A stretch of 63,973 nt of DNA, filler included, from Reclinomonas americana ATCC 50394 (lineage: Eukaryota): assembly GCA_048213135.1 (NCBI GenBank). It is 14 parts of 6 records of this genome, joined end to end, with 100 filler letters (N's around TTAATTAATTAA, not from the genome) between each part and the next. Parts side by side here need not be neighbours in the genome. Positions count along the whole stretch, not along the records: positions 23,979 to 32,917 come from PS015590.1; 13 more parts are not named here. One strand, given 5' to 3'. The notes under the pieces were generated by a model. It was not told where the DNA came from, ran no database searches, and saw only the letters and a program-made list of their open reading frames with translations. The position numbers and the translations under genes were made by a program. Positions 1 to 63,973 of the stretch are shown one piece after another; positions within the stretch are counted from its first letter, which is position 1, and each line of letters starts with the position of its first letter.

Positions 1-161
1 AGAGAGAGAGAGAGAGAGAGAGAGATACGCACGGCAGACAGTGATGCAGCGTTGAGGCACGGTGTGCAGCAGAACTTCACAAGCACACTGAATGATGACC
101 TGAGCATGTTTAGCGAGCGAGAGATGGTTCAATTCGTGAGCACTCACTCTTTCTCTTGCAG

Positions 162-522
162 TATCTCGGTCGGCATTGTCGGCTCGTCCGGTATGTTTTG
201 CTTGTTGACTCTCTCAGCGCTTCAGCCATTCACTCACGCATTTGTTCGATCGCCTCGCAGCTGCTCTGGCCGACGCTCAGAACGCCACGCTGTTCGTGAA
301 GATCCTCATTATCGAGATTTTCGCCTCCGCCCTCGGCATCTTCGGTGCGTTCACTTGCTGCGCGCAAGACGCCCACTGTATCTTGCTCACCCCCTTGCTA
401 CACAGGTGTCATTGTCGGCATTATTCAGAGGTCTTGTCGCCTCGTGTGTGCATCTTGCTCCGCGCCACTCGTCACTCACCCCATTCTGTTTGGTGTACAG
501 TCAAAAGGCCGTGTTCACGTAA
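162..522 (+). CDS. VMA16: V-type ATPase proteolipid subunit c'' (VMA16/ATP6V0B), 3' exons only
   Basis: Exons 162-191, 261-346, 406-430 and 501-522 join through GT-AG introns to [52 protein letters not shown], the typical c'' C-terminus. Confidence 0.9.
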
Positions 523-1047
523 CCAGCTCTGTCGGTCAAGTTTGGGTGGAGACTCGGCAGAGTTTTGTCTTTACGTGTTGTTGTTTTTTGGATGTTATGC
601 GAGTGAATGCGGAGGAGCACTTGCTGCAATGTGGTCAAGGGTCGGTGAGAGAGAGTGTGTGTGTGAGTTGAGTTGTGCGGAAAAACGGAGCCATGACTGC
701 ACGATTGTTCATACACTCGTTTTCTTCTTGTTTGGTGATTCTCCACAGAGAGAATGGTGGACTCAGTGTGTCATCCTTCTCACGCTGTGAAGAGAGCAGC
801 GTGGTAGAGGGCCGCGATGTTTGTGTTGCATCGTTACAGAGAATCGCTTCTGCTTCTCCCTGGCTATGTTCACAGTCTTGTATTTCACTAGCTTGTCCTT
901 CACTACTCCCAAGCAGCTTCCACGCTAGCGTTCTTTTCGTCTCCTTCTCTTCCAAAGTCGCTTCTACAATCAAGGGGCCGCACGAGACGACGAATTCTTT
1001 GCAAGACACATTAACATTTTGTCATTTATACAGCGGATCAGCGGGGA

Positions 1048-3551
1048 TTACACAAGCAGGACGGCGTTGATGCAGCCGTCGAGTTCGGGATTGTTGGTGA
1101 CCTGGGCGTACTTGCCCCACACAATCTACCACGACAAAAAATAAGAGTGAGACACGTGTTTCTCCTCCTCGTTCCCCAGACAGATAAAAAAACAGACCTT
1201 GCCACCGGGTGTTACGAGGCCGAGATCTGACACGTTGACCTCGAGGATTGTGCCCTTGGTGATGACGCCTAGTGTGGTGAACATGTGCGATTGCGGGTTC
1301 TTCTTCACGCCGATAATGTCCAGGCAGAAGGTTGCCTGTGCATCAAACACACAATCATAAGTATTGAGATGAGAGGCGAAGCAAGCGAATAGAATCAGGG
1401 AAAGCAGAGAGGGAGAGGGGGAGAAAGAGAAAGGATAAGCAATGTCCTGCACGGTTTACGAGTCCTGTACGCATGGAGATGCGAGCGCACAGCACAGACA
1501 CCATGTACAGAGGATATTCTGGGTCGCAACCGAGCGAGTCAACAGGATTAACCAGGTAGATCGCACACGCCGAAGCGCAGTGTCTACCGAGTACTGTTTG
1601 ACACGACAAAAACGCGACCCGTGACAGAGAAAGAAAGAAAAGAAGCATCNNNNNNNNNNNNNNNNNNNNNNNNNNNNNNNNNNNNNNNNNNNNNNNNNNN
1701 NNNNNNNNNNNNNNNNNNNNNNNNNNNNNNNNNNNNNNNNNNNNNNNNNNNNNNNNNNNNNNNNNNNNNNNNNNNNNNNNNNNNNNNNNNNNNNNNNNNN
1801 NNNNNNNNNNNNNNNNNNNNNNNNNNNNNNNNNNNNNNNNNNNNNNNNNNNNNNNNNNNNNNNNNNNNNNNNNNNNNNNNNNNNNNNNNNNNNNNNNNNN
1901 NNNNNNNNNNNNNNNNNNNNNNNNNNNNNNNNNNNNNNNNNNNNNNNNNNNNNNNNNNNNNNNNNNNNNNNNNNNNNNNNNNNNNNNNNNNNNNNNNNNN
2001 NNNNNNNNNNNNNNNNNNNNNNNNNNNNNNNNNNNNNNNNNNNNNNNNNNNNNNNNNNNNNNNNNNNNNNNNNNNNNNNNNNNNNNNNNNNNNNNNNNNN
2101 NNNNNNNNNNNNNNNNNNNNNNNNNNNNNNNNNNNNNNNNNNNNNNNNNNNNNNNNNNNNNNNNNNNNNNNNNNNNNNNNNNNNNNNNNNNNNNNNNNNN
2201 NNNNNNNNNNNNNNNNNNNNNNNNNNNNNNNNNNNNNNNNNNNNNNNNNNNNNNNNNNNNNNNNNNNNNNNNNNNNNNNNNNNNNNNNNNNNNNNNNNNN
2301 NNNNNNNNNNNNNNNNNNNNNNNNNNNNNNNNNNNNNNNNNNNNNNNNNNNNNNNNNNNNNNNNNNNNNNNNNNNNNNNNNNNNNNNNNNNNNNNNNNNN
2401 NNNNNNNNNNNNNNNNNNNNNNNNNNNNNNNNNNNNNNNNNNNNNNNNNNNNNNNNNNNNNNNNNNNNNNNNNGATATTTTTCCCTTTCATGCATACAGT
2501 ATCAAGATGCATCAAGAAAAGAACCGAAAGCACACGGACGATGCGCCGGTGGCCGAGGGCGCTGTGCCTGCGTATCTCATGGACCGTGAGCAGCAGTCAC
2601 GGGCCAAGATCCTCTCCAACACCATCAAGCAGAAGCGCAAGGAGAAGGCCGGCAAGTGGGACGTGCCGATTCCAAAGGTGAAGCCGCTGAGCGAAGACGA
2701 AATGTTCAAGGTCATTCGCACCGGCAAGAGGCAACGACGCGGCTGGAAGCGTCTCATCAACAAGGTCACCTTTGTCGGCGAGGACTTTACACGCAAGCCA
2801 CCAAAGTACGAGAGATTTATTCGCCCCATGGCGCTGCGCTACAAGAAGGCGCACGTGACGCACCCCGAGTTGAAGGTGAGGGCGGCGGGGGCGACNNNNN
2901 NNNNNNNNNNNNNNNNNNNNNNNNNNNNNNNNNNNNNNNNNNNNNNNNNNNNNNNNNNNNNNNNNNNNNNNNNNNNNNNNNNNNNNNNNNNNNNNNNNNN
3001 NNNNNNNNNNNNNNNNNNNNNNNNNNNNNNNNNNNNNNNNNNNNNNNNNNNNNNNNNNNNNNNNNNNNNNNNNNNGATGAGTGAATACCCATGATGATGT
3101 CGCGTCTCACAAAGCAGCTATGCTCTCTTCTCTTCTCTTCTCTCTTGCTCTTCTCCTCCTTGCCACGCAACGATTTCTTCATCTCAATCTTCTCCTGATG
3201 CCGCTTCTTGGCAAACAGCTTGGCGCGCAGACCATGCACGCGCTGTGCGAACTCGGCGCGCTTGTGCACCTCACGAGCGGCCTTCTTGCGCCTGAAGCAC
3301 AAGAAAAAACAAAGTGAGTGAGACATGTGCACATTCACATCACCTCCACAAACACACAAAACACAAAACACCACCACTTCTTGCTTTCCCTTTCGCACAC
3401 ACACGCACACACATGCGCGCGAGAGCATACACAGACGTGTAGATGAAGAGAGTGCGTGAGAGGAAGTGAGGAGACGAAACTGTCGCTCAAAGTGGTCGAG
3501 ACGCCGACCGTGTCGGCTGATCCACCGCTCAATGTACTCGTTCTGCGGCAT
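1048..3551 (-). CDS. NSA2: Ribosome biogenesis protein NSA2 (multi-exon; middle exon on an inverted contig)
   Basis: N-terminus [35 protein letters not shown] from 3551. C-terminal exons [46 protein letters not shown] and [25 protein letters not shown], with the stop at 1048-1050. Confidence 0.95.
2500..2875 (+). CDS. NSA2: NSA2 internal exon, on the opposite strand within gap-bounded contig 2474-2895
   Basis: cag|T ATC AAG ATG ... [12 protein letters not shown]...[13 protein letters not shown]...[35 protein letters not shown]|gtgagg. Intron phases match the flanking minus-strand exons. Confidence 0.9.
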
Positions 3552-3972
3552 GCTTTACACACACACACGGGAAAACACGCAAAACACTGAAGAGTCGCCT
3601 CTCTCAAGACGAGTCCAAAAAAAGTGTGAATCAGTCGATCGGCGGTAGCATGGTCGACCGAAGTATTCTTGCAAAGTGCGACAGCGCCAGCACCGTCGAC
3701 AGAAAGCAATGCGTCGTGCTGCGGAGCGCGGAATATGAAACGCAGCGCATCCAGCATGCATTTTTTCAATTCACTGCAGGCACTTCAATGAGAATTCGAA
3801 ATGAGGAAATAAAGCTGTCGCGTTTGCAGCTGTGCGTGGCACACCAGTAAACAAACGACGTCGATCAGAGCTGTATGAAAGATCGCTGTCGGCATTGTTG
3901 TTTTCTCTTATCTTTCTTTGCTTTTTCTGTCGACCGGTCATCCACTGCCATTCACTTCAATCGTGGTGCGCT

Positions 3973-6711
3973 ATGAGCGGTGAGAAGGACGGTGTGATTG
4001 CGGCGACTGGCAAGGCGACTGCGGCGGGTGCGTTGGTGGGCGGTGTGTTTGGCGCAGTGAATGCGGCGTGGACAGATGTGCCGGCGGTGAAGCGCGGCGA
4101 CGTGGCGCCCGCTGTGCGTGCCTCGTTCAAGGTGAACAGCGGGGGAGAGGAAGAGGGGAAGGAGAGGGGAAAGGAGAGAGAGAGAGAAAGAGAGAAAATG
4201 TGCGTGCGAGTTTGCGACTCTCTCTCACGCGTTTGCTGCTCTTCTATGCACACACACTCTCACACTGCGCATTCATTCAGTGCATCTCGCAGTCTCTGCT
4301 GCCCATCTCCTCTTCGTTGCACACACACTTCACACACTCTCTGCCTTCTGTGCGCATCATTCAATGCGCCTCGCAATCTGCTGCTCGTCTCCTCTTCGTT
4401 GCACACTCACTCTCACACTGCCTTCGTTGCGTACGTCATTCAGTGCACCTCGCAATCTGCTGTTCTTCTCTTCTTCGTTGCACACGCACACTCACTCGCA
4501 CGCACTCTGCGCACATTATTCAATGCACCTCACAATTTGCTGCTCTACTCTGCTTCGTTGCACACACTCACTCGCACACACTCTGCCTTTGTTGCGCATG
4601 TCATTCAGTGCACCTCGCAATCTGCTGTTCTTCTCTTCTTCGTTGCACACACTACTCACTCGCACGCACTCTGCGCACATTATTCAATGCGCCTCGCAAT
4701 TTGCTGCTCGTCTCCTCTTCGTTGCACGCTCACTCTCACACTGCGTTTGCTGCGCATGTCATTCAATGCGCCTCAGAATCTGCGGCTCGTCCACTCTCAC
4801 TCGCACACGCGTTCTCTGCATGTCATTCAGAGACGCATGCACTTCGCAATCTGCTCTCCTCTCTTCTTCTTCGTTGCACACACACACGCACCACTCGCAC
4901 ACGCTTCCTTTCGTTCAATGCACCTCGCAACCTGCTGCTCGTCTCCTCTTCGATGCACACACACTATCACACTCTCACACTCGCACTGCCTCAGTTGCGC
5001 ACGTTATTCTGAGACGCATCCGCGTCTGCTCCTCTCGTCGTCGCACACGTTGCGCATGTCGTTCAATGCGCCTCGCAATCTGCTCTCCTCTCAGTCTCTC
5101 TCTGTCTCTCTCTCTCTCGCTACCCACCTTGTTGCCTGTCATCCGAGTCGCTTTCTTTGTTTTCCGCCGCCAGTTCCTCTCTTCGCTACCGAAGCACGCT
5201 GCATTCCCCCGTCGTGTTCCTGCGTGTCACACGAAGACTCTTCTTTGTTTTCCGCCGCCTGTTCCTTTCCCCGCTTCATTGCTTGGCGTCCTTCTGCCGC
5301 AGCATTCTTCACCTTGCTGCTTGCAATTATTTTCCACGTTGTTTTCCGCTGTCTGTTCCTCTCCTTGCTTCGTTGCCTGGCGTCTTTCTACGCCAGCGTG
5401 TACCTGCTCTCCTTGCCGTATCGCTCCACAATTCTTCTACGTACTTTGTGTGGTGACTGCCGACTCTGTCATCTTCGCTCCTTCTATTTTCTTTCTCGTG
5501 ACATTCGTCGTCTTTTGCTCGTCACATCACCGGTCACCTTTCTCCTCTTGTCGCCTCGCTACTTCGTCCTGTTGTCTTCCTCCCTCCTGCGTGTCGTCTT
5601 CATTGTGTGCACCCGTTCTTGCTTCCCTCACTCTCTTCTCCCGTACCGGTCTGCCGCTGCGCGCGCTCTCCGCCTGTCTGGTTCCCCCCTCTTCCGTCTC
5701 CTCCTCCTGTTCCTGCATGTGTACCCGTTCTCCCCTCTCTCACTCTCTTCCCCCGTACCGATCCGTCGCCACGCACGCTCGCTCTGCTCTCATTTCGTGT
5801 TCTGCTTGTCAACTTTATTTCGTGCTTGTCCCTCGCCCCCTTCTCCTTGCCGATTCCCTCACTCTGCCTCTCTGCTACTCCTCCTCTTCCCTCCTCCTCT
5901 CCGCCTTCTCCTTTTCTGTCTGTCTACATGCTCTCTCTCCAACTGCCACTCTCATGCATTTCTCTCTTTCTCTCTCTCTCTCTCACACTTCCCTCCATCA
6001 CCCTGCTTGCCTCTTTCCCCACTGTCCCCTCTTCTACCTATTTTCTCAACCAATGTCTCCCCCACCGCCGTCGGGTATTCTCTCGCATTCCTTATGCGAT
6101 CCCCGAATAATCTGTTGCTGTCGTCATGATGCATGTTGTGTTTTTTTTGCTCGCCGACCTGTCTATCTCCATCTCCGATGTGCGGATGTGTGTGTGTGTT
6201 TGTCGGCGGGGGCGGGCAGCGATAGGAGAATCATACATGCATGCACGTGCAAACTGTCGGTGCGCAGAATCTCACTCAGAAGAGAATTGGTCCATGTTGT
6301 TGTTGGCTGCTGCCGCGCTGCAGGTTATTGGTAGCCATTCGCTGTTGTTTGCGGCGACAAGCGCTGTGTTCGTCGGCACCGACGCCACCCTCAGCACCAT
6401 TCGCGGCAAGAGCGACGTGTACAATGGCATGGTGGCCGGATGCGCCGCTGGCGGCGTAGTGGGCATGCGAAGTTTCGCCAGTGTTTTTGCTGCTTGTCGG
6501 CTGTACAGTCAAGTGATTGACTGATTGCTTGCTGTTTCTTTTCTTTCTTCCCCCTTCACACACAGTGCAACGGATTCCAGTGGGTGTCGGTGCGTGCGCG
6601 GCCTTTGCGGCCATGGCGGCGGCCGTCGACTACAGCAAGTCATTTGAGAAGTCGCGCAGCGAGCGATTGGAGCGGCAATTGCAGAACGTGCCTGCGCCGG
6701 CCAAGGAATGA
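3973..6711 (+). CDS. Tim17/Tim22-family membrane protein, most like complex I subunit NDUFA11/B14.7 (plant OEP16-3 type)
   Basis: Exons 3973-4131, 6324-6471 and 6566-6711 give MSGEKDG...AWTDVPAVKRG...SFKVIGSHSLLFAATSAVFVGTDATLSTIRGKSDVYNGMVAGCAAGGVVG..., with the R-x-K-x-D-x-x-N-x-x-x-A-G signature and four hydrophobic segments. Confidence 0.8.
4262..5090. repeat. Degenerate ~80-bp minisatellite (~11 copies) in intron 1 of the NDUFA11-like gene
   Basis: The core CATTCA(A/G)TGC(G/A)CCTCGCAATCTGCTG...CTTCGTTGCACAC recurs near 4275, 4357, 4437, 4518, 4602, 4682, 4760, 4823, 4912, 5005 and 5061, separated by CA-rich linkers. Confidence 0.85.
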
Positions 6712-7303
6712 TTCTTCCTCCTCCTCTTCCTCTGCCTCCTCATTCTTCGTATCCTCTCGGGGTCGTCTGTCTCTCCTTTTAGTGTCTCTGCTGCATGGTG
6801 TGTTGAGTTTTTGAGCGTGTGGTTGCCTGTCGGAGATACATACAGCGAATAGACAGTCGTCCAGCCTCGTTTGGCGAGTTTGATTTCCATTTTTCGTGCC
6901 TGTCTGCCGCGCCCGCGTCGCACCTTGTTGAATCTCGTCTGTTAATCATTGTCGAGCAGTTTCCGGGGAGCGGAGGTTGTCTGCCGTGAGTCGACCGCGC
7001 TAGGCGAAGGATCGAAAGACCGGAAAGGCCGCAACACCCACTTGTTTGCGCGGGGGAATCGAACCCCTGTTTTCCCCTCGGTCACTGGACGGATTTCACC
7101 AGCAACAAAAAAAAAAGCAGAGAGAAAGAGGAGACACAGCAGACAAGAGAGGTCGTCTCTCGTGTTGCAGCTGGCAACAGACGCACGCATACACGCAAAG
7201 GTTTGCCCTCTTTCGCTATGTTTGTATGAGTGTGGGTGCACAAATTCCCGCGAATGTCGAGCTTGGTCTTCTCACCCGCTCATCGTCCTCCACACACGCG
7301 ACA

Positions 7304-9909
7304 GATGGACATGCACAGTCGCTCTCGAGACCATGTGGTGCGCCTCGTCTGAACATGTCTCTCTGCCGCTCTGACACGAGTGTGCTCATCATCCTCGTCA
7401 CTCCTCGTTTGCAGCGTTCGAGAAGGCGATCACATCGCACGCGCTCCACATCGCTTTCTCCTCCCACTTTGCCGCCTTCCACTGGCCACACGTCGTCCTC
7501 ATCAACGTCACCTCCACTCGCCTTTGCAAGCACACCGCCTTTGACAAGGAGCACTGGCAGCAAGAGCGAGTCGAACAAGCACTCTGACGCGTTTATTGGC
7601 AGCTCTGATGATGATGATGATGATGNNNNNNNNNNNNNNNNNNNNTCGGCGATGATGTCGGCGGTCATAAGAGGGAGCGACTTGCTGTGCTGCGCGGTGC
7701 CTCTCTTGTTGCGTTGTGTCTTTTGTTTGTTGCGGGTGTCGACTTGTTTGTTTTCGCTGTTTCTCACTTGTGTTCGGAAATCGTCATGAATGCCTTCCCT
7801 CCCACACACACACTTACACAGCTCATTCGGAGGCTCGACATGTGGTTGCCGCGCGTGACACTGTTCTCCACTTATGCGCTGTTTGTGTGGCAGCACGCCT
7901 TTGCTTGGTGCGTGCTCAACTATCCTTTTATGGGCAATGGGTTTGATGCTGATATATGTCTCTGCATTTTTTTGGTGCTCTGTGCTTTCTCACGCGCAGG
8001 TCTTATGTGGCCTTGACTGTGGCCCTGCACATTGTAGTGCCATTCTTCGTGACGCGTGGAACAGGTAACGCTTGGTGTGTCCAAGAAACCCACGTTCCCG
8101 AACAAATCAGACGTGTTTTTTTTCTTGCTTCGCAGGCAGCAGCCCCTTTTCCAGTTCCATGTGGAAGAACGTGTTTGTGCAGAGCACGGTGCGTGATGTC
8201 TTTTCTGTGTTTCTCGTCTCTGCATGTGTTTACTGATTGATTGATTGATTTCGTGTGGCATACAGCAAGCACGTATTCCGCTGCGTTGGCGGCTTGCCGC
8301 TGTGATCGCCATTGTCGTGCAGGATGTGCTGCGCTGCTGGCTCAGCGTGCCCGCCGATCAGCAGTGGCTGCTGAATATAGTAGGCATCTTGTTCATCCCA
8401 CTGCTTATTCCCGACTTGCCGTGGCTGCAGCTGGCGCTCATCTCTGGAGTTGCGTGTTTTGAGTCTCTTTTTTTGGTGACCTCTGCCGGCGTCTTCGCTC
8501 ACTTGGCACCGAATGCAGGAGGCATTTTCTCCGTTCCTGTCTCTGTTAAACGCGGAGGCCGTCCTTGCCGCCGATGTGGTGCGCTGCGCTTCCACCATGA
8601 CCTTGCATGTTCGCTGTGCTCACCAAGAATGTGCAGCTCATGCTTCTGACCCTTGCGCTGGCCATGCTTGTCGCTGGTTCGTCACTGCGTTCGTGCGTGC
8701 TTCCTTAACCAGGCAACTAACGTTGGCTTGCTTCCCTGGCCCCGTAGGCATGCGTGACTCGTCGATTCGTTGCGTTCCTCCTGTGCTGATCCCTTGTTGT
8801 GCCCTGCTCACTCTATGCATCTATGACACTGGCAACAGAGAGCGAGTTCAAGCAGGCGGTCACAGAAGAACGCCGTGCCAAGGACACACTACAAAGTCGC
8901 AATCGAGAAATGGAGGTACGGTGTCTCTTGCACCACTCTCTCTCTCCCCCAACGCGAGCATGTCCTCACACCTCCCCTCTCTTCTCCAGAGTACGAAGCG
9001 CCTCTTGCAGCGCTCGCTGGAGCAAAAAGTAAGCACCACGTATCACCCACTGCGATGAACACGTCACTTATTCACTCTGTCCCCTTTTTGCCACACGCAG
9101 TCAATCTTTATCAGCCGCGTGAGCCACGAGTTCCGTGGCCCCATCATGGCGCTGTCGCAGCTCATCGAGGAACTCAGTGAGCACCCGTCGGTCACCACTA
9201 ATCAGAAGGCCATTGATCTAGTCACTGGTGAGTCGGCGCACTGCCTTGTTCTGCGCGATTGTCGTTGTTGTGCTCACCGCGGCACGCAGATGCACATGGA
9301 GCTTGCATCGTGCTGGCCAATCTGGCTGACCAGGCGCTGGAGTACATGAAGCTGGTGCGCCTCCGTGGTAGAGCAACCCTTCTCAAACGTCTTTCTCACT
9401 TCGGCGGTGTAACAGGATGAGGACTCGGTTGCCGCGGGTGTTTCGCCAACCGCGCAGGCTCCCAGTGCCGTACAGCCACTCGTGCAGTCGTGCGCAAACG
9501 CCTTTGTATCACTAGCAACACAAACTGGCAAGACATTGAGGGTACTGCCGCACACTGCTCCGGCACACTGCCATGGTTTTTTATTGACTAAATCGCCCTC
9601 TGCTTGCAGTTGGCTCCACTGACACCTGAGCTGGACCGCTACGTGTTTCGGGATCAGTCGGCCTTTATTCGTGTCATGTCCAATCTGTTGTCCAATGCGG
9701 GTGTGTGTGCTGTGCTCATTCGCCTGCAGTGTTCCCTGTCTTCCTTGCATGTTCTCATCCGTTCCCGACAGTCAAGTACACGGAGCGCGGAAACATTGTG
9801 GTCGAGGTGACACTGCTGGCTGGTATTCCACGACCACACCACATACAAGTGTCTGTCACTGACACTGGCGTAGGCATTCGCCCGGAGGATCAGGTACTGT
9901 TGTTGCTCA

Positions 9910-9950
<41 letters not shown>

Positions 9951-12173
9951 ACTCCTTCACTCAATTCACTCCTTATTGTGCACACAGGGCAAGATCTTTG
10001 AGCCGTTCGAGCAGGCCGGTTCACCAAACACTGGTCGATACTATGGTGTCGGTCTCGGTGCGTCTTATGCTCCTTTATCGCACGTCATCTGATCACGATC
10101 TGAATGTGTTCTGCCTTCTACAAGGTCTGAGTATCTGCCGCGAGACCCTGGCCATGCTTGGCGAATCTGTGTGGGTGGAGTCCCCGCTGGATGTCGTTGC
10201 GGGCACGGGTTCACGGTTCTCCTTCACGTTCCCGGTGCACTTTTCGCCCTCGGATCACGAGAGAGAATACGAAGGTGAGTACGTCGCGAATTACCTGGCG
10301 ATAATGGATCGCTGATGTTTTTTTCTGTGATCTCCGCAGCCTCGTCACTAACGCGCTCTCGCGGTGTTTCCATGTCGGCGGCTACGGGTACCGCACCGAC
10401 GCCATCTTCATTACCTCCTCGGCTACTGGCCTCCTTGTCGCAGACGCTGTCGTCGTCCTCGTTGTCGTCGGTGGCGGCTGCAGCGGCGACGGCAGCGACA
10501 GCGACCGCCGCGGCAACCGCCACGGCGACGTATGCGGCGTCGGATGTGCAGACTGCCGAACACCAAGTGATCCATCATCCCGTGCACCAGCGACCCTTGT
10601 CCAGCCGGTCGGCACTGCCGCCGCGCTACGGGCACGCCAGAGACCACCGCTTTCTCCATGCAACGCACCCACACCCGCCACCGCCACCGCCACCGCCGCC
10701 GCCAGTAATTGCTGGCGATGGCGGTGCTGCATCGGCGATTCCACCAATGGCCGTGGGTGGTCATCGATCCGTCGCTGTACCGTCGCCCCTGGCCGACAGT
10801 GGTTTCAGTCGGAAGCTGCGAAATCGGCGCGGTCACGTCTCGGGCAGCTCGGTCGAGTCGCGTTCATCGTCGCGTACCAGTGGCAGCATACACACGGGTG
10901 GCAGCCAGGAGAGCATCACCTATACGCCTGGATCCACGGGAGTGGTGATGCCCTTGGGTTCGCCGCCGCACATGGTGGAGTCGTATCGCGCCTCGGGTCC
11001 GCGTGGTCGGTCGGTGCCGACCTCGCCAGATCTGAGTCCCGGTCGCACGTCACCCGTTGCCAGTGGCAGCTACGGCAGCGGTGAGGATTCGCGAGTGGGA
11101 CGCGGCACACTGCTGGAACCTCCTCGCCTCTACGGCAATCACCATTCGTTGTCGGGACCTGCTGCAGAAGCCGCGGCAACAGCAGCAGCGGCGGCGGCGA
11201 CGGCGGCAGCAAGAGGCGCGCGATCGAGGACCGCCACCGCCACACGGTGCAGCAGTGACTCGGCGTCACTGACGGCCGCCACCGCCGGCGACGAGTCCTC
11301 GCGGGCAAGTTCCGCCGAGCTCGCCGCATCGGAGTCGACCACCGGAGCCACACAGAGCGGCATCTCCACCAACAGCACGGTGGCGACTGCAGCCGCGGAG
11401 GCAGAATCGCGAACATTCCACGTGTTTGTCTGCGACGACAATCGCATGGTGCTGCGACTTGTCGACAGGATGGTCAACAAGCTGTTTACAGAGGTGCGTG
11501 CTCGGATGCATTCGCGTCTGTGCGCGTCTGCCGTTGCTCATTGCACGAGCCGCACAGGTCACCAAGCACTACAAGGTACCGTGGAAACTGCAGACGCACG
11601 CATTCGCCAGCGGCGAAGAGCTCCTTGCATTCGCGGCTCGGTTCGTGGAGGACCCACGCGTCAGGTCGCAATCTGTTCGCGACCTGGTAGTCACCGGTAC
11701 GCATGTTGTTGTGTTTTTTTTGTTGTGTGATCTTCACATGTCTCTCACTTTGCCTTCGTGTCGTTTCTCTCTCGTTTTTCGCGCATGTCCATGCAGACTT
11801 TCAAGTTGCGTCTCGCGCTGGTGCTGCTGTACTTTTCCCTCTCTTTCTTTATCCTCAACCTAACCTCGCGCCTCGCCAGATGCCCGGCCTGAATGGCGAG
11901 GAGACGGCACAGCAGTTGAAGCGACTGTTTCGCAATGCCCAGTTGCCCGTTCCGACTGTGGTGTGCCTCACCGGCGAGGACGTATTCTACGAGCAGCGCC
12001 GTCGCGAATTTACGCGACCTGCTGGAGAGATCGAATCGCCGAGTGGCCTCGATGGCGTAATCCTGAAATCAAAGGAGCGCGAAGAGCTCACGGGCATCCT
12101 CGAGCGTCTCGTACATCGGGCGCGCGGGGCATGCCACGCCGTAGGTGCATCCTCGGCACAAGTTCGCTCATGA
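7304..12173 (+). CDS. Membrane-bound hybrid sensor histidine kinase/response regulator (5' end uncertain)
   Basis: Hydrophobic exons ~7820-8830. H-box FISRVSHEFRGPIMAL (~9100-9150), N-box MSNLLSNAVKYT, G1 VTDTGVGI, F-box KIFEPFEQ and G2 GVGLGLSIC. A long S/A/P linker precedes the receiver VFVCDDNRMV...DLVVTDFQMPGLNG...VVCLTG...DGVILK. Confidence 0.9.
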
Positions 12174-12566
12174 CGAACAAGTTAGTGCCCCCGAAAAAAT
12201 ACCAATCAATCTCAATGTAGGAATCGCGTAATCACGAATGTGGCACCAAGGGTACGATACACATACCAACAAACGTGAGGTCAAACACACACTAAAACGG
12301 GAAAAATAAGGAGAAAGCGGACACCACAGCGGTGAAGAGAGAAAAGAGGAGACGAGAGGAGAGGGGAAAAAACAGAACATTCTAGGCAACAGCGAGACCG
12401 ACAGCAGCACACGCGCAGTACCCAAGAAAACCAGGCACATGCACACACACACAACACCGTCCGTCANNNNNNNNNNNNNNNNNNNNNNNNNNNNNNNNNN
12501 NNNNNNNNNNTTAATTAATTAANNNNNNNNNNNNNNNNNNNNNNNNNNNNNNNNNNNNNNNNNNNN

Positions 12567-14963
12567 CCGGCGATGCCTCCTCACCACCCGCTGCACCGGC
12601 TGACGGCGATGCGGCCGCAAGAGCTGCAGCCTCACCACCCGCCGCCGCCGCAGCAGCAGCCGGAGCGGCACCAGAAGGCGAAGTGGCAGCAGCCGCAGCC
12701 GGCGACGCGACCAGCTTCTCCTCAATCTTCTTGTCCACCTCGTGCACATCAATGCCACGCTCCGCCAGCACCTGCTCACGCGGCTTGGCCGCGCCGAAAA
12801 TGCTCGACGGTCGTTGATCCGCAAGCTAACACAAGAAACAAGTGTGAGGGAAAGGGAACGACTCATGAGTACAGAGTGAAAAAGCGCGCAACAGTGTTCA
12901 GGGGCGCATCGGTGCTGCGCGGGGCCAGGTGGAGCACCGGGCGCGGCTTGGCCGGCTCGGCGCCACTGCTGTGTGGCCTGTCAAACGCTGCAGCGGAAGA
13001 GAGGAAGGAGGCGGAGTCAGCAGTTGCACCAGGCAAAAAGAACATAAAAAAACGAAACAGCGCTGTGGTCGGAGCTCACGACGCGGTCTCTCGGCGTTGA
13101 AGACGTTGACGTACAGCTTGTTGGCACGGAGAGGCTGGCGGAAGCGAGAGGGGTGGGAGGTGAGTGCGCGGGCGACGCATGTGGAGTGAATGAGAGACAG
13201 AAAATGTGCTTGCTCACGATTCCATCCTTGGCCACGGCCGCCTTCAGTGCGTCGAGGCTGTTGAACTGCACGTATGCATAGGGGCGGTCGGTTTGGAACA
13301 AACGAATGTCCTCGACGCTCTCCTGCAAGCACACCAGTGGGTGAGTCGAAGCGCTCCACACACACACACGGGCGACCGGCGGGCGAGCGAAACTCCAATG
13401 TCCTGGAAAAAGTGGAAAATGTCGTCCTCCGTGGTCTTGTCGTCGATGCGGTCGACGTACACGGCAAACGGCGGTCCCTCCGGCAACACCACCGGCGGTC
13501 GGGTCGACGACGGTGGCGCAGCACCACCTTCGCGATCGCGACCGAACGAGTACTCGCGACGCTGTGCCATGGAAAGAGAGTCAACAACACGAAGACGCTG
13601 CTTCCTTGCCAGATGACGACGAAACTGGGCGGTCCTGGCGAGACTCTGGCGGCGGGCCCGACGGCACCTCGCCCCTGCGCACATCACCCCAGTCCAAGTC
13701 GTCGCGGGGAGGCGGGCTGTTGGACAATGATCAACGATGACAAACGTGAGTCTCGTCAGCCACGCAAATAGGCGCACACATGCCACACGCACCGCTCGCC
13801 ACGGCCGCCCTCACGCGGTCCACCAAAGCGATCACCGCCACGATCACCGCCACGATCGCCACCACCGTAGCGATCGCCGCCACCACGGTCGCCACCACCA
13901 TAGCGATCTCCGCCGCCACGGTCGCCACCTCCGTAGCGATCGCCGCCGCCGCGGTCGCCACCACCACCAAAGCGATCGCCACCGCCGCGGTCGCCACCGT
14001 ACGAACGGCGTTCGCCGCCACCGCCGTACCGGTCGCCGCCACCGCGATCGCCACCACCATAACGATCACCGCCACCAAAGCGATCGCCACCACCACGATC
14101 GCCACCACCACCACCACCCCTCGGAGGAGGCGGACCCTCGCCGCCCGAGCGCCAATTGCTGCTGGTCTCGGAGCGAGTCGGGCCGGCATCGGCCTCGTCC
14201 TCACCACCAGCATCGCTGCGCTCACGACGCCGATCACCACCGCGTTCACGATCGCCGCCCGCCCACGCACCACCTCGCGGAGGCTGATACGCATTGGGGT
14301 TGGGCGCCGAACCGCCGCCCGAGCCAAGATTCGGCAGATTCGACGACAGGCCAAGAATGTCTGCATTACGCACAGCATGATCAGCTGCTGCCAAATCACA
14401 CACACACGATGCCAGCAAGCAAGCAAGCATGCACACACCATCGTCACCGGCATCGGCCCAGCTGCGCTCTGTGCGTGTGTGCACACGAATGACAGGAGTG
14501 GTGTGAGTGAACATTCCTCCTCTCTCTCATTGTGCTCTCCCGTGTGGAATATCGCAAGAGCAGGCGACTCAACTGGGATCCACCATGCCCGACAGCACCA
14601 CTGTCTTGCTGCCCTTCTTATCCTTCTTCTTGTCCTTCTTGCCCTTGCCGCCGGCCTCGTCGCCGCCGCCACCCGCAGCGCCACCAGAGGCCCACTCTGC
14701 GCAAACCAAAAAAGGACAGTCATTAGCATCTCTCACACACAAGAGAAAGTTGCGTGTGTATGTGAGGGGCTAAATCGAGGAGAGTGCGTGTGTGTGTGTG
14801 CTGGCGTGCTGCTGCCGATGTGCATGCCGACGCACATTTCGCACACAAAACACACGCTTTTATCCCCCGCGCTGCCTCTCTCCGCCCCCACTCTGCCACC
14901 AACACACAACGCGCACACACACAGGCGAAGCAGACACGCACCGTCAAGATCCCGATCGCCCAT
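12567..14963 (-). CDS. EIF4B: Translation initiation factor eIF4B-like (runs into a gap at the 3' end)
   Basis: SWAD motif, GGDRY/GGDRF repeats (13800-14120), RRM LPEGPPFAVYVDRI...RPYAYVQF and C-terminal SIFGAAKPREQVLAERGIDVHEVDKKIE. Confidence 0.8.
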
Positions 14964-16343
14964 TGTTGCAAATGAAAAGTTCCGATTAAGGGACAGTCAC
15001 CGCGCGAGCGGGACTGTCCGCTGTATTCACTCACACACTCACACACTCAGGAGGCGAGACACACGCGTTCGCACATACAGAGAGAGCGGGCGTCTCACAT
15101 AGCGTGTCTCTCGCGTTGTGCTGGTCGGTTTGCGCGCAATGATGCAGCAAGGTGTGAAAGTGTGCCAGTTTGACCGAGATCTTCTCTCTCTCGTGTGTGT
15201 ACTCTTCTGTGCGTGTGCGTGTGTGTGTGCGAGAGAGTGAGAGAGTGTGTGTGCGCGCGCGTGCGTTTGTTCATCGCACGCAGAGTCTACGGTGACTGCG
15301 TCCACAAATGCACTCGCGCGCGCGAAAAACGACACAGAAACAGAGCGGAAAAGAGCGACTTCTCACGCGCGCGCACAGACATGACGCGTTGTGTGTGTGA
15401 GTGAGTGCGTGTGTGCGAGCGAGCGAGAGCAGTACTTGTCTCTACCACGCACACGTGCACTTGTTCGCGAATAGGTCATTATTGACCAGCAGTGATTGAT
15501 TGCCTCATCACTCAATCACACTCATTTCGCACACACTCATTTTCTCTCATTCTCTCAGCTGCGCGATCGATTGACGAGGCGCTGGCGATGTTGCCGCGTG
15601 GGCAGGCGTGGGATGTGGAGTCGGTGACCAACGAGGTGGGCGATGAGAGCTCACAAAATCACTCGCACTCTCTCTCTTTCTCAATCTTTTGTGTGTGCGC
15701 GCGCGTCAGCTCNNNNNNNNNNNNNNNNNNNNNNNNNNNNNNNNNNNNNNNNNNNNNNNNNNNNNNNNNNNNNNNNNNNNNNNNNNNNNNNNNNNNNNNN
15801 NNNNNNNNNNNNNNNNNNNNNNNNNNNNNNNNNNNNNNNNNNNNNNNNNNNNNNNNNNNNNNNNNNNNNNNNNNNNNNNNNNNNNNNNNNNNNNNNNNNN
15901 NNNNNNNNNNNNNNNNNNNNNNNNNNNNNNNNNNNNNNNNNNNNNNNNNNNNNNNNNNNNNNNNNNNNNNNNNNNNNNNNNNNNNNNNNNNNNNNNNNNN
16001 NNNNNNNNNNNNNNNNNNNNNNNNNNNNNNNNNNNNNNNNNNNNNNNNNNNNNNNNNNNNNNNNNNNNNNNNNNNNNNNNNNNNNNNNNNNNNNNNNNNN
16101 NNNNNNNNNNNNNNNNNNNNNNNNNNNNNNNNNNNNNNNNNNNNNNNNNNNNNNNNNNNNNNNNNNNNNNNNNNNNNNNNNNNNNNNNNNNNNNNNNNNN
16201 NNNNNNNNNNNNNNNNNNNNNNNNNNNNNNNNNNNNNNNNNNNNNNNNNNNNNNNNNNNNNNNNNNNNNNNNNNNNNNNNNNNNNNNNNNNNNNNNNNNN
16301 NNNNNNNNNNNNNNNNNNNNNNNNNNNNNNNNNNNNNNNNNNN

Positions 16344-18155
16344 GCAGCATGGCCTCGGTAACCGGAGCCGATGTGGGTGGCAGTGGTGTGATACTTCCTG
16401 GTCGACCACCGCCACTACCACCTCCGCTGCCACCGCCGCCGCCAGCAGCAGTGACGCCGCCACCACCTGCACCAGCGCTGCCAAATGAAGCGGCCGCAGC
16501 CGCCGCAGCCGCAGCAGCTGCAGCAGCAACCGAAGTGGGATTGGTGACGCCTTGAGGCGAGAGGAAGCTGCCCGTGACCACGGTGGCACTGACGCTGTTC
16601 TGGTTGCCGGCACCGAGCATGTCGGCAATGCTGGACGGCGCACCAGCGGCGGCAGCGCCATTGGCGGCCGCCGTCATTCCCGTCGTCCCCGGTGTGTTGG
16701 CCGACATGATCCCAGTCGGCGAGGTTCCGGGCGACGACGAAGGTGAACTGCTGGAGCCGACGCCACCGTTGGAGATGGCCGGTGACCGACCGAGCTGAAA
16801 CTGTTGCTGTTGCTGCTGCTGCTGCTGATGTGAGGGCGGGAACATCATGCCAGGTGGTGGTGACGGATGGAAAGACTGCATCTGAGTTCCCGGCAGCATG
16901 GGCAACCCGCTGAAGGTGCCGGCAGACATGCCGGTCTCAAACTGCTGCAGCGAGGGCATACCCACCGGCTGCGGGACCCCTGCAGCCGCCGCAGCAGCAG
17001 CAACGGCAGCGGCGGCGGCGGCAGCAGCCGTTCCCGATGACGCCGACGAGGGCGATTGCGACAGCGGCGACGTTCCACCACCTGTAGGCGTCGCCGCTGT
17101 CAGCTGCACGGCAGATGCCATGCGAGACAATTGACTGGCAACATGTGAGCCGCCAGGTAGCGAACCGTACATGGCATGCAAGCCGGCCAGGTGCGATGCC
17201 AGCCCAGCATTCGGAAACGGCGACTGCATGCCACCGGCAACAGCGGAAGCCACACCAGCAGCCGTATTGTCCATCGACGGCGACATGGCCATCGCTCCTG
17301 GTGCGAGTTGCGGCTGCACGGCCGCCGGCTGCTCTGTAGAGTTGCGACGCTTGCTGACCGGTGCGCCCATGGACTCATTGAGAGGCGCCGCCGGCTCCCT
17401 CTTGCGTGAGCCCGGCAGCGACGATGGACCGTTGGCCTAATAAAACAACAAACAAACAGTGAGCAGAGAGCAAACGGCAAGATACACGCAAGCTCCATTC
17501 GGCGACAGTGATGCGTCACCTGCTGCTGCCGCATTTGCGATGGAGGTGCGAAACCGCCGGCCGCGGCCGAAGCATCGCCGCCGCCTGCCGACATCATGGA
17601 CGGTATGTTTTGCGCCATGCCGCCGTTAGCCAGGCCGCCCGGACCTCCACGGTTCTGCTGCTGTTCAGTGCAAGAAAAGGTGAGTGGCAAAACCAAGGTG
17701 AAGAGAGAGAGAGAGAGAGTGACGGCGGACACCAACCAGTGGCATCATGGATGGCACGTCGCCCGGACCCATCATGGTCTGCACATGCGCACGCACGCAC
17801 ACACAGTAACGGTAAGTACCTCACAGACAGCGTAGAGTAACAGACAACCACGCGCATGCTACCTCTTGCAGCGCCGCCACAGGCTCCATCAGGCGACGAA
17901 GGTACGACTGTGGACAAGTGGGTTAGCTATTTTCGTGGCCACGGCAATGCAAAACGTCAGGTGAATCCACGCAACTTGGTTCATCGATACCATCTCAATG
18001 TCGCGCGTCTTATCGAATTCAATGTGCTGTGCAGACGGGAGTCGTGAGCACAGCAGACCCATGGTTTGTTCGGCCGACAAGCGCCAGCATTCATAAAACG
18101 GGGACAGCACACGACACCCAGCAGGCACAGCGGACGACACGTTGGAGAACGACGC
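16344..18155 (-). CDS. Low-complexity Q/M/P/A/G-rich protein, part 1 (function unknown)
   Basis: Long open reading with poly-A/Q/G tracts (17370-16344). Upstream short exons such as HIEFDKTRDIEMVSMNQ|SYLRRLMEPVAALQE have phase-compatible GT-AG borders. Confidence 0.55.
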
Positions 18156-18694
18156 TAGCACAAGAAAGACAGAAGCGCAAGACTCGAACTGCTCGCCGGC
18201 CTTAAGGGGAAAGGGAAAAAAGAGAAATCGAGCAATCATTTGTTCGCATTCGGATCGCACTCCGTACAGCGGCCACCAGCACCACCAGCAAGCAGCGATG
18301 ATGAGAAGGGTCGCGAAGACAGACATGCAGTTCACGAGAAACAGACGACGATGGAAAGGAAGCTTGCGAAAAACCAACACCATCACAAAAATCATGAAAA
18401 GCAGAGGCCATGCGCGGACGCGTGGAGAGGTATGCCAGGGAGCGCACACACACAGGAGTGAGTGGAACAGGAGAGGGAAATGAAGAGGAGGAGGGAGAAG
18501 AAGAAGAAGAAGAAGAAGAAGAAGAGAGAAGGGGCCCAAGCTGTGCTGGAAAGAACACAAAGAATCTTTGTTTCTCGGCGAAAATCGCTCCCACNNNNNN
18601 NNNNNNNNNNNNNNNNNNNNNNNNNNNNNNNNNNNNNNTTAATTAATTAANNNNNNNNNNNNNNNNNNNNNNNNNNNNNNNNNNNNNNNNNNNN

Positions 18695-19595
18695 ATCACC
18701 GCAGCAGCAGCAGCAGCAGCAGCAGCAGTTTTCGCAAATGTCCATGCCGGGCATGAATGCGGCAGCCACGGTGCCGGCGGGTATGATGCGAATGACGCCC
18801 ACGCAGTTTGGGACGATGCCAGTGCAGTTTGGCGCCGGTTCGCAGTTTTCTTCGGGCACCGGACCCGGTGACATGCCGATGATGCCAGGCGGGGCGTCGA
18901 TGCCGGGAGGCATGCAGTTATTCACGATGCCGACGTCGAACATGCCCAACTTTTCCATGCCGCAGCTGCCGGGGGCCACCGGGCAGTTCATGGCCCCGGT
19001 GCCTGCTCCGCCCGGTCATATGCAGCAGCAGTTCAACCGGCTGCACACGCCTCAGCAGCCGCAAGTACCGTCAATGCCGCAGATGCCACTTCAGCAAGTC
19101 ACCGCACCCCAGGCAGCTGCAGCGTACTTTTCGTCGATGATGGGCACGCCGCCGGGAGCACCGTACGGACCTCAGCCGCCAAGCACGCTGCGTTTCGCCG
19201 CCGGCATGCCCACTGGACCCACACCGGCCGGCTCCACTGCAACCACCACGAACACCACTGCCACCGCCATGCCGAGCGTGAATGGCGGCGCCGCCATGAT
19301 GATGCCCGGCGGTCATTCACTCGTGCAACCGCAGCAGCAACAGCAGCAGCAGCCGCAGCAGCAACACATGATGATGTCGTTGCCGCCGGGGATGATGAAC
19401 CAGTTCATGATGACGACGGCGGGTTCACCGGGCATGCCTGGTGCACCGCCTTCCATGATGCCGCAGCTGGCGCCGCACGGGAATCTCCCTGGCATGATGC
19501 CTACCGGTGCTATGGGTCCACTAAGCATACCGCAGCCATCGCCACAGTTTGCCGGAGCACCCACATTCATGGGCACTAGTACGCCTCCACCTCAG

Positions 19596-19626
<31 letters not shown>

Positions 19627-20077
19627 GACAGTCACCTTCATCGTTGTCGGGCACGTCGTCGCAACCACAACAGCAGTCGTCGCAGCAACAACAACAGCCA
19701 ACGTCGCGACAATCGATGCACAATGGTGGTGGCGGTGGCGCCGTGGCTGCCAGTTCTCCGCGTGGTGGTCTTGCTGGCAGCGGCTCAGCGTTGACGGCGC
19801 TGGCCTCGAGTCCCGCTCCTGCCACGGCTCCGGCGCCTCCTGTGCACGATCCGCCCAACAGCACGACCAATGGTATGCCTACGTCGGTGAGCAGTGCGCA
19901 AGTCAATGGTAACGACACGTCTGCGCCAAGTGGGGTCATTTCCAACGAGGCACTCGGCTACGGCCTGTTTGAGGAGCTGCGAGACCAGGATGTTTTTAAT
20001 ACGGTACATTATTGGATGCCGTCGCCTCGTGTTAGGCGAACGACTGACTGACTCGTTGTACTTCACAGACCATGTAA
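18695..20077 (+). CDS. Low-complexity Q/M/P-rich protein, part 2 (possibly the same gene as 16344-18155)
   Basis: About 1.3 kb open frame from the gap, with poly-Q and M/P-rich repeats, ending ...FEELRDQDVFNT|TM* through a short last intron (stop 20075-20077). Confidence 0.6.
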
Positions 20078-20241
20078 TGTTGAGGATGTATGCAGCCGTC
20101 AGGCGTAGGAAAATATTTGTAAACAGTGAAGCAATCCCCCCGTGTGTATGGATGGAGTCAAACACATTAACTTGATTTTTCACATGGGGAGTTGCTAAAG
20201 AAGAAAAGTGTGAAAGCGTGTGTATGTGCACCTTTCGAGAC

Positions 20242-22769
20242 CTATCGGTTCTGCGGCCGACCACGACCACCGGCTGGTGGGCCGGAGGAGGAGGCGGCTG
20301 GAGCGGCGGCCGAAGGCGCCTGCTGTGTCTTCTGATAGGCGCTGAGCCAGTTGCGCTGCTTCTCCTCTGTCTGCCGAATGGTGAACGCGGTGTGCTCGTT
20401 CATGGCCACGCGGATGTCGACCACTTCCTTCAACATGCCTACTCACACGCACTACTAAGCGACCGGACTCTCCCACAAACAGAGAAGCAGCACTGACCGC
20501 AAAACACTGCCCACACGCCACCGCGCTGTCCGGCCTCGTTGGCCAACACCTGCGCATCCTTCTGGATTTCGTGAAGCAACGACGTGCCGAGCTGCGCTCG
20601 ATCGAAAGAAAGAAAGAAACAGTCAGTGACAATGGTCAGGCGCAGGAGTAAAAAAAATAGACACATACTCGAACCTCCAGCAGTTGCAGGGGCGACAGGT
20701 GACGGTTTCGCGGATTGAGGTACTTGATGTCGGCCTCGGTGGTGCGCTGCCAGATGGAGAGCACGCGCGAGAACACCTCCTGTGCCTCCGGCGACGAGAG
20801 CAAGATCTCGTCATCTGACAACACAATGTGCTCAAACTCGTCGGCAATGTCGGCGGTCTCGTCCAGTGCCTCCGCCGTCTCCGGCACATCAATGGCCGAC
20901 ACGTCGCGCAATTGCTGTGCCCGGAGTCAGTTTGATGAGTGGAGCCCGTCACATCTCTGTCTTGTATCATGTGAGAGACGCAACCTCCTCCACGGCGCCG
21001 CGCTGCTTCATGGACCACAGAATCTTCTTTGCACGGGCCAACTCTGCTTCCCTCTCGTCCAGCTCCAAGTTCAAGTTCTGCGACAGAGTTGGCACACATC
21101 GATCAAACACACCGGCTCGGTACCTCCCTCACCTCCACGTCCTCGGCAAACGTGTCAAACTGCGCCAGCTGCTCTCGTAGCATGGCCACTTCACGCTCCA
21201 ACTGTCGGCGCGACGACACATCAGACAACGAAGCGCAACCTCTCCTACCTCTCGCTGTTCACGGCCACTCACCCGCTCGTTGGCCTTTTGCAGCTCCTCG
21301 TTCTCGGTACGCACCGTGACACTCTCCTCGGCCACCATCTGCAGCGTCTTGGAGCCCTGCTCAATCTCGGTCTCGATCCGCGTCACCTCCGCCTCCAGCT
21401 CGCGACTCTCGTGATCGGTGCCCTTCAGCCGCTCAATCTCCGCTCGATACGCATCCACCTCACGCAGCAGCTCCTCCGCACGGTCTTGCAACCGCTTGTG
21501 CGCCTTGTTGTTGTGCTGCGCATATATCAGCATGGTCAGCGGGGGCGATGATCATCTCGTGTCGCGAAATGAACGCGCTGTTTCACCTCAATCGCCTGCA
21601 ACTGCGACGTCAACTGCGCATTCTGCTCCTCCAACAACTCGCGTCGCTGCTGGCACATGAACTCCGACTCTTGCACCGAATGCAGCTGATCGCGCAACTC
21701 CCGGTTCTCTCTCCGCTGCTCATCGAGCTTCTCCGTGAGCACCACCTGAGAATGGGAGTGAGTGGTGCACACAAGCGCGACTGAGTGCACGAAAAGGTAC
21801 GCGAATCACCGTGTCGGTGTCGGCCATGGAGGCGACAGCAGTCACCAGGAACAACCCGGCCTCTGACGAATGACAACAAGTTGTGAGTCAGAAACGAAGA
21901 TGATGATGATGACGATGAATGACGAAAGGTCAACTCGCACGCACCAAGTGCCGCACGCAGCGACGCCGACAGCTCACCAGACGCTGCGCGTACAAAGGAC
22001 AACACACATAGAGAGCGCGCGCGAGATGTGTGACGACATGTCCGTGTGCGCACGCAAGAGACAACACCTTGCCCCCACTCTCGCACTCACCCTCATGGTG
22101 CTTGCCAAACACATCCTGATGCAGTCGCGCCAACCGCTTGATCTCCGCCTGCGCCTGTGCCACACTCGTCACTTGCGTTGTCGTCGAAGTTGTCTGCTGC
22201 TGCTGTTGCTGCTGCTGTTGTTGTTGTTGCCGCTCAGCAGCCGCCGAGTGACGTGCCATGGCCTCGGCCAGACGTCCCTTACGCTGCGGCGTGCCCAGTG
22301 CATCCAACACGGGCGGGATCACTCCATCATCATCATCATCATCATCTCCCACAAGATCATCATCATCATCCTCTGCTGCTGCTGGCGGTGGTGGCGGCGG
22401 CTGCGGCAACGACAGTGTGTTTGGAGGCGAGGCCACAGCCACGGCCACGGCGACCTTTGGCGCCGCAGCCACTGCCACACGCGATGACGACGATGCAGTC
22501 ACCGGCGGCAACATAAAGTCGCCACCGCCCGCATGATGAGGATCGTCGTTGATGACTGTGCCGGCGTAGCGCATGGCCGAGCGGCGATTGGAGGGAATGC
22601 CACTGCCGGTGGCGTCGTCGGTGAGCTCTATTCTGCGTCCGCTGTCGTCGTCGCCGGTGCGCGACGAGAAGGCCGGTGAGGACGGCAGTGGCGAGTCCAG
22701 TGGACCGACTGACGCGGCTGCGGCGGCTGCGGCTGCGGCGGCTGTACCACGTGGTGCGCGCTCCGTCAT
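20242..22769 (-). CDS. Uncharacterised coiled-coil protein with a low-complexity N-terminus
   Basis: MTERAPRG... start at 22769. Multiple GT-AG exons with heptad-rich segments (EKLDEQRRENRELRDQLHSVQE; RLQDRAEELLREVDAYRAEIERLK). Confidence 0.7.
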
Positions 22770-22844
22770 GTGCTTGGGAGAGACAAGAGATTCACAGGAC
22801 GGTCGGAAGGACAACTTTCGTTGCGGGCAAGGGAGCGCGCCTCG

Positions 22845-23878
22845 ATGACGCACAACTTTGAGCGTGATGTGTGGTGGAAGGAGGGCCTGTTGACGGCTGG
22901 AGTCGGCGTGCTGTTTGGCGTGACCAACGCCGTGGTCGGATCTCCTTTTGATGTGATCAAGGTTCGACTTCGTGCTCTCTTTCCGTTGCTCTCTCGCTGC
23001 TGGCTGCTGACACTGTATGTGTGTGCATGTGCGTGTTGGCGTGCAGAGTAAGGTTCGCCTCCCGCGGCACACTCACTGACACACATACACGCGCGCGAAA
23101 TCGCTCAATGTGCGCACATTCCCAGATGCAAGCGCAGGCCGAGTTCATGCGCAGCAATCTCGGCATGACAAGTGTGGCCCGTCTCATCTGGAAGGGCGAG
23201 GTGCGCGTGTGTGGTCTCACTTGCCTTGACTTGTACTGATCATCACCTCCGACACAGGGCGTTCGCGGCTTTTTCCGCGGGTGCGTGTTTTTCTTTCCTT
23301 TTTGTGTTCCTTTTGTTCCGCATGTTGCTGAGTGAGTTGTGCGGGCGCAGGGTCGTACCACCGATGATGGGCAGCGGCATCTATCGATCGCTGCAGTTTG
23401 CGGCCTTTGAGGCCTTGTACACCAAGTGGAATCATGGATTGTGGTTATCGACCATCCCGTTTTCCGGTGGTCTGGAGGTGCGTGGTGGAGTGTGTTGGCG
23501 CGTACACTCACCTTCCCGCTGGAGTGCCTGAGTCCGTGCTTGTCTTCTGCCCAGTTGCGTGTGCTGGCGGGCGGCATCGCGTCGGCCACGTCGCGTGTTA
23601 TTGTGGAGAGCCCTGTGGAGTACATCAAGGGTCTGCCGCTGCGAGTCTCGCATGCCGTGTGAGGCGAGTGAAGGACACTCACCGCGTGACTCGTGGCAGT
23701 GAAACGGCAGACAGGTCAAACGTGGCACTTACGCGAGGTGTATCAAGGTGGGGGCAGGAGAACGAGGAAGGGAGAGAACCTCTGTGCGTTTACTCACTCT
23801 CTTCCCATGCCACAGGCTTCACCATGCAGTGGGGCCGCACATGCGGTCTCATGACCACCTACTTTGTGTTATTTGATA
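22845..23878 (+). CDS. Mitochondrial carrier (SLC25) family protein, 5' part
   Basis: Carrier signatures PFDVIKSKMQ, EGVRGFFRG and PVEYIKVKRQ across short exons. Confidence 0.9.
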
Positions 23879-24127
23879 NNNNNNNNNNNNNNNNNNNNNN
23901 NNNNNNNNNNNNNNNNNNNNNNTTAATTAATTAANNNNNNNNNNNNNNNNNNNNNNNNNNNNNNNNNNNNNNNNNNNNATCGACTGACTGACGGACACAT
24001 TGCCTTTCTCTCTCCTGTGACGTCTTCGCGTTTCTCGTTGTTGTAGTCATTACATGTTCTCGTGTTTGTTGTTGTACAGTGAATTCCAGGCACACACTTC
24101 TATCGCGGGGATTGTTGAGAGGCGAAA

Positions 24128-24495
24128 TCACTTTCGCCAGCCGTGCTTGCTCAGCCACGACTGTGCCAGTTGCATCACCACCATGGCGGCACCGTTGCGC
24201 GTAAAGATGCTAATGGAACCGGGCAGAATGCCGCGGTACAGACTCCAGAAGCCACCCATGTGTTGCACGCGCTGCCGTAATGTGGGTCTGCGGACGGGTG
24301 AGAACGTGGAAGGGACACTCTTGCGTGCCAAAGAGTACACGCACTTTTCGATGCCCGGCACAATCGTGTTGGCCTGCACTTGATTCTTCAACGTCTCGAA
24401 GGGCCACACCAGCCAGAAGCCAATCATGGCGCAGCCGCCCGACGCCGCAAACTGCCCCACCTTGGACTCGAGCATGTTGGTGTGCCGCCTTAGCG
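24128..24495 (-). CDS. SLC25 carrier 3' part, on an inverted contig
   Basis: Third carrier repeat WPFETLKNQVQ...GFWSLYRGILPG...RNGAAMVVM...HGWRK*. It joins 23878 in frame when the contig is reverse-complemented. Confidence 0.85.
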
Positions 24496-24522
24496 NNNNN
24501 NNNNNNNNNNNNNNNTGCGGGC

Positions 24523-25800
24523 TCATTCGGCGGGCGGTAGTAGCGGTATCTCCTCTCCCGCTGGTGCTGCCGAGGCGGAAGACTCGCCAGCGCCCCTCGC
24601 GATCTCCAATTCGCGCGTCAACTTGGCCACTTGCCTGGCCAGCTCCAGTTCCCGCGTCAGTGTCGCGACTTGATTCGTCAGCTCCTCGTTTCGCCTCTGC
24701 AGCGCCGTAATCTGATCGCGCTGCAGCGCGATCGTGTTGACGAGATCGCGATGAAACTTGGTCGGCTGCGCACAGAATCAGTGCAAGCCTTCATGCACGC
24801 ACGAGGAGATACATACACACGCGCACCTGGATGGAGACCATGTGCTGCTGCTGTTGCTGCTGCTGCTGCGTCAGCTGTTGCTGCGGTTGACCGGCAGGTG
24901 GCGGCTCAAACGTCGCCCGGCTAATGAGCCCATCCATGGAGCCAAAGTCATCGAGGCTGCCGACACGCATCAGTGCCATGTAGTTGCCGTGTCCACCATT
25001 CGCGCCCTGTCCAGCAGCACCGCCACCCGCGGCCCACGCATCATCCGCACTCCGATGATGATGCGGCATACCAAACGACGGGACCTGTATGCAAGGAAAG
25101 GAATCGGCAAAGGGGAATACGAGGCCGACAGCAGCGAGGCCGGGAGCATACCTTTTGCAAGGCTACCGAGGAAGGCACCGGCAAGTATGCGCTCGATCCT
25201 GTCAGAGAGTGAGGCGGACGTGGCACAACAACAGCAGCAGCTGAGAGACGCACCGAGCAAGCTGCCACCCATCAAGTACTGCGAGGTGTTACGAGGTGGC
25301 GGAGGCACCACATTCTTCAGATCACGCGCACGCACCACATGCTGCCTCCTGTTACGCGCGCACACACACAGCAGACGAAGCTCAACACAAAATGATCGAT
25401 AACCGGAAGAATGTCGCAAGTAAACCTCTTGCGCAAGTGATTCTGTCGCTCCTGCTCCTTGGTGAGCAGGCGCCGTTCCTCGGCGTCCTCCAGTGCCTTG
25501 GCATCGGTCCATGTCTTGGGCTGCAAACGCATGAGACAGAGACGAAGAGAGAGCGCGCGCAAAGTGACTCAAGCATCACTCACGGGCACATAGGGCTTCT
25601 TGCGATGCCGATTGCGATACCGCTGACGATGCTTGCCTGTGAGAGAGCGTGTCACACACACACTCATACTCATCAACAAAGATGCACATGAACTGACCGC
25701 CTCCGTGCTCAGCCGCGCGTTTCTCACTGACCACCTGTGCACTGCGCACAAGCTCGCCTCCTACTACTGGTGGTGTGCCTGGAGCTGCATCAGCCTCCAT
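24523..25800 (-). CDS. HEXIM-like protein (putative P-TEFb/7SK regulator)
   Basis: Spliced product: ...GKHRQRYRNRHRKKPYVPPKTWTDAKALEDAEERR...VVPPPPRNTSQYLM...DDFGSMDGLISR...coiled coil LQRDQITALQRRNEELTNQVATLTRELELARQ*. The motif order matches HEXIM: basic KHRR, KPY-x-TW, PYNT-like, coiled coil. Confidence 0.65.
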
Positions 25801-25885
25801 GTTCGTTGTTGTTTCTCGCACAATGAGTGACAATCTCGCGCACACTCGTCGATCCATTGTTTGTTTGTGTTTTGTGTGCTGTGCA

Positions 25886-28800
25886 ATGAGCAGCGACGAG
25901 GAGAACGACGAGGCGTGGCAGGACGATGACGACGACGATGATGATGTCGATGATGAGGAGGAGGAGGAGGAGCGAGGTGCGTGAGATGGCCTCCACACAC
26001 AAACAAACACGCGCACACGCGCACGCACACGCAGAGAGCGGCGTGTGAGCAATGCACACTGTGTGCGTGTGTGTGTATGTGTGCATGTGGCTGTGAGCGA
26101 GAACAAGAGCGCGTGAGTTTTGTGTGTGTGCGCGCGCGCGCAATGTTGAGTTGTCTTTGTGCGTGTGCGTGTGTGCAGCGCGCCCTGTGAAACGTGCCAA
26201 GACAAGTGCGACCAAGAAGAGCAAGAGTGCACGTGGAGGCAAAGGTCGCGGCGGTGGTGGTGCTGGTGGTGCTGGAGGAAGTGCGGCGGGTGGTCTTGGT
26301 GGCATGTTTGTGAATGTGGAGGCGGAGGCGAGTGAGGACGACGAGGACGATGAGGATGAGGAGGATATGGATGATGAGATTGAGGCGGATGAGATTGTCA
26401 AGGTGGAAATCGACCTCTGTGAAAAGGCGACACAGAGACAGAGATTGAGACTGATTGTTGTGATTGACAGGATTTCATTGTGCCCAATGATCGGCGACCG
26501 CGGCGGCAGAAGAAGAAGCATGGAGGGCGTGGGGATGAGGAGGATGAGGATGAGCCGTCGTTGTTGGAGCTGCTGCGGCAGCGGCGAGAGGATGATGATG
26601 CGGTGGGCGGACCGGGCATTCGTGGTATCGATTCGGTCATTCAGCGCCTGCAGAGCCGTGGCGACGACGACGAGGACGAGGATGATGTCATGGCGATGGA
26701 TGGTGCGTGGGGGGACACCGAGGGAGCGAGAGGAGGGATGCAGGGCCGGCTTGCTGATCTGTGTGCGTGCGTGTGCAGAGATTGACGAGGAGGAAGAGGC
26801 GGAGCTGGATAGGCGAGATCAGGTCGACTATCCGACCCCACACGACCCAAAACTGTTTATTATCAAGTGCAAGGTGCGTTTTTGTGTGTTGGTGGTGCCA
26901 CTCGTGTCCTCCACCATGCTCACACACACGCGTGCGCGCGCGCAGCCGGGCATTGAGCGCGAGGTGACGATGCGATTGATGGCCAAGGCGTCGCGCATGA
27001 TTGCGGCGAATGGCGGCGAGTTGCCACCCCGTTGCATCACCTCTGTGGTGGCTCTCGACGCCATGACGGGTCGCATCTACGTCGAAGGACCCAACGACGA
27101 AGTCGTCAAGGAGGTGTGTGTGTGTGTGTGTGTGTTTTGTGATGCAGTTGTCGCCGTGTGTGCGCGTGGCCGGCCTCCTCACGTGCGCCGTCGATGCACA
27201 CAGTTCCTGCGTGGTGTGCGCGACTTGTCGACATGGAACATGCAACTGGTGCCGGTGGACGAGCGTGTGGCCGGCGTCAGTGTGGGCTCCAAGAAAGTGG
27301 TAACGGCGTTGAAGGACGGCCAGTGGGTGCGCTTCAACCGCGGTGTCAACAAGGGCGATCTGCTGCTGGTGATGCAATACGACGCGGTCCGCCAAATGGC
27401 CACGGTGAGGTTCGTACCGCGTGTGGACCCGCTCGAGGATCAGAAGCGGCAGGCTGCGGCGGCGGCTGCGGCGGCGGCGGGTCGCAGCACGAAGAAGCGA
27501 GGGCGCGCCGTTCGTCCACCACCGAGAATGGCAATTCGTTCCGACTTTGACGCATCGACGTATGCGGTGGAGCCGAAGCCTGATGGGGGGTTTTCGTGGC
27601 ATCACCACTCGTTCGACAAGGATGGCTACGAGATCAAGACTGTGTCGATCAAGGTGGGGCGGGTGGGGAAAGGAAAGGGGAGCGAGGGGGAGAGAGAAAA
27701 GGAGGGACAGAGAATGATTGACAGTATCATCAGTCGGTACTCTGGTCTGGTCTGTGTGGCTTTCTTTTTCTCTCTCTGTATGTGTGGGTAGGAACGAGTT
27801 GAGGAGGAGAGGGGGTTGGTGAGAGTTAAGAGGGAGATAAAGATTGTGGCAGTGGTACAGCATCTGTTCTTGGTGCTTCGTTGTGGTCTTTCTATCTGCG
27901 CATGTTTAAGGAAGAAAGAGTTGAGAGAACGAGGGAAAGGACATTTGTGCGAGAAAGAGAGAGTGCGGCACATCATCGTTGCTTGGTGCCTTTGTCTGCG
28001 CGCTCTCCATACGTGTGCGTTTGTATGGGAATGAGAGGGATGATGATTGTGGTATTAGTTCAGTCAATCAGTACCCTGGTTTCTCTCTCTCTCTCTCTTC
28101 ATGTGCAAGTGCATGTGTGTTCATGTCTGTGCGTGACAGAGAGAAATGAGAGGTGCAGGGTCAGTCAATCTGTTCCCTTGTTTGTCTGTCCTGTCTCTCT
28201 CGCTCTCTGTTTCCGTCCCTGTCTCTCTTTTTCTCTCTCCCACTTTCCCTCTTTCCCCTTTCCCTCCTTCTCGCTCATGTGCACTGCTCTCACACCGTCC
28301 ATCACGCAGACACTGGAGACGAGGAATGTGGAGCCGGCACTCGATGAAATGAAGAGATTCCACGAGGGTGCCGTGGCCAGCGCGGCTGCCGACAAGGGCT
28401 CAGGACAGAGCACGCGTGACATGCTGGCGCGCTCGGCGGTGAAGCGTCAGATTGTCTTTAGCACCGGCGACTCGGTCATTGTGACGTCGGGTCAGTACAA
28501 GAATCTGTCGGGCGTGGTGCAGGCCGTCGACAAGGACACTGTGTCTATCATTCCCGCCGCTGGCTCACAGTTGCCTGTTGCGTATCTTGCTTGCTATTCT
28601 GATTCCCCTGTGCGCGTCATGCTGACCAAATACTGGCGGTTGCAGGGCTCGATTGTGGTGGAGAAATCCTTGATCGACAAGTACTTCCAGAAGGGCGACT
28701 CGGTCAAGGTGCTGGCTGGCCGCTACGCGGGTGAAACCGGTATGGTCATCAAGGTGGAAACCACACGTGGTGTCACAGTGGTCACCGTGCAGAGCGACTT

Positions 28801-31762
28801 GTCGACCGAGAAGACGGTGCGCTTGTTTTCTTTGTTTTGCGTGCTCAGCGACGTACGGCACCTGATGATGATTGCGATGCAGATGGAAGTGTTTGCCGCC
28901 GACTTGAAGTTGTCGCGCGATACCTCTACCGGTGTCGAATCGGCCGGCAAGTTTGCGTTGCATGATTTGGTGCAGTTGGAGTTGCGTATTGTCTGCGAAC
29001 CCCCCATGTTGTTGATCATTGACTGATGGTGACGGCGCAGTCCCGAGATGTGGGGCATCGTGGTTCGCTTCCAGACGGGAGTCATTGGCGTGATGAATGT
29101 GCACGGCGAGGTCATTGAGAAGACGCCGGCTGAGCTGGAGTTGAGACGCGGCAAGGACTATGCGATTGACCATACCAAGAACCAGTTCCGCCAGAACGAC
29201 ATTGTGCGTGTCGTCGAAGGGCCGAACAAGGTTTCGTTCCCGCCCGACTGCATCGCATGGTGTGTATTGTTGTAACCCGCGCTGCTGTGCAGGGTCGTCA
29301 AGGCACCGTGAAGCACATTTACAGGGCCTGGGTGTTTGTGCACTCGCGAGAGGTGCCAGACAATGGCGGTGTGTTTGTCGTGCGCTCGCACAATGTGCAA
29401 GTGCAGGGCGGAAGAGCAGACAGCAGTGCAAGTCGTGGAGCCGGTAGTTCAATGGGACCGCCGTCGGCGATGGGTGGTGGTCGCGGTGCAGGTCGTGGTC
29501 GTGGTGCTTTCGGTAGGAGCGCGACCGCCCTCTTTGTTGTCCCACGTGTTCGTTTGCTCACAGTGTGTGTCATTCGTTGCAGGCGGGCGCTTCGGCAGGG
29601 ACGAGTTCTTGTACAAGAAAGTGCGCATCAAGGGACCCCATCAGTTCAAGGTATGTCGGCAGTGCGGCGTGACCGTGGATGTGTTCACTCGCACATTCTC
29701 ACACTCCGGTGGCGGTGCGGTAGGGCTACGCCGGCATGGTCAAGGCCGTCAACGACGACATGTGCACGGTGGAACTTGAATCTGTTTTCCGATCTGTCAA
29801 TGTGCCGCGTGACAAGCTGCTCTTGGTCAATGCGTTGCGTACGATGAGTGATGCCACAGCAAGGGTTGTCGCCGCTCACAGCTGTGTGTGCGTGCGTGTT
29901 GCAGAGAGCGCACGTCGTTTGGTGGTCGCCGCCCTGGCGAAGACTTTGGTGGCAGTTTCGGCAGCTCAAATATGGACCACGGTGGCTCGATGGGATCGTG
30001 GATGCCTCCGCGCACACCGTTGCACGATGGTTCCGGTGCGTACAATAGTAACCCTCGTGTTGTTGCCGGCAGCTCTGTGTCCCTGTTTGCTTACCATATT
30101 TTCTCTCCTCTCGCGCACAGCTACGCCCATGCGCGAAGATGGATCGTCGACTCCATGGGACCCGCGTGCTCCCAACACTCCGGCACGGTGTGTCATGTGC
30201 AACATGTCGCGCTTCTGTTCAAGGATAAGAAATTAATAATGCATCTCCTTCATGTCATAGCGACTCGGACGGCGGAGGCGCCATGTGGGACGCTCGCGTG
30301 CCGAACACACCGCGTCACCAGTTGTGTATGATGAGGGAGAGGGATGGGAAGGAAACTGAAGTCAATGTGCATGTGTGGCTCACACTGTGCGTGCGCGTGC
30401 CTCGCAGCTCCGATCGCTTCGACTCGCCGTTCGAGATGGGAGTTGCGTGGGTGGAGTTGCCCTTGCATCTCCCCCTCTTGACGCGTTCGTCTCACAAGTC
30501 TTGCCCGCAGACACCATACTCGTCGTCGACTCCGAGCATGCGCGGCAACTCGTCGAGCACACCTGTTGGCTCCTTCTCGGCGCCGTCGCCGGCGATGAAT
30601 GCCTACAGCGACTCATACGACACGGCCTCGACGCCGATGAGTGCGGCCACCCCGTCCATGGTGTCGGGCGTCACACCATCGTCGCGACCAATGGCGCACA
30701 CGCCGGGCATGCCGGGCATGGGTGCACCGACGCCGGGTCACACGCTGGGTTTCACCGCCACCACACCGAGCTTCTCGGCACACACACCGATGATGGCTCA
30801 CACGCCGACCATGACGGCACACACCCCGGGCATGGGTGCACCGACTCCGGGCATGGGTGCGCCGACGCCCACCATGTCGGCACACACCCCCCTGTCGGCG
30901 CAGACACCGGGCATCGGGTTGCACTCACATACACCGGCCATGGGTGGCATTGGTGCTCCGACACCTGCCGTCAGCTTCGGGTACACGCCCAGCGACACGC
31001 CGGGTGTTAATGTTCACGGCTACGCGGCGGCCACTCCTGGCTACCACTTGCCGAGCGCCGCTGCGGCTCCCACACCGGCCTTTGGTGGTTCCGGTCATTA
31101 CTCCGCCACACCCGCTGTCGGCTACAGCTCTGCGCACACACCAGCCGTCGGCTTCAGTTCGTCGCATACGCCCGCCGTCGGCGGCAGCGGCGGATACTCG
31201 TCGTACTCACCAGCTCCGGGCGGTTTCCATCCGGCAGGCTCGCCGGAGAGCTACGGAGGGTAAGTGGCTGTGCGGGAGAGTGATGGGGTTTCTGGTTGTG
31301 ACTTTGCTGCTGACGTTCCGTGTGGGCAGTGTGTCGACGCCGGGTAGTTCGACCGTGTCGGAGGGTTGGTTGCAGCCGGGCATGGTTGTCGAGTACAATG
31401 GGCAGCGTGGAGTTGTCATGGAGGTCAAGGACGAGTCGCGATCTTTCAGCGCCAAGGAGTGGATTGCCACCATTCGCACGGTTCGTGCTGGGTGGTGGGA
31501 TGTGTGTGTGTGTGTGTTTTTAGGTGCTGTGTTTTTATTCTTTCGGTGTGCACAGAGCGACGGCAGGGAGATACTGGCGCCCATTCACGATGTGCGACCG
31601 GTGCCGCCAAACAAGATTGGCGACACGGTGGCGGTACTGAGTGGTGCACTGGCGGGACGAGTTGGCAAGGTGTTCCGCCTGTCGGCAGCCGACTGCACAC
31701 TCGACATTAGCGGTCAACATCACACGGTGCACGTGCGCGATTTGGTGGTTATGGGGCGATAG
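25886..31762 (+). CDS. SPT5: Transcription elongation factor SPT5 (DSIF large subunit)
   Basis: Acidic N-terminus, PTPHDPKLFIIKCKPGIERE and the NGN domain (GRIYVE). KOW motifs GQWVRFNRGVNKGDL, FSTGDSVIVTSG, KYFQKGDSVKVLAGRYAGETGMV, GRQGTVKHIYR and VRIKGPHQFKGYAG. TP-repeat CTR and C-terminal KOW pair. Confidence 0.95.
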
Positions 31763-32149
31763 TTGTGTGAGGGGAGAGATGAGAGGGAGGAGGGAAAGAG
31801 GGGAGCGAATGAGAAAATGGACCTATACACACAATACGGTAGTTTTGGTGGGATGAAATGCACAGTCTGTTTCTACTCTAACGCCTCCAGTGATTGCCTC
31901 CCTTCCGCCATGGCTGCGATTCTCAGGATATGGGTCAGATGTTGTGGAGGTATGCTTTATTCACTCTCATTATGTGCATGGCGGACTCATGTTGGCCTGT
32001 TTCAGGATCTTCGTCGCCTCTACGATTGTACACTCCATCTGAACCGGCACCCAGTCAAATCAAGAGGCACCCACATGCCCGACGATCAGCTGCCACCGTT
32101 ACTGGCTAATAATCGCGTTGGTTGGCGCAGAGATTTACAGTAGACAAGC

Positions 32150-32917
32150 ATGAGCGGAGGAGGTTCGTGCGACACTGACCCTGCGTCTCCGGCATCTGGC
32201 CACGACGACTTCATCGAAGAAACGCCGCCACGCAGTGCGGCCGCCGGGACAGAAGGTGTTGGTGGCCGCGTTCACTCTCGCGCCATGGCAAGTGCTGCAC
32301 CGATCTGCATGAGCTTCTCCGAGCACATCGAGCACCATCAACTTCGTTGCGATATCCGGCGAGCGGCGGACGACCGCAACGACGCGCAGCAGCGGCAGCA
32401 GCAGCAGCAGCTGATCCAACATCAGCGGGGCCCGGGTCTCGTGCAGGCCGAGGCCGTGGCGTCTGAGAACGGTGACCGCGACCAAGTGATGCTGCCCGTG
32501 GAGAGCAGCACCGCCGAGGACCAGATTGTGGCCATTGGCCATCTCAACTTGAAAATGACTCGCTTGAGCGGCGAAATAGACACCCTGAAAGCCGCTTTCA
32601 AGCGGCTTGAAACAGATGTCTCTCGTCTGCACCCGCAAGTTCAACAGCTTCTGGCGGAGCATCAGGGAGGCGCGATGGACAAGCTGCGGGCGATCGCCTT
32701 CGGTGCCAGTTCGACATTTGTCAGTTTTGCCCGGCGACAGCTGCCTCGGCTGCGCATGGCATCCGTCGAGGAAGTGATGCGGTCGCTGCAGACGATGAAG
32801 ACGGTACATGTGTCAAGTGTTGCGCTCGATCCCGCTGCTGTTGGCCTCGTCTTGGACGTTCTTGAGAAGGCCAATGTGCCCTGCGACTCGGCGTTCGACC
32901 GCCTCACGCACTTCAAG
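32150..32917 (+). CDS. Uncharacterised protein with a short coiled coil (runs into a linker)
   Basis: Open frame of at least 256 codons with coding-like GC3 bias; heptad LSGEIDTLKAAFKRLETDVSRL. Confidence 0.55.
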
Positions 32918-33934
32918 NNNNNNNNNNNNNNNNNNNNNNNNNNNNNNNNNNNNNNNNNNNNTTAATTAATTAANNNNNNNNNNNNNNNNNNNNNNNNNNN
33001 NNNNNNNNNNNNNNNNNCCGCTGCGTCGGCCACCGAATCGGAGAGTGAGGGTGGCGACAGCGCTCGCGTCGGCAAGCGCGTCGGCAAGGCGGCCTCGACT
33101 GCCGCCGCTCCCGCCTCCAGTTCCGGCGGCAAGGCGGGCAAGCAAGGCGTCAAGGTATGTGTGTGTGTATCTTTCGGCACAGAAAAAAAGAAGCTCTCCT
33201 CCCCGTGCTCAACAAACTTGCCTGTGGCGTGTAGCGCACTCTGATGACGGTGCTGCCGACGACCGATCAGTTGCGTGACTCCATCAGCGGCGACGACGGA
33301 GCAGGTGAACCGNNNNNNNNNNNNNNNNNNNNNNNNNNNNNNNNNNNNNNNNNNNNNNNNNNNNNNNNNNNNNNNNNNNNNNNNNNNNNNNNNNNNNNNN
33401 NNNNNNNNNNNNNNNNNNNNNNNNNNNNNNNNNNNNNNNNNNNNNNNNNNNNNNNNNNNNNNNNNNNNNNNNNNNNNNNNNNNNNNNNNNNNNNNNNNNN
33501 NNNNNNNNNNNNNNNNNNNNNNNNNNNNNNNNNNNNNNNNNNNNNNNNNNNNNNNNNNNNNNNNNNNNNNNNNNNNNNNNNNNNNNNNNNNNNNNNNNNN
33601 NNNNNNNNNNNNNNNNNNNNNNNNNNNNNNNNNNNNNNNNNNNNNNNNNNNNNNNNNNNNNNNNNNNNNNNNNNNNNNNNNNNNNNNNNNNNNNNNNNNN
33701 NNNNNNNNNNNNNNNNNNNNNNNNNNNNNNNNNNNNNNNNNNNNNNNNNNNNNNNNNNNNNNNNNNNNNNNNNNNNNNNNNNNNNNNNNNNNNNNNNNNN
33801 NNNNNNNNNNNNNNNNNNNNNNNNNNNNNNNNNNNNNNNNNNNNNNNNNNNNNNNNNNNNNNNNNNNNNNNNNNNNNNNNNNNNNNNNNNNNNNNNNNNN
33901 NNNNNNNNNNNNNNNNNNNNNNNNNNNNNNNNNN

Positions 33935-35014
33935 ATGCGGACGGCGAGGTTGTGGATGGTCTTGTACAGCGTCGCGCGCACAAATTGCTCCACCGTCGGC
34001 ATGTGCACGTACCACGTGTAAATGGTCTTGTCCGTCCGATGATCGGCGGTGCGTGGGATTTCCTGACGCCCAGCGATCAGCCGCTACGCATTCAAGGACG
34101 GTGGCAGAAATGGAAGGCATACCTGCAATTTGACCACTCCCTGCTGCAGCATGCGGTACATCAACTCGCGAACCTCGTTCGGTGCCGCCAGTGCACGCTC
34201 CACAATCTGCCGGCCAAGGCATGGTTAAGTATTATGCGCATCAAACCACGCACTCTGTTTCTTCCTCCCTCTCTCTCTCCCTCTCCCTCTCCCTCTCCTC
34301 CCCCTCCGCACACGCACCTGCTTCTGCTCCAGCTGATTGAATTCGAGGAGCATGCGGAAGATACGGCCACCCAGCAAACCAAACTTCTCCTCGACAAAGC
34401 GCTCCACGTGCACGGAACGGATGCGTCGCATGACCTCACCAAACTGGATGACGTACGTGCCACCATTCGAGTGCGAAACAGTCTCCAACACACCCAGATG
34501 CCGATGCGCCAGCGTGTCCAGACTCGCTTGCATCTCGTGACGGCTGATTAGCGTCGTCGACGGAAGCTTGTTCAGAATGCTTTCGAAAGTGATGGGTGCT
34601 GCAGCAGAGGTCAGGAGTCTGCCTGTGGGAGCACCATTCGAAAGTAGGGACGAAACTGCTGGTCTCCAGATTGGGATTGCGCTCCGTGGCGCGTGAGCAC
34701 TCGAGAATCACCGAAAACGACTCGACGGCAGCCGGATTCGCATTCTGTCGCACATACTCCAACAAAACCTGCGTGTCAGGGGGGTGAATTCAAGCGTGTC
34801 TCCACCCCACGCATGCACACGGGTTCAACGCAACTTCGTGTCGATACAGAATGTGAAACTGCGTCACATTGATCGTCCAGTACCGCTTGTCTTCTGCATC
34901 GTCGGCATCGCCACCGCCACTGCCGCTGCCCGAACCGAATCCGAACAACGAGTCCACATTCATCGCACCGTCATCGCCGCCCGCATCGCCGCCCGTTCTC
35001 TGACGCTTGCGCGG
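33935..35014 (-). CDS. POLR3C: RNA polymerase III subunit RPC3/RPC82, central exons (contig appears inverted)
   Basis: YWTINVTQFHILYRHE, GGTYVIQF...VERFVEEKFGLLGGRIFRMLLEFNQLEQKQI and LQEIPRTADHRTDKTIYTWYVH...LYKTIHNLAVR. Confidence 0.88.
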
Positions 35015-35950
35015 NNNNNNNNNNNNNNNNNNNNNNNNNNNNNNNNNNNNNNNNNNNNNNNNNNNNNNNNNNNNNNNNNNNNNNNNNNNNNNNNNNNNNN
35101 NNNNNNNNNNNNNNNNNNNNNNNNNNNNNNNNNNNNNNNNNNNNNNNNNNNNNNNNNNNNNNNNNNNNNNNNNNNNNNNNNNNNNNNNNNNNNNNNNNNN
35201 NNNNNNNNNNNNNNNNNNNNNNNNNNNNNNNNNNNNNNNNNNNNNNNNNNNNNNNNNNNNNNNNNNNNNNNNNNNNNNNNNNNNNNNNNNNNNNNNNNNN
35301 NNNNNNNNNNNNNNNNNNNNNNNNNNNNNNNNNNNNNNNNNNNNNNNNNNNNNNNNNNNNNNNNNNNNNNNNNNNNNNNNNNNNNNNNNNNNNNNNNNNN
35401 NNNNNNNNNNNNNNNNNNNNNNNNNNNNNNNNNNNNNNNNNNNNNNNNNNNNNNNNNNNNNNNNNNNNNNNNNNNNNNNNNNNNNNNNNNNNNNNNNNNN
35501 NNNNNNNNNNNNNNNNNNNNNNNNNNNNNNNNNNNNNNNNNNNNNNNNNNNNNNNNNNNNNNNNNNNNNNNNNNNNNNNNNNNNNNNNNNNNNNNNNNNN
35601 NNNNNNNNNNNNNNNNNNNNNNNNNNNNNNNNNNNNNNNNNNNNNNNNNNNNNNNNNNNNNNNNNNNNNNNNNNNNNNNNNNNNNNNNNNNNNNNNNNNN
35701 NNNNNNNNNNNNNNNNNNNNNNNNNNNNNNNNNNNNNNNNNNNNNNNNNNNNNNNNNNNNNNNNNNNNNNNNNNNNNNNNNNNNNNNNNNNNNNNNNNNN
35801 NNNNNNNNNNNNNNNNNNNNNNNNNNNNNNNNNNNNNNNNNNNNNNNNNNNNNNNNNNNNNNNNNNNNNNNNNNNNNNNNNNNNNNNNNNNNNNNNNNNN
35901 NNNNNNNNNNNNNNNNNNNNNNNNNNNNNNNNNNNNNNNNNNNNNNNNNN

Positions 35951-36177
35951 GAACCAGGAGCGCGTGTTGACACACCGACTTGTTGGTGAGTTCCCTCTCT
36001 AACTCTCACTTACTCACACACAATGTCGCTGACAGCAAGTGCCGTACAGGCTCGGCGCCCACCTACCTGTCGAAGGACCAGGAGGAATCACTGACGCGCC
36101 TGGCGGCGGTGGAGGCACGATTGGACACGAGCATTCTCCGTGTGGACAGGGCGCTCGTAATCTTTGAACAATTGTAG
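35951..36177 (+). CDS. POLR3C: RPC3 C-terminal exon(s)
   Basis: YLSKDQEESLTRLAAVEARLDTSILRVDRALVIFEQL* resembles the RPC3 C-terminal helix (L-x-x-S-x-x-x-V-D). Confidence 0.6.
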
Positions 36178-36238
36178 CACCGCATGTCGCCGCCGTCGCT
36201 GCTGTTTTTCACGCATATTTATTCTCTTTGTTACCAAA

Positions 36239-37916
36239 CTATACCCATATTCGCTGACAGAAGCGGGAGCCCTCCGACAAGCACGAGCATTGCGTACGAT
36301 AGCGCTTGATGTAGTCACCCGAATAGCCATAATTGATCGTCAGTTCCTCGCCGGGATGGATGGTCCGGTGAGACCGATAGGCCAAGTGCGGCAGCGCCAT
36401 GCCGCGCTCCGTGTGCACCGCAATGCACGACAGTGACGGGTCGCACGAGTGGTTGAGCCAGCGAGACACGTTGCCACGGAACATGGCGTCGATCGAGTAC
36501 TTGCAGCCGGCTTCGGCGTACTCCAAGTCGTGCACATACGAGATGCCGTCGCGATCCGAAATCATGCACCGCCGCTCAGCCTCCAGTGGCGGCAGCAGTT
36601 CGCCAGCGTACTCGCAGATGAGCGTGTTCGGAGGTATTGGACTCGACTCGGCCAGCACCACACCCCATCCTTTGCCGACCTTGTGCTCGATGCGGACTTG
36701 CACTTGCAGGCCACCAATCACGCGCCGATTGCGTCGAAATCCACGCTGCAGCAGCAGACGGCGGTCGGCAAAACGACCACGGCAATGAGCAATGCAAATC
36801 ACGTACCTGCTTCGCGACTTCCAACGACGACAGCGGGCAGCGTGGATCCGTGCACTCGAAAGCCCTATCTGTCACACGACTGTGGAATCGCGGCAGTGCA
36901 CTTGCCGTGTACGCCGCACGATCCTCGCCAACTGCACCGAGACACACATGCAAGAAGTGATGAGACTGATGCTGCGAAACACACATATGTGGGCACTGCA
37001 ACAACAATGATGGCGCAACAATTATTGAGTTGGCACACACAGATGGTGGTACTGACGGTCATTGTCTGCAGGTGCGACACGAGCAACTCGATGGGAAACG
37101 AGAAGCCGACAGTGGCCAGCGGGACATACTGGACGCGGGGATGCCACAAGTCAATATCTCTCATCTCTGTTGGCGTGCGACGAAAGACGCGGAGACGCAC
37201 ATCAATGTACGGAAAAACGACCTGAGCTCCATTGCTGGACGCCGGCAGGGGAATCGACTCACGACCGAGGGAGATGTCGTCGATGTAAAACTCGATGCGC
37301 TCAGTGTTCGACGATGGAATTTCCCCCACCTGCAAAAAGGGAGAATAGTGGGTGCGTGGGAGCGCGCGACATAGGTGACGTGACGACCTGCTCACCGGCG
37401 CCAGAATGGCCGTATTAATCGCCTCAAACACCTTGTTCACGTCTTGCTCGAGCGTGTGAATCGCTCGTACCAGCGACGGCAACGACGGCAGCAACTGCCA
37501 CGACAGACACTCGGCAAGTGGACTTGTCTCTGTGCATCCGCCCTCCCCATGAGTCGACGGGTGACAAGAAGAGACGCGAGTGACATTGTTACATCGCCGC
37601 AACTCGTCTCCGCTGCCCGCTGGTCCTCAAAGTTGTCAATCGTGCACCACGCAGAGTAGTCCAGTGGTGTAAGCGAGGCCGGGTACACAAACACTCTGCG
37701 ACAGCGAATCACTTGCACAGTTAGTCACATGGAAGTGGAAGGAAAAGGTGAGGTGCCACTGACCTCCTGCACACAAACTCGTGCTGTTGACACACTGCCG
37801 GTGCCTGGTCGACGTGATGGACGCGGCAGTGACCGCACACGAGGCCCACTGGCAGATCAAAGCAGTGATTGGTTGCAAACACCTGTTTGCGACGGTGAGA
37901 TGTGTTAACAACCGCA

Positions 37917-37947
<31 letters not shown>

Positions 37948-39540
37948 CACAATAGCGGACCTCATTGTCTCTACACAAAGACCAGTCGACGCCAGCGGTG
38001 AGGAGCTCCTGCCGCCCAAGAAACAGGCGGCAACGCACACTGGTCACCCGGCGATTTCGATCCTTCCAGATGTAGACGATGCGCGAAATGTGGTGCCAGT
38101 TGGCGTGCACCGGACCACCGAGACGATGGTAGATAAAGTCACCGGCTGCCGCAAAAGAGGTAAACATAAAGAATCAAGCAAGGAGAGAGAGAAGGAGAGG
38201 TTGTACGCAACAGCGATACGTGACAAAGTCGGTGCGTGTCTCGAACAGATGCATCTTGGAAAAGTGAATGTGATTGCCCACGAGACGGAACGGGCACAGC
38301 AGCAGGGCGTCCTTGAACGACTGCTCCGCATAACAGTGACGCGGGTGTGACGGCACAAACCGACCCGGCTGTGCACAGTGTCGGCATCCCACCACCAAGC
38401 AGCAACCACAGACGGGCACACACACACACAACACACACGCACCTCGCAGAGTGACGACGGCTGCGCGGGTACATCAAACTCGCGACATTGCTCGGCGGCT
38501 TTCATGAATTGGGAGCACATTGCTCGCTGATACCAGCTGTGTAAGGAGTGAGCGCGTGCGGATTGACTTGGTTCGCTATTACTCTATGCATGCGAGACGC
38601 AACTCGGAAAACGCGCCTGCTCCACATTCGGGTGCTGGTGGCGGTGGAGGACTGGGGAGGCTTGCGTCCGACTCGCAGCTGTCGCTGTCGTGAGCCGTTG
38701 TGACGGTGAACGCGTCCGGTAGAAATTCGCTTTCATACGCTCCCATTGAGCGGCGTGCCTTGTCCTGCTCTCGTAGAGCATCGACAGTTCGCCACATTGC
38801 CTGCATGTGCTCCACGTGGTGCTCGTCGGCCATTTCTGCACAAGAGGAGGTGAGGGAGACGGCTTGGCGAGCGAGGACGAGAGAAACTGCAATTCTACGC
38901 ACCAATGAACTGACGCACATCACAGGCGTCCATGGCCGTCAGAATGCCCGCCGCCTCCTGCTCCTCCACAATGAGTCGATGGCACGCTGCCTCCAGTTCC
39001 ATCAGCGTTCCCCACGTCAGCGCCGCGTCGGCATCCTGCTCTCAGAGAGGAATGTTAGGCACGGGAGCAACACGATGGGAAGCTTTTAACTCACTTGACC
39101 AGGTACGCGCATCGGCAGCGAGAACCGATGCCGGAAGCTGACAGGCACCACAAACATTCACGGTGAGGTCGCGGTGCACAACTCAAAAAGGATAGCCATA
39201 TCACCTTCCACTCTCACTGGGTGGTCGGTCGGCCCATTGCTCCATGCATGCCGACAGAAACCATTCCGTCGCACCCTGCGTTGTGCATTGTGCGCACATC
39301 AGCAGGCAAGCACACTGAGCGAGGCCAGGACTGTACGCACCTCGAATGTGAGACGGCAGAGGGTAAGCAGCTGCAACACTGGCCGGTTGAGGGTGACAGA
39401 GAGAGCCACCAAGGTTGCAATATTGAAGCCGTGGTCATGCATGTATTTTTCCACCATGGTCTTCTCCAACTGGCACAGATGTGGTGGTTTTCCGTGAATG
39501 CTCCTGCGGCGCGGCTTGATGATGAGAGTGCAGATTGCAG
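36239..39540 (-). CDS. SET-domain histone lysine methyltransferase (SUV39/EHMT-like) with an upstream BAH-like domain; 5' end in a gap
   Basis: SET motifs KGWGV, ICEYAGE, IDAMFRGNVSRWLNHSCDP and GEELTINYG, with post-SET CSC...C. Pre-SET entry DDISLGRESIPLP. BAH-like GDFIY...ISRIVYIW...NEVFATNH...CRV...FVCRR. Confidence 0.85.
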
Positions 39541-39640
39541 NNNNNNNNNNNNNNNNNNNNNNNNNNNNNNNNNNNNNNNNNNNNTTAATTAATTAANNNN
39601 NNNNNNNNNNNNNNNNNNNNNNNNNNNNNNNNNNNNNNNN

Positions 39641-40434
39641 ACCATGATCTACTGGGCGTGCTTTCGCAAAATGTTTTCGCTGTCGGCGCGCTCGCCAGTG
39701 GTGGTCGCCAGTCTCTCGCTCTCCACGTCCCTGTTCGAGTACTTTGCCAGTCAGCTCCTCTTTGCGGAGGAGGTGTTTCCCGAGTTCTCACGCGCCACGC
39801 GCATGGTGCCCGTGTGTGTCGAGGATCGCAGTGGTGTGGAGATGCCCATGGCGTTTGTGTTTCTCGGCTGGTGCAGCCGCCGCGACAAGCATGTGTTGGA
39901 CGACTGCTACTCGGTGCTGGTGGAACCTGCCTCCTGTCAGCGTGTGAAGAGACCAGGCACCGAGCGCACAGGCATTCCGCCTGACTTGTTGGCCTTGGTT
40001 CGTGCGCGTTTTCTCTTTTGCTTACAAGGTTGCTTTCGCTGTCGTCTCACTCGCCGAGGCGGGTGCGTTGCAATCGCAGCAATGCAGCCGACGTCGTCAG
40101 CCATATGCTGTAGTGTGTGCCTTCAACTCTCAGTGGCCAGTGATGATTCAAGCGTCACGGTGCTCGTTCCAGGTGGTGGAAACCACTCCCGTGCTTGCCA
40201 CACTGCTGGATGCCTCGTGGCCGGAGGACGACGACTTGTACATATTCTCGTGGACCGACGGCAGCGTGACAGTGGGCACCAGCGAGTCGCGCTTGCGTGG
40301 CTACATTCACGAAGAAGAGTTGCGTGGACCTGCCGTCAAATCTCGGCCGTCTTCACGTTGTTGGTTGATTCGTGTGGGCGCGCAATAGGCCGCCAGTGGC
40401 TCCATTCTTGTCGCCACCGTTGCAGGCGTCGCTG
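39641..40434 (+). CDS. Fragment of an unidentified multi-exon gene
   Basis: Coding-like segments (SLFEYFASQLLFAEEVFPEF; VVETTPVLATLLDASWPEDDDLYIFSW) with plausible GT-AG borders; no family recognised. Confidence 0.35.
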
Positions 40435-41789
40435 AAAAGAGACTTTTGGGAGGAGTACTGGATTATACACAGGTTCCAGTGATGATTATGTGTGTTTGTT
40501 GTNNNNNNNNNNNNNNNNNNNNNNNNNNNNNNNNNNNNNNNNNNNNNNNNNNNNNNNNNNNNNNNNNNNNNNNNNNNNNNNNNNNNNNNNNNNNNNNNNN
40601 NNNNNNNNNNNNNNNNNNNNNNNNNNNNNNNNNNNNNNNNNNNNNNNNNNNNNNNNNNNNNNNNNNNNNNNNNNNNNNNNNNNNNNNNNNNNNNNNNNNN
40701 NNNNNNNNNNNNNNNNNNNNNNNNNNNNNNNNNNNNNNNNNNNNNNNNNNNNNNNNNNNNNNNNNNNNNNNNNNNNNNNNNNNNNNNNNNNNNNNNNNNN
40801 NNNNNNNNNNNNNNNNNNNNNNNNNNNNNNNNNNNNNNNNNNNNNNNNNNNNNNNNNNNNNNNNNNNNNNNNNNNNNNNNNNNNNNNNNNNNNNNNNNNN
40901 NNNNNNNNNNNNNNNNNNNNNNNNNNNNNNNNNNNNNNNNNNNNNNNNNNNNNNNNNNNNNNNNNNNNNNNNNNNNNNNNNNNNNNNNNNNNNNNNNNNN
41001 NNNNNNNNNNNNNNNNNNNNNNNNNNNNNNNNNNNNNNNNNNNNNNNNNNNNNNNNNNNNNNNNNNNNNNNNNNNNNNNNNNNNNNNNNNNNNNNNNNNN
41101 NNNNNNNNNNNNNNNNNNNNNNNNNNNNNNNNNNNNNNNNNNNNNNNNNNNNNNNNNNNNNNNNNNNNNNNNNNNNNNNNNNNNNNNNNNNNNNNNNNNN
41201 NNNNNNNNNNNNNNNNNNNNNNNNNNNNNNNNNNNNNNNNNNNNNNNNNNNNNNNNNNNNNNNNNNNNNNNNNNNNNNNNNNNNNNNNNNNNNNNNNNNN
41301 NNNNNNNNNNNNNNNNNNNNNNNNNNNNNNNNNNNNNNNNNNNNNNNNNNNNNNNNNNNNNNNNNNNNNNNNNNNNNNNNNNNNNNNNNNNNNNNNNNNN
41401 NNNNNNNNNNNNNNNNNNNNNNNNNNNNNNNNNNNNNNNCGATTGCAGCAGCAGCAGTGTGCTGTCGGCGATGAGGAGCAGCGCCTGGCTGCGGAGAGCA
41501 CTGCGCTGCGATCCATGCTGAGTCTCTGTTCCATCGATGTCGGTGCGCTCTTTGTGAGGTTTGCCTTGCTTCTGTCACTCGATCTCATCTGTCGCGTGTT
41601 CAGTGGAGGAGGAAGACCGCATCGCGTGGCCACAATCCATGTCGCTGCCACGCGGCATCTATGTCGAGGAGTCGCTGGCGGAGGCCGCGNNNNNNNNNNN
41701 NNNNNNNNNNNNNNNNNNNNNNNNNNNNNNNNNTTAATTAATTAANNNNNNNNNNNNNNNNNNNNNNNNNNNNNNNNNNNNNNNNNNNN

Positions 41790-42219
41790 CTCCTCCATGA
41801 GGCTGCGAGCGAGCGTCTGGAACGACAACACACCGCTCATCAAGCGATGCAGAGTGATCGGAAATCCCTCCCATCTGCACAGCAGCGTCAGCAGGAGAGC
41901 GCACAACACGCATACACAAAAGAGGGAGAGGGGAGTATGCAACGTTTCCAGTGCGCCGCTCTTGGTCAGCGCCTGCAACCACGACGTGACCACGTGAAGC
42001 ACACTCCGCCTACTCGCGACCGTGCTGAGCTTCTGCAGCGGCGACAGGTCCTGCATTCGTGTCCACGGCAGTGCGCCCATCTGCGCGCGATTCTTAGCGA
42101 CGAGGGAACTCCAGTGTGCTCACTCACTCACTCACTCGCAGACTCACCCCATCATCGTCGATGGATGCGCTGGCCCCTGCGTCGCCGCCGCTCGCTGACG
42201 ATGCCCGTGGTAATGACAT
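41790..42219 (-). CDS. 5' exons of an unidentified gene
   Basis: ATG at 42219 (MSLPRASSASGGDAG...|gtgagt), then the exon MGALPWTRMQDLSPLQKL...; runs into a linker. Confidence 0.3.
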
Positions 42220-42352
42220 GGTCGCCCACAACGAGTGGCGCAAGCGCCAGCGATGAGAAAGGGAGGGGTTTCTCCTCACACACAAAACACGACGACGAAG
42301 GGAGGACAAGTTCTTTCGTTTAATAACACCGATGCATCGTCGGAAAAGGGTT

Positions 42353-45300
42353 TCACACCCGTCGCCGCTTCCGTGCAGCTGGGGCAACTGGTGGCTCATT
42401 GTCAGCCTCAGCAGCATCCTCATCGCCCTCATCGCCGNNNNNNNNNNNNNNNNNNNNNNNNNNNNNNNNNNNNNNNNNNNNNNNNNNNNNNNNNNNNNNN
42501 NNNNNNNNNNNNNNNNNNNNNNNNNNNNNNNNNNNNNNNNNNNNNNNNNNNNNNNNNNNNNNNNNNNNNNNNNNNNNNNNNNNNNNNNNNNNNNNNNNNN
42601 NNNNNNNNNNNNNNNNNNNNNNNNNNNNNNNNNNNNNNNNNNNNNNNNNNNNNNNNNNNNNNNNNNNNNNNNNNNNNNNNNNNNNNNNNNNNNNNNNNNN
42701 NNNNNNNNNNNNNNNNNNNNNNNNNNNNNNNNNNNNNNNNNNNNNNNNNNNNNNNNNNNNNNNNNNNNNNNNNNNNNNNNNNNNNNNNNNNNNNNNNNNN
42801 NNNNNNNNNNNNNNNNNNNNNNNNNNNNNNNNNNNNNNNNNNNNNNNNNNNNNNNNNNNNNNNNNNNNNNNNNNNNNNNNNNNNNNNNNNNNNNNNNNNN
42901 NNNNNNNNNNNNNNNNNNNNNNNNNNNNNNNNNNNNNNNNNNNNNNNNNNNNNNNNNNNNNNNNNNNNNNNNNNNNNNNNNNNNGAGGAGGAGGCACCGC
43001 AGTCGCCACCGCCGGCCGCCAAACCACGAGCGCGTCGCGGCAAGCCTGCCTCTCAGGAAATGGAGGAGGAAGAGGAGGAGGAGGCACCTCAGTCGCCACC
43101 GCCGGCTGCCAAGCCACGAGCGCGTCGCGGCAAGCCTGCTTCTCAGGAAATGGAAGAGGAGGAGGAAGAGCCCCCGGCGCGAGGTGGGCGACGAGGTGAG
43201 TGCTTGCCCTGCCTTTGTTGTCCTTGCGCTTTCATTTTTTGGTGCAACAAGTGGTGACCCGATCTGCATGCAGGCAAGAAGGCTGCGCCGGCACCAGCAA
43301 AGGGTCGACGTCGAGCAGCTGCGGAAATGGAGAGCGACGGTGAAGGCGACGACGACGANNNNNNNNNNNNNNNNNNNNNNNNNNNNNNNNNNNNNNNNNN
43401 NNNNNNNNNNNNNNNNNNNNNNNNNNNNNNNNNNNNNNNNNNNNNNNNNNNNNNNNNNNNNNNNNNNNNNNNNNNNNNNNNNNNNNNNNNNNNNNNNNNN
43501 NNNNNNNNNNNNNNNNTCCTCCTCCTCCATTTCCTGAGAAGCAGGCTTGCCGCGACGCGCTCGTGGCTTGGCGGCCGGCGGTGGCGACTGCGGTGCCTCC
43601 TCCTCGTCATCGGTAACATCGTCGGCCTCTTCGGCCTTGGACGACGCGGCACGGGCGCCGGATCTTCGACAACAAGTGAGGGAACGGAAAAAGACAAGTG
43701 AAAAGACACGACGATGTGCGCGCAACTTGCCAGTCTTGCCAGTCTTGCCAGTCTTGCCAGCCTTGCCAGCCTTGCCGGTCTTGCCCGCTCGAGTCGCCTG
43801 TTTCTTGGTGGGTGGTGTTGGCGGCGGCGCCTCGTCGTCGGTGACATCTCCGTCAACCGACTCGGCCTTGTCTTCCGCTGCGTCGTCGTCGTCGTCGCCA
43901 TCCGACTCGCGAGCACGCTTCTTTGACCGAGCGGCGGCAGCCGACGGTGACTTGCCGGGGGTCATCACTGCACCACGCACGACTTCAGCAATCAGCAAAG
44001 GCAGGAACGCCTGCGAGCATACTCACCAGTGGGGCGAACGCCAGATGCCTTCTCCAGCGAGGCGAGGAAGGAGTCGATCACCTGCAGGCGATAGGCAGCC
44101 ATGCCGACCTTGAGCGGCACAATGGCTGAACGGAATCGCTCCAATCTGCTCCGCTCAGACAAGTGAGGGCGCATGTCGCAACAGGTGCGAAAAAGCACAG
44201 GCGACGCAACAGCAGCTTGGCATGCTCACGATGGGTGCGCTGCGCGTACGGTACCAACCCGGCCAGGAACTCCACATTCTCACCGCGCTTGGCGAGGGCG
44301 AATTCCAGACCAGAGCTGCACGCGTGACCATGAGCGCGATGGTTCAAGGCAAGAAAACATCAAAACACACACACGTACCGCACAATCTCCGAGACATTGG
44401 TGCGCAGCTTGTCCTTGGAAAACTGGTGCGACTTGCTGAGGTTGACGGCGAGGCCAACAAAGTCGGCATAGAACTCTGCCACACCACCTCCCGTCAGCAA
44501 GTACCTGTGGGGGGTGGCAACATGCAGGCACTACGCCGACTCACCCATGATGGAGTCCTCGTCGACAGCACCGTCGGCCGCCTCCACATTCTCCAGCGTC
44601 TCGCGACACCGCACAAACTCGCGCTTCATGGCCTCCACCTCGGCAATACCCTCCTCACTCGGCTCCTCCCTCTTGAGGGTTTGGAAAAAGTGCTTGAGGC
44701 CTCTGTGTGCACATGCGAGTGGGTTCAGGATGCACCAAGTGGATGATAGGGGACGAATGCAAGCAAAAACGCAACAGGAACACACGCGTCGACGCCTCGG
44801 GACCCTTGCGGTGCATGAGTTGCTGGCGGTGGTAGTGTGACAAGACGGCCGATGCGTGCGCCACACTAATGTGCTGTCGGAGTACGGCCTGGGGCGGGCG
44901 GAGACGAACACAAGTCAGCGAGCGCAGCACCTACAGTAGCAGTAGCGCAAGCATGCGCACACACACACCGCGCCGAGACCACGAATCAGGTCCATCTTCT
45001 TGTCCCACCGCTCGAAACCAGTGTACAGATCTCCGTCCTCGATCTCGGCCTCGGTGAATCCGTTCTCATCTATTCAGCGTGACATGTTGGTCTCGGACCA
45101 GACGTAAAGAAATAGATGATACACGGTCGCCTACCCTTCTCCAAGAACTCGCCAAAGAACACAATGATTTTGCGTTCGAGTGGAGCCGCCGGTTCGAAAC
45201 GCAGTGAGGCCGGCTGCTCGGCACCACCAAACAGCAAAATCAAGTTCAACAGCACGCATGTAGCCTGCGACACTGGCGCGTGAGCAAAGCGACAGAGAAA

Positions 45301-48300
45301 AGAAAAACACGCAGTCGACTCACCAAGTGTTGTACTGGTTCGCGCACATCGTCAATCAGAGCCTCCATCAAGGTCACCACAGACTGGCGTCGCTCCACAA
45401 ACGCGGACACCCTGGCACCTCACGTCAGGATAACGACCGAGAAAGAAACCAACGGCGAAGAACGGAACTTGGCATCGCGAGCACTGCCACCCTCGCCCTC
45501 CTCCAGCAACTGCACCATGTCAACAGCCTCCCACGACAGGATCTGCAGCGCAGACTGCATGGCCAGCACCAGAATCTGCACAACAGCAGTCACACACACA
45601 TGTGCGCGCACACACAGCGGATTTCGAAAGACAATTTACCTCGCTGACAAGGCCACTCGGCGTCGACTCCTCCATCTCCTTCTTTCGGTGGTACTCCAGC
45701 AGCTTGAGCACCGGCTCCAACAGTGCACCCTCGCTGAACGAATCGACCAGATTCACGTGGCGCAGCACGGCCAGCAAGCGTTGCAGATTGCAAAAGAGCG
45801 CCATGCGATCACGCTTGTGCGCACTGGCACCACGACTCTACACCACGCACTCGTGAGAAGGCACATCGAAGGTGCATAGGCAGGTACTCCGACAGCAGAA
45901 CCGACCGTCACGGAGTTGACGGAGGAGGGCAGCTTGGAGCGGAAGGGTGCCACCAGGGCCTCGTACTGTTCCGACGCCGTCTCCTTGAAGGCGTGCTCCT
46001 CACCAAACAACGCATGACGGAAACAGGCAGCTGCTGCAGCGTGCACATCGGCACGGGTGGAGCGCCACATGGCACTGGCGGCAAACGCCAGCACATCCGA
46101 CAGTTCCTGCAGCAAGCAACGGATTGAGTCGTCGACACCAAACTACACATGCACACACACAACTCGCCGTCGGCGATCGCACCTTTTGCTGCTTGAACTT
46201 GGCGAACGACGATATCGGCAGGCACGGGAACAGCGACAAAAGATGCGCCACGGGGTCGCCATCGCCACGCACACACTCCAGCATTTGCGACATGGAGCCG
46301 GTCATGAGACGAATGCACTCGTCGGGCGTCTCCGGCTCATCGGCCGCCACACTCTCTCCTTTCTTGTCCCACAGCGGAGCCGGCCACATGGGAACGCCGA
46401 GGAAGCGCTTCACGGCGGCCACACCGAGACGCACCAGCATGAACTCGGGTTTCTGGGAGAGCATGGTCGACAGGTAAGACATAGTAGTGGAAGACCACAA
46501 AGCAAGTGTGTGTGGAGAGATGCACCAGTGCGTCGCCGACAGCGTCGACCATTTCCGGAGCCTCGCTCGAGTTCTCCGCACCGACTCTCTCGGTGACTGT
46601 CGTCAGCACTTCCACCACTTTGCTGACGTTCTGTAGTACGAAGACAAGGAGGGTCAGGAGATGGGAAAAAGGATGACGAAGAAAGTGTGCGGTTACCTGC
46701 AATGCCTCGGAAACGCCGCTCATGGCGTCGACAACGTAGCACGCGGCAAGATCGTTGCCGGGCCAGGCAGCCAACTGTCGTCGCGCATCCTCGTCATCAT
46801 CACCACCACCTTCGCCACCGGCAATGGGGGCGTGGTAGGACAGCGCAAACTCAGCCAGTGCCTCCAATTCGACACGCTCCACATCCACCGATTGCTTCAC
46901 ACTGCGTGCGCTCTGCTTGCGTCCTCGCTTGCCGCCTTCCCCACTTGCACTGGCCGCAGCAGCGACAGCTTCGTCTTGCTGCTCCGCCACCATGGCCTCG
47001 ACACGCGGCTTGATGGCATACCGGTACACAAACGGTGCGACGGCTCGACGGACGCTCGCGTCGTCGTCGAAAGTGAGTCGAACGACGGCGTCCAGGCGCT
47101 GTTTTCAGAGTGGAGGAGGAGGAGGGAAGTTAAGAGAAGGAGGAGGAAGAGAGGAAGTGGGAGGAGGGAGAAGATGGAGGAGAGGGAGAAGAAGAAGAGA
47201 AACAAGGAGGCGTACCGTGCGCATGTCGGCGAGGGGATCGGCCTTGGCATTCACTGGTTTGAGCGCGCGGCCCGACGATGAGGCGCGGTCGGGGAGGAGG
47301 CCAAGTCTGCATTTTTTGTTCATCACGATCGTCAACAACGAAGACCTCGCGTCAGCCAGCACGCTACCCCGCACACCACGCAACTCCACGAGACGAGTGA
47401 GCAGGCCCATGGCCAGCTTGGCCACTTGCAGATCAACGTCGGCGACCATTTCCACCAGACGCGGGCCGAAACGCTGCAGGAAGCGGGCAAGCTTCGGAAT
47501 GTTGGCCTCGTTCCTGTAGAGCAACTCAAAGACGCCCAGGGAGGCCAGACGAACGCTTGCATCCTGCGCAATGAAAGACTCAGCACACAGCAACAAGAGA
47601 GAGAGAAACGCGCAACACCACGCACCGCATCGTTCAGAGTCCAAGCGGCGTACTTGAGCATCTCGTCCTTGAGGAAGACGGCCGGGTGATTGGCAATCCA
47701 CTTGCCGCTGTTGGTGATGGTGTCCTCGCGAATGGTCGCCGCACTGTCGCGGTACCGCCGATCCACCACGCTTTCGCACAGCGTCTTCATGAGTTCGTCC
47801 AGACGTGTGAGATCGGCCTCGGCCGCGGCGCTGTGTCAACGGAGGTAAGTGTGGAGTCATGGGTGTGGACTGCGGTGGTGGCAACAACGCACTTTGATTT
47901 CTTCGCCGCCGCCTTGTCGACCTGCTTGCGCAACTCCTGCGCCACCTCCACGCACTCGGCCACGATCGCAAACAGGGCGACACAGGCCGTGTGGCGGTAG
48001 GCACGGACAGGGGATCTACGAGGGGTAAGGGGGGAAGGGGGAAGAGGGGTAAGGGGGGAAGGGGGAAGGGGGAGAAGGGGAGGAGAAGGGAGAGTGAGAA
48101 AAGGACGTGCGTGCACGGCTGACAGCTGCACGTGGTAAGTGGACGTGTGAGCGCACCCGCTGAGAATGATTAGCCACGCCAGCACGGTCTCGGAGAATGT
48201 CTCGTCGAACAGAGTCTCACGCGCCGACTTGCTGATGAGCTTGGACCAGAACTCGACAAACTGGCGACGGAAGTTGCGGCCGGCGGTGCCCTTGGCCACC

Positions 48301-49634
48301 AGTGGATACGCGGTGGTCGCGGGTGGCTGTGCATCTCATCGATGAGTTTTGTCTGCAGTCAACACACGAGCGCTATCGGCACACACACGCACCTCCTCCA
48401 GGTCGGCAATCGCTCCGTCCATGTCGATCTCCTCGTCCAGCACTTGCTCGACGGTGAGCGAGCCCTTGCCGCCAGCCGCCTGCCAACAACATTCACGAGG
48501 TGAGTCGCACGCACCACCATCATAACAGAGAAAGAAAGAAAGGCACGGCGCAACTTGAATCACAAAGTTGACGAGCTCCGTCATGGCCTTGTCCTTGGCC
48601 TGCCCGTACCGGTGCAGCCAATCGGTGATGACGGCGACGGTGGCCGGTGCGCGGCCGGATTCGAAGAGCATGCCTGGGGAGGGGAAGGAGAAGGGAAGAA
48701 AAAGGAGAAGAGTGAGAGAAGAAAGACGACAGAGGAGAGGAGAGATGACGAATGCATATGCACAAGAGAGGATGTGGGAAACGCAGCAAGGAGAACAAGA
48801 CGGTGCAGCAAGAGATGAAAGCGAGGAAGAGAAGAGAGAAAGAGAAACTGTGACCACGCACAGCAAGTGAGTCAGAGAGACAGTGCGAAACAAGAACAGC
48901 GAGATGGGAAGGGATGTGGGAAACGAGAACAACAAGAGATGAAAGAGAGGGAAACAAGCGAGAAGAGAGAAAGAGAAACAGTGAACATGCACAGCGGGAC
49001 AGCGAGATGAGGTAGAAGAAGAAAGCAGGCAGAAAGATATGAAGAATGAAAGCAGCAGTAACGAGATCCACTCCCTCACCATGCAGCGACTTGTTGGCGG
49101 CACTCTTTCGTCCTTTCGGAGAACCTCCCGCAGCTGATGCATCCTCCGCCGCTGCCGCCGCCGCCTTCTTGCCGCGCTTCGCCACCGGCTTTGGAGGCGG
49201 CATCAGCGCATCGTCGGTCAACGCCGGTGTCTTCTTGCCGCGCTTGCCAGTCGCCGCCTGCGCCTTCTTGCCACGAGGCTTTCTCTTCGGTCGCTCCTCC
49301 TCCTCCTCGTCCTCCTCCTCCTCGTCCTCTTCCTCATCGTCGTCCTCGTCATCTGCATCGTCATCACTCTGCTCCTCTGCATCGTCTTCGTCGTCCGCGT
49401 CCTCGGGCGGTGAGCTCGGTCCACTCATCACCTGACTGGACGATGAAGATGCCAAGGAGGCTGACGCGCAGACAATGATGATAAGGAGGAAAGGGGGGGA
49501 ATGTGAGAGGCAATTCGTTCAGCATTACCTCGCTGACGAGCGGATCGACGCGGTCCAGGTGAATCCACTTGCATCTCCTCCACGGGTTGTGCCTCCTCTT
49601 GTTCTTCTTCTTCCTCCTCCTCCTCCACCACTCG
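42353..49634 (-). CDS. SCC3: Cohesin subunit SCC3/STAG (SA)
   Basis: DWLHRY...AMTELVNFVIQAAG, YPL...FRRQFVEFWSKL, LSGSPVRAYRHTAC, RRYRD...IRED...GKWI...FLKDEMLKYAAWTLNDADASVRL and RFGPRLVEMVADVDLQVA, with acidic/basic tails at both ends. Confidence 0.93.
42985..43610. repeat. 90-bp coding tandem repeat (EEEEEEEAPQSPPPAAKPRARRGKPASQEM) in the SCC3 tail
   Basis: Copies at 42994 and 43084 on + (period 90) and one at ~43517-43605 on -. Flanking gaps suggest collapsed copies. Confidence 0.85.
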
Positions 49635-50871
49635 ANNNNNNNNNNNNNNNNNNNNNNNNNNNNNNNNNNNNNNNNNNNNTTAATTAATTAANNNNNNNNN
49701 NNNNNNNNNNNNNNNNNNNNNNNNNNNNNNNNNNNACTCCACCGCCCACTCCACCCGCCGTCGCGCTTGTGATGGTGCCCGACAAGGCGGTGGCGGCTGC
49801 CGCCACAGTGGCCGCTGCTCCGGGTGCCGACTGTGCCGCCGCCGCGACGAGTGCCGACGGCGACGGGGCACGCGCGCTCATGACACGAGCACTGCTGCTG
49901 CCGCTGCCGCCACCACCGTCCTCTGCTGCCTCAGCGCGTCTGGCAGATCCACCAGGTGACCGAGCGGATCCGCGCACAGGTGACGACGACAGTCTCCTGT
50001 CCTCGGAAGATGAGGCGCCCGCTCTGCATGCANNNNNNNNNNNNNNNNNNNNNNNNNNNNNNNNNNNNNNNNNNNNNNNNNNNNNNNNNNNNNNNNNNNN
50101 NNNNNNNNNNNNNNNNNNNNNNNNNNNNNNNNNNNNNNNNNNNNNNNNNNNNNNNNNNNNNNNNNNNNNNNNNNNNNNNNNNNNNNNNNNNNNNNNNNNN
50201 NNNNNNNNNNNNNNNNNNNNNNNNNNNNNNNNNNNNNNNNNNNNNNNNNNNNNNNNNNNNNNNNNNNNNNNNNNNNNNNNNNNNNNNNNNNNNNNNNNNN
50301 NNNNNNNNNNNNNNNNNNNNNNNNNNNNNNNNNNNNNNNNNNNNNNNNNNNNNNNNNNNNNNNNNNNNNNNNNNNNNNNNNNNNNNNNNNNNNNNNNNNN
50401 NNNNNNNNNNNNNNNNNNNNNNNNNNNNNNNNNNNNNNNNNNNNNNNNNNNNNNNNNNNNNNNNNNNNNNNNNNNNNNNNNNNNNNNNNNNNNNNNNNNN
50501 NNNNNNNNNNNNNNNNNNNNNNNNNNNNNNNNNNNNNNNNNNNNNNNNNNNNNNNNNNNNNNNNNNNNNNNNNNNNNNNNNNNNNNNNNNNNNNNNNNNN
50601 NNNNNNNNNNNNNNNNNNNNNNNNNNNNNNNNNNNNNNNNNNNNNNNNNNNNNNNNNNNNNNNNNNNNNNNNNNNNNNNNNNNNNNNNNNNNNNNNNNNN
50701 NNNNNNNNNNNNNNNNNNNNNNNNNNNNNNNNNNNNNNNNNNNNNNNNNNNNNNNNNNNNNNNNNNNNNNNNNNNNNNNNNNNNNNNNNNNNNNNNNNNN
50801 NNNNNNNNNNNNNNNNNNNNNNNNNNNNNNNNNNNNNNNNNNNNNNNNNNNNNNNNNNNNNNNNNNNNNNN

Positions 50872-53017
50872 TCGCAAGGAGTGAGTCTTCGCCTCACAAG
50901 AGGGTGCAGCCAAATAAAATGAACCTGCGGGTGCGTGAAGATGACGGGCGAGGTTCCATGGCAGAGCTGCGCTGACGATGTCTGCGCTCGTTCTGTGAAT
51001 CGAGCTGGAGTGAGTATGCAGGGAGCGAGAGAGCGGTGGCGCCGAGTCGCTCACCTCCGCGTCGACCATGTGTTCGCGAATCTCGGCCAGCTTTCTCCAA
51101 TGATCGGCGTCGGCACGGGCCTCCTGCAGCGACTCGTGCAGCTACCACATGCAGACGGGTAAGGCAAGCAATCCCACTGCCGCGCTCCAAATCCCTATTC
51201 GCAGCAAACCTTTTTCTGAATCTTCACCACTGTCTTGAGCTCCCTCGCCACGTCGGAGACATGCGCATTCAATCTGTGCGCGTTAATGGTGAGTTCCACT
51301 CGCTCGCCAGTGATCGCAACGTTCCTCCGCTGACCTTCCGCACTCGTCACGCATCGGCTTGGTCATTACGTCCACCAGTTCGCGGCTGCGCTCCGACGCT
51401 CGCTCCGCCGTGTTGTTGACATCCGACACACGCATCTGCAGCAGCACACATCAGCAACAGCACAGCCCATTGTATGTTCACTTCCCCCCCGCAACTCGCA
51501 GCGTCTCTTCTGCCTTGGCGCGGTCCTCCTGTTCGCGACTCAGGAGCTGATTGGTGCGATACAGTTCCTGCTCGAGAGCGTTGATGCGCTCGCGCAACTC
51601 GCGCTGCGATGCGTGTTTTCTTGAGCACAACAAGCCACGCATACAACATTCGGTGTTGTCCACACCTCGTGGCGAGACTCGCGGTCAGCCATGCTCTTGA
51701 CGTACGCCGCCAGACGACTCTCCGTGTCGCTGACGACAGCCAGTGTGTTTTCCTTGCCCACTTCGGCCATGTTGGCCACGGCCTCTTGCTGGTGGAACAG
51801 CCTGCGCCATCATCCAGGGGTGAGCGAAAATGGCAAACGAATTCCTGTGCGCCTGCTTGCCTGCCGCAACTGTTCCACACGGCGGTTCATCTGCTCCGTC
51901 AACTCGTCGCACCGAGCCACTCGGTGCAACGCTTCATCGGCCTCCACACGCACGTCGCGCAGCGCATGACCCATGTCGGTAATGCGCACCTCGGTGGTGC
52001 GCTGCACGGCCTCTGCGTTCACATGAAGACCGTCCAAGCGACTACCACCAGCACAGACACAAATGAGAAACCACAATCCCCCCCCCCCCCCCGTCCACGC
52101 ATGTGCGCAATTCCTCACCGCGCAGTCTCCTCGGCATTGCGTTTCACCGACTCGAGCATGTCAGCCATCTGCGAGTGCGACTCCATGCACACCCGCAGCT
52201 CCGTCCACGTCTGCTTGTTGGCCTCCTCGAGGTTCCGCATGTGATCCCGAGCCACGCTCTTGGCCTCGGCGCGAGCTGTCTCCTCCACCGCGCCCTGCCG
52301 ATCGCACACACCATCCAGGCGCACGCGATCCTCCCCCATGCGTCGCTCCAGTGCCGCCAGACGTCGTTCCGTCTCCTGCGTTCAACGCGTTGGCAACTGT
52401 ACCAAGTTGTCTCTCTTTGCGACGGATCTCACCTGTTCGCGATCATCGCCCAACGTGCGTAGCAAGTTGCACAGCTTGGTGGCATTGTTGAGCTTCTCCT
52501 CCTGCGTCAGCATCTGATGCGCCAGCTGCTCGATGCGATCGGAGAACCCCTGCACAGTCATGCATGCCGACGATACCTGGGATCGATCAAAACAGCGAGT
52601 GAGCAAGAAAAGGAGGCACCGCCTGGAGCGGAGAGGTGCGCACCTGCTCGAGTTGTGTCTCCAGAAAGGCGACATAGGCGTTGCGATCGACGGTGAGACG
52701 CTGTGTTGGGTCGCCGAGTGCCGCCGCCTCCTGTTTTTCCAGGATCGTGTGAGAAATGGTGAGTCGACAAAAGAGAGAGTGACGAGAGAGAGAGAGAAAG
52801 AGAGAAGGCCAGCTACGTTCTCTCTTGTGTGGAGAGAGTGCACGGAAGACGATGAGAAAGAAGCCGTTGTTCCGCTCACGAAAGTATCATTTCTCACGGC
52901 TGACTCTGCTTCTCACTCAAGTTTCCCCTTCTCCGCCCGCCTCTGTCCCCCTCCTCCTCCTGCTCGCCGCACCCTTCGTTTCTTGAGGTACTCGTGATAG
53001 TACGAGTTGCCCGACAT
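50872..53017 (-). CDS. Uncharacterised long coiled-coil protein (may continue into 49736-50032)
   Basis: Start MSGNSYYHEYLKKRR at 53017. Exons include DRNAYVAFLETQLEQ|VSSACMTVQGFSDRIEQLAHQMLTQEEKLNNATKL and several heptad-rich segments. Confidence 0.7.
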
Positions 53018-54633
53018 GTTTCAGAAAGAAAAACTGGCAAGCTTCCGGACCGTTGCTGNNNNNNNNNNNNNNNNNNNNNNNNNNNNNNNNNNNNNNNNNN
53101 NNTTAATTAATTAANNNNNNNNNNNNNNNNNNNNNNNNNNNNNNNNNNNNNNNNNNNNGGTGCCGACGCCACTCGACGAGGAGCCGACCAGAGTCTCGAT
53201 TCGAGGTCCTCTCCGGTTGCCCATCCCGAGGACGGGGAGGGAGGCGTCTGGCGAAAGGGAAAGGGGTGAGAAGAGAAGGGGAAGGGGGAAGAAGGGGAAG
53301 GGGTGAGAAGGGGTGAGAAGGGGAAGGGGGAAGAAGGGAAGGGAGGGGAGAGAGAACAACTTGTCGCGGTTAAGGGGGTATTCGAACACAAAGTGTGAAG
53401 GAAAGAGGGCAACGATGACAGAAAAAATAGAGGGAGAGGAAGATAACGTGGACCGAGATGAGCGCATGGTCGACAGAATGAATATACACGAGTTGCAAGC
53501 GAGCAATACGACAAGAGCTTCTCTCCAACATGCTGCACGTNNNNNNNNNNNNNNNNNNNNNNNNNNNNNNNNNNNNNNNNNNNNNNNNNNNNNNNNNNNN
53601 NNNNNNNNNNNNNNNNNNNNNNNNNNNNNNNNNNNNNNNNNNNNNNNNNNNNNNNNNNNNNNNNNNNNNNNNNNNNNNNNNNNNNNNNNNNNNNNNNNNN
53701 NNNNNNNNNNNNNNNNNNNNNNNNNNNNNNNNNNNNNNNNNNNNNNNNNNNNNNNNNNNNNNNNNNNNNNNNNNNNNNNNNNNNNNNNNNNNNNNNNNNN
53801 NNNNNNNNNNNNNNNNNNNNNNNNNNNNNNNNNNNNNNNNNNNNNNNNNNNNNNNNNNNNNNNNNNNNNNNNNNNNNNNNNNNNNNNNNNNNNNNNNNNN
53901 NNNNNNNNNNNNNNNNNNNNNNNNNNNNNNNNNNNNNNNNNNNNNNNNNNNNNNNNNNNNNNNNNNNNNNNNNNNNNNNNNNNNNNNNNNNNNNNNNNNN
54001 NNNNNNNNNNNNNNNNNNNNNNNNNNNNNNNNNNNNNNNNNNNNNNNNNNNNNNNNNNNNNNNNNNNNNNNNNNNGCAAAAGAGGTCAACTATAACATTC
54101 ACAGTGAGAGAGAGAGAGAGAGACAAAGGAAAAAAGTGTCTGCATCATGTTGCACTTGGCGCAGACAGAGCGAAAGAGGTAGTAGATTAACTGTGACTTA
54201 GAGAGACAGAGAGTGAAATAAGAAACAAATAAGTGCACATCGTTGAGGAAAAGACAGAAAACTGCACAACAGCGTCACACAAGTATTTCAGTGAACACCG
54301 ATATGCGTGATAGGAGTCGCCAGCCAAAGAGAGAGAGAGGAGGGGGGGGAGGGAGAGAGAGAGAGAGCAGAAGACTACATGTGCTGCGAAACTGCAGAAG
54401 GACGCGCAGAAACAACGCAAACGAGACAGGTGACGCCAGGCAGAGAGAGAGAGAGAGAGAGAAAAGAGAGAAGAGAGAAAGATGAACAATACATCTTCTG
54501 TGACATTCCGACAAGAAACAATGAGGAGCGAGAAAGTGGTCTTCGACCAGGTCAGAAAGCGTGCGTACAGAGAGGACCAAAAAATCCCCAACGTATCCCT
54601 TTGAGCCCCCCTTTCCTTTCCCACCTTCCCCCT

Positions 54634-55590
54634 TCACTCACCACTCCGCTGCCTCTCCAGCGCACTCGCCGTAATGGGCGTGCTGCCATCCGTCACCGCT
54701 GGCGTCACTTCGTGGAATCTACCGTCGGCTGCTCCACCGGCGCCACCACCACCACCACCACCACCGCCGCCGCCGCTGCTCAGCGAGTGACCGCCCGACG
54801 TCAGTGTCCGTGAAAACGTGTTGGACAGCGACCGCTCGGTGGTCTGCGCGTCAGTCGGATACGAGTCGGCAAACAGCTGCGCCTCTTGCACGCGAGCCGT
54901 CAGCCAGCCCGGTGTGCCGCTGCCGAGCGACTCTGCTCCCTGCACCAGGTGCTCCACTCGCGACTGCTCGGCCAGTGCGGCAGCCGCTGCCGCTGCTGCG
55001 CTGCCCGGCGCACCACGACTCGACAGACTGCCGTTAGGCGCCTCCGAGTCTCCACCGCCACTACCATTGCTGCTACTACCACCACCACCGTTACCGCCAC
55101 CACCACCACCAAGCGCGTCGCCGGCACCGTCATCCAACGCCGACGGCATGAGAATAATGGTGGCCGAGCTCTGGCTGGCCTGCGGGGGCGAGCCGAAACT
55201 CAGCGGTGTGCCCACCGACGCGACAGTCACAGGCGACGCGTAATCGTCGCTCTCCGCTTGTAATGAGTGCGCCGAGTACGGCGACAGAATATCGCTGTCG
55301 TCCATGGCCGCTGATGCCGCAGACGGTGTCGGTGTTGACGACGACTGTTTCGCCGACTTGAACCACCATCCGTCGCCGTTCTCGCGCGGTCTGAACAGCG
55401 TCGACGGCAGATTCGGAAACGCATGACTGCCACCACCCTCCGCACCCTCCTCCGCCTGCGGCTCCACCAGATCTGGTCGGTGATCGGACCGATATCTGCG
55501 AAGCTCGTCTCGCACCGGACGCGGCTGCAGTGCATCCAAATCAACTTGCTTGGCAAACGCATTGCGCGCGCCTCCGTGTCTGTCCAACAA
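54634..55590 (-). CDS. S/G/A-rich exon of an unidentified protein
   Basis: About 950-nt open frame from the linker, ending at a G|GTGAGT donor near 54640; no domain recognised. Confidence 0.5.
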   Translation of the reverse strand: MLDRHGGARNAFAKQVDLDALQPRPVRDELRRYRSDHRPDLVEPQAEEGAEGGGSHAFPNLPSTLFRPRENGDGWWFKSAKQSSSTPTPSAASAAMDDSDILSPYSAHSLQAESDDYASPVTVASVGTPLSFGSPPQASQSSATIILMPSALDDGAGDALGGGGGGNGGGGSSSNGSGGGDSEAPNGSLSSRGAPGSAAAAAAAALAEQSRVEHLVQGAESLGSGTPGWLTARVQEAQLFADSYPTDAQTTERSLSNTFSRTLTSGGHSLSSGGGGGGGGGGGAGGAADGRFHEVTPAVTDGSTPITASALERQRSGE

Positions 55591-56542
55591 NNNNNNNNNN
55601 NNNNNNNNNNNNNNNNNNNNNNNNNNNNNNNNNNTTAATTAATTAANNNNNNNNNNNNNNNNNNNNNNNNNNNNNNNNNNNNNNNNNNNNGAGGAGCACA
55701 CGCACACACACACACACACGAGAGAGAGAGAGATACAACGCAGTGTGAGTGAAAGCTTAGTCTCGTCTTCACTCGTGCTCACTTACTCAGCACAAAGACT
55801 CACTCTCTCTCTCACACACACACGCACTCTCACTCTCACACACATACACACACAGTCACACACAGTCTCGTTCACTCTCTCTCGCTCACACACACTCAAG
55901 CTCTCTCCTCCCTCTCACACACACACTCTTCTCTTCCTCCTCCTCACACATACACGGCACATGTATCAGACAGAGGAAGTGAGAGCCGCGCCATGTCCTC
56001 TCTCTCTCTCTCCCTCTCTCGCTCTCACCACTCTCTGCTTCGGCTTCCTCCTCTGCTACTGCATGAGCAGGTGCGAGGTCATCGGCGATGGGCGATGCGG
56101 CGACGGCTGACGGCGAGGACATGGATGCGAGTTTGATCGTCGGATCGGTCGATCGGGAACTGTACTGTAATTGGCTCGGAGAAACGGCGTGAGGGGTGCA
56201 AGCTGTTTTCGTGACTGAAATACGAGTAGCGATGCTATGATCCGCCAGCTACAGTTCCAGGAAACGGAGATGACGCGCAGAATGATTGAGCTGAGATTTC
56301 AACATACTCCGGATCCGGAATTCGAGCTATGGCCAAGCGAAAGCGTCTGCAGCCTAGCATGCAGAGGCAGCAGGTGCAGTGAGAGGATTTGCCTGATGAC
56401 GTGGTCACTTGTTCCCAGATGCTGCTCGGAGATACGCGTGCTTGCATTGAATAGGAATTCCGGCCAAATCATCATCGACAGGTATTATTGCCTGCAGATT
56501 ACTGACAGGAGGAACACTTCCGTGATTCCTGCTCCCCACCTC

Positions 56543-56581
<39 letters not shown>

Positions 56582-56585
<4 letters not shown>

Positions 56586-58210
56586 TCCACTAACCACACT
56601 TCGTAGTCCTGCACCCGGAACTTTTGCGACCCCACCAGCGTTGTGTCCGAGTATTGACCACCATCAGCGGCCACATATGTTCCTACACCAAGTCGGGAGT
56701 ACGATGCCTCGTTCGCGTCACAGCGATTCCCAATGGAGAGGCACACAGCATGTCGACTGCCAAAGCACGGTCCGCTCTGTGGGTCACTGAAAATTGCGTC
56801 AACCGAGGCGTTCGCCGGTGCAGCGGCATTAAAAGTGCCTCGGAACACAGGCTGTGCTGGTGGTCGGATACCACGATCGCGATCACCACCTGCAGCAAGG
56901 ACAAATCGACGAGGAGGCTGACCATTTGCTGACGCCGAAAACAAGAAGCTGCACTGACTCGCGTCTGAGGCCAGTACCACTTGTCCATCCGAGGACCACG
57001 GAACGGGCGTGTACCCCCCGCACACACGCCCCGTGGTAGTTCGAACCACCGTGAGCGTGGGACTGTTCGCGGAGTGACGTGAGGACGAAGCGTGCTGTTT
57101 CATACCACGCGTTGAGGAAGTACAAACTCACCCGCGATAATCGCAGCAGCGATGGAAGTCCGCAGCGGTGAACCCGTTGACTGATGCACGATATAGCCTC
57201 TTCAGTTGAGGTTTTGCTCCACCCCATGCGGCAGAGAGCCATTGCATCAGCTGTACATAGTCCGCGGGTGGCACCAAGTCGCTTCCGACACGGCCATTTC
57301 TCGATTGTGGGACCAGCTTTTCCACCCTCTCAGGACAGCATCGATACAACATCCACTGGTCGACTCGCTCCTTCGGAAAGCACTGCGAGTCGTAAACATT
57401 GCCGAAACACCTGGTGACACGCATGAGCTGCTGAAGAAAAGAGAGTGTGGCACACAGTTCGAAGATCTATCTAGAACACCTTTCAAACGGAAGGCACAAG
57501 AGACGAATGAATTCCTGCAGCGGGGCAGTGGCTTCGACCATGCGAGCTCGTTCTTCTGCCGTCCATTGCTGTGGCTGCACAGTTCTGACTTCAGCGTGGT
57601 CCTGCTCAACGGACATGTACAACTGTTGGTTAGCTATCGCAGACTCGAAGAACGATGCAGACACGTGCACATACCGCGCATACGCCATCATCACTGCGAA
57701 ACAGTCTTCCTCTTCGCAGCAGAGGGTCAGTCGGCGGAGTATCAATGTGAAAGCATCGATGCTGAGGTATGGCACTTGTGGATTGTCAGGTGCCAAGACG
57801 ACGACGGCGTCGCGGTCAATCACGCGCAGACAGTCGTCCACAATCTTCAGCTCGTCGTGAGCCATGGCTCCGGCCTGCAAGAGGTAAATGCGCGGGTGGG
57901 ATAAGAGATCACAAACAAAACAATCCTAATACGCAATAAACGCAACAAGCAGTGGCAGCACATTTTGTGCATCGATGCTCTTGTTGATAACATCCCGGCA
58001 GTAGGCCACCAGTGCCTCGATGCGTAGCTCATCGGCAGCGCGCATCAAATCAAAGGCGTCTTCGACCCTCACAGTGGCGATGCCCTGTGTGATAGTGAGT
58101 AAGTTGTGAGGCTCAGTGAAGCAATTAGCATGTGGCATATTGCATGGAACCTGGTGGAAGTAGTCGAGGATGATTCGCATCAGGTCGGGGCGGATGTTTG
58201 GCTTCTCTCT
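56582..58210 (-). CDS. BTB/POZ(-BACK)-TLDc domain protein (5' end missing)
   Basis: BTB tail PDLMRIILDYFHQG...AFDLMRAADELRIEALVAYC. TLDc LKRLYRASVNGFTAADFHRCCD|PTLTVVRT...GGYT...W...FLFS...GPCFG...FRVQDYEVW. Confidence 0.88.
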
Positions 58211-58444
58211 GTGACGCGATGAAGAGAGTGAGCGCGCAGGAGGAAGAAATACCAAGGTAGCGTTAGCGCTAGCAGGAAACGCAAGATAAGAAGCACTATT
58301 GCCAGCGGCAACATGCCGAGATGAAAGAGACATCAACAAGGNNNNNNNNNNNNNNNNNNNNNNNNNNNNNNNNNNNNNNNNNNNNTTAATTAATTAANNN
58401 NNNNNNNNNNNNNNNNNNNNNNNNNNNNNNNNNNNNNNNNNATC

Positions 58445-59625
58445 ATGCGTCGCTTTGAGTTTACTCTGCTCGGTGAGTACTCTGTCAATCACTCTCATCA
58501 GCAGAGAAGACTGTGACAACACAAAGAAAGAGAATGATATCTCCGATTCTCAACTCCGCTGTGTGCTCTCTCTCTCTCTCACACGCACGCGCACTATCAT
58601 TGAGAGAGAAGGATATGTGTGAGGATAGACAGGTGGTTATATGTGCACAATGCAAGACAATGCAATCACAGTGATGCACAGAGAGGTAGAGACCTCACTC
58701 AGTCACCCCCTTCTCTCTCTCACTCACTCTCTTCCTGTGAGAATGAAAGACTATGTAGACCAGTGACTGCATGCACACAATGCAAGCCACTCATCCACAG
58801 AGAAAGAGAGGAAGAGAGAGAGAGGGAGAGTCTCTCATGTCTCTCGTATTTCTGCTTCTCTCGCCCTCTCACTCCTTTTTCTCTCTCACTCTCTCCCTCT
58901 CTACCCTTGAGAGCTAAAGTCTCTGTAGACCTGCGCCTGCATGCACTCTATGCACTACAACCCATCCACTATGACACAGAGAAAGAGAGTGACAGAATCT
59001 CTCTCGTTTGTCTGCATCTCTCTCTCTCTCTCTTCTCTCTCTCACACACGCTCACTGAGAGAGAGAGAGAGAGACTATGATGATCAGTGGTTGTATGCGC
59101 ACAATGCAAGATAACTCGTTCACAGTGATACACCCGTGAGAGAGAGAGAGAGAGTCACTTGTCTCTCCCTCTCTCACGTTTTCTGCTCTCTCTCACACAC
59201 ACTCACACATTCACACACGGAGTGAGAGTCTCTGCAGACCAATGACTGCATGTACACAATGCAAGGCATCCACAGTGACACAGAGAGAGTCACTTGTCCT
59301 TCTCTCTCTCTCTCCTGTTTTCTGCCACTCTCACTCTCTCACTCCCTTCTCTCTCTCTCACACACACACACCTGTAGCGCCTGCTAGAACTCACTCACTC
59401 TCCCTTTCTTTTCTTCTACTCTCCCTTTCTCTCTCTCTCTCTCTCTCACTCCCCTTCCCTTTCCCGTTTACTCTCCCTCCCTCCCGCAGCCGTTCTCGGC
59501 TGCACTGGCTTTCTACTGATCCGCTGGCTTCATCCGGGCGGAATCGGCGTGACTGTGCTGGTGATTGCGATTGCGCAGCTCGTGTCGGAGGGATATCGAT
59601 GGCAGATGATTCCGGCCTATGTGGG
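58445..59625 (+). CDS. N-terminus of a membrane-anchored PAF-acetylhydrolase-like alpha/beta hydrolase of bacterial type
   Basis: Exon 58445-58472 plus exon 59490-59625 give MRRFEFTLLAVLGCTGFLLIRWLHPGGIGVTVLVIAIAQLVSEGYRWQMIPAYV. The MRxxE start and EGYRWQMxPAY motif are recalled from bacterial hydrolases; the catalytic domain is not in view. Confidence 0.6.
58630..59300. repeat. Five degenerate ~120-170 bp repeats with CT/GA microsatellite spacers, intronic
   Basis: The core (GACCAGTGAC)TGCATG(C/T)ACACAATGCAAG...CACAGTGA.ACAGAGA recurs near 58631, 58749, 58919, 59073 and 59227. Confidence 0.7.
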
Positions 59626-59725
59626 NNNNNNNNNNNNNNNNNNNNNNNNNNNNNNNNNNNNNNNNNNNNTTAATTAATTAANNNNNNNNNNNNNNNNNNN
59701 NNNNNNNNNNNNNNNNNNNNNNNNN

Positions 59726-61338
59726 GACCGGCAGTATGGAAGCCGACACGATCAGCACCGGCTCGACGGTTGTTGCCGGTGGCTTGATCACCGGCGGCAG
59801 CGTGACGACGGCTGGTTATCTGCAGTCGGGCACTGTGAGCTCATTCGGTCTGGTCAGCGCTGGAAGCTTCACCACCACGGGAAGCATGCAAGCAGGCACG
59901 ATCAGCACCGGCTCGACGGTTGTTGCCGGCGGCTTGATCACTGGCGGCAGTGTGACGACGGCTGGTTACCTCCAGTCGGGCACTGTGAGCTCATTCGGTC
60001 TGGTCAGCGCCGGTAGCTTCACCACCACGGGCAGCATGCAAGCCGGTACCATCAGCACTGGCTCGACTGTGACAGCCGGCGGCTTGATCACCGGCGGCAG
60101 TGTGACGACAGCAGGCAGCATGCAGTCTGGCACTGTGAGCTCGTTCGGGTTGGTGAGCGGAGGCAGTTTGACGACAACTGGCAGCATGCAAGCTGGCACC
60201 ATCAGCACCGGCTCGACGGTTGTTGCCGGTGGCTTGGTCACCGGCGGCAGCGTGACGACGGCTGGTTATCTGCAGTCTGGCACTGTGAGCTCATTCGGTC
60301 TGGTGAGCGCCGGTAGCTTCACCACCACGGGAAGCATGCAAGCGGGCACGATCAGCACCGGCTCGACGGTTGTTGCTGGTGGCTTGATCACCGGCGGCAG
60401 CGTGACGACGGCAGGCAGCATGCAGTCTGGCACTGTGAGCTCGTTCGGCCTGGTCAGCGCTGGAAGCTTCACCACCACGGGAAGCATGCAAGCTGGCACC
60501 TTCAGCACTGGCTCGACGGTTGTTGCCGGCGGTTTGATCACTGGCGGCAGCGTGACGACGGCGGGTAGCATGCAGTCGGGCACTGTGAGCTCGTTTGGTC
60601 TGGTGAGTGCCGGAAGCTTCACCACAACGGGTAGCATGCAAGCTGGCACCATCAGCACCGGCTCGACTGTGACGGCTGGCGGCCTGATCACTGGCGGCAG
60701 TGTGACGACTGCTGGTTATCTGCAGTCTGGCACTGTGAGCTCATTCGGTCTGGTGAGTGGCGGCAGTTTTACCACCACGGGAAGCATGCAAGCCGGTACC
60801 ATCAGCACCGGCTCGACGGTTGTTGCCGGCGGACTGATCACCGGCGGCAGCGTGACGACGGCAGGCAGTATGCAGTCTGGCACTGTGAGCTCGTTCGGTT
60901 TGGTCAGCGGAGGCAGTGTGACGACGATAGGCAGTATGGAAGCCGGCACGATTAGCACTGGGTCGACTGTGATAGCCGGCGGTTTGATCACTGGCGGCAG
61001 TGTGACGACGGCAGGCAGCATGCAGTCTGGCACTGTGAGCTCATTCGGGTTGGTCAGTGCTGGTAGTTTCACCACGACGGGAAGCATGCAAGCTGGCACG
61101 ATCAGCACTGGCTCGACGGTTGTTGCTGGTGGCTTGATCACTGGCGGCAGCGTGACGACGGCGGGTTATCTGCAGTCCGGTGCTGTGAGCTCATTCGGTC
61201 TGGTGAGCGCCGGTAGCTTCACCACAACGGGTAGCATGCAAGCTGGCACCATCAGCACTGGCTCGACTGTGACAGCCGGCGGTTTGATCACTGGCGGCAG
61301 TGTGACGACAGCTGGTTACCTCCAGTCTGGCACTGTGA
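59726..61338 (+). CDS. G/S/T-rich protein made of ~10.7 tandem 50-aa (150-bp) repeats; both ends missing
   Basis: Unit LITGGSVTTAG-(Y/S)(L/M)QSGTVSSFG-LVSAGSFTTTG-SMQAGTISTGS-TVVAGG. Copies differ mostly at synonymous third positions; no stops or introns. Confidence 0.9.
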
Positions 61339-62069
61339 NNNNNNNNNNNNNNNNNNNNNNNNNNNNNNNNNNNNNNNNNNNNTTAATTAATTAANNNNNN
61401 NNNNNNNNNNNNNNNNNNNNNNNNNNNNNNNNNNNNNNTGCCAGTTCTAACTCGACACGCCATGAGCGTCAACTCACTCCGAGTCACGCATGTGAGTCAG
61501 GTGGAGAGGCAAGAACACACGATTCAGAAAGAGATCAATGAGGCAGAGAACTCGTGAGTGGCGTGCGCCACGCCAGTTGTCAGGGCACACACGCACGCGC
61601 GGGAAACGAGTGCGAAGGGCAAGTGCACTCCCTCCCTCCTCGTGGCGTGTGTGGCGAGAAGGGCGGCCTACTGAATCGATGCTTGACGCGCTCTCCATGT
61701 TCATGCGGTGCCAAAGTGAGAATGGGAGGCGGGTAATGATTGCCACTGGTCGCTGCTTCAACGCCGCGTTCGAATGACAAGGCGACATGGGGGCAAGCAC
61801 AAGGCGGGTGTGTGGGTGGGTGAGCGAGGACTCGCCCAACGCCGAGCAGAACGCGTGTTAGTTCATTCCGTGGTCTCATCTCAATCGCCCACACCCATCC
61901 ACACACACCTCGCACCCGGCATTCTCTTCTTGCACTCCCACTGCACTGTGCTGTGCTGTATCTGCTTTCCGGCTGCCTGCACTTGGCACGTGCAAGGGTG
62001 AGGCGGTGTGGCGGTCAACAGGAGAGAGTCGCGCAATGACAGCCATCGGTCTTCGTACATTCATTGAGC

Positions 62070-62367
62070 TCACTCCGTCCAACACCATCCAGGCGCACGG
62101 CGTTCAATCACCTCTGCATCCTCCAGTACAAAACACCGCAGCACAACATCGACGAGGATCCAGTCACGATCATCTTCGTCGACGAGCAGCTCGTTGATGG
62201 CCAGCACGGCTGATCGTGCGGCCGCAAGCTCCTGCCGCGCCAGCCCAGACGGCGTGGACCACACACGGATCGTTTTTTCCGCACTCCCACTCAGGATGTG
62301 CTGGCCATCGGGAGTAACGACGACAGAGTATACCCATCCAGTGTATTCCCCCCAACCGTCCAACACT
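62070..62367 (-). CDS. WD40-repeat-containing exon of a partial gene
   Basis: YTGWVYSVVVTPDGQHILSGSAEKTIRVW is a canonical WD40 blade, preceded by a pyrimidine-rich intron end. Confidence 0.7.
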
Positions 62368-62972
62368 GCGCAACAGGAACAAAGGAAAGAAAGAAGAAAC
62401 AATCAGATGAGAGAGTGGGTTGTGGCAAGAGGACAGACATCGCGAACGGGATGCAATGAGGGGAATGAGAGAGGAGTAGCGTGCTGCAATTACGCGGGTG
62501 CAAAAAGAAGAAGAGAAAGAGGGTAGGCACAAATCGGAATGGGGAGGAAGAGGATAGCAAGCGAGGAACGCGGCACAGTGACGAGCAAGCATCCCTCAAT
62601 CGACACGGAGCAGAATAATGCAAGACGAGAAGAAAGAGAGCGTGGGCGCACGGAGGCATGAACAATGCAAGTGCATGACATGAAGGAAGGAGAAAAGGGC
62701 GGATCTTGAGAAGCGGACGATAAAGACAGGAGGGAGGCATTGAAAGGGAAGCCATTGAAGAGCGATCAGCTGACACAGGAGAGAACGAAACGAGGTGAGG
62801 AGAAGCAGAGTGGGAGGAGTCGTGAAGGATGCAAGTGAAAAGAGATCAAGAAAGGAGAAAGGGGACCGAAAANNNNNNNNNNNNNNNNNNNNNNNNNNNN
62901 NNNNNNNNNNNNNNNNTTAATTAATTAANNNNNNNNNNNNNNNNNNNNNNNNNNNNNNNNNNNNNNNNNNNN

Positions 62973-63973
62973 CTTTGCGGGCCCCGGCTGCAACATTTGC
63001 GCCAATAACTACTACGGCATCGACTGCAACACCTTCTGCAACCTTGCCAGCACTTGCAACAGCAACGGTACTTGCGACAACAGCGGCAGCTGCTCGTGCA
63101 CTGGCAACTTCACCGGTGCCAACTGCAACCAGTGCAAGACCAACTACTACGGCGCCACGTGCAGCAAGTTCTGCTCGGCGGCCACCACCTGCAACGGTCG
63201 CGGTACCTGCAACGGCACCGGCGACTGCGTGTGCTCTGGCAACTTTACCGGCGCCTCGTGCAGCACTTGCGTCACCAACTACTATGGTGCCAACTGCGAT
63301 GTGTTCTGCCAGAACTCCTCCACCTGCAACAGCCACGGCACGTGCAACTCGTCGGGCGCCTGCGTCTGCACTGGCAACTTCACTGGCACCAACTGCAATC
63401 AGTGCACTGGCAACTTCACCGGTGCCTCGTGCAACACCTGCGTCACCAACTACTACGGCGCACAGTGCAACACCTTCTGCAGCGCTGCCACCACCTGCAA
63501 CGGTCACGGCACGTGCAACTCCACCGGCGCCTGCGTCTGCACTGGCAACTTCACTGGCGCCAACTGCAACCAGTGCACTGCCAACTTCTACGGCATCAAC
63601 TGCGACACTCTGTGCACTGATGGCACCACCTGCAACAGCAACGGCAACTGCAACGCCAGCGGCCAATGCGTGTGCACTGGCAACTTTATCGGCGCCGCCT
63701 GCAACAACTGCTTGGCCAACTACTACGGCACCGACTGCGACACCTTCTGCAACCCGGCCGAGACCTGCAACAGCAACGGCTCGTGCGGCCCGCTCGGCCA
63801 GTGCATTTGCTCCGGCAACTTTACTGGTGCCTCGTGCGACACCTGCGCTGGCAACTTTGCCGGTGTCATGTGCAACGTGTGCAAGGCCAACTACTACGGC
63901 GCGACATGCAGCCTCTTCTGCCAGGCCTCGACCACCTGCAACGGCAACGGTGTGTGCGACGCCAACGGCTCCT
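62973..63973 (+). CDS. Cys-rich laminin/EGF-like repeat surface or secreted protein (both ends missing)
   Basis: The frame from 62974 gives repeated CNTFC...TCNSNGTCDNSGSCSCTGNFTGANCNQCKTNYYGATC (~44-aa units) with many NxT sequons. It is absent from the ORF track because it has no start codon. Confidence 0.9.

What the first reader, a model, noticed from the sequence alone, without database searches (positions are those of the whole stretch)
3165..48556. A frequent class of one-base-shifted 5' splice sites (A|GTTGCGT) alongside normal G|GTGCGT donors
Seen: ordinary donors here read G|GTGCGT, G|GTGAGT or G|GTTCG, with G at +5. At least 19 frame-compatible donors instead carry an extra T after GT, moving the conserved G to +6. 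On the - strand: 3480 CA|GTTTCGT, 3171 TC|GTTGCGT, 13393 GA|GTTTCGC, 14573 CA|GTTGAGT, 17975, 20984, 34834, 43726, 45468 AA|GTTCCGT, 47384, 48554. On the + strand: 6472, 11805, 28577, 28981, 29231, 29834, 30321 CA|GTTGTGT, 30442. Fourteen of the 19 have A at -1, so exon end plus G(+1) recreates the (C/A)AG consensus one base downstream. Protein conservation (SPT5 LVQLD-P, receiver DFQ-MP) indicates cleavage is still at the GT. Known: +1-shifted U1 base-pairing was described for rare human sites of type ACA/GUUAAGU (Roca and Krainer 2009). Inference: this organism uses the shifted or bulged register as a common donor class, implying adapted or variant U1/U6 recognition.
Basis: partly seen in the sequence, partly recalled or inferred. 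Interest (0 to 1): 0.85.

Follow-up and report, generated by a model that had tools for sequence, protein, structure and literature searches.

The report
Second, one-base-offset class of intron starts
In this unplaced, intron-rich eukaryote about a quarter of the predicted introns start GTTGCGT instead of the usual GTGCGT, as if the normal start signal were read one base out of step, which is very rare in humans and would make standard gene finders miss these introns.

Summary
All 19 heptamers are at the stated coordinates and 14 of 19 have A at -1. No RNA run, whole genome or snRNA gene was available, so the evidence is gene models and homology.

A gene model blind to the donor motif placed GTT[GT]CG[TC] at 7 of 70 donors, against 59 of 7258 GT sites overall (p=1.8e-6). 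A signal-trained model gave 104 introns: 29 offset ("S"), 63 ordinary ("R", G at +5) and 12 other.

It rejects 3171. Four sites stay weak. Eleven further S sites were found.

S donors have A or T at -1 (26 of 29). R donors have G (59 of 63). S intron phases match R phases moved by one base. This favours a shifted register over a bulged U.

However, S sites pair worse with a canonical U1 5' end than their own shuffles do (-1.8 against -3.0 kcal/mol). An adapted or variant U1/U6 therefore remains open.

Verdict: a new variant of a known kind; interest 0.7.

The parts
3292..3480 (-). S-type intron (CA|GTTTCGT) in the NSA2 gene
   Evidence: Exon 1 gives 23 codons plus a split codon, 24 residues in all. 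Exon 2 aligns from residue 25 of four solved NSA2 chains. Chosen by the signal model.
3165..3171 (-). GTTGCGT inside NSA2 coding sequence; NOT a donor
   Evidence: Read-through (..[14 protein letters not shown]) aligns to NSA2 residues 63-74 in 4 of 4 solved chains.
6472..6565 (+). S-type intron (AA|GTTTCGC) in a Tim17-family gene
   Evidence: Frameshift and in-frame stop. No in-phase alternative GT scores above zero. Pfam Tim17 on the upstream ORF. The blind model chose a GT 9 nt downstream. The acceptor may be 6565 or 6580.
8449..9100 (+). Predicted S-type donor (GA|GTTGCGT) in the histidine-kinase gene; acceptor uncertain
   Evidence: Signal model only.
11797..11804 (+). 8-nt micro-exon ACTTTCAA that, with the preceding split G, encodes D-F-Q
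   Evidence: Found automatically by the signal model. It restores the frame of MPGLNGEE... (coding score +5.3 against -31.4 and -22.9 in the other two frames). It gives DLVVT-D-FQ-MPGLNG.
11805..11879 (+). S-type intron (CAA|GTTGCGT) after the micro-exon
12826..12892 (-). Predicted S-type intron (CT|GTTGCGC), RRM gene
   Evidence: Signal model. Frameshift and stop.
12988..13058 (-). Predicted S-type intron (CT|GTTTCGT), RRM gene
   Evidence: Signal model. Frameshift.
13323..13393 (-). S-type intron (GA|GTTTCGC) inside an RRM domain
   Evidence: The downstream exon matches RRM_1 profile positions 24-59 from its residue 2. The upstream exon ends ..FFQDIG. Frameshift.
13562..13625 (-). Predicted S-type intron (CA|GTTTCGT), RRM gene
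   Evidence: Signal model. Frameshift and stop.
14469..14573 (-). S-type intron (CA|GTTGAGT)
   Evidence: In-frame stop 2 nt after the donor and no alternative in-phase GT. The acceptor is not certain.
17779..17975 (-). Possible S-type intron (AA|GTTGCGT); weak
   Evidence: Signal model only. The upstream exon is anchored at a contig edge. Several acceptors score alike.
20915..20984 (-). S-type intron (AG|GTTGCGT)
   Evidence: Chosen by the blind model. Frameshift and stop.
28577..28645 (+). S-type intron (CT|GTTGCGT), SPT5
   Evidence: The junction ..AGSQLP|GSIVVEK.. aligns without a gap to 8 SPT5 homologues; retention would add 23 residues.
28981..29040 (+). S-type intron (GA|GTTGCGT), SPT5
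   Evidence: LHDLVQLD|PEMWGIVV aligns without a gap to the homologues that reach this region (P0001 ends at the junction). Phase 2 and an in-frame stop.
29231..29292 (+). S-type intron (AAG|GTTTCGT), SPT5 KOW4
   Evidence: VVEGPNK|GRQGTVKHIY aligns without a gap. Chosen by the blind model.
29834..29904 (+). S-type intron (GC|GTTGCGT), SPT5
   Evidence: Chosen by the blind model. Frameshift with no alternative in-phase GT. The protein region is variable.
30321..30407 (+). Possible S-type intron (CA|GTTGTGT), SPT5 C-terminal repeat region
   Evidence: 87 nt, open in frame. The blind model chose the GT 3 nt downstream. Ambiguous.
30442..30510 (+). Possible S-type intron (GA|GTTGCGT), SPT5 C-terminal repeat region
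   Evidence: 69 nt, open in frame. Signal model only.
34769..34834 (-). S-type intron (AA|GTTGCGT), POLR3C-like gene
   Evidence: An in-frame stop in the read-through requires an intron here. The blind model chose GTGACGC 33 nt upstream. The signal model chose this site.
34599..34656 (-). S-type intron (CA|GTTTCGT), POLR3C-like gene
   Evidence: Chosen by the blind model. Frameshift with no alternative in-phase GT.
38537..38603 (-). Predicted S-type intron (GA|GTTGCGT), SET/BAH gene
   Evidence: Signal model. Frameshift and stop.
38146..38211 (-). Predicted S-type intron (CT|GTTGCGT), SET/BAH gene
   Evidence: Signal model. In-frame stop and no alternative GT.
40319..40425 (+). Predicted S-type intron (GA|GTTGCGT)
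   Evidence: Signal model.
43664..43726 (-). S-type intron (AA|GTTGCGC) with an AAG acceptor, STAG C-terminus
   Evidence: Chosen by the blind model. 63 nt and open in frame, in a low-complexity region.
44146..44210 (-). Predicted S-type intron (CT|GTTGCGT), STAG
   Evidence: Signal model. Frameshift. The homologue alignment is uninformative here.
44703..44775 (-). Predicted S-type intron (CT|GTTGCGT), STAG
   Evidence: Signal model. The alignment to homologues has gaps nearby.
45412..45468 (-). S-type intron (AA|GTTCCGT), STAG
   Evidence: Chosen by the blind model. In-frame stop. No gap at the junction against 8 homologues.
47307..47384 (-). Plausible S-type intron (GA|GTTGCGT), STAG
   Evidence: 78 nt and open in frame, so no model removed it. 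Read-through leaves about 38 extra residues against 8 homologues; removal gives ..LLTRLVE-LGLLPD...
47610..47625 (-). Tandem donors: ordinary GTGCGT at 47625 and S-type GTTGCGC at 47616
   Evidence: The models chose 47616, but that leaves 3 extra residues against all 8 homologues. The ordinary donor 9 nt upstream fits.
48480..48554 (-). S-type intron (AA|GTTGCGC), STAG
   Evidence: ELVNFVIQ|AAGGKGSLTVEQ aligns without a gap to 8 homologues. Chosen by the blind model.
51802..51870 (-). Predicted S-type intron (CA|GTTGCGG)
   Evidence: Blind and signal models. In-frame stop.

Best explanation
The GTT(G/T)CG(T/C) sites are genuine 5' ends of ordinary short GT-AG spliceosomal introns. They make up roughly a quarter of the donors in this genome.

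They are the organism's normal donor word (C/A)AG|GTGCGT with T in place of the first intron G, that is (C/A)A|GTTGCGT. The recognition step therefore sees the same word in the same place relative to the coding frame. The only GT available for cleavage lies one base upstream, so the exon ends one base earlier. This is the shifted register.

What is shown: the sites exist, they are enriched at intron starts, they restore reading frames and protein alignments, and they carry a different exon-side and phase signature from ordinary donors.

What is inferred: that U1 (canonical or adapted) binds in the shifted register, and that the cleavage point is then fixed by the GU and the later U6/U5 steps.
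For: Enrichment. At donors chosen without any donor motif, the strict motif occurs in 7 of 70, against 59 of 7258 GT sites (p=1.8e-6). An unsupervised mixture separates the class.

Homology:
- SPT5 junctions 28577, 28981 and 29231 are gap-free against 8 of the 24 homologues found.
- STAG junctions 48554 and 45468 are gap-free against 8 of the 29 hits.
- NSA2 exon 2 starts at residue 25 after a 24-residue exon 1.
- The RRM_1 profile resumes at position 24 after 13393.

Need for splicing. 21 of 27 S introns are required by a frameshift or an in-frame stop, against 48 of 54 ordinary introns. 20 of 27 have no in-phase alternative GT with a positive score.

Same intron type. Median length is 69 against 76 nt. 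The acceptor is CAG in 27 of 29 against 52 of 63. A CTNAY branch-like motif is present in 22 of 29 against 42 of 63.

Shift signature:
- -1 is A 19, T 7, G 2, C 1 of 29, against G in 59 of 63 (p=7e-15). In the blind set, A is 6 of 10 against 3 of 40 (p=9e-4).
- The 4 of 4 ordinary donors with T at +3 but G at +5 (three GTTCG., one GTTGG.) keep G at -1.
- Phases are 13/5/11 against 32/24/8 (p=0.011), and against the one-base-shifted expectation p=0.54.
Against: - There are no RNA reads, so no junction has been observed directly (one search listed no run).
- The 104-intron set comes from a model trained on its own output, including positions -3 to -1. This inflates the sharpness of both classes. 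The blind set is small (10 S-like donors).
- With a canonical U1 5' end, S sites pair worse than their shuffles (-1.83 against -2.95 +/- 0.31 kcal/mol), and only 11 of 29 fold best in the +1 register.
- The intron side is not a simple shifted copy. At S +4 there are A 0 and T 7 of 29, against A 12 and T 4 of 63 at R +3 (p=0.012). S +5 is C in 27 of 29 against 31 of 63 (p=9e-4). S -1 differs from R -2 (p=0.017).
- One reader site (3171) and one model site (47616) were wrong.
Confidence: 0.6

Rival explanations
1. A dedicated or adapted snRNA. The genome encodes a second U1, for example with A instead of C at position 8, or otherwise re-tuned U1/U6 5'ss-binding sequences. Each donor class would then have its own well-matched partner.
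For: S sites are less complementary to a canonical U1 than random shuffles, although their motif is sharply conserved (C+5 27 of 29, T+7 22 of 29). In silico, C8A raises the S mean to -3.97 kcal/mol while lowering R to -3.15. U5G improves both classes (-4.83 and -9.40). Human variant U1 genes exist (PMC3561869, abstract in the search listing only).
Against: No snRNA gene could be examined. The U1 5' end is nearly invariant among eukaryotes (recalled, not tested). Ordinary donors fit a canonical U1 very well (59 of 63 in the canonical register, -7.19 against -4.32 for shuffles). The energy model ignores pseudouridine and U1-C.
Confidence: 0.25
2. A bulged-U register. U1 and U6 pair in the normal register and one of the two U's at +2/+3 is looped out.
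For: The motif is the ordinary GT(G/T)CGT plus one U. Such registers were validated in human cells, where 68 5'ss are predicted for bulge +2/+3 (PMC4856993, passages read).
Against: A bulge keeps -1 opposite C9, so G should stay preferred at -1. It is G in 2 of 29 against 59 of 63. The phase distribution is shifted. RNAduplex found no bulge solution: in no S site did junction pairs at offset 0 combine with intron pairs at offset +1.
Confidence: 0.1
3. Mis-called sites. The GTT heptamers are coding or intronic sequence, and the real donors lie elsewhere or are non-GT.
For: 3171 and 47616 were wrong. Six of 27 S introns are multiples of three without a stop. The models allow only GT-AG. There is no RNA evidence.
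Against: Blind enrichment at p=1.8e-6. Eight homology-backed junctions. 21 of 27 are needed for the frame. Moving the cut by one base would give TT...GN introns with no constant ends, because the base after the acceptor is G in only 10 of 27.
Confidence: 0.07

Closest known systems
Human 5' splice sites read by +1 shifted base-pairing to U1 (Roca and Krainer 2009; not held here, known through passages of PMC4856993 and the reference list of PMC9311317)
   Same: A GU is followed by U at +3 and the conserved G sits at +6. The exon A at -1 plus the intron G rebuild the exon-end AG. Cleavage stays at the GU.
   Different: In humans this is a rare curiosity (my recollection; the passages read give no count). 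Here it is 29 of 104 predicted introns. Human sites carry AAGU after GUU, which gives a long helix (recalled). Here GC or TC at +4/+5 breaks the helix, so predicted pairing to a canonical U1 is below random. Nothing here is experimentally tested.
Bulge +2/+3 register of human 5' splice sites (Roca et al. 2012, not held; Tan et al. 2016, PMC4856993, passages and table read)
   Same: One extra U directly after GU moves the downstream consensus by one base.
   Different: A bulge keeps the exon side in the normal register. Here -1 is G in 2 of 29. The human count is 68 predicted sites.
Ordinary U2-type GT-AG introns of this same genome
   Same: Length, CAG acceptor, CTNAY branch-like motif and flanking coding potential are alike.
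   Different: The donor word is offset by one base. -1 is A/T instead of G. The phase distribution is shifted. Every S site scores negative under the ordinary-donor matrix (-0.9 to -10.7).
U12-type (minor spliceosome) introns
   Same: They are a second donor class coexisting with the main one.
   Different: The defining donor /RTATCCTT (recalled) is absent. All 29 S donors read GTT[GTC][CAT]G.
Noncanonical introns of diplonemids and other Euglenozoa (PMC12621601, abstract and section 5 read)
   Same: Lineage-specific departure from the standard 5' splice-site signal. The best hits of one window protein are diplonemids, at about 55% identity.
   Different: Those introns lose GT-AG altogether, or the species have G/GTATG donors. 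Here GT-AG is kept and the donor word is GTGCGT or GTTGCGT.

Membership tests
U2-type GT-AG spliceosomal intron | GT at the 5' end and AG at the 3' end | tested here: met
   29 of 29 S introns have both. The models allowed nothing else, so this is partly by construction. The acceptor is CAG 27, TAG 1, AAG 1.
U2-type GT-AG spliceosomal intron | Branch-point-like motif shortly upstream of the acceptor | tested here: met
   CT[ACGT]A[CT] lies 8-45 nt from the 3' end in 22 of 29 S introns against 42 of 63 ordinary ones.
U2-type GT-AG spliceosomal intron | Removal restores the reading frame and the protein alignment | tested here: met
   21 of 27 are needed for the frame. Eight junctions are backed by homology.
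U2-type GT-AG spliceosomal intron | Junction seen in RNA | not testable with these tools
   No RNA run was listed.
Shifted-register 5' splice site | GU, then U at +3, with the conserved G at +6 instead of +5 | tested here: met
   This is the definition of the class: 29 of 104 predicted donors, and 7 to 10 of 70 in the blind set.
Shifted-register 5' splice site | The exon end plus G(+1) rebuilds (C/A)AG, so -1 is A and not G | tested here: met
   -1 is A 19, T 7, G 2, C 1 of 29. -2 is C 12, A 9, G 8, T 0.
Shifted-register 5' splice site | More stable pairing to U1 in the shifted than in the canonical register | tested here: inconclusive
   With a canonical U1 11-mer, 11 of 29 fold best at offset +1 and 2 of 29 at offset 0. 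All are weak, with a mean of -1.83 kcal/mol, below the shuffles. The organism's own U1 is unknown.
Shifted-register 5' splice site | Rescue by suppressor U1 in the shifted register only | not testable with these tools
   This is a bench experiment.
Bulge +2/+3 register | The exon side stays in the normal register (-1 G opposite C9) | tested here: not met
   -1 is G in 2 of 29 against 59 of 63.
U12-type intron | Donor /RTATCCTT (recalled consensus) | tested here: not met
   None of the 29 S donors contains it (list).
Introner-like (transposed) introns | Sequence similarity between introns beyond the splice signals | tested here: not met
   Local alignment scores: S-S mean 7.9 (300 pairs), S-R 8.0 (1175 pairs), R-R 8.2 (1081 pairs). 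Introns longer than 130 nt and the 'other' class were left out.

The most novel reading that the evidence does not exclude
This poorly sampled eukaryotic lineage runs two 5' splice-site registers side by side across its genome. They would be served by an adapted spliceosome: a second U1 species (for example changed at position 8), or re-tuned U1/U6 binding sequences. On this reading, where U1 binds and where the cut is made are uncoupled by one base in about a quarter of all introns.
Probability: 0.25. Interest if true: 0.85.

Novelty: new variant of a known kind. Interest (0 to 1): 0.7.

Why it matters
In the standard picture, the 5' splice site is one word read in one register. Shifted and bulged registers are known only as rare human exceptions proved on minigenes.

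A genome in which the offset word GTTGCGT is almost as common as GTGCGT (14 against 19 in the predicted set) would be a natural system for two questions. One is how the cut site is fixed after U1 has bound. The other is whether snRNAs co-evolve with splice-site classes.

There is also a practical consequence. Every S site scores negative under the ordinary-donor matrix. A gene finder with a single donor model would therefore miss or misplace about a quarter of the introns in this organism, including the 8-nt micro-exon that carries the presumed phospho-accepting Asp of a receiver domain.

Tried and rejected
- RNA evidence: no RNA holder was listed for window:24516-32917.
- Whole genome: none is held.
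- snRNA genes: Rfam found 0 matches at gathering scores. At E<=1 there were 13 weak matches, none of them an snRNA.
- Close relatives for comparing donor use: none found.
  - The SPT5 N-terminal ORF found only about 30% identical proteins.
  - The STAG ORF found nothing in the word-indexed search. The full HMMER scan gave 29 hits at 45% identity or less.
  - A mitochondrial-carrier ORF reached 55-56% to diplonemid transcriptomes and 52% to a Phalansterium transcriptome.
  - Two metagenome scans gave nothing, or 5 loci at 47-58% identity. These loci were not used further.
- Exon-piece searches meant to fix junction coordinates mostly failed. Pfam at E<=10 on 10 pieces gave 2 useful hits (RRM_1 and POLR3C_WHD). 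PDB searches of the receiver exon and two POLR3C pieces gave nothing relevant. The receiver reading of 11805 therefore rests on the motif DLVVT-D-FQ-MPGLNG and on the recalled spacing of receiver residues, not on a profile hit.
- Literature: Roca and Krainer 2009 (PMC2719486) and Roca et al. 2012 (PMC3360564) are not held. A search for GTTGCGT plus intron returned primer noise. Searches for 'shifted base-pairing' or 'shifted register' with U1 snRNA listed only human work and one tunicate paper (also held as a preprint). I found no report of a lineage with a common shifted class. Subscription journals and the organism's own genome paper, if one exists, were not searchable.
- Homopolymer sequencing error (GT to GTT) was rejected as a cause. 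It would leave -1 G unchanged, and it would not move the phases.
- An introner family was rejected.
- Cleavage after the AG (a TT-start intron) was rejected. The base after the acceptor is G in only 10 of 27, so the ends would not be constant.

Full report
**What the window is.** It is eukaryotic nuclear DNA of about 57% G+C outside the masked runs. It is not one natural stretch. Thirteen spacers of the form 44 N, TTAATTAATTAA, 44 N show that short contigs were strung together, and other N runs are gaps.

Pfam on 224 long open frames and by-eye reading locate these genes:
- NSA2 (- strand, from 3554)
- a Tim17-family gene (+, 6111-6711)
- a histidine kinase with a receiver-like end (+, to about 12220)
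- an RRM gene (-, 12567-14963)
- SPT5 (+, 25886-31762)
- POLR3C-like (-, about 34084-35014)
- a SET/BAH gene (-, 36239-39035)
- a STAG cohesin subunit (-, 43517-49428)

Relatives are all distant. SPT5 is about 30% identical to plant proteins. STAG is at most 45% identical to anything in 1.84 billion representatives. A carrier protein is 52-56% identical to diplonemid and Phalansterium transcriptomes. The organism therefore stays unplaced.

**Checking the observation.** All 19 sites have GT then T at the stated position and strand. All have G at +6, and 14 of 19 have A at -1.

To avoid assuming the answer, I wrote a small dynamic-programming gene model. It scores codon usage and allows GT...AG introns of 45-1500 nt. 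It carries no information on donor positions other than GT. It predicted 70 introns.
- Seven begin GTT[GT]CG[TC], while only 59 of 7258 GT sites in the window do (p=1.8e-6).
- A two-component mixture with a background component, fitted to the 70 donors, separated a class of weight 0.22. It has T at +3 (.73), C at +5 (.97), G at +6 (.69) and T at +7 (.55). The main class has G at -1 (.71), G at +3 (.64), G at +5 (.78) and T at +6 (.50).

I then let the model learn donor and acceptor matrices from its own output. This is circular to a degree and sharpens both classes. It gave 91 introns. With the same parameters it also gave a 13-intron model of the kinase gene that my filtering step had dropped. 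Together that is 104 introns: 29 offset ('S': T+3, G+6, no G+5), 63 ordinary ('R': G+5) and 12 other. The commonest words are GTGCGT (19) and GTTGCGT (14).

**Independent support from proteins.**
- SPT5: aligning the model protein with 8 of the 24 homologues found, the junctions at 28577 (..AGSQLP|GSIVVEK..) and 29231 (VVEGPNK|GRQGTVKHIY) are gap-free against all 8. The junction at 28981 (LHDLVQLD|PEMWGIVV) is gap-free against those that reach it; P0001 ends at the junction. The junctions at 29834, 30321 and 30442 lie in the variable C-terminal region.
- STAG: against 8 of the 29 hits, 48554 (ELVNFVIQ|AAGGKGSL) is gap-free and 45468 shows no gap at the junction.
- NSA2: exon 1 gives 24 residues and exon 2 aligns from residue 25 of four solved NSA2 chains, which fixes 3480.
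- RRM gene: the exon after 13393 matches the RRM_1 profile from position 24 at its second residue.
- Kinase gene: at 11805 the donor follows an 8-nt micro-exon, ACTTTCAA, that the signal model found by itself. It turns ...DLVVT-G|...|ATGCCC into DLVVT-D-FQ-MPGLNG and restores the only coding-like frame downstream (+5.3 against -31.4 and -22.9). That this is the phospho-acceptor motif of a receiver domain is my recollection; no profile hit confirmed it.

**Results against individual sites.**
- The frame read through 3171 ([14 protein letters not shown]) aligns with NSA2 residues 63-74 in 4 of 4 chains. That site is coding, not a donor.
- The model's S donor at 47616 leaves three extra residues against all 8 STAG homologues, whereas an ordinary GTGCGT 9 nt upstream fits.
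- 47384 was not removed by any model, because its 78-nt intron is open in frame. Read-through leaves about 38 extra residues, so it is plausible.
- The model also failed to remove an ordinary in-frame intron at 28816-28881 (seen).

**Are they ordinary introns otherwise?** Yes.
- 21 of 27 S introns are required by a frameshift or an in-frame stop, against 48 of 54 R introns. Flanking coding scores are alike.
- 20 of 27 have no in-phase alternative GT with a positive score under either matrix.
- Median length is 69 against 76 nt. The acceptor is CAG in 27 of 29 against 52 of 63. A CTNAY motif occurs in 22 of 29 against 42 of 63.
- S introns are no more alike to each other than to R introns, so they are not copies of one mobile intron.
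- Of the 59 strict motif sites in the window, 23 are predicted donors. Two more predicted donors lie in the kinase gene (8449 and 11805, listed as unannotated), and 47384 is a plausible one.

**Shift or bulge?** The S word is the R word (C/A)AG|GTGCGT with T instead of the first intron G: (C/A)A|GTTGCGT.
- If U1 paired in the ordinary register with one U looped out, the exon side should look ordinary, with G at -1. It does not. S -1 is A 19, T 7, G 2, C 1, against R -1 G in 59 of 63 (p=7e-15). In the blind set, A is 6 of 10 against 3 of 40 (p=9e-4). In the eight homology-backed sites, A is 6, T 1 and G 1.
- The four ordinary donors that have T at +3 but G at +5 all keep G at -1. The exon base therefore follows the position of the downstream G, not the T.
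- Intron phases tell the same story. S is 13/5/11 (phase 0/1/2) and R is 32/24/8 (p=0.011). Against R moved by one base, S fits (p=0.54).

**What does not fit.**
- Using the canonical U1 5' end printed in Tan et al. 2016 and RNAduplex, R donors pair well. 59 of 63 take the canonical register, with a mean of -7.19 kcal/mol against -4.32 +/- 0.21 for shuffles.
- S donors pair worse than their own shuffles (-1.83 against -2.95 +/- 0.31). Only 11 of 29 take the +1 register, and none takes a bulge solution. The GC or TC at +4/+5 breaks the helix that makes human shifted sites work.
- The intron side is not a plain shifted copy either. There is no A at S +4 (0 of 29 against 12 of 63 at R +3), there are more T, and C at S +5 occurs in 27 of 29 against 31 of 63.
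- In silico, a C8A change in U1 would help S (-3.97) and hurt R (-3.15). U5G would help both.

The energy model ignores pseudouridine and U1-C, and the organism's U1 is unknown. This neither proves nor excludes an adapted snRNA. It does mean that 'canonical U1 in a shifted register' is not a sufficient account.

**Comparison with what is known.** In passages read from PMC4856993, the shifted register and one-base bulges are described for human sites, and bulge +2/+3 is predicted for 68 human 5'ss. The 2009 and 2012 papers themselves are not held. My searches for shifted base-pairing or shifted register with U1 listed only human studies and one tunicate paper, which mentions the idea in passing. 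Diplonemid introns (PMC12621601, abstract and section 5) either lose GT-AG or use G/GTATG, unlike this window. I found no report of a lineage with a common shifted class. Subscription journals, and any genome paper of this unnamed organism, could not be searched.

**Verdict.**
Of the 19 sites, 18 are plausible donors: 8 have homology support, 6 have frame support and 4 are weak. One is rejected.
- The class is common, about 28% of predicted introns; the blind lower bound is 10-14%.
- The shifted-register reading is favoured over a bulge. The molecular partner (canonical, adapted or second U1, or U6) is open.
- It is a new variant of a known kind, and it is worth RNA-seq and an snRNA search in the full assembly.

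Noticed in passing
window 12467-12566, 18595-18694, 23879-23978, 32918-33017, 39541-39640, 41690-41789, 49636-49735, 53059-53158, 55591-55690, 58342-58441, 59626-59725, 61339-61438, 62873-62972: There are thirteen identical spacers of 44 N, TTAATTAATTAA, 44 N, giving stop codons in all six frames. The window is a string of separate contigs, so neighbourhood across a spacer is not real.
   Followed up: partly
window 11797-11804 (+): An 8-nt micro-exon (ACTTTCAA) lies between a 100-nt and a 75-nt intron. With the preceding split G it encodes D-F-Q in DLVVT-D-FQ-MPGLNG at the end of the histidine-kinase gene. The Asp would be the phospho-acceptor of a receiver domain; this reading is recalled and no profile hit confirmed it.
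   Followed up: partly
window 47610-47625 (-): An ordinary donor (GTGCGT) and an offset donor (GTTGCGC) lie 9 nt apart in phase. Homology favours the upstream one. This is a possible alternative 5' splice-site pair.
   Followed up: partly
window 17519 (-), 8065 (+), 46696 (-), 38110 (-): A few predicted donors have the CG further downstream but a purine at +3 (GTGACGC, GTAACGC, GTAACCGC, GTGCACGC). All four keep G at -1, unlike the GTT class. They may be bulge-type sites or mis-calls.
   Followed up: no
window 59727-61338 (+): A 537-codon open frame with a high coding score (147) and no Pfam hit. Read in another frame, it shows a repeat of roughly 40 residues.
   Followed up: no
window 62929-63972 (+): An open frame packed with DSL and EGF-type cysteine repeats (DSL E=1.8e-40, 6 stretches). 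It runs off the end of the window.
   Followed up: no
window 58785-58913 (both strands): A cluster of weak matches to several plant and animal microRNA precursor models on both strands (E 0.02-0.8, far below gathering scores). This suggests a long hairpin or inverted repeat.
   Followed up: no
window 27654-28309 (+): One SPT5 intron is 656 nt, about ten times the usual length, and is rich in CT and GA runs.
   Followed up: no
whole window: Every protein tested has only distant relatives in very large collections: SPT5 about 30%, STAG at most 45%, a mitochondrial carrier 52-56% with diplonemids and Phalansterium on top. The lineage seems barely sampled.
   Followed up: partly

What the first reader, a model, noticed from the sequence alone, without database searches (positions are those of the whole stretch)
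24523..25800. HEXIM-like protein in an apparently non-animal eukaryote, combining animal HEXIM and plant-type motifs
Seen: the spliced product has KHRQRYRNRHRKKPYVPPKTW, then PPPRNTSQYLM, DDFGSMDGLISR and a C-terminal coiled coil. Known: animal HEXIM1 has KHRRR...KPYYKLTW (7SK-binding), APYNTTQFLM (CDK9-inhibitory PYNT) and a cyclin-T-binding coiled coil in this order, and 7SK/HEXIM is mostly described in metazoa. Recalled and needing a check: an uncharacterised plant family ('PRL1-interacting factor A') has APRNTT and GYGSMKGLIR motifs. Inference: this protein may bridge the two families and point to an ancient, possibly RNA-dependent P-TEFb switch with an undescribed 7SK-like RNA.
Basis: partly seen in the sequence, partly recalled or inferred. 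Interest (0 to 1): 0.8.

Follow-up and report, generated by a model that had tools for sequence, protein, structure and literature searches.

The report
HEXIM-like gene beside SPT5
A small seven-exon gene in an unidentified GC-rich eukaryote encodes a protein with, in the right order, the RNA-binding basic patch, the kinase-blocking motif and the tail helix of HEXIM, the brake on the transcription-elongation kinase P-TEFb, but family membership could only be tested motif by motif.

Summary
A 729-nt genomic contig from a public run differs at 12 bases and 5 indels. All 6 exonic changes are synonymous third-position changes, and all 5 indels are intronic, so exons 4-7 are under coding constraint.

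The 9-mer PRNTSQYLM scores 34 against the published HEXIM1 core PYNTTQFLM. Chance expectation is 0.002-0.01 for the whole six-frame window, where the next best score is 23. It lies behind a KHRQR-containing basic stretch followed by PY, then a predicted helix, and ahead of a 60-residue C-terminal helix, which is the HEXIM1 order.

No profile or sequence search confirmed membership. Single exons gave nothing, and the spliced product could not be submitted. The Tyr of PYNT, the SETYER motif and the acidic region are missing.

HEXIM orthologues outside animals are already published. The plant link, a 7SK-like RNA and the organism remain untested. The gene sits head-to-head with SPT5.

The parts
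25698..25800 (-). Exon 1 (aa 1-35, phase-1 end). Start at ATG 25800; an alternative in-frame ATG lies at 25857.
   Evidence: There is no comparative support, so the N-terminus is uncertain.
25584..25636 (-). Exon 2. It holds the basic stretch at aa 36-48 (25634-25596; 8 K/R and 2 H of 13, containing KHRQR), followed by PYVP.
   Evidence: KHRR is the RNA-recognition motif of HEXIM (passages in PMC3384314, and PMC1183248). 'ARM2-PYYK' is named in PMC12901311.
25426..25520 (-). Exon 3. It opens with PKTW, then a predicted helix at aa 59-82 (25502-25431).
   Evidence: AlphaFold2 on a single sequence gives a helix at residues 7-30 of the exon, mean pLDDT 86.9. HEXIM1 has a helix at 171-194 between the basic region and PYNT.
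25254..25348 (-). Exon 4. It holds a second basic patch and the 9-mer PRNTSQYLM at aa 102-110 (25296-25270).
   Evidence: The 9-mer scores 34 against PYNTTQFLM; the next best score in the six-frame window is 23. Run X1 shows no change in this exon.
25152..25198 (-). Exon 5 (47 nt), needed to keep the frame between exons 4 and 6.
   Evidence: There is one synonymous change at 25164, while intron 5 carries 5 substitutions and 2 indels.
24827..25084 (-). Exon 6. It is a G/A/S/P/Q-rich, low-charge stretch containing DDFGSMDGLISR (24952-24917) and a Q run.
   Evidence: There are two synonymous changes (24974, 25007). The exhaustive search found no relative.
24523..24765 (-). Exon 7. It holds a 60-residue helix at aa 220-279 (24759-24580), a short acidic tail, and the stop TGA at 24525-24523.
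   Evidence: AlphaFold2 gives a helix at residues 3-62, with pLDDT above 90 over the first 50 residues. LIVM occupies 6 of 8 a/d positions in aa 223-250. There are three synonymous changes.
25801..25885 (.). The 85-bp spacer between the start codons of this gene and the divergent SPT5 gene, a likely shared promoter.
   Evidence: That it is a promoter is an inference.
25886..31260 (+). Neighbouring SPT5 gene. It has an acidic exon 1 (25886-25976), NGN, KOW1, KOW2, KOW and KOW4 domains, and a TP-rich C-terminal repeat region.
   Evidence: Pfam hits, translation, first exon and intron. The 3' limit is approximate.

Best explanation
The gene encodes a divergent member, or close analogue, of the HEXIM family, the adaptor that holds the CDK9-cyclin kinase P-TEFb inactive.

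Proposed working, by analogy with HEXIM1:
1. The protein dimerises through the C-terminal helix, which would also contact the cyclin.
2. The Arg/Lys/His stretch with KHRQR binds a structured RNA and brings the protein into the nucleus.
3. The PRNTSQYLM peptide lies in the CDK9 catalytic cleft and blocks the kinase. The kinase would otherwise phosphorylate the TP-rich repeats of SPT5, which is encoded next door.

Because there is no acidic region, the RNA-released self-inhibition of animal HEXIM is probably absent or built differently.

Shown: the gene model, coding constraint on exons 4-7, the motifs, their order and the helices.
Inferred: homology, RNA binding, dimerisation, kinase inhibition, and any link to SPT5 beyond adjacency.
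For: - Gene model: canonical splice sites and an 894-nt frame.
- Coding constraint: 6 of 6 exonic differences from a second genomic copy are synonymous and 5 of 5 indels are intronic. By my arithmetic this is roughly p 5e-4 and 1e-3.
- Codon usage fits the frame.
- The 9-mer scores 34 against PYNTTQFLM, with 6 identities plus T>S and F>Y. P is 1.8e-8 to 9.1e-8 per position. The expectation is 0.002-0.01 in the window and 0.09-0.46 in a 5-million-residue proteome. It is the top score of 92,798 window 9-mers, and the runner-up scores 23.
- The Thr called critical for P-TEFb binding is kept (PMC1183248 passages).
- KHRQR lies inside a 13-residue stretch with 8 K/R, directly followed by PY. HEXIM has KHRR and 'ARM2-PYYK'.
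- A helix is predicted between the basic stretch and the 9-mer, like the HEXIM1 helix at 171-194.
- The C-terminus is a 60-residue helix, where HEXIM1 has its coiled coil at 254-359.
- HEXIM-like sequences lacking the key Tyr are already reported outside animals.
- The gene is head-to-head with SPT5, 85 bp between start codons. SPT5 has TP-rich repeats.
Against: - No search confirmed homology. Pfam on 5 of the 7 exons found no HEXIM hit at E up to 10.
- PDB sequence searches with exons 4, 6 and 7 found no HEXIM chain.
- The exhaustive HMMER search with exon 6 found 0 of 1.84 billion proteins at E 0.001 or better.
- Word-index searches with exon 6 and with a 40-aa stretch around exon 4 found nothing.
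- The Atlas gave no usable hit for exons 4 and 7.
- Defining features are missing. The Tyr of PYNT is Arg. Nothing like SETYER/SDVYER is present. Between aa 111 and 217 there are only 6 D/E in 107 residues, so there is no acidic region. The basic region is one stretch, not two separated by Pro-Ser.
- At whole-proteome scale the 9-mer alone is only borderline. The extra weight comes from the order of features, which I judged after seeing them.
- Splicing and expression are unconfirmed.
- Adjacency to SPT5 may be chance.
Confidence: 0.55

Rival explanations
1. It is an unrelated, lineage-specific nuclear protein made of a disordered basic N-half and a C-terminal coiled coil. The HEXIM-like short motifs arose by chance or convergence, and the protein does not act on P-TEFb.
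For: - Every homology search was blank.
- Three hallmarks are missing: the Tyr of PYNT, SETYER and the acidic region.
- Basic patches and coiled coils are common. Exon 7 weakly resembles many coiled-coil families, 18 Pfam families, all under their cut-offs.
- The 9-mer is expected 0.09-0.46 times per 5-million-residue proteome.
Against: - The 9-mer is the top score in the window by 11 points.
- It co-occurs in one 297-aa protein with KHR.R followed by PY, an intervening helix and a C-terminal helix, in the HEXIM order.
- The single-exon searches had little power: the exons are 17 to 86 aa long.
Confidence: 0.3
2. The gene model is partly wrong or the locus is not expressed. Exons 1-3, which carry the basic patch, may not belong to the same transcript as exons 4-7, so the HEXIM-like order would be an artefact of exon picking.
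For: - 3.4e10 GT..AG paths keep a frame open between this ATG and this stop.
- Exons 1-3 are not covered by the second genomic copy.
- There are two alternative start codons.
- The draft assembly has a 20-N gap 7 bases after the stop.
Against: - Exons 4-7 show purely synonymous change, with indels confined to the introns.
- Exons 1-3 have the same GC1/GC2/GC3 pattern as exons 4-7.
- Intron sizes and ends match those of SPT5 next door.
- The whole unit fits between SPT5 and the gap.
Confidence: 0.1
3. It is a bZIP-type or similar DNA-binding transcription factor: a basic region plus a leucine zipper.
For: Exon 7 gives weak matches to C/EBP zippers in the PDB (E about 1) and to Pfam bZIP_2 (E 0.69, 10.5 bits against a cut-off of 22.3).
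Against: - The matches cover the zipper part only and are far below threshold.
- The basic stretches (aa 36-48 and 80-95) lie more than 120 residues from the helix (aa 220-279), not directly in front of it.
Confidence: 0.03

Closest known systems
Human HEXIM1/HEXIM2 (7SK snRNP, P-TEFb inhibitor)
   Same: - The order of parts is the same: a poorly conserved N-terminus, a basic RNA-binding stretch with KHR.R followed by PY, a helix, the 9-mer core, then a C-terminal long helix.
- The 9-mer shares 6 of 9 residues with the core, plus 2 conservative changes.
- The Thr of PYNT is kept.
   Different: - Tyr is replaced by Arg in PYNT, and Phe by Tyr.
- The basic stretch is single rather than two separated by Pro-Ser.
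- The linker is longer: 66 residues from KHR to the 9-mer, against about 51.
- There is no acidic region and no SETYER.
- The helix is shorter.
- No detectable similarity outside the motifs was found in the searches that could be run.
Drosophila dHEXIM (CG3508)
   Same: It was recognised by the same three hallmarks plus low overall identity to human HEXIM, 27-28% (PMC3384314 passages). The present protein shares the KHRR-like and PYNT-like hallmarks.
   Different: dHEXIM keeps PYNT and SDVYER intact and was found by BLAST. Here one hallmark is altered, one is absent, and no BLAST-type match could be made.
Non-metazoan HEXIM orthologues and 'HEXIM-like' sequences of Chivu et al. (PMC11482795)
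   Same: These are unicellular-eukaryote proteins that resemble HEXIM but often lack the functionally important Thr, Phe or Tyr (passages). This is the closest described category.
   Different: I could not compare sequences. Their Supplemental Table 1 and Supplemental Figs 5 and 8 were not readable here, so I cannot tell whether this organism or this variant is already listed.
   Different: Not tested. No plant sequence entered the session, and the searches for 'PRL1-interacting factor' and for CDKC with HEXIM brought no paper describing such a family.

Membership tests
HEXIM (Pfam PF15313; 7SK snRNP subunit) | Significant profile match to the family model | tested here: inconclusive
   Exons 7, 6, 4, 3 and 1 were scanned singly against Pfam at E up to 10, with no HEXIM hit. 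Exons 2 and 5 are too short to scan. The spliced 297-aa product could not be submitted, so the fair test is still open.
HEXIM (Pfam PF15313; 7SK snRNP subunit) | KHRR RNA-recognition motif inside an Arg/Lys-rich basic region | tested here: met
   KHRQR at aa 36 lies within a 13-residue stretch holding 8 K/R and 2 H, followed by PY. The motif is defined in PMC3384314 and PMC1183248. One Gln is inserted, and the stretch is not bipartite.
HEXIM (Pfam PF15313; 7SK snRNP subunit) | PYNT motif within the conserved core PYNTTQFLM | tested here: inconclusive
   PRNTSQYLM scores 34, P 1.8e-8 to 9.1e-8 per position. Pro, Asn, Thr, Gln, Leu and Met are kept, but the Tyr is Arg. Chivu et al. link that Tyr to strong pausing.
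HEXIM (Pfam PF15313; 7SK snRNP subunit) | SETYER / SDVYER motif needed to bind and inhibit P-TEFb | tested here: not met
   There is no YER-type motif. The only candidate position holds DDFGSMDGLISR. The motif is defined in PMC3384314.
HEXIM (Pfam PF15313; 7SK snRNP subunit) | Acidic region between PYNT and the coiled coil (autoinhibition) | tested here: not met
   Residues 111-217 hold 6 D/E and 4 K/R in 107 residues, and 62 of them are G/A/S/P/Q. No 15-residue block has more than 2 D/E.
HEXIM (Pfam PF15313; 7SK snRNP subunit) | C-terminal dimeric coiled coil that binds cyclin T | tested here: inconclusive
   A single 60-residue helix is predicted with high confidence, with heptad LIVM at 6 of 8 a/d positions. 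Dimerisation was not tested. Cyclin binding cannot be tested without the organism's cyclin.
HEXIM (Pfam PF15313; 7SK snRNP subunit) | Partners present: 7SK RNA, LARP7, MePCE, CDK9, cyclin T | not testable with these tools
   No genome is held. Rfam on the 64-kb window found no 7SK at the gathering threshold or at E up to 1, which says nothing about the rest of the genome.
bZIP transcription factors | Basic DNA-binding region directly N-terminal to the leucine zipper, with a profile match | tested here: not met
   bZIP_2 gives E 0.69 and 10.5 bits against a cut-off of 22.3, on the zipper part only. The basic stretches lie more than 120 residues upstream.
   No member sequence was obtainable. 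Literature searches gave nothing on such a family (listings only).

The most novel reading that the evidence does not exclude
This is an ancestral-type HEXIM from a eukaryote outside animals and their known unicellular relatives. It has the RNA-binding patch, the kinase-cleft peptide (Arg in place of Tyr) and the dimer helix, but no acidic self-inhibitory region, and it shares a promoter with SPT5, the kinase's substrate. That would mean the HEXIM brake on P-TEFb is older than Holozoa. It would first have worked without the RNA-released autoinhibition of animals, either constitutively or with an undescribed RNA. The acidic region, SETYER and the Tyr would then be later additions that sharpened promoter-proximal pausing.
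Probability: 0.2. Interest if true: 0.7.

Novelty: new member of a known kind. Interest (0 to 1): 0.45.

Why it matters
HEXIM with 7SK is the main switch that sets how much active P-TEFb a cell has, and so how long RNA polymerase II stays paused. When that switch arose is an open question. The one broad survey held in the library (PMC11482795) places its origin near the base of Holozoa and mentions only patchy look-alikes elsewhere. A constrained, clearly coding gene with the core motifs but without the autoinhibitory acidic region would be a natural minimal version. It could be used to test which parts suffice for kinase inhibition and RNA dependence. If the organism proves to lie outside Holozoa, it would push the origin back. 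The head-to-head pairing with SPT5 gives a cheap test of co-regulation. If the organism turns out to be a holozoan protist, the finding is an ordinary addition to a published list.

Tried and rejected
Searches for relatives of the protein (all blank):
- Pfam on single exons found no HEXIM.
- Word-index protein search with exon 6, longer proteins: 538 candidates, none at E 0.01 or better.
It was repeated with a contiguous 40-aa genomic stretch around exon 4: 31 candidates, none at E 10 or better.
- The third and last search of this kind went to the SET-domain ORF, to place the organism: 663 candidates, none at E 1e-10 or better. The same ORF matches human EHMT2 in the PDB at 6e-23, so blanks from this tool are weak evidence.
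- Exhaustive HMMER search with exon 6: 0 hits.
- Protein Atlas with exons 4 and 7: no usable hit.
- PDB sequence search with exon 4 gave 0 hits, exon 6 gave 6 chance-level hits, and exon 7 gave 21 generic coiled coils with no HEXIM chain.
- Foldseek with the exon 7 helix gave 0 matches.
- Metagenome scan with exon 6 found no relative.
- Metagenome scan with exon 7 found one locus, L001, with 34 residues at 53% identity. L001 has dense long ORFs of prokaryotic style and a best 9-mer score of 18, so I rejected it as unrelated.

Expression and partners:
- Sequencing runs: no RNA holder is listed. The one holder, X1, is a genomic contig that covers only 24639-25352. Runs X2-X4 laid nothing.
Dimerisation is therefore untested.
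- Rfam found no 7SK, only sub-threshold miRNA-like hairpins at CA/GT repeats. No tRNA was found.

Tools and files not available:
- No whole genome is held.
They list which species hold HEXIM-like sequences and which residues those keep, so they bear directly on novelty.
- PMC5111705 is not held.
- One 'HEXIM + Arabidopsis' hit was merely the hyphenated word cyclo-heximide.

Gene model:
- Counting all GT..AG models gave 3.4e10, so it is uninformative.

Organism:
- It was not identified.
- The NSA2 exon is nearer to human (72.5 bits) than to three fungi (52.6-60.2 bits) in the PDB.
- The SPT5 KOW1 piece has no PDB match at E 0.001 or better.
- The STAG piece matches human SA-1 at only 22 bits.
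- These results do not place the organism.

Full report
WHAT IS THERE

The gene is on the minus strand. Reading 25900..24480 gives seven exons: 25800-25698, 25636-25584, 25520-25426, 25348-25254, 25198-25152, 25084-24827 and 24765-24523. A script that joined them by coordinate found an 894-nt frame of 297 codons plus TGA, with no internal stop. The six introns are 61, 63, 77, 55, 67 and 61 nt, all GT..AG.

All quoted peptides are present. KHRQRYRNRHRKKPYVP closes exon 2 and PKTW opens exon 3. PPPPRNTSQYLM is in exon 4 and DDFGSMDGLISR in exon 6. Exon 7 is a long heptad-rich helix.

IS THE MODEL REAL?

An open frame obtained by splicing is no evidence in itself. A mechanical count of GT..AG paths from this ATG to this stop gives 3.4e10. 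Three independent observations support the model.

First, one public run holds a 729-nt genomic contig covering 24639-25352. It differs from the window at 12 bases and 5 indels. All 6 substitutions that fall in exons are third-position and synonymous. The other 6 substitutions and all 5 indels fall in introns. Exons make up 527 and introns 187 of the covered bases. That is the signature of purifying selection on this frame for exons 4-7.

Second, codon usage correlates with Pfam-supported exons elsewhere in the window at 0.69 in frame, against 0.51 and -0.12 out of frame. GC1/GC2/GC3 is 0.70/0.48/0.67, and the introns have GC 0.53.

Third, two introns of the neighbouring SPT5 gene are 72 and 90 nt with the same kind of ends.

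Some parts stay weak. Exons 1-3 lack comparative cover. There is an in-frame ATG at 25857, and another ATG inside intron 1 in the frame of exon 2. No RNA run was listed. A 20-N assembly gap begins 7 bases after the stop.

ANATOMY OF THE PRODUCT

- aa 1-35: no features.
- aa 36-48: 13 residues with 8 K/R and 2 H, containing KHRQR, then PY.
- aa 54-55: TW.
- aa 59-82: a helix predicted by AlphaFold2, mean pLDDT 86.9.
- aa 80-95: a second basic patch.
- aa 102-110: PRNTSQYLM.
- aa 111-217: 62 of 107 residues are G/A/S/P/Q, with only 6 D/E. This stretch includes DDFGSMDGLISR and a Q run.
- aa 220-279: one 60-residue helix, pLDDT above 90 for the first 50 residues. LIVM occupies 6 of 8 a/d positions in aa 223-250.
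- A short acidic tail.

COMPARISON WITH HEXIM AS DESCRIBED IN PAPERS I READ IN PASSAGES

PMC12901311 describes HEXIM1 in this order:
- a poorly conserved N-terminus (1-149);
- a basic region of two Arg/Lys stretches separated by Pro-Ser, referred to with the following residues as 'ARM2-PYYK';
- a helix at 171-194;
- the conserved core 202-PYNTTQFLM-210, which binds CDK9;
- an acidic region that masks the core until RNA binds;
- a coiled coil at 254-359, which dimerises and binds cyclin T1.

PMC3384314 names three hallmarks that identified the fly homologue: KHRR, PYNT and SETYER/SDVYER. PMC1183248 calls Thr205 critical, and reports a PYND mutant impaired in repression and P-TEFb binding.

The present protein has the same order of parts. 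It has a KHRR-like motif with one inserted Gln, PY after the basic stretch, a helix in the linker, and a core 9-mer with 6 identities plus T>S and F>Y. The Thr is kept.

I scored the 9-mer against the published core with BLOSUM62. The score is 34. The exact tail probability is 1.8e-8 per position with the window's six-frame composition, and 9.1e-8 with standard composition. That gives 0.002-0.01 expected in the whole six-frame window and 0.09-0.46 in a 5-million-residue proteome. It is the best of 92,798 window 9-mers, and the next scores 23.

So the 9-mer is far beyond chance for this window but only borderline at proteome scale. The case for homology rests on its co-occurrence, in order, with the other parts. 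I judged that after the fact, so it carries no clean probability.

WHAT DOES NOT FIT

- The Tyr of PYNT is Arg.
- There is no SETYER-like motif.
- There is no acidic region.
- The basic region is single rather than bipartite.
- No search confirmed homology. The blank searches are set out under Tried and rejected.
- The exons are 17 to 86 aa long. The most HEXIM-like part is split over exons 2, 3 and 4, so these blanks have little power.
- The proper test, a profile scan of the spliced product, could not be run here.

MECHANISM

The best reading, at 0.55, is a divergent HEXIM-type inhibitor of the CDK9-cyclin kinase. It would form a dimer through the C-terminal helix. It would bind RNA and enter the nucleus through the basic stretch, and block the kinase cleft with the PRNT-type peptide. 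Without an acidic region, the RNA-released autoinhibition described for HEXIM1 is unlikely to operate in the same way. Inhibition may therefore be constitutive or gated differently. All of this is inference from the anatomy.

Rival readings are an unrelated nuclear coiled-coil protein with convergent motifs (0.3), a partly wrong gene model (0.1), and a bZIP-like factor (0.03; bZIP_2 scores 10.5 bits against a cut-off of 22.3, and the basic patches are far from the helix).

CONTEXT

The window is not one chromosome stretch. Thirteen N44-TTAATTAATTAA-N44 linkers join separate scaffolds (the 12-mer was checked at 4 of the 13). The gene's scaffold is 23979-32917.

Its only certain neighbour is SPT5, transcribed divergently. 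Start codons are 85 bp apart, or 28 bp if the ATG at 25857 is used. SPT5 has NGN, KOW1, KOW2, KOW and KOW4 domains and a TP-rich C-terminal repeat region.

By established knowledge of DSIF and P-TEFb, SPT5 is the classic P-TEFb substrate. That makes the pairing suggestive, but adjacency alone proves nothing.

Downstream, beyond the 20-N gap, lies only the last repeat of a mitochondrial carrier. The gap therefore hides sequence.

ORGANISM

The organism was not identified. The window has GC 0.579, short introns and many CA/GT runs. The few conserved pieces do not place it; the comparisons are listed under Tried and rejected. 'Non-animal' is plausible but unproven.

WHAT IS KNOWN ALREADY

[quoted passage not shown] It also reports patchy HEXIM-like sequences in a few other eukaryotes, many without the key Thr, Phe or Tyr, and it argues for an origin near the base of Holozoa.

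My searches for 'HEXIM-like' (4 papers), for 7SK with LARP7 and choanoflagellate (2 papers), and for CDKC with HEXIM (2 papers) returned nothing else relevant.

VERDICT

This is most likely a further, stripped-down HEXIM-like gene in a unicellular eukaryote, that is, a new member of a known and already published kind. Its value depends on where the organism sits and on a profile test that remains to be done. Interest is 0.45.

Noticed in passing
window 12467-12566, 18595-18694, 23879-23978, 32918-33017 and nine more places: The window is a pseudo-molecule. Thirteen linkers of 44 N + TTAATTAATTAA + 44 N join separate scaffolds, and there are further N runs of 20-937 bases inside the scaffolds. 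Gene order across a linker therefore means nothing (the 12-mer was checked at 4 linkers).
   Followed up: partly
window 25886-31260 (+): This is an SPT5 gene with a very acidic first exon (21 D/E in the first 30 residues), NGN and KOW domains, and a C-terminal region full of TP-containing repeats. Its KOW1 piece has no PDB match at E 0.001 or better, so it is a divergent SPT5.
   Followed up: partly
window 24131-24493 (-), behind the 20-N gap at 24496-24515: Only one Mito_carr repeat, the last one ending in a stop, is present. The first two repeats of a normal carrier would have to lie where the HEXIM-like gene is, so the 20-N gap must hide an unknown amount of sequence.
   Followed up: no
window 1129-1455 (-) and 2474-2896 (+): Two pieces match the S8e/NSA2 profile: positions 66-115 on the minus strand and 21-68 on the plus strand. 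They lie on either side of an 824-N gap. The opposite strands suggest a mis-oriented contig or a second partial copy. The first piece is NSA2, 72.5 bits to the human protein.
   Followed up: no
window 36242-38173 (-): A BAH domain lies upstream of a SET domain of the H3K9 methyltransferase type. The best PDB matches are EHMT2, EHMT1 and SUV39H2, at E 6e-23 to 1e-21.
   Followed up: partly
window 62974-63972 (+), open at the window end: A 333-aa uninterrupted ORF holds five DSL-type and EGF-type cysteine repeats (Pfam DSL E 1.1e-40; also Teneurin-like and laminin EGF). It has no PDB sequence match at E 1e-8 or better.
   Followed up: partly
window 6111-6521 (+), 34228-34707 (-), 47790-48335 (-), 62073-62402 (-): Other recognisable gene pieces are Tim17 family, a POLR3C winged-helix (below the cut-off), the STAG domain of a cohesin subunit, and WD40. 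Most long ORFs of the window (for example 3805-6126, 10279-11727, 18696-20048, 59727-61337) have no Pfam match.
   Followed up: no
window 24639-25352: A second genomic version of the locus exists in a public run. It has 12 substitutions and 5 indels in 714 bases, and a different CA-repeat length in intron 3, seen as a loose end at 25352. It may be an allele or another strain.
   Followed up: partly
window 25997-26082 and 58695-58913: Sub-threshold Rfam matches to several miRNA precursor families (24.8-34.1 bits against gathering scores of 60-100) fall on CA/GT-rich palindromic stretches. One lies in SPT5 intron 1. They are most likely repeat hairpins.
   Followed up: no
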